A program made the translations under genes and the position numbers. This document shows, piece by piece, positions 1-40,528 of a stretch of 40,528 nt of DNA (within the stretch, counting starts at the first letter, position 1; each line of letters opens with the position of its first letter). Location: assembly GCA_008369845.1 (NCBI GenBank), contig MRSU01006691.1, forward strand, positions 1 to 40,528. The letters run 5' to 3'. Source of the DNA: Trichomonas gallinae (taxonomy: Eukaryota). Under the pieces are notes generated by a model. The model was not told the origin of the DNA. It did no database searches and saw nothing but the letters and a program-made list of their open reading frames with translations.

Positions 1-48
1 CTTGCCAACCCCTGCAATAAAATTGAGAGATGACCGTCAGATTCAAAA

Positions 49-3000
49 ATGACCCAAAAATTTACATACGGTATCAAAAATGAATATTTATCAAAATTAT
101 TACTGGATAAGGCTATAATATGGCAATATATATTCGATAGACTTGGAATTTCTCATTGGTTATTAATGCGTGCAAGCGCATTGATCAAACCATGGGCTTA
201 TCCTGTCAAATCCAGTCAAGAGCCACTTAAAACATCTCGAAAGATCGATAAGCCCCAACAAAAAGCTCCTAAAACCCTTATTCATAAATCTGCAATGAAA
301 TCTTCGAATTTAGAAGCGAAACCTGTATCATTACTTAAGGATAAAAACTGTATCGAGGCACAAGGAATTCTAGAATCCGGAGAAAATTACGAAAAAATTG
401 ATAATGAAACCTTAGATATTTTACCTCTTTATCTGAATCAACTATCGCAAACATACGCGCGAAATAAAGATTTAGATCAAGCAGAAAAAGCAAAACAACT
501 AAAATCAAAAGCCAATTCTGAAACAGAAAGAAGAAAAATTCTAATAACATCAAAACCTAAAGATTTCTTCCAAGATGACTTCGACGATGATTTATCTGTA
601 TCTAAAAGTCAAAATAGATTAGAAAAATTCGATCAAGAAACAAATTTTTATTATCACCAATTACAAGAAAAGCAAGCAAAAGAGTTAAATGAGTTTGAAC
701 GTGTTTGGGCTGAAGAAAAAGCCATTAAATACAGGAAATCTTCCCCTGAACTCTTACAGCAAAAATATATTTATCAGCAACTTATTTTATCGAAGAAATA
801 CCCAGAAGCTAAGCAAAAAGCGCGCGAAATAGAAAAGAGAGAGCAAGCAGAAGTGATGCAAGCTCAAGCATTAATGAATAGAGATTATCAATATCAAAAA
901 ATGCAATTATTACAGAAACACAAGCGTGAACAAGATATATATGTAAGTAAACGCAGTGAACTTCGCCAAACATATGAAATGCAGATCAAAAAAGAAAAAG
1001 AAGTCGAAGAAAAACAACAAATTGCAAGAGAACGCGGAAAACCAGTATTACTTACATCTAGAACGAAACTAATAGAAGAAACAGGTATGCAGAGATTTAC
1101 TGGTCCATTCCATCATCTTAAATCTACTGAAGAAAAAATTGAAATTAATCCATTACTGCCAAACTTGGTTGCACCGAGTGAATCAATACGAAACACAAGA
1201 AATATGAGTTCAAGGACTGTTTATCACGAACCACAACCTTTAAGCAAGCCAGAATTAAATAAAGCAATTTGGGGCAATGTTGATATTAATCACAGAATGT
1301 TTTTAACACAGCCAGAGCCAATACAAAAGAAAGAAAAACCAGAAAAGTCTAAAGTTAGAACAAAAAGTCCATCAAAACATCATCATCACAAATCTAATCT
1401 GCCAAATATTAATACAAAGCTTGATCAATCATCATTAAGCAAGCTAAATAGGATACAGAAAGGTTGGAGCAGCGTCAAAATGGATGAAGACGAAGACCCT
1501 CGATTCCAAGGTTCTAATTCGAACATGTCTATGATTGCTCAGGCAGGATCAGACATAGAAATGCTGTCTAATGACTTGGATACAAATGATGTCCAATTCA
1601 ATGCAGAAGAAGGAGAAACAGATGAAATCAATGCAAAGAAATCATCAATTTTGTCCTTGAAGTCAATGTTCGTAGAAAAAGTCGGGAAAATTCCTGAAGC
1701 AATCGAAAATCAAAATAGGCAAAGCTCATTACGCAACTCAGACAAAGATCAAACGCACAATGAAGACACAAAACAACGCAAATTTGCTCCTGCAACCGAA
1801 AATTCATCAAAACTTGTTCCAATTCAAGATAAATCAATTGATGATAACTCATTTGAAGAACAAAATAGCATTTCGAAGCCAGTAATATCAGTTTTAACTG
1901 ATGCTTTTGATGAAAATCATGAAAAAGAAGAAAATAAAGTTGAAAAAATTAATGATAATGCTGATGATAAAAAAGAGAATAAATTTGAAGACAAAGTTGA
2001 AAACTTTGATGATGAAGAACATAAAGTAGAAGAGAAAAATGATGATGAAAGCAGCAAAAATAAAGAAGAAAAGAATAATATGGATGATATTCATAGTAAT
2101 TCATTTGAAGATGATGAAAGTAATGAACCATCAAATAAAAATGATATTGAAAAAGAAGAAAAAGTCAAAGATGCTGATGATGTTAAAGAAGATGAATTAA
2201 AGCAGGATATTGATGAAATCGTTAGTAACTCGTTTGATGAAGATGAACCACAAGAGAAAGAACTTGATTTAACTAAAACTGTCTCTTCAATGATTGAGAA
2301 AGGAAAAGATAATCAAAATGATGTAAAGCAAGAAAACAAAGAAGAAGAAAAACACGAACTTGATGACATCGAAAGCAATTCATTCGATGATGATGAAGAA
2401 AACAAAGAAGAAACAACAGCTAAAGAAGAAGTAAATTCTCTTGACATTGCAAAAGCTGTTAATTCAATGTTGCAACCTAAAGAAGATGAAGGAAAGAATG
2501 AACTTGATGAGATTCATAGCAACTCATTTGAAGACGATGATGAACAAGAGAATAAAACGGGAAAAACAGAGAATGAAAATAAGCAAGAAAACAACCCTTT
2601 CGAAGAGAACAGTGAAGAAAATCTAGTTGTTTCAAAACCAATATCCTCGATGTTGCAAAACGCGTTAAATCTAAAATCTAAAGATGAAGAGAAACTTGAT
2701 GATAAAGACTTTGAAGAAGAAACCAAACAAGATACAAAGAATTACGCCACCGATATTGATGCGATTGAAAGTAATTCTTTCGATGATGAAAGTGAATACG
2801 AAAATAAAGAAGAAGAAAGTGATAAGCCAATATCATCATTACTTTCTAATGCTCTTGAAAATCATGAGCAACGGAATGAAAAAGAAGATTCGTTTGAAGA
2901 AGAATCACATAAAGACAATGAAAATATTGATTCTTCTAAACAAAATGGACCAGAAACAAAAAAAGATGATAAAAATGATGAACCGGAAACAAAAATTAAT

Positions 3001-3390
3001 GAAAAACTTTCTTCTCTTCTTTCACCAGTGGATTCAGCAAACAACAGCAAAGCAAGAGATTTTGAACCGGAAAACAAAGATGAGCATAAAGCAGATACAA
3101 TTGGAATCAGTGTTGCAGCAATGCTCATACATTCTCTATCAGAACAAGATGAAAATGAGGAGGAAGATGATGAAATAGAAAAATATGCGAAAGATTATGT
3201 GGAAAAGGAAAGAAATTCACAGATAAAAAACATCATCAAAGATGTTAAACAACAGAATGATGATGATAAATCACAAGAAATGATTGTAAAAACATTCATT
3301 GCAAGCAACCTTCCAAGTGTTATTTCATCTGTTTTGCAAGAGAATCATCGAAATAATGAAGAAGACAAAGAAACACAAAAAATTTGCTGA
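49..3390 (+). CDS. Large hypothetical protein, N-terminal half: coiled-coil region followed by an acidic low-complexity repeat region. Probably one gene with 3383-5863, split by a +1 frameshift.
   Basis: 1113-aa ORF. Coiled-coil segment (LQEKQAKELNEFERVW...YRKSSPELLQ...KKYPEAKQ) then repeated DxIxSNSF[DE]DD motifs. The true start may be the ATG at 166, which follows a TCATT element. The ORF ends in TGA just after an A6 run (3377-3382). Confidence 0.8.
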   Translation: MTQKFTYGIKNEYLSKLLLDKAIIWQYIFDRLGISHWLLMRASALIKPWAYPVKSSQEPLKTSRKIDKPQQKAPKTLIHKSAMKSSNLEAKPVSLLKDKNCIEAQGILESGENYEKIDNETLDILPLYLNQLSQTYARNKDLDQAEKAKQLKSKANSETERRKILITSKPKDFFQDDFDDDLSVSKSQNRLEKFDQETNFYYHQLQEKQAKELNEFERVWAEEKAIKYRKSSPELLQQKYIYQQLILSKKYPEAKQKAREIEKREQAEVMQAQALMNRDYQYQKMQLLQKHKREQDIYVSKRSELRQTYEMQIKKEKEVEEKQQIARERGKPVLLTSRTKLIEETGMQRFTGPFHHLKSTEEKIEINPLLPNLVAPSESIRNTRNMSSRTVYHEPQPLSKPELNKAIWGNVDINHRMFLTQPEPIQKKEKPEKSKVRTKSPSKHHHHKSNLPNINTKLDQSSLSKLNRIQKGWSSVKMDEDEDPRFQGSNSNMSMIAQAGSDIEMLSNDLDTNDVQFNAEEGETDEINAKKSSILSLKSMFVEKVGKIPEAIENQNRQSSLRNSDKDQTHNEDTKQRKFAPATENSSKLVPIQDKSIDDNSFEEQNSISKPVISVLTDAFDENHEKEENKVEKINDNADDKKENKFEDKVENFDDEEHKVEEKNDDESSKNKEEKNNMDDIHSNSFEDDESNEPSNKNDIEKEEKVKDADDVKEDELKQDIDEIVSNSFDEDEPQEKELDLTKTVSSMIEKGKDNQNDVKQENKEEEKHELDDIESNSFDDDEENKEETTAKEEVNSLDIAKAVNSMLQPKEDEGKNELDEIHSNSFEDDDEQENKTGKTENENKQENNPFEENSEENLVVSKPISSMLQNALNLKSKDEEKLDDKDFEEETKQDTKNYATDIDAIESNSFDDESEYENKEEESDKPISSLLSNALENHEQRNEKEDSFEEESHKDNENIDSSKQNGPETKKDDKNDEPETKINEKLSSLLSPVDSANNSKARDFEPENKDEHKADTIGISVAAMLIHSLSEQDENEEEDDEIEKYAKDYVEKERNSQIKNIIKDVKQQNDDDKSQEMIVKTFIASNLPSVISSVLQENHRNNEEDKETQKIC

Positions 3391-5863
3391 AAAATTCTAC
3401 AATGATCAAATCGCGAAAGAACTAGATAATGTTCTTAATGTCAACGCTCAAGAATCACAAGAAGATAGAGAAGTTTCAGAATTTGCAGAAAATTTCTACA
3501 AAGAAAACATTTCTCGGCAAATTACATCAGTTCTTCATGAAAATATTCAAGAGTCAATCGATGATAGAAACTTTTCAGAATTTGCAGAAAAATTCTACAA
3601 AGATGAAATTACAAAGCAAATAAATCATACTCTTCACGAAAATTCTCAAGAATCTCAAAATGAAAGAGAATTTTCAAAATTTGCATCCGATTTTATCAAA
3701 TCTCAATCAAATGAAGAAATTACAAAAGCTTTCAAAGAAATCATTTCAAATAACAAAAAACAACAAATGGACATCCAAAAACCCATTCTCAAAGCAGTTA
3801 ATGATATTTATCCAAGTCCAATTTCCGAGGCTAATTATGATCAGCCAAAACTGATTCCCAAAGATATCAAGCCTGAAATAAATCCAATGCAAGCAAAATC
3901 AAAAGAAATTCCTAATGAATCACCAAAATCATTACCAAGGAAAGATACAATAGCCAAAGATGAAGATGAAAAACCATCACTGTTCAGCATGATAATGAAC
4001 CAAAACGAAGACAAAGATCCAAAAAAGAAAGTTGAGTCTCTAAACGAAACAAAGAATGAATCAAAGCCTGTAATAAGTAATTCACTTTTCAACAATATAT
4101 TCAACGTTCAAAATAACGAAAAGAAGAACGATGTACCGCAAAAGAATGAAAAACCACAACAATCTGGATTTAGTTCTTCTTTCATCAACTCAATTTTCAG
4201 CAACGATTCTACCTTTAAAAAACCAAACGAAGAACAAAAACAGACTGTTTTAAGTAACTCCCTACGGCCAAAACAATCAAAAGAGCCTCAGCAGAGAGAA
4301 ATTAAGCCTGATCAATCGAAAAATGAAGAAAAGCTATTGTTAAGTTCAATATTATCTAATGATACCAAACCAAATGTAGAAAAAGTTCAACAAAGAGAAT
4401 TCAAACCCGAAACACAAAAACAAGAATTAAATCTTGATGTTGAAGATGAAAAAGAACAACAAGAATTTGCGAAATCTTTCATTGGCAAGGAATTAAAGAA
4501 GATAATTAGTGATGCATTATCAATGAATTCATCAGAACATATTGAAGACAAGCAACATCATGAATTTGCTAAATCTTTTATTGACAAAGAATCAAAAACT
4601 ATGATTGATGACGTTTTAAACAAGAATTTGGCTCAAAATATTGAAATAAAGCAAGTAGATGAATTCGTAAAATCATTTTGCGAAAGAGAAACAAAAGTTT
4701 TGGTTGATGATGCATTAGAAAAGAATTTAGCAGAATCAAATGAAGACAAACAGCACGAAAAATTTGCCAAATCTTTCTATGAACAAGAAACAAGAGCATT
4801 TATTAATGATGTTCTGCAAGAAAATGCTGATGATACACAACAAGAAAAATTTGCTAAAAATTATAATGAAAAAGAAACAAATGCTTTGATTGATAATGCT
4901 CTCCAAGAAAACATTGATTATACACTGCAAGAACGGTTCGCAAAATCTTACTATGAACATGAATCAAAAACTTTGATAGATGATACTATTCAAGAAATAG
5001 TTGATGATGCACAACATGAAAGATTTGCAAAATCTTTTTATAATCAAGAGTTGAATGATTTACTATCAGTTATTATTAATGATAACATTGACATATACGC
5101 CAAAAATTATGCTCATGATGAACTCGATTCAATTATCGATGATTGTTTGTTAGAAAATGCTTCGCCTTATTTTGCAAATCAAATATCATTAGCTGTCATT
5201 GACGAAGTATTAAAATCTATTCAACAAATCGAAGAAGAAGTGAAAAATGAGAATGAAGAAATTAAAGATGATGAAGATTTTGCTGATGATGAAGAAAGTC
5301 TAAAGGAAGAAGATAATATTCCCAGTGGTGATGGATTTGATGATGATGGAGAACTAAAGTCGAAAGAATTAAATGTTGAAGATGAAATTCCAAGCGATTC
5401 GAATTTCGACGAAGAAACAGAAACAGCTGCTAATTCTGCGATGAAAGAACTTAAAGAAGATGAGATTCCAAGTAATTCAAACTTTGATGAAGGAACAGAA
5501 AGCAACACAACAAATGATGATGAAATACCGAGCAATTCAAATTTCGATGAAGAAACAGAAACAACAGAAAATTCTCCAATGAAAGAATACAAAGATGATG
5601 AAATTCCTAGTGATTCAAACTTTGACGAAGGAACTGAAAGTACAATAACAGAAGATTCTCCACTCAAAGAATATAAAGAAAATGAAGATGAAATTCCAAG
5701 TAATTCCGACTTCGATGAAGATACAGATAATAAAGAATCAGAAACAAAAGATGATGATATCCCAAGCAATTCTGACTTCGACGATGATGAAGATGTCTCA
5801 GATTTAAATCTAGAAGAAGATTACGATGCTTTACTTGAGGAAGAAGATATTAATCATGAATAA
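3383..5863 (+). CDS. C-terminal half of the same large acidic repeat protein (FA[KE]xF[YI] helical repeats and DEIPSxSxFD repeats)
   Basis: The frame is open from 3299 to the TAA at 5863, which overlaps TAAA. The repeat unit EDRExSEFAExFYKxxI continues the end of the upstream ORF (EDKETQK|FAEKFYNDQI) if one A is removed from the A6 run. Confidence 0.8.
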   Translation, partial: FAEKFYNDQIAKELDNVLNVNAQESQEDREVSEFAENFYKENISRQITSVLHENIQESIDDRNFSEFAEKFYKDEITKQINHTLHENSQESQNEREFSKFASDFIKSQSNEEITKAFKEIISNNKKQQMDIQKPILKAVNDIYPSPISEANYDQPKLIPKDIKPEINPMQAKSKEIPNESPKSLPRKDTIAKDEDEKPSLFSMIMNQNEDKDPKKKVESLNETKNESKPVISNSLFNNIFNVQNNEKKNDVPQKNEKPQQSGFSSSFINSIFSNDSTFKKPNEEQKQTVLSNSLRPKQSKEPQQREIKPDQSKNEEKLLLSSILSNDTKPNVEKVQQREFKPETQKQELNLDVEDEKEQQEFAKSFIGKELKKIISDALSMNSSEHIEDKQHHEFAKSFIDKESKTMIDDVLNKNLAQNIEIKQVDEFVKSFCERETKVLVDDALEKNLAESNEDKQHEKFAKSFYEQETRAFINDVLQENADDTQQEKFAKNYNEKETNALIDNALQENIDYTLQERFAKSYYEHESKTLIDDTIQEIVDDAQHERFAKSFYNQELNDLLSVIINDNIDIYAKNYAHDELDSIIDDCLLENASPYFANQISLAVIDEVLKSIQQIEEEVKNENEEIKDDEDFADDEESLKEEDNIPSGDGFDDDGELKSKELNVEDEIPSDSNFDEETETAANSAMKELKEDEIPSNSNFDEGTESNTTNDDEIPSNSNFDEETETTENSPMKEYKDDEIPSDSNFDEGTESTITEDSPLKEYKENEDEIPSNSDFDEDTDNKESETKDDDIPSNSDFDDDEDVSDLNLEEDYDALLEEEDINHE
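5312..5790 (+). repeat. Seven coding copies of the acidic motif D[EDN]IPSx[SD]xFD[DE]
   Basis: DNIPSGDGFDDD, DEIPSDSNFDEE, DEIPSNSNFDEG, DEIPSNSNFDEE, DEIPSDSNFDEG, DEIPSNSDFDED and DDIPSNSDFDDD are read directly from the translation. Confidence 0.9.
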
Positions 5864-5953
5864 AATTGTTTGTTTATATAATTAATGAAGCATCAATGTA
5901 AGACATAATATTTTAATCTAGTTTTTATTACATTCACAGATCAGTCGTTTGTA

Positions 5954-8074
5954 TCATTTGAGACTGGATTGGAGATGTTCAACAATTTGTGAATATCCGA
6001 ATGTTTTTGCAACCATTATTGGAGTGTCACCATCATTGTCTTTAGCTTCTATGTCGATTCTTGGTGACTTTATCAGAGCAAGAACTGCATCCTCATTGCC
6101 ATTCGATGCAGCAAGATGAAGCGCAGTTAATCCACTTTTATTCTTTACGTTTACATCGAAATTCGGGTTAAACAAAACGTAATCAATCAAAATAGCATCA
6201 TCATTTCTTGCAGCATAATGTAAAATTGTCATTCCGTTGCCATCAGTGATAGAAACGTTTGTCTGTGGCAAAGCTAAAAGAGAAGCAACAAAATTTAATG
6301 CGCGGAATGCAGCAGCAATGAGTATTGGTGGCATGTCATTTCCATCTCTAAGATTCACATCGATTTTCGATGCAACAAGAGGAATAACTTCAGAAAAGTC
6401 AGACTGTGCTGACCAATGCAAAATATTCGATTGTTCGTGATCGCAAATAGTGCAGTCTGTTTTCTCGAAGCTCAACAACATTTTGATTGACTCAATCTTT
6501 CGTGTCTGTGCTGCCCATAACAATGGAGTCATGCCTCCGTTATCCTGTGCATTCGGATCAGCACCGCTTTCAACAAGAATTTTGACTAAGCCAGCAAAAC
6601 CTCTTGATGCAGCAAAATGAAGTGGAGTCATTCCATCATTTGTCTTGTGTTCAAGATTAGCGTGTTTTGAGATTAAATATTTAACACTTTCTTCACTGTT
6701 CGTTTGCACTGCGTGATGAAGACAATTCCAGTTTTCATCATCTATAGCATTGACATCAACTTTTTCATTGTCAAGCAAGACTTTGATGACATCGATATAA
6801 TTCTTTTGGCATGTCCATAATAATGCCGTCATTCCAAATCGGTGGGATTTGTTGACTTCAATTCCATCAATTTTAATGAGTTTTTCTACTAATGAACAAA
6901 ATCCATTTTGTGAAGCATTCATTAAAGCCGTCATTCCTTCTTTATCAGCAATATTCACATCTGTTTTATCTGCCAAGTATTCGCCAGCATCTGGGCTGTA
7001 CGTTGACGCAACCATCAAAGCTGTCCTGCCATTAGCATTAAGAGCATTCGCATCTTCTGTTTGTAAAGCGAATTCTATTCCTTTTACAAAACCACTTGAT
7101 GCTGCCCTATGAACTAAATTCTTGTTTTGGCCAGAATCCAACAAACTTTTTGCAAGTTCAAGGTGATGATATTTCAAAGCAAACTCTGCAGCTCCATCAA
7201 AAGAAACTAAGCCCTTAAGTATATCAATTGTTTCTTTGTTGCCTCCAGCAGCTGCAAATTGAGAAATAGTGACATTGTTGCTGTCAACATTTGTCAAATC
7301 CGCTCCATTTTCGATCAATGACTTTAAGCACTTGTTTGAGCCATAATATGCGCAGTAGCTTGCTAACGGGCACTCGTTGTTTGTCAAAAACTGTCTCTCG
7401 AATACTGATGGTTGAACGTTTTGGTTAATATCGAAATTCTGCATTTGATAAACTTTTTGTAAAAGATTAACATCATCTCTCCTTAAGATTGCTTCGACTG
7501 TTTTGAGTTCTTTGTCATTACTTCTGAGTTTGCGGAGCAGTCTGAAGTCATTGGAGCCCAAAGCTTCCAAATTGAAGAAGAAATTTTGAATTGTTGGATA
7601 CATTCCTGCAATTTTGTCTTCATTGTTGCTTATTTCGAATATTTGTTGGTTGTATTCTTCGCTTACTTCAGGAGCGAACCAAATAAAGACATCAACTAAT
7701 AATCTATCTTGAACTTGTGGATCTGCTGAGTAATCGCAGATATATTTCTCTATGTCTTCTATTGTGACAACATTTATTGTGTATAATTCGTATAATAATG
7801 CAAGAATCGGATTTTTCATTGGCTGTGCTGAGCGTCTTGTTATAAAACGAAGAATTGTCAGTATAAACTGCTCTTTTTGATTATCATTTGTAATGATTTC
7901 GTGTAATAATTGCGCGTATTCTTTGATTAAATTTGGTCGATAAATTGTAGCATTGAGAATATCAAAAATACATTTTGAGAGATCTTTTGTAGCTTGTTCT
8001 AAGACATTTTTCTTGATTTCTTCTTTGTTCTGTTCATTTAAATCATAAATGAGATCGCAAAAGTAAGAACTCAT
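5954..8074 (-). CDS. Ankyrin repeat protein (trichomonad-type, with a helical N-terminal region)
   Basis: More than 10 ankyrin repeats (GMTPLHFAASRGFAGLVKILVESGADPN; GLTALHLAASNGNEDAV), preceded by a YCAYYGSNKCLKSL block typical of this expanded family. First ATG at 8074. Confidence 0.93.
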   Translation of the reverse strand: MSSYFCDLIYDLNEQNKEEIKKNVLEQATKDLSKCIFDILNATIYRPNLIKEYAQLLHEIITNDNQKEQFILTILRFITRRSAQPMKNPILALLYELYTINVVTIEDIEKYICDYSADPQVQDRLLVDVFIWFAPEVSEEYNQQIFEISNNEDKIAGMYPTIQNFFFNLEALGSNDFRLLRKLRSNDKELKTVEAILRRDDVNLLQKVYQMQNFDINQNVQPSVFERQFLTNNECPLASYCAYYGSNKCLKSLIENGADLTNVDSNNVTISQFAAAGGNKETIDILKGLVSFDGAAEFALKYHHLELAKSLLDSGQNKNLVHRAASSGFVKGIEFALQTEDANALNANGRTALMVASTYSPDAGEYLADKTDVNIADKEGMTALMNASQNGFCSLVEKLIKIDGIEVNKSHRFGMTALLWTCQKNYIDVIKVLLDNEKVDVNAIDDENWNCLHHAVQTNSEESVKYLISKHANLEHKTNDGMTPLHFAASRGFAGLVKILVESGADPNAQDNGGMTPLLWAAQTRKIESIKMLLSFEKTDCTICDHEQSNILHWSAQSDFSEVIPLVASKIDVNLRDGNDMPPILIAAAFRALNFVASLLALPQTNVSITDGNGMTILHYAARNDDAILIDYVLFNPNFDVNVKNKSGLTALHLAASNGNEDAVLALIKSPRIDIEAKDNDGDTPIMVAKTFGYSQIVEHLQSSLK

Positions 8075-8427
8075 CAATAAAAATGGCCATTTTACACAAG
8101 ATTATGTATTATTTATTCCTATATTTATTATATCTTTGATATTTTTAATGTAATTCTTATGATTTTTTGACTTCACTTTATTGAATTTTTCATCATTCAA
8201 TGATTAGACCATGACCGTATAAATTATAGATATATTTATAATGAATATAGCACTATTCATATGTTACACTTATGTAATATGATGATTTCAAAAATCAATT
8301 TAAATATCTTTATTTTCAAATTGGCACAATGAAGAACAGTCTATATTTAATTAGATTTAGATTAGATAAGTTAAAATTATTTAATATTTAATTGACTAAC
8401 AGTAAAAGATTTATTATATAATATTAT

Positions 8428-9969
8428 TCATGGAATTTGCTCATCAGATCCGTCAGCTTTTGTATTTCCTAGTTTCTTAGTGAAATAAAGAGCTCCAATA
8501 ATAATACCAGCGACTGCAGCAATACCTAAAATAGCTCCTATTGAAATTCCAGCAATTTTGGCTGCGTTGCTAGATCCTTGTTTTGAATCATCTCCTGGCT
8601 TATCTGTACTATTTGTAGTTGGATCGCCATCATTCTTATTTCCTGAATCATCTCCTGGTTTATTATTATCTTTATCTGTTTCACCTGGTTTATTTTCTGG
8701 ATTTTCTGTTTCTCCTGGGTTATCTCCTGGCTTATTATTATCTTTATCTGTTTCTCCTGGTTTATTTCCTGAGTTCTTATTTGGATCCTCTGTTCCACCT
8801 GGGTTATTTCCAGGATTTTCTGTTTCCCCTGGGTTATTATTTGGATCCTCTGTTTCTTCTGGTAGTAATGGTGGTTGTGTTATTCCTTGATCAATTTGAT
8901 CTTTCGTGAGAACTCCGTATCTATCAGGAGTTTCTTCTGGCAAAGCATCAAGAGGAGTCAAACACTCTTCTTCGAAAGCTCTTGAAGATCCCAACTGTTC
9001 CTGGACCCGGTCTTTATCAATAGCTGAATATGTCGGCACCTTGAGCTGACATATTTTCTCTGTTCCTGAGAAAACATACATGCCAAACTTTGGTAATTTG
9101 CTCGGTAATCTTAGCGTTTGAAGATTTGTGCATCCACTTATTGATTCATCGCCAAACTCCAATAATGTGTCAGGGAAGAGGAGCTCTCTGACTTGGCAAT
9201 TTCGAAATGCGCTGCTTTCGACTTTAACTAAAGATTTTGGAAGTGTAATTCTGTAGAGTTTTTCGGTGTTTTCAAATATTTTAGCTTGAATGAGTGTGAG
9301 CGAATCTGGTAATGTAATATATTCTAGCCACGGACATTGCGAGAATGCATAGGGACCAATTGATTGAACTTTTGAGGGAATTCTTAATTTTCTGATTTTT
9401 GTCTTGAAAAACGCTCTTTCACCGATAATTTCGAGATCTTTTGGGAGTTTAATCTTCTGAAGATATTCGCAGTTCATAAATGCGCGAGGATAAATTTTCG
9501 TTATTGATGAAGGAAGAGTTATATTAAGCAAACTCGTGCAACCAGAAAATAGATTAGCTGTCAGTTCTGTGAGAGGGCAGTTGAAGTCAATATGGCTTAA
9601 ACTTGTGCAATCTTTGAACGCAGAGAAGCCAATATATGAAACTGATTGTGGAATAGTAATATTTTGGAGTGCTGTACATCCACAGAATGCATTGCTGCCA
9701 ATAATTTGTAAGGACTCGGGTAAAATAATTGATGTTAATTGAGAACAGTCAATAAAAGCTTTATATCCTATTTCAGTTAATTGTGTAGCCGCCGAGCAGT
9801 CAACTGTTTGAACATTTGATCTTTCAAAAGCACTTTCATCAATGACTGTGCAATCTTGATTAACGATAACATCTTGGCACCCATTGGATGCTGTAAGAAC
9901 AGTGTCGGTATATTCTGGTTCGCATGTATCTAGATTTAATCTAGATAGAGATAGTAAATAAACAAGCAT
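8428..9969 (-). CDS. bspA: BspA-like TpLRR (LRR_5) single-pass surface protein
   Basis: Short hydrophobic leader MLVYLLSLS (ATG at 9969; the upstream ORF extension is AT-rich intergenic DNA). Tandem IxLPxSLxxIGxxAFxxC repeats, a P/G/N/D-rich stalk, a transmembrane helix (IAGISIGAILGIAAVAGIIIGALYF) and a short cytoplasmic tail. Confidence 0.92.
   Translation of the reverse strand: MLVYLLSLSRLNLDTCEPEYTDTVLTASNGCQDVIVNQDCTVIDESAFERSNVQTVDCSAATQLTEIGYKAFIDCSQLTSIILPESLQIIGSNAFCGCTALQNITIPQSVSYIGFSAFKDCTSLSHIDFNCPLTELTANLFSGCTSLLNITLPSSITKIYPRAFMNCEYLQKIKLPKDLEIIGERAFFKTKIRKLRIPSKVQSIGPYAFSQCPWLEYITLPDSLTLIQAKIFENTEKLYRITLPKSLVKVESSAFRNCQVRELLFPDTLLEFGDESISGCTNLQTLRLPSKLPKFGMYVFSGTEKICQLKVPTYSAIDKDRVQEQLGSSRAFEEECLTPLDALPEETPDRYGVLTKDQIDQGITQPPLLPEETEDPNNNPGETENPGNNPGGTEDPNKNSGNKPGETDKDNNKPGDNPGETENPENKPGETDKDNNKPGDDSGNKNDGDPTTNSTDKPGDDSKQGSSNAAKIAGISIGAILGIAAVAGIIIGALYFTKKLGNTKADGSDEQIP
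8580..8860 (-). repeat. Coding tandem repeats of the BspA stalk (NxPGET / NKPGETDKDNNKPGD)
   Basis: NKPGETDKDNNKPGD occurs twice with near-identical DNA, alongside several NPGETENP variants. Confidence 0.85.
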
Positions 9970-10399
9970 TAATTTTTTTTGTAAACTAATGAAAATTTGT
10001 TGATTTTTGAAAAATATTTTCAAAAATTGTTTGAAAAATAAATTGAATGAAATAAATGCGAAATAGTTAATGTGTTTTAAAATAGATTTCGTTAAAATGT
10101 TATTTTCAATGAATTTTTTATATATATGATTTCTATAATATGTTGTCATTATTGTAATTATATTTTTGAATTTTAATGAAAATTCAATCAATAATCCTCT
10201 TTCAAAAAAATCAACGCAATCTATTAATAAATGAATCATTAATGAATAATAATAAAAATAAATTTTGAATGAACTTTTATTCAAATTATATGTGTTCATT
10301 ATTATTTTTAAATTTCTAATCCTCATTACAAAAAAAATTGAATGAAATATTCAAAAATCAAAAATATTCAAAAATCAAAATTCCAATATCATTTTTATC

Positions 10400-12379
10400 A
10401 TGCTATTTTATCTTATAAATGCAATAATAGCTGCTGCAGAACAGCCACTTTATCTTACTCCAAGAACTACTAAGTACTACACTACGCCCAATATTCCAGT
10501 TTGGGATATCGATATCGAACAATTTGAACAAGTTTTACTTGCTAAACCAGCAGATGGCGCCAAAGTCAAGATTGTTTTGCCTGATTACAACACTGAGTAT
10601 CAAGAATACGAAATTGAGCAAGTTCCGTTATTTGAATTTGCGACAAGGAAGAAGTATCCAGGTAAATTGTTTGCATTTCGAGGAAATAAAGTTGGCAACA
10701 AAGAAGAACTATCGAAATGGATCCAGGTAAATTGTTTACTGCTTCCAATCATTGAAAGTTTATTACGTTGATCATGAAGAAACTATCGAAATGGATCAAA
10801 AACCAAATGGTATTACTATATATGTACCTTTTAGACGTACTAACGCGCGTTCACTTAAAGAACAAAATTTAACTGATAAACTTCAGCATAAGCATTTCTG
10901 CCATGTTCATAGAGAGGCTGGATCGCAGCTGCCAGATCCGGGCTTGTCATTTAATACAGACTTCGATAAATTTATGGATGATATCAAAGTTTTCAAATTT
11001 CTTCCTTTTCCAACTAGATCATATTCCAAAGCCCTAAACACAGCAAAAGGCTTACAATTAGATGGACTTAGTGATGATGTTTTTAGCTCTACAGCCCTTT
11101 ATGTCCTTTATTTGAATACAATCTATCTCCCAGTTCTCTCCACTCGTTTCGAAATGCAATTAGACTTAAATATGACTACTCTTCAATAAGAATCGCAAGA
11201 AGCAAAGAATAAATCTTGATCCCTCCAAAACCAAAGACTACGATATTGATAATAAAGTCTTGGATTTCGCAAGCAACTATTTTGATTTGAAAGATATCGA
11301 TCTTAGCGTAATGTTCGCAAACGGTCTTTCACAGGGCTTGGCTGTTCTCAAAGGTATGACTCCAAACAATCCTAAAAGGGCTGGAGCCTATGTTCTTGAT
11401 TGGTTCGTAGAATGTAGACAGTTCCCAATTATTCTTGCTCACGAAATCGGCCACATGTTAGGTACTGACCATGCATTCCAATATGAATATCCTGTTCGAC
11501 AAAACGTCATGGAGGCAACAGAAGTCGGTTCTGGCGTTACTATTATGTCTTATCCAGGAAGAACGACATTTGATGATGTCCTAAAGGATAATCTTCCTTA
11601 TTTCACATGGACGTCAAGCAAGCTCATGATTCAGACCCTCCTTGAGAATGATCAGATCAAGACCGTTCTGAAGAAGAACAGGAAGCCAGTCATTGGAAAC
11701 ATGAAATATCGTTATTATATTCCAACTGGTACAGCTTTCTTACTCAATGGAACTGCAACTGATCCTGATGATGATGTTCTTTATTATCTTTGGGAACAGT
11801 CGGATCCATTTACTCAATTAGTCAACCATGGCTCTTTCGGTCCAAATTTGGAATCTGGCGCTCTGATATGTAACTACGAACCGGTCCTTGAATCGCACAG
11901 ATTTGTCCCAAGACTTGATAGAATCAAAGCTGGAAAATTGACGGATTCGGCACCAAATATAGAGGCATGGGAAACTGTTGCTAACGTGCCAAGAAACATC
12001 ACCATGGCTTTTGTTGTTCGCGACAGAAAACTATTGAGCGGCGAAGCTGGAAACACTGCTGTTAAGATTGTAGAGCTAAAAACCGTCCAAAGCGAACCAT
12101 TCAAGATCTCATCATTCAGCCATTCAGAAACATTGAGTCGAGGATCAACGCACACTATCTATTGGACTGTCGGAAGTACTGCAGGTGAATAAATTAATAC
12201 GAAGACTGTAACTATTAAGTTCGCAGTTGATGGTGAACACTTTGATCATGTTCTAGCTCAAGGTGTTCCAAATACTGGTTACAATGCCATCAATAGCTAC
12301 AACACAAGGAAGAATTATGATCCAAGGCGATGATAATATATTCATTGCTATCAACACAGGAGATATTACACTGAATTAA
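10400..12379 (+). pseudogene. Fragmented secreted reprolysin-like (M12B-like metzincin) zinc metallopeptidase of bacterial type
   Basis: Signal-like N-terminus MLFYLINAIIAAA, zinc motif HEIGHMLGTDH (HEXXHXXGXXH), Met-turn GSGVTIMSY, then IPTGTAFLLNGTATDPDDDVLYYLWEQ, AFVVRD and VLAQGVPNTG. Breaks: frameshift at about 10703-10737, frameshift/stop at about 11176-11189, in-frame TAA at 12190-12192, frameshift at about 12281. The final frame MPSIATTQGRIMIQGDDNIFIAINTGDITLN ends at TAA 12379. Confidence 0.85.
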
Positions 12380-12430
12380 TAATTGTTTACAAGCTATGTA
12401 TCATTCTAGAGTAAATTAATGCATGTATAT

Positions 12431-12628
12431 TTAAGAATCACAAAATATAGCAATGTGCTTGAAATCAGGAACTGTGAGAGGGAGTTTGACAGCTTCATGA
12501 TGACCATAAATTGAAGCACAAATCAAAGCTGTATCATTGATAATAGTTTTTGCATTGACATTTATTCCAGGAACTGTGAGAAGGAATTTGACATCTTCAT
12601 GATGACCATATCTTGAAGCTAAAATCAA
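12431..12628 (-). pseudogene. Ankyrin-repeat gene fragment (about 2 repeats, no ATG start)
   Basis: LILASRYGHHEDVKFLLTVPGINVN and TALICASIYGHHEAVKLPLTVP. Two DNA copies 102 bp apart (caggaactgtgaga at 12466 and 12568). Confidence 0.75.
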
Positions 12629-13075
12629 AGGTTGATCAACATTAAAAATTGCGTTTTGAGGATAAAAATTAGAACATAATCATATTTCTTATAGAACAAA
12701 CCGAAGATATTGCTTCAAATGTTACAATGAGATAAAATTATTTATTACATTCTATTAGACATCAAAACGTTACTTTTGATTTACAAGTATTCAATTCTTA
12801 TGAAATAATGATATCAATACTTTCACTATCCCGCTGAAAAATAGCATCCCTATGATGTGTATATATTACTGTATAAATATGGCGTTTCAATTTTAAGGTT
12901 TTTGGTTCAGGCTCTTCTGAAACAATACTTAAAAAATATTAAAGATATTTCCAAAATTTTTCAATATTTAGTCATTATTCATTATAAAGATTTGATATTT
13001 ATACTCAAAAACACATAAAATAAAGAAAATTTATCGGTAACAAAAAATATTCGTTATTTTTCGAAAAAAAACTCG

Positions 13076-14950
13076 ATGGCGCAGGTTGAAGACGACATTG
13101 AAGAACCAGAAATATACGATGATGAGCAAGAGGACCTTCCACCAAAATTCCCTAAAGTGTCAGCTTCCGCAGAAGTTAAGCTAAATAAGCAAGAAAATAA
13201 AAATTCACTTTCAGCAAGCGGACTTAGCGACATACAGAATGTTCGTGCAGAACTAACTTCACAAGTACAAATCATGCAACAACAACAAGAAGTAAAAATG
13301 CATTCTTTAGAATCACAAATTAATGAAATGGAAAAGAAATTACAACCTGATATTCAAAAACTCGAGCATTCCCAGGAGGAAGCTAAAAATCAACTCAATA
13401 GAGTTCGTGATCGAATCGCACAAATGGAAAATGAAGATATCAACCCATTGCAGCGCCAATATGATGCTTTAGCTGCTAATTTCGAAAGGTTTGTTAGAAT
13501 GGACGTCGAAAATAAACTTAAACCGATGCAAGATGATGTTAAAGCAAGTAAAGCAAAATTAGCAGATTTAACAGCAGCAACAGACACAAACATGGCAAGA
13601 TTAGATGAATCTATCAAAGCAATTGCCGAAAAAGTCGAAACTACATCAGATAATCTCAAAAATCAACGATCAAAAATTTCATCTCAGTTTGACGAGCTTG
13701 TTCCTAAAGTTGGACAATTGGAACATAAAGTTCAGCTCTTAAGCAACCTTATTGAAGACTCTCCACAGATCAGCGCTGGAACATCAGGACTTAAAACACA
13801 ATTAAACAAAACACAGCAAATTCTCACGAATCTCACAGAAGAAGTCATTCCAACAAGAATTAATGAGACTAAGGATCAGTTTGAAGATGCTATAAACCAA
13901 TTAAATGAATATTGTAAAAAGCGAATTTCAGATATTTCAGTAAAACTCGATCAGCTCAAGAAAGAGAACGAAGCAGTCACAGAAAACAGGCGCAAAGCCC
14001 ACGAAACTATGACAACATTAATACAAAGCTCACAAGATACAAAAGAAAAACTCAAAAATTTGCAAGACACCATAAAGTCGCGAATATCTAAGCTAAACTC
14101 AGAGATGGAGGCCTCACTCAATGCCACGTCAGAGAGCGCGAAGGACCTCAACTCTGAGTCCCAAAACGGAGAAACAGCAATAACAGCAGACGTTGATGAA
14201 GAAGTTTCAAACAGGAAGAAACAAGTAATGCTTGCGATAAGAAAACTCCAAGAAAACATGAAGAGAGACTTCGGTCACGCGGAACGAGCACAGACTCAGT
14301 CTCTTCAGAAACTCAACGAAATCAAGGATTCCATAGAAGGAGAACATAATTGCGTCGGCAGATTGAAAGACGTGAGAATGAAACTAAAAACAGCCATCGA
14401 AACAATACAAACATATAATGCGGCGCGAATTGAAGACGACCAGAACGGAATTTCGCCTCTACAGATAGGCGCGAGGCTGCAGAACATAGAGAAGAGGCTG
14501 CTAGAGACAGAAGAAAGACTCGCGAAGTTGGACGGAAAGAAATCAAACGGAAAAGCTCCATATGTTATTAAAGTCGCTGTGGAAAAAATCGATCCGCTTC
14601 CTGAAGTTCCTAAACCTTCTTCCCTGCCTGGAGCGAGGAAGAGGAGACTGAGAAATGATGAAGAAGAGGACGAAGAAATGGTTTCGCAAAATGATAAATT
14701 ACAAAATAAAAAATCATCGCAAAAAGATGATGACAATAAATCTCAGAATGGAGAAACACCGGCACAGAAGGATAAAACGCCATCAAAAGATGATAATGAA
14801 TCGCAAAATGAAGAAACTCCACAAAAGAAGCCAAAAAAAGCTACCAATGATGATAATAAGTCTCAAAATGGAGAAAGTCCAGCAAAGAAGGATAAAACTC
14901 CAACAAAAGAAGATAATAATGAAAAAACTCCTCAAAAGAAGCCAAAATAA
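13076..14950 (+). CDS. Coiled-coil hypothetical protein with a K/D/N-rich repetitive C-terminal tail
   Basis: 624-aa ORF with long heptad-like helical runs and tail repeats DDNKSQNGETP. The repeat pattern continues past the TAA to 15019. Confidence 0.85.
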   Translation: MAQVEDDIEEPEIYDDEQEDLPPKFPKVSASAEVKLNKQENKNSLSASGLSDIQNVRAELTSQVQIMQQQQEVKMHSLESQINEMEKKLQPDIQKLEHSQEEAKNQLNRVRDRIAQMENEDINPLQRQYDALAANFERFVRMDVENKLKPMQDDVKASKAKLADLTAATDTNMARLDESIKAIAEKVETTSDNLKNQRSKISSQFDELVPKVGQLEHKVQLLSNLIEDSPQISAGTSGLKTQLNKTQQILTNLTEEVIPTRINETKDQFEDAINQLNEYCKKRISDISVKLDQLKKENEAVTENRRKAHETMTTLIQSSQDTKEKLKNLQDTIKSRISKLNSEMEASLNATSESAKDLNSESQNGETAITADVDEEVSNRKKQVMLAIRKLQENMKRDFGHAERAQTQSLQKLNEIKDSIEGEHNCVGRLKDVRMKLKTAIETIQTYNAARIEDDQNGISPLQIGARLQNIEKRLLETEERLAKLDGKKSNGKAPYVIKVAVEKIDPLPEVPKPSSLPGARKRRLRNDEEEDEEMVSQNDKLQNKKSSQKDDDNKSQNGETPAQKDKTPSKDDNESQNEETPQKKPKKATNDDNKSQNGESPAKKDKTPTKEDNNEKTPQKKPK

Positions 14951-15462
14951 CCTGCTAATGATGATGAAGATGAGCCTGTTGATAAACCGAAAAAGAACAA
15001 ACAAAAAACAGCTGAATAATATTGTTTCTTAATTATAACTTTTATATGATAAAAACTGTGTTTTCATTGTAATGTAATAATAAATATTTCTTTTTTCACA
15101 TACAAAATCATCCAAATTTTCCAATAATTAATTTGATATTTTTTAATTTTTCCATTTCTCAAAATTGGAAATCATTTTTGTAATATAACAGCTAAATTTG
15201 AAAATCTATTAATTTAAAGTGAACAATTAATAAATAAATAATTTCAAAAAATTTATTAAATCAAGCCTAAATATGATGTGAAATTAATTCCTTTTCCAAA
15301 TACTATCATGATTTTAATACTCGATTATTATAATTCATAAATTTCAGATTCAAAAAAAAATATATTCATGAATAAAATGTATTGAATTGGAGAAGAATTT
15401 GTGTGGTTACAAGAGTTTTGCTAAAAGAACATTTAGATATGGATAAAAATATAAAATACAAA

Positions 15463-16077
15463 TTAAAAGAAATTAGAACCGACAAGTTTCTGTGGAATCT
15501 GAGGTAATTTGAAAGTAATCTTTTTCGCAGGTTGTTGTTGGTTCGTATCTTCTTGCTTTTTAACAATTGTAGTGTTGATCAATTTGAATGGCAATTGGTC
15601 AACTTTTTCTGGGATCTCAACTAACTCTGTATCGAACAGTTCGATGAATTGCTCGTGCTGAGGGCTTGACTTAGCGTTTGTAAATCTTCGAAATTCGTCG
15701 AAAATCGCTGATAAGCTCCATCTTTGAAGGCGTCTTAAGCAGCCAATGACTGTTCCTGTTCTGTGACGACCGAGGTTGCACATAACAAGAATTGGATATG
15801 CTTTTGGATTGAGTAAAGAATGTAATGCATCAATAACTAACTGCTCTGATACGCGTTGTGTTACGGCTGTAGTTTCCTGTCCCGATATTTGTTTTAATTC
15901 TATGTTATGCTCTTTTAAAAATTCGAGAAATAAAACTGATGGTGCATCCAATGGTAAATAAATTACAGTTTTGAGATGCAATGTCTGTAGGAATGGAAAG
16001 TTCATATCACTTGGCACGGCTGACCTATATAAATCAGGCTCGACGTAGCCAAAGTTTGGTGGTGGAATCAAAGTCAT
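15463..16077 (-). CDS. OCA1: Atypical dual-specificity/tyrosine phosphatase of the Siw14/OCA (PFA-DSP) family, OCA1-like
   Basis: N-terminal PPPNFGYVEPDLYRS, intact CX5R loop CNLGRHRTG, and GCLRRLQRWSLSAIFDEFRRF...EQFIELFD. Confidence 0.9.
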   Translation of the reverse strand: MTLIPPPNFGYVEPDLYRSAVPSDMNFPFLQTLHLKTVIYLPLDAPSVLFLEFLKEHNIELKQISGQETTAVTQRVSEQLVIDALHSLLNPKAYPILVMCNLGRHRTGTVIGCLRRLQRWSLSAIFDEFRRFTNAKSSPQHEQFIELFDTELVEIPEKVDQLPFKLINTTIVKKQEDTNQQQPAKKITFKLPQIPQKLVGSNFF

Positions 16078-16111
16078 TAATATATTTTTGTCAAAACCGT
16101 ATATTTACAAA

Positions 16112-16576
16112 ATTATTTGACAGTTTACGTGTCAATAAATTTCAGCACTTAACCAAAAATTTACTTGTCAAATTTCGATATTTACATGACAGTTTATATG
16201 TCAGTATTATCTTATCTTTACATGGCAAACTGGTTATTTACATGTCAAATATACTCGAATTGAATAATTTATATGTCAAAATTACTAATTTCCATGATTA
16301 GCAAATTAGAAGTAGGAAGTGAGAAGATTCTTACATGAATTTTCCCCATATTTGGAATGTATGTAGGTATATCCTTTATGATAAATATTATAGAAAATCT
16401 TAAGCAATTTGAGCAAGTTACATGTTTATTTTTAAATTGTAATATGATTTTGAAATTTTTATTTGTCAAATTATTGATATTGAAATGTTTATTTGTCAAA
16501 TTGTAAGATAATTTACGTGGCATATAATTTATTAATTGAATATTTTACATGTCAATTATTATTGATTTACGTGTCA
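16112..16576 (+). repeat. Cluster A of the co-oriented 11-bp motif TTTAYDTGDCA (12 exact matches)
   Basis: Matches start at 16124, 16160, 16181, 16193, 16217, 16237, 16268, 16458, 16488, 16512, 16544 and 16566, all on the + strand, with a near match at 16112. Confidence 0.9.
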
Positions 16577-16592
16577 ATTGTCAGAATCGAAT

Positions 16593-18671
16593 ATGGATGA
16601 CAAAGCATTGCATCAGTCGATTTCACAGATAAACATGGATCAGGAATTGTCTTTAGGAAGTACTTGGGTGACTTTCGAGGCAAACTCTGGTCAAATCAAT
16701 ATATTTCTTGTTTTAACTGAATTCAACTTATATTTATTCAACAAAGACGACAAAAACGACAAAATGAACATATTTGGTGTGTACTCATTGTTTGATATCA
16801 AAACAATTGAAATTCCTAATATGTCGAATTTTTCAATTTCATTTGCAGATAAATACTTGAAATTTTCTGGTGAGGACATTGCGTTCTTTCCAGATTTAAT
16901 ACATAAACAGCTTTTGCTTCTTCTATTACCCATCGAAATGCCAACAATTAAAGGAAAAGTTTCAAAACCAGGTACAAACATGAAACACAATGTAAAATAT
17001 ATGTCTGTTTTACTCAGACTTCGTGGCAAGCTGAAATTAATTAACAGATATCCGCCTCAACAATTTATCGACGATTTACAAGCATATCTTAAGACAGAAC
17101 CGTCAGAATTCGTTGTAAATCAGTTCAAAGATATTGATAATTACATAGATTCTATTCTAGAAGCGGTTGAAATTGAGCCAATGATTATTAGTTTAAATTT
17201 CACAGGGAAACAAGTATTAAATCACTGGAATAATCTTTCGGTTTTCATCAGAAATAACACTACTATACAGAAAATTGTGATTTCGGAGGAAATCAACAGA
17301 GGATTTATCGAATTTTGCGCATCACTCTCCAAAAACTCAAATTCGAAGCTGAAAAGAATAGAATTCAAGAATGTTTCTTTTTCACCAGAACATATTGAAG
17401 CATTAGACAAAGCAACGCAAAAGCATCCATTTTTATATTTAATGTTCGATTCTTGCAATTTTACTGATTCAGCACAAAAGCTTACCAATCTTATAGTCAA
17501 TAACACTGAGTCAAGCAGCAATTTGATATCATTGCATATGTCTTCGATAAATCTCAGCAAAATTGACATTGGGAGCTCAATTCGCAATCTTCAGTATGTA
17601 TCATTGCGTGGATGTTGCATAGAAATCTCATCATTATTTGAAAATTTCAAAAATACGAAAATAATTTTTGCTGATTTTTCAAACAATCGATGTTCAGTTC
17701 CTTTGAGTGATTCTATGTCATTTCCATCAACATTAGTTCATCTATGTTTGAATGACATCGCTTGGTCAGGCTCCAGTCTTGCTATGATTTTTAATTCAGC
17801 TGGAAATTGTAAACTTCATATGAGTCTATCAGTTGCTAATGCTCAGATGCTTGAAGACGACTGGATATCATTCTTCAATCTCATTGAATTAACACCAAGT
17901 TCCAATTTCCATTCTATCTGCTGGCATAGAAATCCAATCCACTACAAGCTTTGCCGATTTTTCGCAAGATTAAAGCACCTCAAATTCCTTTCACTCTCTG
18001 GATGTAAGATTCCTTCTGATGGTTGCGTACAAAAATTAATTTCTAGTTCTAAATCTCTCAGTTTCATTGATATTCATGGAACAAACGATTCAAAACTCGG
18101 TAATGAAATCATATCTATACTTAGATCGTTCAAAAATTCAAAAGTTGAATCGATTGATATTTCTAACAATAATATTCCTTCTCTTGCTGTTCCAATGATA
18201 GCTGACCTAATAATGTCTCCTACAAAACAATTTATCATATGTAATTTAGAAAATCTCGATATGACAAATTATTCATCAATATTAAATAATCAAGAATTAA
18301 AATCCAAGACGTTGACGACGACGTTTAATGACTACGCATATGGAAGCTTCGTGCAGAGCACAACTCAGTTATTTGTAATTGAAGATTCTGAATTCATTGT
18401 TCAATATTGTAAGAACGACACATCATTGCCGATCCCAGATGAGCCAGAATACCAAATTGTGAAGGGTGCATTCTTGTTCGGAAAAGATTTCTGGGATATC
18501 AACAAAATTGAGCACTTGAAGAAGAAATTCTCAAACTCAGAACGCCAAGTTATATCTTGGGACTTGAATCTCTCGGAATTGCGGATGATTGACACTAATT
18601 CCTTCATCCAAGAACTAGAAAACAACTTCGATTTAGAAACATTAGGAAAGAAACTTAGAAACTGCTGGTGA
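16593..18671 (+). CDS. Leucine-rich repeat (RI-like) protein with a possible N-terminal PH-like domain (CARMIL-like architecture)
   Basis: LRR segments such as LKFLSLSGC, VESIDISNNNI and LQYVSLRGC. Beta-rich N-terminus (IFLVLTEFNLYLF...FDIKTIEI). First ATG at 16593. Confidence 0.75.
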   Translation: MDDKALHQSISQINMDQELSLGSTWVTFEANSGQINIFLVLTEFNLYLFNKDDKNDKMNIFGVYSLFDIKTIEIPNMSNFSISFADKYLKFSGEDIAFFPDLIHKQLLLLLLPIEMPTIKGKVSKPGTNMKHNVKYMSVLLRLRGKLKLINRYPPQQFIDDLQAYLKTEPSEFVVNQFKDIDNYIDSILEAVEIEPMIISLNFTGKQVLNHWNNLSVFIRNNTTIQKIVISEEINRGFIEFCASLSKNSNSKLKRIEFKNVSFSPEHIEALDKATQKHPFLYLMFDSCNFTDSAQKLTNLIVNNTESSSNLISLHMSSINLSKIDIGSSIRNLQYVSLRGCCIEISSLFENFKNTKIIFADFSNNRCSVPLSDSMSFPSTLVHLCLNDIAWSGSSLAMIFNSAGNCKLHMSLSVANAQMLEDDWISFFNLIELTPSSNFHSICWHRNPIHYKLCRFFARLKHLKFLSLSGCKIPSDGCVQKLISSSKSLSFIDIHGTNDSKLGNEIISILRSFKNSKVESIDISNNNIPSLAVPMIADLIMSPTKQFIICNLENLDMTNYSSILNNQELKSKTLTTTFNDYAYGSFVQSTTQLFVIEDSEFIVQYCKNDTSLPIPDEPEYQIVKGAFLFGKDFWDINKIEHLKKKFSNSERQVISWDLNLSELRMIDTNSFIQELENNFDLETLGKKLRNCW

Positions 18672-18896
18672 AATATTTATACTATTTTTGTTTGTTTGTT
18701 CGTAAAATATTCATTTGTAAAATAATACGATGATACAAAGAGTTAATTTTCTATGTAATCATCTGTTGAGATTAATTATAAAGAAAACTTATAACATGAT
18801 GATAAATTTCAGAGTTTGAATGTTTTTGATAAATTTCATATGCAATGCTTGACTATCATCGTTTATATGATGTCGAAACACTTTTGCCTAATGTCT

Positions 18897-19346
18897 TTAT
18901 ATAATTGTTTTTATTGAAGCCAATTCTTCGTAATCATATATTGGAGGACGGTGATACTCGTCAGCTTCATTGACTTTTGAACCATGCTCTACCAGTTTTG
19001 CTTCATTGACTTCAACACCATTTCCCCATGCAGCATCAAATAATGGAGTTCTGTCATCTTCGTCTTTTGCTTCAAGATCTGCACCAAGCTCTACCAATTT
19101 TGTAATGGCTTCAACACTATTACGCTTTGCATCTTCAAATAATAGAGTTCGTAAATGCTCGTCAGCTGCATTGACATTTGCACCAAATTCAATCAACTTT
19201 GCGATGGCTTCAGCATTATCTTTACTTGCAGCTTCCATTAATGGAGTTTTGCCATAATCGTTAGGTCTTTCGATATCTAAACCAAGTTCTACTAATTTTG
19301 CAATGAGATCAACATTATTTGCGCTTGCAGCTTTAAATAATAGCAT
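18897..19346 (-). pseudogene. Short or truncated ankyrin-repeat ORF (about 4 repeats), likely a relic
   Basis: GKTPLMEAASKDNAEAIAKLIEFGANVN repeats. The ATG falls inside a repeat, and the upstream frame reads NIEDIDSR back to a TAA. The last repeat is degenerate. Confidence 0.65.
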
Positions 19347-19454
19347 TCTACTATCAATGTCCTCTATATTTTAAATATCGATATTCAAAGCTAAACTTAA
19401 ACTGTAATTAATAAGTTCTTGGATTTGAAAATCAATTCTATCTAATGACAAAAC

Positions 19455-19595
19455 AGTCATGTAAATGTTTTTCTGTCATTGTAATGTTTTTGAATCATTT
19501 TGCCATGTAGATTGTTTTCTGTAAGTGTAAAGTATATACATAGTTTTGTCATGTAAATATTTTTCTGTCAGTGTAAAGTCTTTACATTATGTCAT
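19455..19595 (-). repeat. Cluster B: three degenerate 46-bp tandem units, each with two copies of the TTTAYDTGDCA-like motif on the minus strand
   Basis: agtcatgtaaa 19455, tgccatgtaga 19501 and tgtcatgtaaa 19547 (period 46). tgtcattgtaa 19474, tgtaagtgtaaa 19520 and tgtcagtgtaaa 19566 (period 46). Confidence 0.85.
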
Positions 19596-19729
19596 TTTTC
19601 TTTAACGTACAAAAAATAATTCTTTCAAATTCGAAAATTTTTAGTTTTTTCGCCATAATATAGTCAAAGGGTTCCATTTCTCCAATAAAAACTACTTTAC
19701 ATTTCACCTCATAAAAAATATAAAAAAAA

Positions 19730-22700
19730 ATGAGCAATCAGCCGCCGAAGATGGGGATAAGAGCCACCCCATCTGAGAGCAGCTTCAACCTGGCGATGCG
19801 TGATGAGATCAACGACAAGCTTCAGGACACTTTTGACGACTTAATCGAAGATAAAATTCAGGCGATTAAGCTTAAGAAACAAAACGAAGAATTAACGAAG
19901 TCCCTAGATAAATATAAAACCATCAACCATAAAATAAAAGCTGAACTCGTCGAAAAAAACAAAAATTTAAATCTTGTTTTAAATCTTTTCGATATTCCTG
20001 ATCAAATTTCACTCGAAGATCTCGAAAAACTCGTTAAGTCAATGAAAATTCACAGCGATTTGTACAGTTTGATTGCTAAAGAATTTGGTGACAAGCCTAC
20101 ACTGAACAAAGACTATGCACCAATAATTGCCAAGCTTTTAGTGCTGTCTGCCTCGTTAAAAGACAGCCTGAAAACTGATGAAGGTGAAATTCCAGGAACG
20201 GTGAATAAATTATTAAATGATAACAAACTACTGCTCAGACAGCTTAGTGAGATCTCTCTTGCTCTTGGATGCAAGCAGTCAAATGCTGCTCTCGCAGCTG
20301 TTAAGAGTTTAATCCAATCTAAAGTAGAAATCGAAGCTTTAAATCAACAATTATCGAATCAGCTTAAAGATATGACCGTCAATTCAACAAAAAGCATATC
20401 TTCTCTCCAAAAAGAACGAGATTCCTTGAAATTACTCAAAAATTCGATTCTAACAGACTTAAACTTAGATTCAGAAAATTTAATCTTGCCAACTGTCAAA
20501 GATTTACTCCAAAAGCAGCAACTTTTGAGGTCAGCGTCGGCCAAACTCGGATGCTCTTACGATGATTTTGATAACAGATTTGCAGAAATTGTTAAAGATT
20601 ATCAATCAATGAAAAATCGTCAAAATGAGATCATTAAATCACTTGGAACGAGCCCACAACAGCTTGTATCGTCCGTTGAAGACATTTTGAAGCAAAAACA
20701 AAAACTTGAAGAAATCTCGGCGAAACTTAAAGAAGACATCAGCAAATCGAGTAGCAAGCTATCTACAGTTCAGGACGAACTCAATCAGCGCCTTAATATC
20801 ATTAAAAACTTACAAAACGAAAGAGAGCAATTATCTAACGAAATTAAACGTTTAAATGAAGAAGTAGTTGAAACAAACAGACAAAAACAAGAAACAGAAA
20901 CAATGTTGAATACTACTAAAGCAAAATTACAGCAAAATGAAAACTTGAAACAATTAATGCAGTCAGAATACGATTCTTCGCGTCAGCATGCTAATGATCT
21001 CGTTGAGAAGCTTACAGCTGATATAACAATGAAGTCTGATGAAGTCGGCAAGCTGAAATCACAAGTATCTGAATTCCAAACTAAACTTGCTCAATCTGAA
21101 GCATCAAGACAAACATTGCAAACGACTCAAGAAGCCACAAGAAAGAGAACAAATGAGCTTATTGACAATTTGCACAAAGATATCAATGCAAAAGCAGATG
21201 AAATTTCGAAACTTCAAGATAAAACATCAAACTTGCAGCGTGAAAACGAAGTAAATCAGGTCAAACTGCAGCAATCTGACATTCAAATCAAATCTCTCAC
21301 AGAAGATTTAGTTTCTACTAAAAAGAAACTAAACGAAACAAACGCGAAGATGCAAACAGATTTAAACGCTAAAGACAAGGAGATATCAAGACTCCAGAGT
21401 CAGATAGAATCAATGACTAAATCCAATGAAAATCTGAATAATCAAATAAATAATCTTGAATCTAGGACAAAACTATACGAAAAGGATGCTAAAGCATCAC
21501 AAGAAACACAGAAAGAACTCACCAACAAGCTTTCCAGCGAAATTGCGCAGAAAACTGAAGCAATTACTAAACTACAAGTTGAATTAACTGATTCCAAGCG
21601 TAAACAAGCCGATGCAGCTAATTTACTGGAGCAAACATCAAACCAGCTCAAGATCTTGCAGTCCGAATACGAAGCAGCGAAGAAGATTCACGCGCAAGCA
21701 ATAAAAGACTTGCAAACAGAAAGCAGCGAAAAAACTCAAGAAATCGGTCGATTGATGAACGATTCAGCTTCTCTTAAGCGTGCGCAGATAGCCTTAGAGA
21801 ACGCTAAACAGTCATTGCAGGCTGAATACGATGCATTCCAGCAGCATAATGGTGAAATCATCGAATCATTGAAGCAAGAAAATTCTGCGAAAGTTTTGGA
21901 AATCGCGAAACTTAAATCTGAGAACGAAGGACTAAAGAGAGTCAACGAAGACAACGGATTGAAGATCAAAGATGATGAGTCTGCAATTAATTTGTTGAAA
22001 TCAGATCTTGAAAACACAGAACAAAGAAATTCCGAGATAATTCAGAAATTAACAGATGAAATTGGTGAAAAGAACAAAGAAATCATTAATCTCACAACAA
22101 ACATCTCCGACTTATCACGTCAGAACACAGAGCTCAATGCACAGATTGCCACACTCAAGAACCAGATGTCACAGAGCGAAGCAATGCATAAAATGCTTCA
22201 GAACGAATTCGACTCGTCAAAAGAAGGAACTCAAGCAATTTTGGCGAAAGCTATTGAAGAGAGCTCAGAGAAGACGAGAGAAATCAACGAGTTGAAGATA
22301 GAACTGTCGACAACGAATGGTAAAAACGCTCAGTTGGCTGCTACAATCGAATCAATGAATTCGCAAATGTCAATTTTAACAAACGAAAATGACAAACTTA
22401 AGAAAGACAACAGTTTATCGTCAGAACAAAACGAAATCAATGTCAAAGAAATTAACGATTTGAAAGAGAAACTAAGCAGAGCTGCATCAGAAAACGTTGT
22501 CAAAGACTCAATGCTGCAAGAAAACGAGAAAATAATCAATGACTTGCAAAACAATTTGTCTAAGAAAGAACTGGCAATCAAACAATTGCAAGACCAGATG
22601 AGAAAGAACGAAAGCGAAATAGCAAGCATGAAGGCAACGCTCGAAGACCAGAAAGCAGCTGCCAATCATGAGATAATGGTCCTCAAAAACGCATGTGACG

Positions 22701-25700
22701 TCAAGGATCAACAAATTGCATCATTGAATGAACACGTTTCGACAATAAACGAGAGTTCTTTGGGTTTGGTATCAGAGCAAATCGCAGAGAAGCAGAAACT
22801 CGCTGGCCAAGTCGCTTTGATGACGGAAGACATCGCGAAAATCACTGCGCAGTTGCAGGTTGAAAAGAACGACAAAGCCAAGCTTTCGACAGCATTATCT
22901 GACAAGCAGGCGCAAATTGAGTCTCTGCAGAATATCATTGACGAGCAGAACTCCAATATACAGAAGAACGCGAAGAAAATTGCTGAATTGCAGGCTGACA
23001 TTGGAAAGAACAAGATATCTCATGAAAATGAAATCTCTGAAATGAAACTAAATCACGCGAAAGAAATTTCTGACATTAAAGCTGAACACATCAAAGCTAG
23101 AACAGATCTTGACTCAAGTTCAAAGAGTGCAATAGAACTACTCAAGAGTGAGCACAAGAAACAGCTCGAAGCTCAAAATGAAGCAGCTCAGCAAAAACTT
23201 GACAAACTCGTTGAACAGCAGCAACAAACTTTGGCTGAAAAACAGCAGGAAATCTCAGATCTCAAAGAAAAATACCAGCATGAAATCGCTGACATTCAGA
23301 TGGCTTTTCGCAATGAGATTGATACCCTCAAATCAGAAAACGCCAAAGAAATCAACGAATTAAATGACAAGCATCAAAAAGAAATTTCCGATCTACAGAT
23401 TTCTTCTAGAAATGAAATCAACGAACTCAAGAAGGCTAAAATCAAAGAAATTGCTGAGATCAATGATAACCACCACCAAGAGTTGATCGCTTTGCAGGAA
23501 TCATCGAGGAATGAATACAATAACCTGCAGAATGCCAAGATTAAAGAAATCGGTGAAATTAATGACAAACATTCGAACGAACTCAAAGAAATTCAACTCA
23601 ATCTCAGAAATGAAATCGATGAAATGCAAGAACAACATGCTAAAGAAATTTCTGACTTGAATGATAAGCATCTACAAGAAGTCACAGCGCTTCAGGCTAA
23701 TCACAGAAAGGAATACAATGCTTTGCAATCATCGAAAGCAAGAGAAATTGCTGACTTGAAGGAAAAGCATCACCAAGAAATTCTGGATATGCAAAACAAC
23801 ATGAGAGAAGAGATTAGTAACATGAATGCTGCTAAACAGAAAGAGATTGCTGAACTCAAACAGAAGCATCGCGGTGAAATAGAAGCACAGCAAAATACAT
23901 CGCGAGCAGAAAATGAAAGAAATGAGGCTGAAATGCAGAAACTCAAGGAGAAGCATCTCAAAGAAATCTCAGATATTCAAAACTCTTCGAGGAGCGAAAT
24001 CGATGACATCAAGGCTGCAAAGCTTAAAGAGATCAGTGACTTGAAGGAGAAGCATAGATTGGACGTTGAATCAATACAAATCGCAAACAGAGCAGAAATC
24101 GATTCAATAACAACAGCAAATGCAAAAGAAATTCAAGATTTGAACGAGAAGCATCATAGAGAAATTCTTGCGATGCAAGCTTCAAGCAGGGCTGAGCTTG
24201 ATAACATCCAAAAGACAAAACAAGCTGAAATTAATTCATTGATGATGCAGAGACAAAAAGAAACAAATGAAAGTGAAAAAATCAAGAATGATCTTACGAA
24301 CAAAGCCACCCAGCTTGAGATTGAGAACTCAACATTGAAGTCCAAGATGCAGTCAATATCTCAACAAATCAGAGACACATCAAGAGAACTCTCTGAAATG
24401 CAGAATGAATTCGATAACAGGTCAAAGATTTACGACGATAGTTTGGCAATTTTAAGAAACTCATTAGAAAAGATCAGAATCATTCTTGGTATGCCGCAAT
24501 CATCTACACCACAAGAAATCGCTGAATCCGTTGATAATCTCATGAAGAACTTCGCCAAGCATCAGCTTGAAGTCTGCAGAGCCCTCGAAATTCCTAAGCG
24601 TTCTCCACTCAAAGAAATTCGCGGAAGAATCAGCGAACTTAATTCATGCGCGAACTCCGTCAGAGATATTTCAACAAGTTTCGGCATCTCTGGATCTCCG
24701 CGTGCTATAAGTGATCATATCAGATCTCTTCAAGGAGTTTGCAAGAAACTGGAAAGTGAAGTAAGAAAACGTGACACTCAACTCTCAAGCATTGCTATTT
24801 CTGTTGGTGCTCGCGATCCAGCAGATATCGAGGAACAAATTCACACCATTGTCGACGAAAATGAGTCATTAAGGACCGAGATAGATGTGAGCCAGATGAA
24901 CAATAAATCGATTTGCGCTACACTGGGAGTGGAAGATGATACAAATGTCGACAGATTCATCGACAAAGTCATCAGAGAAAAGAACTCGATGGCAAGATCA
25001 GCAAAGAAACTCGCTGACTTGGTTGGCGTCGAATATGATGAGAATGATCAAAACAACAGCTCCGCAGTTGTCTACCAAAGAGTTGCTGCGATGCAGAGAA
25101 CTCAATCACAACTTGAAAAGATTCTCGGAACAGACCAAATCGAAGATACAGTCGATGAATTGCACAAACAAAGCGAAGAACTTAATTCGATATTCAAGCA
25201 GAATGATGAGGAAGGCAGTGTTGTTTACGCGGCAAGTTCTCAGAAGGAAGCTGTTTCTCAGCTTTTGTCTAAGAATCAAAATCTTTCAACACAAATCAAC
25301 GAAATCGGAAACCTCATGAATGTTCAGTCATTCGGTGATATTAAACGTGGCATTCAGTTCTTGATCGCAGAGAACGAAAGATTGTCTCAATTAGAAGCAG
25401 ATAGCGCTAAACTCAGACAAGAAATCGCAGACATAATAGATGAGCCAGGAATTTTGGATACAACGAACAATGAAGCTGTTTTAGCTGCAGTAAGAGAAAT
25501 CAAATCTTCTCAATTAGCAGTCAAAGAATCATTGGATGGACAGAACAAACTGCTTTCTAAGGCTCTTGGAGTCAAAGGAAGGACACCTGAGTCACTCGCG
25601 AAAGCAATCATTGAGCTAAGAAAGCGCGAAAAGGAAACGAAAGATTTGCTGCAGAGGCATAATGAGATGACATTTGGAATCGCTAAGATGCTTGGAATTC

Positions 25701-26449
25701 AATATGAAAACGACAAGCAAACTTACGGAGAAATCGAATTAGCAGTTGGCAAATTATTGAGCAGCACAAACATCCTCAAAGACAAGATAGGAGAAGCAGT
25801 TGGCCTCGCTCCATCATTGAGAGAAGCTCCATCAATTGCAAATGAAGTCAGAAAACTCAATGAAGCTGCAAAAGACGCTGATTCTCTTCGCAAAGTTGTA
25901 GGAGAGCTCGAAAAGCACAAACAAGAGCTTCAGAGGATCGCTTTCAGACCGAAGAAGAGCTCATCAGCTCAAACAGATCCACTGAGAGATGAAATGTCGC
26001 CAATTATTCATCAACAAGCAGAAGAACTCAGAGAAGCGAGAAACTTAATTCACAAACAAGAAAACGAATACGCGAGATCAGTTGAAGAAGTCACAATACT
26101 CAAGAACGCCTTGTCTTCTATATACGATGCCATAGGAAGTGGCGTTGGAACTCCAAGAGAAGCTGTTTACGAAATAGGAAGACTTAGGATGTCCCAGAAA
26201 GATTTGTCGAAGACAGTCTTGGAATACCAGAAGGTGCCAATTCCCGCCTCGGCGCTTTCTGAGTATCAAAAAGCACAGATGGCTCATTTAGTGGCACAGT
26301 CAGACAAATTATACAGACAAACAACTAATTTGAAAGAGCAGGTTACTCCAGGAAAAACACCAAAGACAGCTTACAGCATAGCTACAAGAGGAATGATGGA
26401 TACTCCTAGGAGATCACCATTAAGTCAGAGAAAGTATCAAGATTTTTAA
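19730..26449 (+). CDS. Giant coiled-coil structural protein (2239 aa)
   Basis: Uninterrupted ORF, K/E/Q/L-rich and helical throughout, with internal 53-aa and 33-aa (3x11) periodicities. Confidence 0.92.
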   Translation: MSNQPPKMGIRATPSESSFNLAMRDEINDKLQDTFDDLIEDKIQAIKLKKQNEELTKSLDKYKTINHKIKAELVEKNKNLNLVLNLFDIPDQISLEDLEKLVKSMKIHSDLYSLIAKEFGDKPTLNKDYAPIIAKLLVLSASLKDSLKTDEGEIPGTVNKLLNDNKLLLRQLSEISLALGCKQSNAALAAVKSLIQSKVEIEALNQQLSNQLKDMTVNSTKSISSLQKERDSLKLLKNSILTDLNLDSENLILPTVKDLLQKQQLLRSASAKLGCSYDDFDNRFAEIVKDYQSMKNRQNEIIKSLGTSPQQLVSSVEDILKQKQKLEEISAKLKEDISKSSSKLSTVQDELNQRLNIIKNLQNEREQLSNEIKRLNEEVVETNRQKQETETMLNTTKAKLQQNENLKQLMQSEYDSSRQHANDLVEKLTADITMKSDEVGKLKSQVSEFQTKLAQSEASRQTLQTTQEATRKRTNELIDNLHKDINAKADEISKLQDKTSNLQRENEVNQVKLQQSDIQIKSLTEDLVSTKKKLNETNAKMQTDLNAKDKEISRLQSQIESMTKSNENLNNQINNLESRTKLYEKDAKASQETQKELTNKLSSEIAQKTEAITKLQVELTDSKRKQADAANLLEQTSNQLKILQSEYEAAKKIHAQAIKDLQTESSEKTQEIGRLMNDSASLKRAQIALENAKQSLQAEYDAFQQHNGEIIESLKQENSAKVLEIAKLKSENEGLKRVNEDNGLKIKDDESAINLLKSDLENTEQRNSEIIQKLTDEIGEKNKEIINLTTNISDLSRQNTELNAQIATLKNQMSQSEAMHKMLQNEFDSSKEGTQAILAKAIEESSEKTREINELKIELSTTNGKNAQLAATIESMNSQMSILTNENDKLKKDNSLSSEQNEINVKEINDLKEKLSRAASENVVKDSMLQENEKIINDLQNNLSKKELAIKQLQDQMRKNESEIASMKATLEDQKAAANHEIMVLKNACDVKDQQIASLNEHVSTINESSLGLVSEQIAEKQKLAGQVALMTEDIAKITAQLQVEKNDKAKLSTALSDKQAQIESLQNIIDEQNSNIQKNAKKIAELQADIGKNKISHENEISEMKLNHAKEISDIKAEHIKARTDLDSSSKSAIELLKSEHKKQLEAQNEAAQQKLDKLVEQQQQTLAEKQQEISDLKEKYQHEIADIQMAFRNEIDTLKSENAKEINELNDKHQKEISDLQISSRNEINELKKAKIKEIAEINDNHHQELIALQESSRNEYNNLQNAKIKEIGEINDKHSNELKEIQLNLRNEIDEMQEQHAKEISDLNDKHLQEVTALQANHRKEYNALQSSKAREIADLKEKHHQEILDMQNNMREEISNMNAAKQKEIAELKQKHRGEIEAQQNTSRAENERNEAEMQKLKEKHLKEISDIQNSSRSEIDDIKAAKLKEISDLKEKHRLDVESIQIANRAEIDSITTANAKEIQDLNEKHHREILAMQASSRAELDNIQKTKQAEINSLMMQRQKETNESEKIKNDLTNKATQLEIENSTLKSKMQSISQQIRDTSRELSEMQNEFDNRSKIYDDSLAILRNSLEKIRIILGMPQSSTPQEIAESVDNLMKNFAKHQLEVCRALEIPKRSPLKEIRGRISELNSCANSVRDISTSFGISGSPRAISDHIRSLQGVCKKLESEVRKRDTQLSSIAISVGARDPADIEEQIHTIVDENESLRTEIDVSQMNNKSICATLGVEDDTNVDRFIDKVIREKNSMARSAKKLADLVGVEYDENDQNNSSAVVYQRVAAMQRTQSQLEKILGTDQIEDTVDELHKQSEELNSIFKQNDEEGSVVYAASSQKEAVSQLLSKNQNLSTQINEIGNLMNVQSFGDIKRGIQFLIAENERLSQLEADSAKLRQEIADIIDEPGILDTTNNEAVLAAVREIKSSQLAVKESLDGQNKLLSKALGVKGRTPESLAKAIIELRKREKETKDLLQRHNEMTFGIAKMLGIQYENDKQTYGEIELAVGKLLSSTNILKDKIGEAVGLAPSLREAPSIANEVRKLNEAAKDADSLRKVVGELEKHKQELQRIAFRPKKSSSAQTDPLRDEMSPIIHQQAEELREARNLIHKQENEYARSVEEVTILKNALSSIYDAIGSGVGTPREAVYEIGRLRMSQKDLSKTVLEYQKVPIPASALSEYQKAQMAHLVAQSDKLYRQTTNLKEQVTPGKTPKTAYSIATRGMMDTPRRSPLSQRKYQDF

Positions 26450-26822
26450 TCTTTTTTGTTATTTATTTTAAACGAGAAAATTATTCATTTATATCAAAAC
26501 ATCTTGAAAATTAACATCAAATTCCATTCTTCACATAACAAAATCACAACAAAATTCAATCAATATTTAATTTATATTAAGAACAAACTTGCTAGACAGT
26601 TTGTGTACATTTGCATAGTTATTTTGATGGTTATTTCTAGTTCAATATGAGATTTTTGATAATTTTTAAAAATCTGTTTTTTGGATGATTCCATGAAGTA
26701 AAATGAAATTTGCTAGAAAAAACGGAGCTGTAGCTAAAGTTCGAATTTTTAAAAAACAATATTTAATTTTGAAATTAAAAGCTAAATGATTGCGAACAAA
26801 GAACAAAATAAGCACAATGGGT

Positions 26823-27452
26823 TTAGCATCTGCATCCCTGTTTGCTTGTTGTTTCACTCGGTTTATTATCAAGTTCACCAATTGTAGCTGGGGCGTTGGA
26901 AATCGATATGTCTCCTGTTTTAATGCCATCGTAGATAGCTTTTGCGACTTGGTAGAAACATTCGTTAATATTGCTTCCGGTTTTTGCAGAAGATTCGATA
27001 TATTGAAGGCTGCGACCTTCTGAAAATTTCCGAATTTCATCTTGTGTGATGGTTCTGGCGTCTGTCAAATCGGATTTGTTGCCAACTAAAATCATATGTG
27101 CTTTTGGATGGCAATACTGGCTCACATCTGAGATCCATTCTTCTAATTTTTCGAAAGAAACGTGGTCTGTTAGAGAAAAAACGAGTAACACGCCGATTGC
27201 ATTTCGATAATATGCTTTACCGACAGATCTGTATTTTTCTTGGCCCGCTGTATCCCAAATTTGAAGCTTGACTTGGTTTCCGTCAATATCGAAGAGCTTG
27301 GTCATGAACTCCACACCAATTGTTGTTTCTGGATTCGAAATGAAGTCTCCACGACAAAGTCTGCGAACTATTGATGTTTTTCCGACGTTGCCGTTTCCAA
27401 CGAGAAGGAATTTGAAAGTGAGACGAGCCTGTTGCTGCTGCTTCGAAGACAT
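26823..27452 (-). CDS. Rab family small GTPase (Rab2/4/11/14-like group)
   Basis: GNGNVGKT P-loop, TTIGVEF, WDTAGQE, YYRNA, GNKSD, ESSAK and a C-terminal CRC prenylation motif. Confidence 0.96.
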   Translation of the reverse strand: MSSKQQQQARLTFKFLLVGNGNVGKTSIVRRLCRGDFISNPETTIGVEFMTKLFDIDGNQVKLQIWDTAGQEKYRSVGKAYYRNAIGVLLVFSLTDHVSFEKLEEWISDVSQYCHPKAHMILVGNKSDLTDARTITQDEIRKFSEGRSLQYIESSAKTGSNINECFYQVAKAIYDGIKTGDISISNAPATIGELDNKPSETTSKQGCRC

Positions 27453-27599
27453 ACTTCGTAAATAGGCTAAAATAGGGGCCGAAAAAAATAAACGGGGATT
27501 TAATTGGGAAAATTCTGTGAAATTCTCAAAATATGATTCACTAACATTCAGGGATGAAAATTTTGAGGAAATTTCTTAATTTATTGTTAATAGGAAATT

Positions 27600-27776
27600 T
27601 GTCGTGTAATGTGTCGTATTTCGGAAATAATTTGTCATGTAATATATTATATTATATATTATATTATATATTATATTTTATATTATATTTTGAGAATAAT
27701 TTGACGTGTAATGTGTCATATTTCATAAGTATTTGCCATGTAATGAGAATAATTTTAATTAAATTTGTCATGTAAA
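27600..27776 (-). repeat. Cluster C of the TTTAYDTGDCA-like motif on the minus strand, interrupted by a TATAT-type microsatellite
   Basis: tgtcgtgtaat 27600, tgtcatgtaat 27633, tgacgtgtaat 27702, tgccatgtaat 27734 and tgtcatgtaaa 27766. A/T-only run at about 27643-27690. Confidence 0.8.
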
Positions 27777-28064
27777 GTTGACTTATAAGGTTAATCTATA
27801 ATCATGAAAATTGATTAAATTTAAAGACTAACAAACATCATAGACAGAGATATTTGGTTCTATCGAAGCGTATTATCATTCAAATTGTTCAATTTTGGAA
27901 ATCAAATTATCTTATTACTGATATCGTTTTTATGATGAAATACTTGTTATAATTTCATATTTGTGATGTAACGCAGAATATTATAATATAAACAAATCAA
28001 TCTAATTCTAATATATCAGCATTAGTTATAAAGATAATGTGAATTTGATTACTTTACATAATTT

Positions 28065-29441
28065 TTACATTAATTTTGGTTTCGCGCTTTTCAAACACAA
28101 GTCAATATTTGCGAATCTTTCATCTGCTGATGCAGGTTTGACAAAAACAAGTGAAAAAACAGGATCATGAGTCAATGTCGCAAAGTTTGCCCTCTCGATC
28201 CTGGAAATGAGGACCATAACCGGTAAACCGCTTCTTGCAGCTTTGCAATCCGCAGATTGCTGGAAGCTTCTTGGCAAATAAGCCAACAATGGTTCAGCAA
28301 ATATCATAACAGTCCAATAGAACCCGAAAACTACAAGCAACGTTGGCGAAATAGTTTTTCCATTTCTAATATGAAACTCTTTGATACCAGCTGAATCAAC
28401 TACTTTGTACAATAATGCGAATAAAATCGGCTTGAATAGTCCAACAAAGAAAATAACAATGTTGGCACGATTTTCATATAAATTATCAAGGAAAACAGCT
28501 GCCGCTCTGAGCTCTTCTGGCGCAGCTTTCCTTAAAATAGTTCCTGATATAACTTTTTTAGGGAAAAATGTGCCTAATAACTCCAATCTGTAGAAATTAT
28601 CAACTTCATTCGTTGAAACTAAAATATTTTCATTTCTTTTATCATTTAACATGAATGTAAAGTTTGTAAATTGCGTCTGTAATTTGTGCTGATCAACATA
28701 TGCAGCAGATTTTTGTAATGGAATAAATATTCTGTAATAAAGCGGATAAAAGATATAACCTATTATATATAAAGCTATGAGTATTCCACCAATATACATC
28801 CATGTTGGAGACTTCTGAAATGCAGATTTAGTTGGATCAATTAGTTCTTCTGGTTCTGGTTCGATTTCTTCTAGCTCCTGAAGATCTACATCTGCTAAAT
28901 TGTCAAGTTTTGGCTCAGCATCCAAGTCTGCATCTTGATTATCTTCAATCATAATTTTTTGCGTCGTTGGTTGAGCAAAACGGTTCCCTATTGCTACCGA
29001 TGGTATAATGAATAGTGTGTAAGCAATACAATTGAAAATATACTTCAAAATAAGGTCTTTGAAAAATCTTACATTTGATCCAGAGTAAAAATGTGTTGGA
29101 ACATCATTATAGTAATGTTGGTAGAGTTGCGATGGTAATTTGATGATTATTTGATGAATGTTGAAGAATAAATATGCAAATAAGTATTCAGATCTGATCG
29201 CTTTCCAAATCGGACGAATGTTCCACACGAAAATGAGCAAACCAAATGATAATATGGCATTTTCGTAGAACATAGGCAAAACTTTCGTCTTCCAATAATT
29301 TACTGATTCAGTTTCTGCTTTAATTGAAACGAATTTAGCGCCAATTTTCTGTAGATGGAAGATCTCTGTCGTGAATATGAATGTTATGGATGCAAATCCC
29401 ATAAAAATCACAAACAGAGTCAACTGTTTCAGATTCACCAT
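28065..29441 (-). CDS. Multi-pass membrane protein resembling CAAX prenyl protease Ste24 (peptidase M48) but lacking HEXXH
   Basis: About 7 hydrophobic helices. Segments LPSQLYQHYYNDVPTHF...FFKDLILK, EELRAAAV, RSFQQSADCKA and ANFATLTHDPVFSLVFVKPASADERF occur in the order of the Ste24 motifs (recognised by eye). Confidence 0.7.
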   Translation of the reverse strand: MVNLKQLTLFVIFMGFASITFIFTTEIFHLQKIGAKFVSIKAETESVNYWKTKVLPMFYENAILSFGLLIFVWNIRPIWKAIRSEYLFAYLFFNIHQIIIKLPSQLYQHYYNDVPTHFYSGSNVRFFKDLILKYIFNCIAYTLFIIPSVAIGNRFAQPTTQKIMIEDNQDADLDAEPKLDNLADVDLQELEEIEPEPEELIDPTKSAFQKSPTWMYIGGILIALYIIGYIFYPLYYRIFIPLQKSAAYVDQHKLQTQFTNFTFMLNDKRNENILVSTNEVDNFYRLELLGTFFPKKVISGTILRKAAPEELRAAAVFLDNLYENRANIVIFFVGLFKPILFALLYKVVDSAGIKEFHIRNGKTISPTLLVVFGFYWTVMIFAEPLLAYLPRSFQQSADCKAARSGLPVMVLISRIERANFATLTHDPVFSLVFVKPASADERFANIDLCLKSAKPKLM

Positions 29442-29885
29442 AATTTTTTTTTCTAAAATTACGAAATCACGAAATGTCTGATTTTATTTTAGAAACAGTC
29501 ATATTTTTGGCTAAACACTGGAACATTTTGACTTTTGTATTCAATTCGAATAGATATAAAATATCAAAATTTCAAAATCAATTTTTAAACTAATCATTGG
29601 TTGCCAATAAACTCTATAGAAACTTCACATCAAATTCTTAAAATTGAAATATATTATTTAAGCATTTGATTTCTCAAAAATAAAAAAATTTTATTTTTAC
29701 TGCATCTTATCTTGGATAACAGATATGAAGTAATATAATGTAGCTTTTAAAGTAATCGATGAGTAAATTATTATCCTCAATCATATCATTTCAAATTTCA
29801 AGATATGTTATAAGCTATTTCTTTGCTGAATATGATATATGTTGTAGATTAGTGGATTTATTATCCAACAAAAAACAATTTAGTA

Positions 29886-30518
29886 TTATTGAGCCTGATT
29901 AATTTGATTAAATTTCTGTTTCAATTCTTCTTGTTCTTTTTCTAATTCAACAATCTTATTCTTAGCATCTTCGATATTTTTAATGATATCCTGGGCCTTT
30001 TCTTCGAGTTTGGTTTTCTCTGCTTCATCTTTAGCCTGTTCTATTTGATCAAAAACGTTTAAAGCAACTTGTTCGTATTGTTTAATGATTAGATTCTGGT
30101 TTGCTATGTCTGTACCAATGTTCTTCATTCTCTGTTGAGAAATCAATTGGAATCTTTCCTCTTCTTCCTTCTTTTGGGTAGTTTCTATTTCTTTCTTGAC
30201 TTCTGTAGCTATCTTTTTCACGAATTCCATATCAGCAGCGTCTGCTAAGTGAGATTCAGATTGAGCTGGATTTCTATGGTATTTGATAAATACAAATCTA
30301 TTGTTTTGATAAGCTTCTGGTGAATGGTATGCTTTTGTAGCCTCTTCTACTGAAGAATATCCTATTGTTGCCACTTTCTGATTGCACCAAATACTTTTAA
30401 TGTGGCCATAACGCTTAAAATGCTTGAATAACAGCGGAATTTTGTTTATATTTTCTGGTATGTTGTACACAAAAAGTGTATCAGCGGGTTTCTCTTGTTG
30501 ACGTGGAGGTCGAGACAT
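29886..30518 (-). CDS. RRM-domain RNA-binding protein (RBM26/27-like RRM) with a C-terminal coiled coil
   Basis: TLFVYNIPENINKIPLLFKHFKRYG...ATIGYSSVEEATKAYHSPEAYQNNRFVFIKYH. Likely start MSRPPRQ at 30518; an alternative in-frame ATG lies at 30551. Confidence 0.85.
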   Translation of the reverse strand: MSRPPRQQEKPADTLFVYNIPENINKIPLLFKHFKRYGHIKSIWCNQKVATIGYSSVEEATKAYHSPEAYQNNRFVFIKYHRNPAQSESHLADAADMEFVKKIATEVKKEIETTQKKEEEERFQLISQQRMKNIGTDIANQNLIIKQYEQVALNVFDQIEQAKDEAEKTKLEEKAQDIIKNIEDAKNKIVELEKEQEELKQKFNQINQAQ

Positions 30519-30990
30519 GGAACAATTTAAAATACTAAAATTTTCTGGCATGTAAATTTTTGTAAAAGCAAATTGTCGCTTTTTGACTTTGATTAAAAGT
30601 GACAATTCATGAATTTTTGTTTTTGTGATTTTTTTAACTCTTCTCCTTGTTTTTGTATAAAAAGCATTGTATCATGCTAATGCCACTTAAGATATAACTA
30701 ATACTACTTAATTAAAAGAATTATTTATCGAAGAAAATTTTTATTCTTTCTTGATATCTCAAGAAAATCATTTGCTAAATATGACTTCATAGTTATCTCT
30801 CTGAATTACCATACAAAATGAGTCTAAATGTTTCTAATGCACTAATTCAAGATCAATTTTTCTAAAATAAAGCTGAAATAAGAATGAGAATAAATTCATG
30901 CCAAAAACATTTTCCATGAAGATTGCACTATCTTCATAGATGGATAATATTAAAGATTTTCTTAAGATATATTAAGATATATTTTTATAG

Positions 30991-31180
30991 ATCAAATTCT
31001 TCATATCCGACCTATATGATCATATGTGATTTAATATAACCTTGTAAATTCATTTATCAAAATATATAAGAATATAGTAGAACTAAATTGGTACTTTTAA
31101 TCATCAAATTGAGCATATTAGACTCATATGATCATATGTGGATACTAATAAACTTGCAAAATCATTTATCAAAATATATG
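30991..31180. repeat. Degenerate ~78-bp direct repeat (offset 112 bp) carrying the palindrome (C)ATATGATCATAT(G)
   Basis: 30991-31068 and 31103-31180 share atcaaatt, atatgatcatatgtg and tcatttatcaaaatatat blocks. Confidence 0.8.
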
Positions 31181-31321
31181 ATTACAGTAAAAAAAACAAA
31201 AATGAAAAAATTAAATAATGATTATTTTGAGTATTTTGTGTAATATAATAGCTGTATATATGATATATATGTTATTTTTGGTGGACTTGGCCCCGTATCT
31301 TAAGCAGATGATTTTTCGATA

Positions 31322-31329
31322 AAAGTGAC
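31322..31329 (+). promoter_or_regulatory. AAAGTGAC element upstream of the bromodomain gene (also at 34607-34614 and 30596-30603)
   Basis: The exact 8-mer occurs within about 30-80 bp of three start codons. As I recall, it matches the M2 upstream motif reported for Trichomonas vaginalis. Confidence 0.5.
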
Positions 31330-31357
31330 GGCGCTAATTAATTGCTGGCAATCTTTG

Positions 31358-32242
31358 ATGGGTCTCACAACAGTCCAGAAGCAGCGATGCTACGCCATTA
31401 TCAAGCAGATGAGACGCTACAAGATATCACAGATATTCGACAGACCAGTTGACCCAGAAAAAGACAAATGTCCGGATTATTTCAAAGTTATCACGAAACC
31501 AATGGCTTTACAAACAGTTGAGTACAACTTGAAAGAGGATAAGTACGCAACTGTCGATGATTTCAAGGCTGACATGAATTTGATATGGGAAAATGGTGAA
31601 AAATTCAACGCTGGATCTTGGGTTGAATTGTGTGCTACCCATCTCAAGTTAATATGTCAGAAACTTGTTTCACACTTCACAGATGACTCAAGCCAAGATT
31701 GGCTTCAAGAATTCAAAATTATCGATGCTAAATTACATAAAATATACAAGGTTGTTACTGATCCTAATGGAACATATCCAAAGGCAACTCACAAACATCA
31801 TGATTCATCCTCTAAAGAGAAAGTCGTTGTCAAGGAAGAAAAGCCTGATAATAGGCCATCACGTTCACAGCAAGAGGATCGCCCACAACGTAAGCAAGCT
31901 GAACCACCTCAGCAACAAGCGCCTAGACATAAAGAAAAGCATTCCGAAAAACCAGCACCACCGCCACCGCCTCCTGAGAAGGTTACGGCTCCGCCACCGC
32001 CACAGCCGGTTGAACCTAAGCCTAAACCGGCTGCTCAGCCAAAAGATTTTGTTGTTACTAAAGATCTCAAAGATCAGATCTTCAATTATTGGGAAAATGC
32101 TAGTGAAGAAGATCAATATGAGATTAATAAGATTATACGCGATTGTCTTCACCTTAGTGATGATTCTGATCAAGAAATTAACATTGATGAGTTGAATCCG
32201 GATTGTATTTACAAAATTGCCCAGTTCTTCCATCTCGTTTAA
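31358..32242 (+). CDS. Bromodomain protein with a Pro-rich linker and a C-terminal ET-like domain (BET/GTE-like)
   Basis: IFDRPVDPEKDKCPDYFKVITKPMALQTVEYNL...FKADMNLIWENGEKFN (conserved Asn), PPPPPP linker, and tail EINIDELNPDCIYKI. ATG at 31358. Confidence 0.92.
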   Translation: MGLTTVQKQRCYAIIKQMRRYKISQIFDRPVDPEKDKCPDYFKVITKPMALQTVEYNLKEDKYATVDDFKADMNLIWENGEKFNAGSWVELCATHLKLICQKLVSHFTDDSSQDWLQEFKIIDAKLHKIYKVVTDPNGTYPKATHKHHDSSSKEKVVVKEEKPDNRPSRSQQEDRPQRKQAEPPQQQAPRHKEKHSEKPAPPPPPPEKVTAPPPPQPVEPKPKPAAQPKDFVVTKDLKDQIFNYWENASEEDQYEINKIIRDCLHLSDDSDQEINIDELNPDCIYKIAQFFHLV

Positions 32243-32577
32243 TTTCAAATATATTTGTCCTGCAATAAATTTCGAATTTTTAAAATTTTCACAAAATTTC
32301 AAATATCATGAATAAAATCACTATATATGCACCAATAATAGCAAATTTCATATATAAATCCTTTGAATTAATAAAATAAAAATATGAAAATTATAAAAAA
32401 AGAAAAGTTATTAAAAGTATTGCAAATATGGTTAATGTTGGTGAAAAGTTTTGCTGATTATAAGTAAAAATTTGATGATAATAAAGATATTTCGATTTTT
32501 TATAATAAATATGTAAATTATCGGCCATTTTTAGGACCGATGACAAATAAAATAATCCGTAATTATGTATATTGATC

Positions 32578-33591
32578 TTATTGGACGAAGGTGATGAAGT
32601 AAAGGTATGCGAAAGTACAGTTAACGATTTGGCAGTCGACTCTGTCGAGGAGGCCACCATGTCCTGGAATGAGGTTGGAAAAGTCCTTGATTCCGACGCT
32701 TCTCTTGAATCCAGATGCGAAGAATCCGCCGAATGGAGCAATCAAGCTTGCGAACAAAGCAATGACGCAGGCATGGATGTATGCTGGAAGGATGGTGAAA
32801 GATTTTCCGAAAACTGTATATTTTGTTGGGATAAACTCCTTTGGTGTTTCGCATTCAACGTGGAAGTCGAATGGCTTTGTGTGTCTGCAGTACATGTATG
32901 GGAACTTAGAGAAGAGGTAAGTGATGCCGATGAATGTGAGGGGAGTCAAGATTGCAGCACCGGTGAATCCTTCAACTGTCTTCTTCGGGCTCAACTTGAT
33001 AAGCTGATGGCGTCCGAAGAATCTGCCGCAGAAGTAGGCTGATGTATCGTTCATGCAAACGCAGAATAATGGAACGAAGAACCAATATAATGAAGTATCA
33101 GCGAATTTTGTGTATAAGTTGCATGGAACAGCGATGATAATGGCGCCGATGAATGAGTATGTGAACTTCTTGTATGCGTATTGGTCGTTTTCTGGTGTTA
33201 AGCCAGTAACGAATAAAATTAATGCGAACATAACGATAGCGAAGCAAACGATGGCGTGGTACTGAGCAATGACGGAATCAGCGATGAAATAGTGTAATAC
33301 TGTCTTTCCAGAAAGAGCATAAGACATAGCAAACAATAAAAGATAAGGGAAAATTGTGATTCTCTTTCCAATTGTAGCCTCTTTAGCTGGATCTATGGAT
33401 AAATTGAGTAATTCACGGAATGCGAAGAACTGAATGATGAGAAGTTCAGCGAATAATGGATATCTTCCAGCGCACATGATGAAAATCTCGATAATAACAA
33501 GAACACATGAGGAAACTGTGCGAACAACTAAGTCGCCCCACTTAGCGGACTTGGCTGGTGCATGCTCACGCTTGGCCTCTTTTCCAGGCAT
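32578..33591 (-). CDS. CDS1: Phosphatidate cytidylyltransferase (CDP-diacylglycerol synthase)
   Basis: NDTSAYFCGRFFG, LSPKKTVEGF and SGFKRSVGIKDFSNLIPGHGGLLDRVDC signature, with multiple transmembrane helices. ATG at 33591. Confidence 0.97.
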   Translation of the reverse strand: MPGKEAKREHAPAKSAKWGDLVVRTVSSCVLVIIEIFIMCAGRYPLFAELLIIQFFAFRELLNLSIDPAKEATIGKRITIFPYLLLFAMSYALSGKTVLHYFIADSVIAQYHAIVCFAIVMFALILFVTGLTPENDQYAYKKFTYSFIGAIIIAVPCNLYTKFADTSLYWFFVPLFCVCMNDTSAYFCGRFFGRHQLIKLSPKKTVEGFTGAAILTPLTFIGITYLFSKFPYMYCRHTKPFDFHVECETPKEFIPTKYTVFGKSFTILPAYIHACVIALFASLIAPFGGFFASGFKRSVGIKDFSNLIPGHGGLLDRVDCQIVNCTFAYLYFITFVQ

Positions 33592-33592
33592 T

Positions 33593-33608
33593 GAAGTGAA
33601 AAAGTGAT
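33593..33608 (-). promoter_or_regulatory. Tandem initiator (Inr)-like TCACT elements directly upstream of the CDP-diacylglycerol synthase ATG
   Basis: The minus strand reads aaTCACTtttTCACTtcaATG, matching the trichomonad TCAYT initiator in its usual position. Confidence 0.65.
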
Positions 33609-34683
33609 TCAAACACCTCCCTCGATAATTTTTTCAGACCCTAAATTTCAAAACTTTGTGAAATTTCAAAAACATGCTTTTTATGATAAATAGTACAGAT
33701 TTATTATAATTTAAACGTTCGTTGACTCAATTTTGATCGGAAAGAAAAATGCGATCATGTAGTCCAATCACATATAGGATAAACTATGCATTGTATCTAA
33801 AATCTATTTATAAGAGATACAGCTCTCAACGTTTTGATTACTAGCAAACCAAAAATATCATTGATTAATTGTCCATCAAGGATTGGAGAAGATAATATTT
33901 ATATTGATTTCAATCTGTTTACAGTTAAATCAAAGCTTAATTCTTCTAATTATATTCGAAAAAAAAATTATCAAAAACAAGCCTAATCAGCTATAATACA
34001 AAATGTTAAAATGCAATAAAATCGATATATGATAATGTGATTGCAATTCATGAAAATATTTTGGTAAAATCACCATCAAATTTGAATATTATGGGATATC
34101 ATACACTTTACAAAGTAGAGTTTGTTATTTATAGATGGGTTATGCATAAATTTGAGTTTAGAATGAAATCTAAACCTAGCTTTAGATTGATTTATTAAAA
34201 ATGGCAGAAAATTTTGATATTTGTTTTTCAATATATTTATCATTAATATATCTAATACTATCTAAAAACCTTGAAATTTTGATGATATAGAATTTTATTA
34301 ATTTTGACATGTAAAGCTAAATTTTAGCAATCAAGATTTTTAATTTCCATTGGATATAGTATCCTTGATGGGAACTATAATAAGAAGCTTAATATAAAGA
34401 TTCAATTCCAATGTTTTGTTGTGGGCAACTTTTTTCAGAAAAAATTCCAACGAGGATAAATTTCGACAAAAAGAAAATTAGTGATAAAATAAGATATAGA
34501 AACAAAATAACAAATAAAAATAGAAAAATGAGTTTTGTAAAAGTGCCGTTTGTAAATAAAAGTGGCAAAATTTCACAAAAAGCAATAAAACGTGACAAAT
34601 TTATAAAAAGTGACAAATATCGGTCTACCTTTTCGTAAGAGAAAAAAAAAATTATTATCGTTTTCTATAACTTTTAAAAAAAA

Positions 34684-35289
34684 ATGAGTTATAAAGTTGT
34701 TCTTCTCGGCGAAGGTCGTGTCGGCAAATCCTCCATCGGAAACAAGTGGCACTCCGGAACGTTTGACTCCCAGAGGCGTTCGACCGTGGCAGCTGCATTT
34801 TTCCAGAAGTCTGTCCTCTGCCAAGGCAAAAATGTAGATATTCAGCTCTGGGATACAGCTGGACAGGAAGAATACCATTCTCTCACACCAATTTACTACA
34901 AAGACGCTCAAGCGGCACTTCTCGTATATTCCGTCGTTGATTCTGCAAGTTTCGACAGAATGATGCAGTGGAAGAACGAGCTCGTTATGACACGTGGCGA
35001 AAATATTAAAATTATCATCGCGGCGAACAAGATAGATATGGTTCAGCAGAGAGTTATCACGCCACAGCAAGGCATTGATTTCGCAAGCAAAGTCGGTTGC
35101 CAAATCTTTGAAGTTTCCGCTAAGACAGGAGAAGGTATTGACATGCTTTTCCAGGCATTAGCGAAAACATTACTTGAAATTCCACAGAAAAAGACTGGAC
35201 CAACAAGAGGCGGCAAGGTCGGCCTTCAAGTTATCAATGGAAACAACGATCAAGCGCAAGAAAACCAGTCTAAAGGCGGATGTTGCTAA
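34684..35289 (+). CDS. RAB21: Rab21-like small GTPase
   Basis: GEGRVGKS P-loop, STVAAAF effector loop, WDTAGQEEYHSLTPIYYK, NKID, EVSAK and C-terminal GGCC. Confidence 0.9.
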   Translation: MSYKVVLLGEGRVGKSSIGNKWHSGTFDSQRRSTVAAAFFQKSVLCQGKNVDIQLWDTAGQEEYHSLTPIYYKDAQAALLVYSVVDSASFDRMMQWKNELVMTRGENIKIIIAANKIDMVQQRVITPQQGIDFASKVGCQIFEVSAKTGEGIDMLFQALAKTLLEIPQKKTGPTRGGKVGLQVINGNNDQAQENQSKGGCC

Positions 35290-35641
35290 AAATGATTATA
35301 GATCTTTTTATACCAAAAGACTTTCCATAAAATTATATTCACAAAATAATAAACAGGGTATTTTATTTTTGTACAATTACTTATCTCTAATTTTTTCGAG
35401 GAGCCAATATTTTTTCAATTACAAAACCTGGTTATATCCTTCTCGTATTTTATATTTCAATCATAAATCAACCAGAAAATATATATTTCCTATATTGGTC
35501 GTACTCCGACAGTTGAAAAAATCATCAATTTTCGTAAAACAAATAAAATCACAAATTTCACCGCAAAATCATTTTATTTTCATATATACACCATGTATTT
35601 TTAAAAGACAATGAAAAATAAGAGATCAGAGAATAATAAAT

Positions 35642-35804
35642 TTTACATGGCATTTTAATACAAAACAATGAGTTTATTTGTCAAGATTTCGATTTATATG
35701 GCAAAATTATAATTTATATGGCAAAATTTAGATTTTATTTGTCAAAAAATTTGCTTATATGACAGAATTATGATTTATATGGCAAACAAATGATTTATAT
35801 GTCA
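35642..35804 (+). repeat. Cluster D: eight co-oriented TTTAYDTGDCA motifs at 20-21 bp period
   Basis: Starts at 35642, 35673, 35693, 35713, 35734, 35754 (one mismatch), 35774 and 35794. Spacings are 31, 20, 20, 21, 20, 20 and 20. Confidence 0.92.
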
Positions 35805-35853
35805 GATAATACATAGTATTTAGTACAAATAACAAACAAATAAAATATATGGA

Positions 35854-37869
35854 TTAGAATATATCTGGATCCGAGTAGTCTTCATCAGGTTCACTATCTT
35901 GTTCGATTTCTGGCTGTTTTGGTTGAGTTTCATCGAGTTTAATTAAAGGACCTGTGTTAAACTCTGATGTCTTCTTTAACTCATTCTCATGGAGATACTG
36001 AAGTGCTTTCGCCATCAAATCCTCTCTCTTCTTCTCACGAGATTCATCTTCATTCGCTTTCTTTGCTCCAATCGGGAAAGCTTTGAGTGCTTTCTGAAGC
36101 AGATGCTTCTCATAGAAAGACTGAGCTGTGAAATCTTTGTTTCTTTGAGAATCAATAAAAGCATTTTTGATTTCGTTGAAGAAATCTCTTAAAATTATTG
36201 GTCTTATTGCGCCTTGTACCTTGGCTATTGCATTCTTTGTTGATTGCACATTCAACTTGAATAATCTCATCAGATTTCGTTTGAAATTGAGATTTCTAAG
36301 CTTTTGAGCTTCTTTGACTTGTTTTTCTTCTTTTTTGAGGACTTCATTTGCTAATGCTCTAAAGACTTTCTTCTGTAATTGCTTTTCATGATGTTTAATT
36401 GAATTTCTCTCGATTTCTTCGAGCTTCTTCATAGCTTTCTTCCATAAACTGAAGAGATGCTTCCTTCTAAAATATTTTACAACGACTTCAAGCTTCGCCA
36501 TTCTTTCTTTTTCTTGAATCATTTTTTCAAATTTCTTATTCGCGATGATTTGGTTGTTTAATTGCTTCTGGCGTTCTTGGTGTTGGTGCTCGAGCATCTT
36601 CTTGTGTTGTTCGATCAATTTCTTCTGTTCAATTCTGTTTTGTTTTTCTAAACGTTTCTTTTCCTTTTCATCTTGTTTCATTCGCTCCTTTGTCTCTTCT
36701 ATCTTCCTCTGCTTCGACTCGTTGGCTCTTTTAAGCAATTCTTCAGCTCTTGGATCAGCAACAATAGGAAGAGGCGATGGTTTTCGTTTAAATTGATCTG
36801 GAGGCCTGAGATATACAGGAACCTTCCTTTCAGCTGATTTTGATGGTTTCTTTCGCATTCTTTTAAGCCATTTGTTGAAAAATAATGCGGTTGTTAAACT
36901 TCGCAGTTTTACCTTCGCAACGTGCGCCAATCTCTGTAGTTTAGCGCTGTGGATCCTGTTCTGGCATTCTTCTTCGTATATCTTGCGTTGTAAAACTTTT
37001 TGATTATGTCTCTCTTTCCACTCCTTAAAAGCTCTCCTCGTCAAGCGTAATTTCGATAATGTAGATACTGTGAACTCTCTACGTTGAGATCTTGATGTCT
37101 TTTGTTGCCATTTGAAAAATAAAACAGATTTTTTGACCAAAAAGAATTGATCAATTTGTCGCATCAGTTTCTCATTATCTCGCTTTTGTATTTTCTGCTG
37201 TTGTTGGACCTCTGTTTCGTGTGTTTTCGGTTTATTTTTTGTTGGTAAAATAACATTCGTTTTTATTGGCTCTTTTGAGCTCGAGCTTGTAAGTATTGGC
37301 TGTTTATTTGTAATTTGATGAATATTTTGTGGTTGTTCGATAATAATTTCATTTGATGGTTTTTTCTCAACGTATTCGATTACATTCTCTTTTATTTCGT
37401 TGGATTGTGGAGACTTTCTTGGTTTTTCGACTGGAATTGTTTGTGTTTCTTGAATTTTTTTAGAAATTTTTGGATTTTCTTGAATATTTGGAATTGGCTG
37501 CTCATCATATATTTGAACAGCTTTATTCTCGTAGCTACGACGTTTTTTGTGTGTATGAGGTGACTGTTTCCTATTTGTTTTAGGTTTTTCATAAGATTTA
37601 TTATTTGCTACAGAGATTTTTTCATGAATTTGCAATGCATTGTTTCTTGGCTCCACAACAATAGCAGATATGTGTGTTCCAAGCTTCTTTGCTATAGGTG
37701 GAGGAATAACACCAAATTTTTTCAGCAAATAATCACATTGGTTCATTGCCTGGTCTTCCCTCATCTCTTGGGAGATTTCAGCTGTGTATTCTCTCTTGAG
37801 ATTATCCAGCCAGCATGAAATCTCCCGTTTTTTCATCAATAAATTCTTAACGTACGTAATTATTTTCAT
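35854..37869 (-). CDS. Basic coiled-coil protein with Sfi1-like FxxW repeats (possibly CCDC191-like, basal-body associated)
   Basis: 671-aa ORF with LFFKWQQK, AFKEWKE, FFNKWLK, LFSLWKK and KVFRAL repeats. The start codon is uncertain. Confidence 0.75.
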   Translation of the reverse strand: MKIITYVKNLLMKKREISCWLDNLKREYTAEISQEMREDQAMNQCDYLLKKFGVIPPPIAKKLGTHISAIVVEPRNNALQIHEKISVANNKSYEKPKTNRKQSPHTHKKRRSYENKAVQIYDEQPIPNIQENPKISKKIQETQTIPVEKPRKSPQSNEIKENVIEYVEKKPSNEIIIEQPQNIHQITNKQPILTSSSSKEPIKTNVILPTKNKPKTHETEVQQQQKIQKRDNEKLMRQIDQFFLVKKSVLFFKWQQKTSRSQRREFTVSTLSKLRLTRRAFKEWKERHNQKVLQRKIYEEECQNRIHSAKLQRLAHVAKVKLRSLTTALFFNKWLKRMRKKPSKSAERKVPVYLRPPDQFKRKPSPLPIVADPRAEELLKRANESKQRKIEETKERMKQDEKEKKRLEKQNRIEQKKLIEQHKKMLEHQHQERQKQLNNQIIANKKFEKMIQEKERMAKLEVVVKYFRRKHLFSLWKKAMKKLEEIERNSIKHHEKQLQKKVFRALANEVLKKEEKQVKEAQKLRNLNFKRNLMRLFKLNVQSTKNAIAKVQGAIRPIILRDFFNEIKNAFIDSQRNKDFTAQSFYEKHLLQKALKAFPIGAKKANEDESREKKREDLMAKALQYLHENELKKTSEFNTGPLIKLDETQPKQPEIEQDSEPDEDYSDPDIF

Positions 37870-38135
37870 TATTATTGCATAAATGGACTAATTTATGTCA
37901 ATGAACCAGATTTTTCTCATCAAAACTGCAAAACGATATACATATTTTATTGAAATTTTTCAATTTTTAATAAATTTAGGGATTTTATTCGAAATTTGGA
38001 TTCATTTTGTATTAACTTAGATGATAATAGATTTTGATTTTTCGAAAAATGTTAAAAAATGATGAAAATGAAGAAAAATTAGACAATTTTTAAAATTAAA
38101 AATGATTTTTCGTTTTTTGTTTAAAAAAATTTTGG

Positions 38136-40271
38136 ATGACTTTGAGATATGCCCACGTTCCCAAGGCCGAAATGGTCTATGGATCGTGGAGCAGTTACTC
38201 AGATGATGACGAGACAGACGAAGAATCGTGTAATTCTGATATAGACTCAAAATTACAGAATCAAATTTCGAAAACAATTCCTGATGATTCGAAATTGAAC
38301 TTAAATATCTCAGATGTGAGTCAAACAAATACACCTACCAAGTCAAAATCGAAAAATAAGAAGAATTCAGATTCGGATTTTGGCTTTGGTTCATATTCTG
38401 ACTCTGATACTCCACAATACAAACATGTACAAGAAGATGTAGACGAATTCACTAAAATTCAGACCGTAAGTTTTACAGAAGAAGCGTTATTACTCGATGA
38501 CGACTACGATTCTGATCATACTGATAATGTTTGCTTGGAAGAGTCGTTGAATACAACTTTAGCAAATTCGCAAGAAAAAATCGAATATTCTGATTCTTCT
38601 TCATCTGAACAAGAACAAGAGCAATCAACGCTGCTGAATGAAGAACCAATCATCGACGATGGATACGAAGATGACGACACTGATGATGAAAGTTTTCAAG
38701 CTGTTGAAGAAAATCTATTTGATACTTCAAAGATCGAACAAACAGAAGAATCAACATTCGCACAAACTCGCGAAACTTCCCAAATAAATCAAATTTCATC
38801 AATCGAAAACATTCAAAATCAAATTAATAAAGTCAACGAAAGAAAACAAGAACAGGTCACCGATAAATCAATCATACCAATACAAGAACAAAAAACAATC
38901 GTAAAACAATCAGAAAATGAAATACAAAATATCAATCTCAATTCTACAGAAACCAAACAAAATCAAATACAAGATAAGCCAATTACACCAACACAAGAAC
39001 AAAAACCAGACAAAAAACAACAAGAAAAAGAAACTCAAAATATTAATCTCAATTCTATTGAATCAAAACAAGATAAGTCAATAGTACCAATACAAGAGCA
39101 AAAACCAGTCGAAAATCAACAAGAAAATGAGAATCTAAATTTGAGTGTAAAAGAACCAAGTAAGAGTCTCGCTGCTATTGATACGAAAGAAGATGATCTT
39201 AATCTTACGATTACGCTCAAATCTGACCAGTCTTACCCTCAGATTTCTAAAAATAATAAAGAATCTGAATTATTACCGAAAATCAGACAGCTTTTGAATG
39301 ACGCAATGGAAATAAGGCACAAAAATGATCCGAAAAACAACTCAGATGATGACGATTTCGATTTATCAAGAAAAAGATTCATCGATGTTGACGAAGAACC
39401 TGCATTAAATTCGACTCCTTTAATAGAAAACAAGTCCCAAAACGCGTTATTTAGTCACTTGTGCGAGCTCAAAAAGAATAATAACGAAAGGAAACAAAGT
39501 TCTGTTGCAATAATTTCGATTGAGCACCTTCACAACATATTTTCACTACCTAAATCAGAATTACTACTACGAATAAGCTTTGTGCCGCAAAATGAAAACG
39601 TCAAAACTGGAAATGAATATGATATTTTATTAAGAAATTCAACGAAAACACCTGGAAAGCTAAAACCGTCATCAATAGATAAAATAGTAGCTATATATCC
39701 ACATAACTCATCATTTACTCTCAACTTTTCATTTTTAAACAACAGATCGATTTTTGCTTCGACGCGGCTTAATTTATCTAATTCAAAACCGGGCAAAATC
39801 TTTCTGCAGTTCATGAAAGAACCAGGGGGCATCAACTGCGACATCAGCTCAAAGCTAAAAGGATTTTTCGCGAAAATTAAAGATCCATGTCTAGAAATCA
39901 CGCTGTCTTTCGCCAACGAGAAAGATTGCAAGAAGTTGATGAAAATACCTGATTTCTGCATAATGCCATTGTGCGCTGTGGACTCCGTCATGGCCTTCAG
40001 AGACTGCTTCTATATACTGCAGACGACGAAGAAAAATCCGCATTACGCGCAATTAATTTCTGGATTCGGGTCTATTCTCGATGATCCTGTGAGATTGGAG
40101 AAGATGAGTAATGATATAAAGGAAGCAAAGAAAATGGGCTTGACAACGACAAAATTTGTTGAGATTTTATCAAAATTTGTCTCAGAAAGCGCAGATATGA
40201 CTCCATTTTCAACAGATGAGCTGATTCCGTTGAAAATATACTATAACATTCTCAAGAATGAGAAAATTTAG
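38136..40271 (+). CDS. Hypothetical protein: acidic S/D-rich N-terminus, Q/N-rich repeats and a globular C-terminal region
   Basis: 711-aa ORF containing three DKxIxPxQEQK...NxNL repeats. Confidence 0.85.
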   Translation: MTLRYAHVPKAEMVYGSWSSYSDDDETDEESCNSDIDSKLQNQISKTIPDDSKLNLNISDVSQTNTPTKSKSKNKKNSDSDFGFGSYSDSDTPQYKHVQEDVDEFTKIQTVSFTEEALLLDDDYDSDHTDNVCLEESLNTTLANSQEKIEYSDSSSSEQEQEQSTLLNEEPIIDDGYEDDDTDDESFQAVEENLFDTSKIEQTEESTFAQTRETSQINQISSIENIQNQINKVNERKQEQVTDKSIIPIQEQKTIVKQSENEIQNINLNSTETKQNQIQDKPITPTQEQKPDKKQQEKETQNINLNSIESKQDKSIVPIQEQKPVENQQENENLNLSVKEPSKSLAAIDTKEDDLNLTITLKSDQSYPQISKNNKESELLPKIRQLLNDAMEIRHKNDPKNNSDDDDFDLSRKRFIDVDEEPALNSTPLIENKSQNALFSHLCELKKNNNERKQSSVAIISIEHLHNIFSLPKSELLLRISFVPQNENVKTGNEYDILLRNSTKTPGKLKPSSIDKIVAIYPHNSSFTLNFSFLNNRSIFASTRLNLSNSKPGKIFLQFMKEPGGINCDISSKLKGFFAKIKDPCLEITLSFANEKDCKKLMKIPDFCIMPLCAVDSVMAFRDCFYILQTTKKNPHYAQLISGFGSILDDPVRLEKMSNDIKEAKKMGLTTTKFVEILSKFVSESADMTPFSTDELIPLKIYYNILKNEKI
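38862..39145 (+). repeat. Three coding tandem repeats (33-37 aa)
   Basis: DKSIIPIQEQK...QNINLNSTETKQ, DKPITPTQEQK...QNINLNSIESKQ and DKSIVPIQEQK...ENLNL. Confidence 0.85.
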
Positions 40272-40449
40272 TTTTTGTTTATAAAATTTTTTAAATTTCA
40301 TGTAGTTATGTCTTAAATTCGTATATTTTTCTTATTTTGCTAGTTATACTAGGAATTCTTCACTCTGAAGAGTGTAAAAACGAATATTTTTTTGTTGAAA
40401 TTTTTCAATCTTTGAGTGTGACTTTAAAAGTCCGTAATTTTGGTAGATA

Positions 40450-40527
40450 TCATCTATTTTTGTCTTTGAGTTGCTTGTCGACTTCCGAGATTTTGCTTTT
40501 AAGAATTTCGATGTATTCTTTCTTCTC
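40450..40527 (-). CDS. Probable 3' end of a gene extending beyond the window
   Basis: The minus strand reads EKKEYIEILKSKISEVDKQLKDKNR*, with coding-like composition. Confidence 0.45.
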   Translation of the reverse strand, partial: EKKEYIEILKSKISEVDKQLKDKNR

Positions 40528-40528
40528 T

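Follow-up and report, generated by a model that had tools for sequence, protein, structure and literature searches.

Single-orientation arrays of an 11-bp word between genes of Trichomonas gallinae as candidate homotypic binding-site clusters

What are the short co-oriented repeats that recur between the genes of a trichomonad? We analyzed a window of 40,528 nucleotides from Trichomonas gallinae (the whole stretch of DNA under study), in which a preliminary description had pointed out several intergenic arrays of one motif, TTTAYDTGDCA. The window proteins are 56-91% identical to their T. vaginalis G3 counterparts, and the host is a trichomonad. The gene order around the arrays is not kept in T. 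vaginalis. No earlier description of these arrays was found in literature searches.

The exact motif matched 23 times in the window, against a mean of 1.07 and a maximum of 4 in 100 shuffles. All 23 matches were intergenic, where Markov models of intergenic DNA (order 2-4) led to an expectation of 0.6-1.0, and no other pattern of its shape was as over-represented in intergenic DNA (23 versus 0.8). The 32,375 coding bases contained no exact match, the expected number being too low for calling depletion. A profile scan with a score cutoff of at least 9 resulted in 35 sites, 31 intergenic and four within ORFs. Four clusters, each in a single orientation, comprised 13, 3, 5, and 8 sites at 16, 19.5, 27.6, and 35.6 kb; their orientations along the window are +, -, -, and +, and their gene contexts are divergent, divergent, tandem, and convergent, respectively (Table 1). 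The generalized word is (T/A)TTAY-(A/G/T)-TG-(T/A/G)-CA, with position 6 mostly A (22 of 32 sites). The half-sites TTAY and TGDCA are separated by one base in 28 intergenic sites, and spacers of 0, 2, 3, 4, or 5 bases accounted for 0-3 sites.

The preliminary description is borne out in its motif, coordinates, orientations, unit lengths, and gene contexts. Its range of 5-12 copies per region suits the other regions but not those at 19.5 kb, with three full sites and two carrying an extra base, and at 16 kb, with 13. Likewise, the claimed recurrence every ~3-8 kb is valid from 16 to 36 kb, but the profile scan left 1-16 kb and 36-40.5 kb without a cluster; all four arrays lie within 20 kb, and the remaining 20 kb of the window has none.

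Table 1. Genes, arrays, and single sites in the window (positions counted from its first base).
Feature	Position	Strand	Description
Tyrosine-phosphatase family gene (Y_phosphatase2; Oca1/Siw14-type)	15463..16077	-	flanks array 1a
Region 1	16112-16576	+	13 sites in the profile scan; two sub-clusters 190 bp apart
Array 1a	16112..16278	+	8 sites; spacings 12,36,21,12,24,20,31
Array 1b	16458..16576	+	5 sites; spacings 30,24,32,22
LRR-family protein gene, 692 aa	16593..18671	+	56% identical to T. vaginalis G3 EAY08850
Ankyrin-repeat gene	18897..19460	-	flanks array 2
Array 2	19455..19576	-	three 46-bp units, one full site each (19455, 19501, 19547)
2239-aa coiled-coil-like protein gene	19730..26449	+	no Pfam family
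Rab-type small GTPase gene	26823..27452	-	flanks array 3
Array 3	27600..27776	-	5 sites; spacings 33,69,32,32
Single variant TTTACATGCCA	30546..30556	-	among the 4 ORF matches of the profile scan
Weak single site TTTATTTGTCA	32541..32551	-	score 9.3; just beyond cytidylyltransferase gene stop
Single site TTTACATGTCA	34305..34315	-	perfect match; divergent intergenic region
M2-like sites AAAAGTGGCA, AAACGTGACA, AAAAGTGACA	34558..34615	+	co-oriented, small array
Rab-type small GTPase gene	34684..35289	+	
Array 4	35642..35804	+	8 sites; spacings 31,20,20,21,20,20,20
671-aa protein gene	35854..37869	-	no Pfam family; T. vaginalis G3 relative EAY14344

Arrays 1a, 1b, 2, and 3 are close to start codons, and three of the four arrays lie within 17-175 bp of one. 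Array 1a starts 35 bp upstream of the phosphatase ATG on the minus strand, 16 bp separate the end of array 1b from the LRR-family gene's ATG, and array 3, which has an AT microsatellite in its 69-bp spacing, is located 148 bp upstream of the Rab gene. Array 2 harbors two more sites (19474 and 19566) with one extra spacer base. The opening ATG of the ankyrin-repeat frame falls within site 19455, and an in-frame stop follows after 29 codons; this gene is likely decayed. Array 4 is flanked by the 3' ends of two convergent genes and lies 49 bp beyond the stop of the 671-aa gene. Since it is downstream of both neighbors, it cannot be the core promoter of either, and it contains no tRNA, no Rfam match, and no gene-sized ORF of its own. 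Among the single sites, the 30546 variant overlaps the first ATG of a 221-aa ORF, or lies ~30 bp upstream if the second ATG is the start, and the 32541 site may be a chance occurrence. The orientation of sites relative to the nearest gene is inconsistent, array 1a and site 34305 being opposed to theirs.

The conservation of core and spacer was compared by taking the columns fixed in array 1 as the core and submitting arrays 2-4 to a hypergeometric test. In array 4, all seven core columns were invariant across seven contiguous 20-bp units (p=1e-4; excluding the eighth site, at a distance of 31 bp), with 8 invariant columns of 20 and spacers 48% identical. Six of seven core columns were invariant in array 3 (p=0.01) and five of seven in array 2 (p=0.04). 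Spacer identity in arrays 2-4 was 0.41-0.48 versus 0.81-1.00 for the cores; in array 1a it was 88 of 252 pairs, about the background of 0.32. Between clusters, the nine flanking bases on each side matched at 0.33-0.50 (background 0.32) and the fixed columns at 0.85-1.0, a partly circular measure. The spacers are unrelated between clusters, and the unit lengths differ from locus to locus. As a control, we took an ordinary intergenic duplication in the window, which retained 75 of 109 columns, evenly along its whole length.

The spacings lean towards whole helical turns, which is suggestive (p 0.002-0.015). Under a de-duplication of our own choosing, on which the test depends, 11 of 16 spacings were at most 1.5 bp from a multiple of 10.5 (binomial p=0.002), as were 9 of 14 without the 12-bp spacings (p=0.007), and a cosine test of 10.5-bp phasing gave p=0.015. 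For all 24 spacings, the vector length was larger for periods of 11.5-12 than for 10.5.

With moderate confidence, we read the arrays as homotypic binding-site clusters for one candidate DNA-binding protein, which would control the neighboring genes as an upstream regulator or a general regulatory factor. The motif copies lie in non-coding DNA far above chance, and the putative contact bases are conserved over the spacers, as expected of such clusters. Each array would have grown through local tandem duplication of a site and its flank (periods 12, 20, 30, 32-33, and 46), after which selection would have retained the contact bases. A spacing of about two or three helical turns would place the bound copies on one DNA face and favor cooperative binding. 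High occupancy may then maintain an open intergenic gap of 400-600 bp and set the transcription of adjacent genes at arrays 1-3 and the single sites, and array 4 may work as a roadblock or barrier between convergent genes. Yeast Reb1/Rap1-type factors open gaps, set transcription, and act as roadblocks in this manner. A TALE-type homeodomain protein or a bZIP protein with unequal half-sites are candidate leads; annotated bZIP proteins are present in T. vaginalis. The preliminary description had proposed multimeric platforms for one protein instead of one copied transposon or satellite, and the core-over-spacer conservation, the unrelated spacers, and the lack of flanking target-site or inverted repeats argue for that proposal. 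Its lean to origins, insulators, and loop anchors gained no support in any test run.

Such roles in chromosome maintenance, in which ORC/Cdc6-like or structural proteins would bind sequence-defined replication origins, fork barriers, or loop anchors without a main tie to neighboring transcription, are unlikely. Fork barriers typically show polar arrays of co-oriented sites, like those seen here; moreover, the arrays occupy all three gene contexts, convergent included, and the 5' TTTAYRT coincides with the beginning of the yeast ACS. However, to our knowledge, yeast origins are not made of 8-13 co-oriented copies as found here, and arrays 1a, 1b, 2, and 3 adjoin start codons. The origin reading is weak because not one site fits the ACS, the arrays are densely packed in a single direction, and the first 16 kb are free of them; the concentration of all four in half of the window likewise speaks against it. 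As to published work, the ORC is described as divergent and patchy in metamonads, and as divergent and partial in T. vaginalis (PMC8516963). Loops are also reported in T. vaginalis, although the loop-associated 6mA motif given there, CAATACCC, is unrelated to the word (10.1101/603894). A trichomonad chromosome-organizing element, in which one protein would polymerize head-to-tail on phased sites and mark origins or gene-block boundaries, with the T. vaginalis motif M2 and the word forming one binding code, is distinctly unlikely. The boundaries of this reading would separate the short co-regulated gene blocks described for T. vaginalis; the ORC of this lineage is divergent and partial.

Subterminal regions of hAT, CACTA, and Mutator elements carry co-oriented short sites with variable spacers, a layout that the arrays resemble. 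The arrays could then be subterminal transposase-binding repeats, left in intergenic gaps by a degenerate DNA transposon or a Foldback/MITE family; arrays 1 (+) and 2 (-) do point towards each other, and DNA transposons are described as numerous in trichomonad genomes (PMC12289875). We regard this as very improbable. Each region has a single orientation without an inverted partner, no flanking 8-12 bp direct repeat (with at least two G/C) was present in any of the seven spans tested, and these yielded only one 9-bp inverted match. In addition, the clusters have no flank in common, and their flanking genes are ordinary. No array was found within the first ~400 bases of each element of a T. vaginalis transposon library, and TvMULE ends are described as 20-38 bp long, without mention of subterminal repeats (PMC2725143). 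Functionless minisatellites around a duplication-prone core, homogenized or regenerated by slippage or gene conversion, would explain the real tandem periodicity at each locus, and we give them equally little credence. Minisatellites built on this word also occur in metagenome DNA, in 14 groups of unrelated loci, but these loci were picked by the motif pattern itself, without a shuffled-pattern control, and their spacers are conserved (identity 0.63-1.00 in 13 loci from 13 of the 14 groups). Copy number also appears to differ in a close relative, whose gene call reads through array 1b with four of five cores kept, one unit fewer, and changed spacers, a pattern that also speaks for the binding-site reading; the contrast of ~1 change in 16 core codons with 5 in 19 spacer codons, by our count, is at the protein level and not significant. 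Neutral decay should strike core and spacer equally, as in the evenly decayed control duplicate. The core stays fixed while the spacers drift, so neutral minisatellite decay is not an explanation, and four independent loci share one word with a strict half-site spacer. Least probable of all is an RNA-level element, that is, UTR or non-coding-RNA repeats read by an RNA-binding protein. The single orientation per cluster and the position of array 4 directly behind a 3' end fit it; the reverse strand has UAAA, reported as the T. vaginalis polyadenylation signal (PMC9222396), and thousands of lncRNAs are reported in that species (PMC4223856). Nevertheless, the arrays do not keep one orientation towards the adjacent gene, searches for Rfam families and tRNAs came back empty, and RNA folding was no better than shuffles (z 0.26 for array 4; -0.39 in a second fold test). 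Most sites are also farther from the ATG than the 9-20 nt distances given for Inr (PMC9222396).

Known trichomonad gene control consists mainly of core-promoter words (Inr, M3, and M5) and a few Myb sites, and little is defined of upstream or boundary elements. A multi-copy word of high information is a ready bait for isolating a new regulator. It would help in studying how genes separated by 300-600 bp come under separate control while gene order is reshuffled from species to species. The arrays also offer a way to re-examine the unexplained M2 motif. Should they prove to be origins or boundaries, they would add a rare example, outside budding yeast, of such elements being defined by sequence.

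The closest known trichomonad motif is M2, AAAGTGAC, described in T. vaginalis as non-functional (PMC4223856) and with AAAGTGTC as a variant (PMC9222396). The preliminary description listed it as unrelated and missed that the 3' half GTG[A/G/T]C(A), variable center included, is common to both. The 5' half is TTTAY in the word and AAAA in M2 and differs in all array sites, so the M2 consensus does not occur in them. The word also has position 6 mostly A, and the arrays are longer and extend further from the ATG. In the window, the three exact M2 matches are all intergenic, and the M2-like sites 70-125 bp upstream of the plus-strand Rab gene have the motif's GTG[AG]CA half.

The budding-yeast ARS consensus is WTTTAYRTTTW, with membership defined by a 10/11 or 11/11 match. 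The likeness noted in the preliminary description holds for the first 7-8 bases, Y and R degeneracy included. It ends there: GDCA replaces the 3' TTTW in every site, all 32 sites have 2-6 mismatches to the 11-bp consensus, the arrays are dense and one-directional, and the four perfect ACS matches of the window fall outside them.

TALE homeodomain sites include the MEIS/TGIF TGACA, the Iroquois SELEX word WACATGACAW, and the MATalpha2 half-site TTACATG. The TGACA/TGTCA core that had been claimed is present in 23 of 32 sites, but eight have TGGCA and one TGCCA. Three sites match this Iroquois word, and 12 of the 14 MATalpha2 half-site matches in the window are motif sites, whereas 14 of 32 sites have ATAT, ATTT, or ACTT centers. 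Among bZIP sites with an ACGT core are the plant ABRE (YACGTGKC) and the yeast Hac1 UPRE-2 (TACGTG); TTAY is the PAR half-site. The word can be read as TTAY and RTGKCA, unequal half-sites around a central YR, and ACGTG[GT]C is exact in three sites. An ACGT-core bZIP site proper was rejected, as the core occurs in only 3 of 32 sites and ACAT (13), ATAT (7), and ATTT (6) dominate.

Homotypic transcription-factor clusters and the sites of yeast Reb1, Rap1, and Abf1 and fission-yeast Sap1 likewise consist of a repeated short asymmetric word in intergenic DNA. As with the arrays, these sites are found near promoters and also between convergent genes, with the core conserved over the spacers. Unlike the yeast factor sites, the arrays hold as many as 13 copies, all pointing one way and spaced by 12-46 bp; they were visibly built by tandem duplication, the unit differing from locus to locus, and their word is unrelated to the yeast motifs.

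In the window, the 11-bp motif TTTAYDTGDCA had 23 exact matches against 1.07 expected, all 23 intergenic and none in 32,375 coding bases. Markov models of intergenic DNA predicted 0.6-1.0 matches, with a maximum of 4 (200 runs each), and the motif ranked first among all same-shape patterns. A profile scan resulted in 35 sites, 31 of them intergenic, which formed four clusters, each of uniform orientation, plus singles (table below). The preliminary description, which reported repeated co-oriented clusters in divergent, tandem, and convergent gene contexts, was confirmed; its claim of a cluster every ~3-8 kb failed for the first 16 kb and the last 4.7 kb, where the profile scan placed no cluster. 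The window has a GC content of 33.6% and is gene-dense, almost all genes being long single ORFs, with BspA-type LRR, ankyrin, Rab, bromodomain, phosphatase, and cytidylyltransferase families.

Arrays, flanking genes, and other features of the window
Feature	Positions	Strand	Profile-scan sites	Gene context or remark
Array 1	16112-16576	+	13	divergent; sub-arrays 1a (16112-16278) and 1b (16458-16576)
Array 2	19455-19576	-	3	divergent
Array 3	27600-27776	-	5	tandem
Array 4	35642-35804	+	8	convergent
Array-1 flanking genes	15463-16077, 16593-18671			
M2-like sites	34558-34615	+		three, co-oriented, upstream of Rab gene; share GTG[AG]CA with the motif, A/G centre
M2 words	30596; 31322			single
Control duplicate	30980-31200			two ~110-bp copies, divergent intergenic region; each with near-palindrome CATATGATCATATG, which may be another binding site
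Duplicated non-coding unit	12460-12620			~50-100 bp; TTTGACA in both copies
Ankyrin gene	18897-19460	-		in-frame stop 29 codons after ATG; ATG within motif site 19455; likely in decay
M12B/reprolysin-like metallopeptidase gene	10400-12380	+		split into several ORF pieces
ORF related to P0144	13076-14950	+		ends 23 residues short of this 95%-identical relative, whose tail is encoded directly beyond the stop

The TTA, G, and C columns were invariant in 30-31 of the 31 intergenic profile sites, and the variable positions were 5 (C/T, 18/13), 6 (A/T/G, 21/7/3), and 9 (T/A/G, 15/8/8); the flanking bases carried little information. A single base separated the half-sites TTAY and TGDCA in 28 intergenic sites; gaps of 0, 2, 3, 4, or 5 bases occurred in 0-3 each. 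For the constraint analysis, the 7 columns invariant in array 1 were applied to contiguous in-register units of the other arrays. In array 4, where 7 of the 8 sites were taken in and 8 of the 20 columns were invariant overall, all 7 of these core columns were unchanged (p=1e-4); array 3 kept 6 of them (p=0.01) and array 2 kept 5 (p=0.04). Inside arrays 2-4, the spacers had an identity of 0.41-0.48, in agreement with the earlier claim of a conserved core with diverging linkers, whereas the non-coding control duplicate kept 75 of 109 columns spread along its length. The sequence anatomy of the arrays and the constraint on their core are shown directly. Two proteins of a close relative start with 36 residues corresponding to translated array 1b; against the window frames they imply a net loss of ~35 bases that removes site 16512, spacings of 30, 21, and 22, several spacer changes, and one in-site change compatible with the T/C position, this protein-level inference missing any silent change and falling short of significance on its own.

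In array 1, Tandem Repeats Finder reported two periods, 12 and 30; it assigned array 2 a period of 46 and array 4 one of 20, and array 3 has a period of 32-33. Because the periods differ and spacer identity between clusters (0.33-0.50) is near background (0.32), the word was probably amplified separately at each locus, and the earlier statement that this is not one copied satellite or transposon was supported. The 24 site spacings were 12 (two), 20 (six), 21 (two), 22, 24 (two), 30, 31 (two), 32 (three), 33, 36, 46 (two), and 69, with none of 13-19 or 25-29. When we collapsed repeated units, 16 spacings remained, of which 11 fell no more than 1.5 bp from an integer multiple of 10.5 (p=0.002), and a cosine test gave p=0.015; with all 24, periods of 11.5-12 gave a larger vector length than 10.5, but not at phase zero. 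Helical phasing of the sites is suggestive.

The arrays are a real, constrained cis-element of a familiar kind. In the text searched it is apparently undescribed; an earlier mention is possible in Smith 2011, which reportedly defines the motifs M1-M5, or in motif-logo figures. We somewhat favor, and infer, a model in which one putative DNA-binding protein would occupy the clusters cooperatively, keep the short intergenic gap open, and set how the adjacent gene is transcribed; where two genes converge, the bound array would act as a roadblock or barrier.

A replication origin or boundary seems unlikely, and one defined by sequence slightly more so: the proposed likeness to the yeast ARS core stops short of a full match, since all 32 sites deviate from the ARS consensus WTTTAYRTTTW at 2-6 positions. 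Remnants of transposon ends are improbable; over the 7 array spans tested there was one short inverted match and no flanking direct repeat, and no array occurred within the leading ~400 bases of each T. vaginalis transposon entry, the part available in PMC12289875. An RNA element is very improbable, with no Rfam family above gathering, no tRNA found, and folding no better than shuffles.

A neutral minisatellite core is likewise improbable. Metagenome minisatellites with the same word had a spacer identity of 0.63-1.00 (13 loci), a figure taken only from neighbours exactly one period apart, with at most 8 units per locus, which favours high values. The stricter motif pattern used there gave 39 stretches in 37 loci and 14 flank-defined groups, consisting of gene-poor minisatellite DNA and one bacterial contig; judged by ORF content, none was trichomonad, and their flanks had no BLASTN match to the window. 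In these unrelated groups (L003-L039, periods 13-34), the word varies at those positions that also vary in the window, a likeness that, for pattern-selected loci without a control, is possibly meaningless. One locus (L004:249-384) has six 25-bp repeats with the word adjoining an mnmE gene in a bacterial contig of 60% GC. The three-copy pattern matched two loci in viral contigs, both coding repeats in giant-virus-like contigs. Protein-guided searches gave no match in viral contigs and, in genome contigs, one unrelated intron-rich contig lacking the motif and no trichomonad DNA.

Relatives of window proteins in T. vaginalis G3 showed 56% (LRR protein), 82%, and 91% (phosphatase, by alignment) identity, which marks the source as a trichomonad distinct from T. 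vaginalis G3; apart from these, other related proteins reach 94-100%. Of the T. vaginalis G3 relatives of four window genes, KAI5490851, KAI5487227, and KAI5489345 lie on the same 27.7 Mb chromosome, >1,500 accession numbers apart, and a fourth, KAI5517369, on another chromosome. The relatives were adjacent neither at the array-1 junction nor at an array-free junction; therefore, the arrays cannot be called breakpoint-specific, and syntenic comparison with T. vaginalis is precluded.

Regarding known motifs, the TALE core TGACA/TGTCA proposed earlier was present in 23 of 32 sites and absent from the other 9, and ACGT occurred in 3 of 32. TALE and bZIP proteins are leads as candidate binders. 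An Iroquois word and TALE genes in Trichomonas were unconfirmed in the literature searched, including the available parts of PMC12702339 and PMC6219170, respectively, and supplement rows of PMC12289875 list annotated bZIP proteins of T. vaginalis. The exact-word literature search gave no trichomonad paper by title among the matches listed; the literature covered also included excerpts of PMC11586516, PMC4736632, PMC2725143, PMC4450334, 10.1101/603894, PMC9222396, and PMC8516963. ATAC studies describe, in the text available, CGGCGG, GTGT-containing, and ATTSAAT motifs (PMC12539116, PMC12802312); the GTGT-containing one, whose logo is published as a figure only, might overlap the motif word. The canonical Inr (TCAYW) was absent within 70 bases upstream of the ATG in both array-1 flanking genes. 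The known T. vaginalis motif M2, described as non-functional in the accessible part of PMC4223856, occurs as the exact word AAAGTGAC three times in the window, always intergenic, and its 3' half is common to the array motif.

Follow-up and report, generated by a model that had tools for sequence, protein, structure and literature searches.

General regulatory factors of yeast, i.e., Reb1, Abf1 and Rap1, have short sites near gene starts and ends. Plasmid iterons are near-identical, Rep-binding direct repeats of 17-22 bp; the origins of plasmids and archaea typically contain repeated boxes. The budding-yeast ARS consensus begins with the eight letters WTTTAYRT. In Trichomonas vaginalis, the motifs M1-M5 were reportedly defined by Smith et al. 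in 2011.

In the available text of PMC4223856 and PMC13515687, M2 (AAAGTGAC) is an orphan promoter motif without a shown function. The cis-elements named in the accessible part of the Trichomonas literature are Inr, M1-M5, Myb sites, ATTSAAT, CGGCGG and a 6mA-peak word; chromatin loops and distal open chromatin are also described there, without a known sequence-specific organiser. At yeast origins, a strong site is accompanied by a weaker one in the opposite orientation (PMC12440816, in the part of the article available).

The array described here resembles the sites of yeast general regulatory factors, and homotypic clusters, in being a short degenerate intergenic word present in several copies, near gene starts and gene ends. 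It differs from yeast general regulatory factor sites by the presence of up to 13 co-oriented copies arisen by tandem duplication, by another word and by another (putative) protein. A homotypic cluster is expected to repeat a degenerate word that is more frequent in non-coding DNA than chance would allow, and this is what is found.

The array and its flanking genes

The window, i.e., the whole stretch of 40,528 nucleotides that was analysed, contains 19 intron-less genes separated by short AT-rich gaps, according to an ORF scan; for this count, one gene start was shortened on visual inspection and the two neighbouring ORFs at 10.8-12.2 kb were taken as a single gene. By Pfam, these genes include BspA-type leucine-rich repeats, ankyrins and two Rab GTPases. 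A reprolysin-like metallopeptidase region (10791-13075) is split over the ORFs 10791-11189 and 11311-12192, with an interrupted coding-like sequence after them up to ~12650; this region is probably a pseudogene. The overlapping long ORFs 49-3390 and 3356-5863 (49-5863 altogether) have internal repeats of 87-138 bp and may be one gene broken by a frameshift.

Repeat finding and a motif scan delimit, at 35642..35804 on the + strand, eight co-oriented copies of TTTAY(A/T)TG(G/T/A)CA with a period of ~20 bp. The copies start at 35642, 35673, 35693, 35713, 35734, 35754, 35774 and 35794. The start-to-start spacings are 31, 20, 20, 21, 20, 20 and 20 bp, i.e., 20-21 bp for six out of seven. An earlier note on this DNA had given eight motifs with these spacings between convergent genes, and its positions and spacings are exact; the five linkers which it quoted are all present, to which aaaaatttg and a first linker of 20 nt must be added. 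Seven copies match TTTAYDTGDCA exactly, and the copy at 35754 has one mismatch. In 2000 dinucleotide shuffles of the 564-bp focal gap the motif occurs 0.02 times on average and once at most, vs. seven times in the gap itself.

Both stop codons confirm that the array sits between two gene 3' ends, as was first proposed. The gene at 34684..35289 (+ strand) encodes a Rab21-like small GTPase (Pfam Ras). Its identity is 87% with T. vaginalis Rab21 and no more than 58% with named Tritrichomonas and Histomonas matches; judged from these identities, the focal locus belongs to the nuclear genome of a Trichomonas species. The gene at 35854..37869 (− strand, 671 aa) has no Pfam match and two unnamed homologs, and its nearest Atlas cluster is «Sfi1 spindle body domain» (score 0.90). 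It is plausibly Sfi1-like, an annotation drawn from language-model features only. Of the two identities proposed for the flanks, the Rab21-like one is thus retained and the Sfi1-like one is a lead. The distance from the Rab stop to the array is 352 bp, and that from the array to the stop of the minus-strand gene is 49 bp.

An ORF at 35237-35614 without Pfam match was treated as spurious. In the focal gap, the stretch 35440-35600 is slightly GC-richer and contains TCATT/TCATA initiator-like words before a three-codon ORF at ~35593. Neither Pfam nor Rfam gave a match in this stretch, which could be a decayed gene start.

The poly(A) rule of T. vaginalis, as given in the available text of PMC13515687, is UAAA with cleavage 11-30 nt downstream. 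The stop codon of the Rab21-like gene overlaps a UAAA signal, and the message is predicted to end at ~35301-35320; one RNA-type contig ends at 35321, ~320 bp short of the array, a weak hint since this contig is single. For the minus-strand gene, the first UAAA past the stop is 35822-35819, and the predicted cleavage at ~35808-35789 falls on the last copy of the array. From these ends, the array likely belongs to neither message and lies against one 3' end. The RNA-type contigs of X2 and X3 cover the Rab gene only and X6 none, so that the missing cover over the array is uninformative.

The array could be a dedicated 3'-end element, i.e., one that serves the Sfi1-like gene as a polar roadblock or as a fail-safe series of termination signals. 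The minus strand carries TAAA in seven of the eight copies, which is the T. vaginalis poly(A) signal in the part of PMC13515687 available, and cleavage on the last copy is what the UAAA nearest to the stop (35822) would give. Nevertheless, UAAA is common in DNA of 77% AT, it leaves the invariant TG.CA half of the word unexplained, and two of the four clusters described below lie in divergent gaps, without 3' ends. A dedicated 3'-end role is thus very unlikely. A structured non-coding RNA was rejected: the Rfam search with the array gave 0 matches and no stable fold of its minus strand was found (z −0.08).

Further clusters of the word in the window

TTTAYDTGDCA has 23 exact matches in the whole window, vs. 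1.07 expected by chance. The 7,631 bp of intergenic DNA contain 23 of them (mean 0.40 and maximum 3 in 300 shuffles) and the 32,627 bp of coding DNA 0 (shuffle mean 0.58). Sixteen of the 23 are outside the focal gap. The word forms four clusters, each confined to one strand and each with its own repeat period, three of which are absent from the earlier note. The motif scan places these three at: (i) 16112..16576 (+ strand), the largest, with 13 co-oriented copies in a divergent gap, the last one 16 bp before an ATG; (ii) 19455..19557 (− strand), in a divergent gap, where the tandem unit measures 46 bp (3 sites, and in addition one variant site per unit); (iii) 27600..27776 (− strand), with five copies and a period of ~33 bp (spacings of 33, 69, 32 and 32 bp), in a tandem gap upstream of the second Rab gene. 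Single exact copies are found in a divergent gap (34305..34315, − strand) and in a convergent gap (32541..32551, − strand). Clusters are thus present in 2 of the 6 divergent gaps, in 1 of the 5 tandem ones and in 1 of the 6 convergent ones, four clusters being too few for a placement test.

The convergent position and the 20-bp period, which had been taken as properties of the element, do not hold as such: the other three clusters border gene starts, in gaps that are divergent or tandem, and their periods are 12-36, 46 and ~33 bp.

The 46-bp units at 19455-19600 combine a canonical site with a variant in which TTTAC and TGACA are one letter further apart, a hint of two half-sites at a flexible distance. 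On the minus strand, the sequence of two units at 27600-27718 is GACAC-ATTACACG(A/T)CA, and one of them forms an inverted TGAC...GTCA pair. An (AT)-rich microsatellite (27642-27689) lies within the 27600-27776 cluster.

The clusters were compared with a matrix for which the 13 sites at 16112-16576 were the sole training set (cut-off of 8 bits). All eight focal sites exceed 8 bits (9.6-17.0) and nothing else does in the focal gap. The same matrix recovers the clusters at 19455-19557 and 27600-27776, and gives 38 matches above 8 bits in the window, 7 of them coding. Columns 3, 4, 8 and 10 of the motif are invariant in 22 of 22 non-focal and in 8 of 8 focal sites. Columns 5, 6 and 9 are variable in both, the fixed pattern being TTA..TG.CA. 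The similarity between the 16-kb and the focal clusters is explained by the motifs alone, since 59 of 300 shuffles in which the motifs were kept score as high. When the motifs are masked, no pair among the four gaps aligns above its shuffle maximum. Since the four gaps align no better than shuffles outside the motifs, the shared unit is the word and not a dispersed repeat.

A relic of transposon ends, i.e., subterminal transposase-binding repeats, is one half of a reading whose other half is a mechanical, protein-free periodic element; this reading as a whole is highly improbable. T. vaginalis is rich in DNA transposons, according to the available part of bioRxiv 10.1101/603894. On the contrary, the masked gaps align at shuffle level and have no common flanks or terminal inverted repeats, and contigs of run X1 (see below) match two to three units only and then diverge. 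In the supplements of PMC12289875 (~400 letters of the long sequences), 12 exact 11-mers have 0 matches; 12 10-mers have only 2 single matches in the transposon file of that article (again ~400 letters of the long sequences). Supplementary file 5 of PMC12289875 has one near-copy of the word (first letter A) near the start of GEN_ISTv1. Beyond this single near-copy, no cluster of the word was seen in GEN_ISTv1 (~400 letters of the long sequences).

Regarding replication, the array is comparable to plasmid iterons by its direct orientation and by start-to-start distances of about two helical turns. It is unlike them in its location on a eukaryotic chromosome, in its neighbours (Rab21 and Sfi1-like genes, no Rep gene), in its 11-bp core, in its linkers, which are 48% alike vs. 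39% expected, and in having sister clusters with other periods. The plasmid-iteron geometry that had been put forward is thus kept for spacing and orientation, and as an analogy only for a eukaryotic nuclear locus without Rep gene. A blastn search against plasmids gave 17 weak matches (E 0.04-0.5), none of which covers more than 48% of the query. A plasmid iteron origin was rejected, as there is no adjacent Rep gene, only 11 bp are conserved and the plasmid matches are weak and partial.

The clusters could also be landing pads for divergent Trichomonas origin recognition proteins, at ~1 per 10 kb. In full, the array would be an iteron-like direct-repeat origin in a eukaryotic nucleus, arisen apart from the yeast ARS. 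Cluster placement is indifferent to gene orientation, as this would predict, and WTTTAYRT fits five of the eight focal copies. However, that 8-mer likeness is cheap in AT-rich DNA (the window has 28 such matches in intergenic and 9 in coding DNA), and the last three letters of the ARS consensus differ in all copies: 0 of 8 match it in full, and no full match occurs on either strand of the focal gap. The clusters each keep to one strand, vs. the opposed site pair of yeast, and have many copies in a row, unlike the budding-yeast ARS; neither the array matrix nor the ARS consensus has a minus-strand match in the focal gap. Four clusters per 40 kb are also dense for origins. A sequence-defined origin of this kind is thus decidedly unlikely, and a yeast-type ARS was rejected for want of a full consensus and of an opposed site in the focal gap.

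The word shares with M2 the TG(A/G)CA half, as seen in the window, where M2-like copies also occur in a short cluster at 34558-34615. It differs from M2 by TTTAY plus one letter, vs. the A-tract and G that precede TGAC in M2. M2 (A-tract, then GTGAC) has no match in 35642-35804, and matches at 30595, 31321 and 34558-34607. These copies lie just upstream of gene starts, unlike the focal array. Identity of the word with M2 was rejected, no M2 match being found in the array. The M2-like cluster, AAAAGTG(A/G/C)C, extends over 34541-34620 upstream of the Rab21 gene, with copies ~20-30 bp apart followed by CCTTT (M5-like). The isolated M2-like words at 30595 and 31321 point towards the two genes of one divergent gap.

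Helical phase, duplication and conservation of the cores

The focal array is best fitted by a period of 10.15 bp (resultant 0.98). With a helix of 10.5 bp/turn, its sites rotate over ~190 degrees in all (resultant 0.53). The proposal that bound proteins would line up on one face of the helix is therefore adequate for neighbouring sites and not for the whole array, which would be on one face only if the DNA were wound as on a nucleosome. Of the 17 non-focal spacings, 16 are of at most 50 bp: 12, 12, 20-24, 30-36, 46 and 46 bp. These 16 lean to whole turns at 10.5 bp (mean cosine 0.38, p ~0.007), in a test where spacings are dependent through duplications and where the variant second site of the 46-bp unit, which gives a half-turn spacing of 26-27 bp, was left out. 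At 10.2 bp the lean is not significant (p = 0.11), and the best period is ~11 bp.

The 10-bp AA/TT and G+C periodicities of the focal array are the strongest among the intergenic windows tested (0 of 130 others higher, one tied for AA/TT). The divergent gap 37870-38135 has a 10-bp A/T-tract periodicity as high as that of the focal array, without a motif cluster. The focal array is comparable to the PATCs of C. elegans by its minisatellite origin and its 10-bp AA/TT periodicity (available part of bioRxiv 10.64898/2026.08.08.743475). It is unlike PATCs in having a specific conserved word and no transposon link found, and in that the periodicity is absent from the other three clusters. A mechanical element, the second half of the highly improbable reading introduced with transposon ends, thus draws on the focal array, where the AA/TT periodicity is strongest and recalls the Helitron-derived PATCs (same source), and is contradicted by the three clusters which lack it.

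Tandem Repeats Finder detects periods of 20 and 61 in the focal array and of 12, 15/30 and 46 in two non-focal clusters. Since each cluster has its own period, each grew by its own local duplications. In the focal array, alignment of the halves reveals a higher-order duplication of 61 bp (35663-35723 / 35724-35784, + strand). The two copies are identical at 31 of 33 core letters and at 15 of 28 linker letters (Fisher p = 3e-4); the divergence is thus unevenly spread, 13 of the 15 differences being inside the 28 linker letters, and one of the two core changes is in a loose column. Across the focal array only 11 bp are conserved. The claim that the array is phased and co-oriented, that its cores are conserved while its linkers vary, and that it resembles a protein-binding array, is supported by the sequence analysis. 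In the 46-bp cluster (three pairs), the cores are identical at 27/33 and the rest of the unit at 72/105, i.e., without core excess, although a second, variant site is present in the unit.

Metagenomes were scanned for three phased copies of the word. At least 122 loci were obtained, mostly homogeneous minisatellites. Successive linkers have a median likeness of 94% among the 117 of 122 loci listed vs. 51% in the focal array, the cores of those loci being forced by the triple pattern. By their letters, ordinary minisatellites look different from the focal array, with cores that are pattern-forced in this comparison. No trichomonad-like gene was recognized by eye in the ORFs of 13 of these loci (of at least 122). 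The scan of viral contigs for phased copies gave 13 loci, near-homogeneous repeats by eye. Alignment with Rab21 gave 79 viral and 33 prokaryotic-genome loci, with 35-41% identity in the rows of best E-value; no close trichomonad match is found among these 112 loci. The word has a density of 0.016 per kb in them (26 matches in 1.6 Mb), vs. 0.57 per kb in the window.

A contig of 9.3 kb from run X1 covers 34206-38297 with 247 substitutions (~6%) and 15 gap letters. This orthologous contig bridges the array, with no listed indel in 35636-35840 (one relative compared). On this alignment, the length of the array is kept in a related trichomonad ~6% away. Thirteen other X1 contigs match pieces of the array of 29-59 nt (two to three units) and then run on unlike it. 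The depth of the 8 displayed pieces is 23.5-27.9, vs. 27.4 for the orthologous contig. These matches are consistent with further arrays elsewhere in the genome of the orthologous contig, though no proof of a common source organism. It must be noted that genome-wide statements on the word have the 40.5-kb window and run X1 as their basis.

The array could nonetheless be a neutral minisatellite, in which slippage multiplied one copy of the word, either functional or present by chance, and which is itself idle. The head-to-tail periods (20 and 61 in the focal array; 12, 15/30 and 46 in two others) are in agreement with it, as are the period proper to each cluster, which local duplication predicts, and the 46-bp cluster devoid of core excess. 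On the contrary, neutral slippage fits poorly with the 61-bp duplicate, with its cores at 31/33 and linkers at 15/28, and with linkers 51% alike vs. the median of 94% in the metagenome loci listed (with pattern-forced cores). It would also need four unrelated repeats seeded by one word, and the length is unchanged in one relative. An idle array is thus unlikely.

A putative family of binding sites

The word is non-coding, clustered and co-oriented, has a reproducible degeneracy profile and is locally amplified by tandem duplication. From these features, the array may be a series of homotypic binding sites for one abundant nuclear protein, which would organise the intergenic DNA and bound converging transcription units; we give this reading about an even chance. 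Selection would keep the cores while the linkers drift. A putative sequence-specific protein would read the cores, several copies at once, and spacings of near-integer turns would help the joint occupancy of several copies. The weakest step concerns its action. The protein may act like a general regulatory factor, i.e., by excluding nucleosomes next to gene starts, and as a barrier or roadblock next to gene ends, between converging genes. This step is suggested because clusters occur in every kind of gap and because the minus-strand gene has its predicted poly(A) site directly at the focal array.

The word resembles homeodomain (TGACA) and bZIP (hybrid TTAC/GTGGCA box) sites, which we take to be leads only. 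No candidate binding protein for the word was found, and nothing usable on homeodomain or bZIP factors fitting it was present in the accessible Trichomonas literature, including PMC11586516.

No description of the word is present in the available text of PMC13515687, PMC12289875 (with supplements), PMC11702783, PMC12802312 and bioRxiv 10.1101/603894. The same holds for the available text of PMC4223856, PMC2725143, PMC11586516, PMC7058166 and PMC12440816, and for the abstract of bioRxiv 10.64898/2026.08.08.743475. A full-text literature search for five variants of the word found nothing. Published motif searches mostly cover 100 bp around transcription starts, so that many clusters would escape them.

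Judging by the window and run X1, the array is apparently one member of an undescribed family of clustered, putative intergenic binding sites in Trichomonas, and is better read as such than as a unique iteron-like origin. An abundant, clustered and strictly intergenic word can be used directly as pull-down bait and as a defined target in deletion work. It also lets the existing ATAC-seq, 6mA and RNA-seq data of T. vaginalis be re-read for boundaries and origins. If the word were an origin signal, it would be a rare sequence-defined eukaryotic origin outside budding yeasts.
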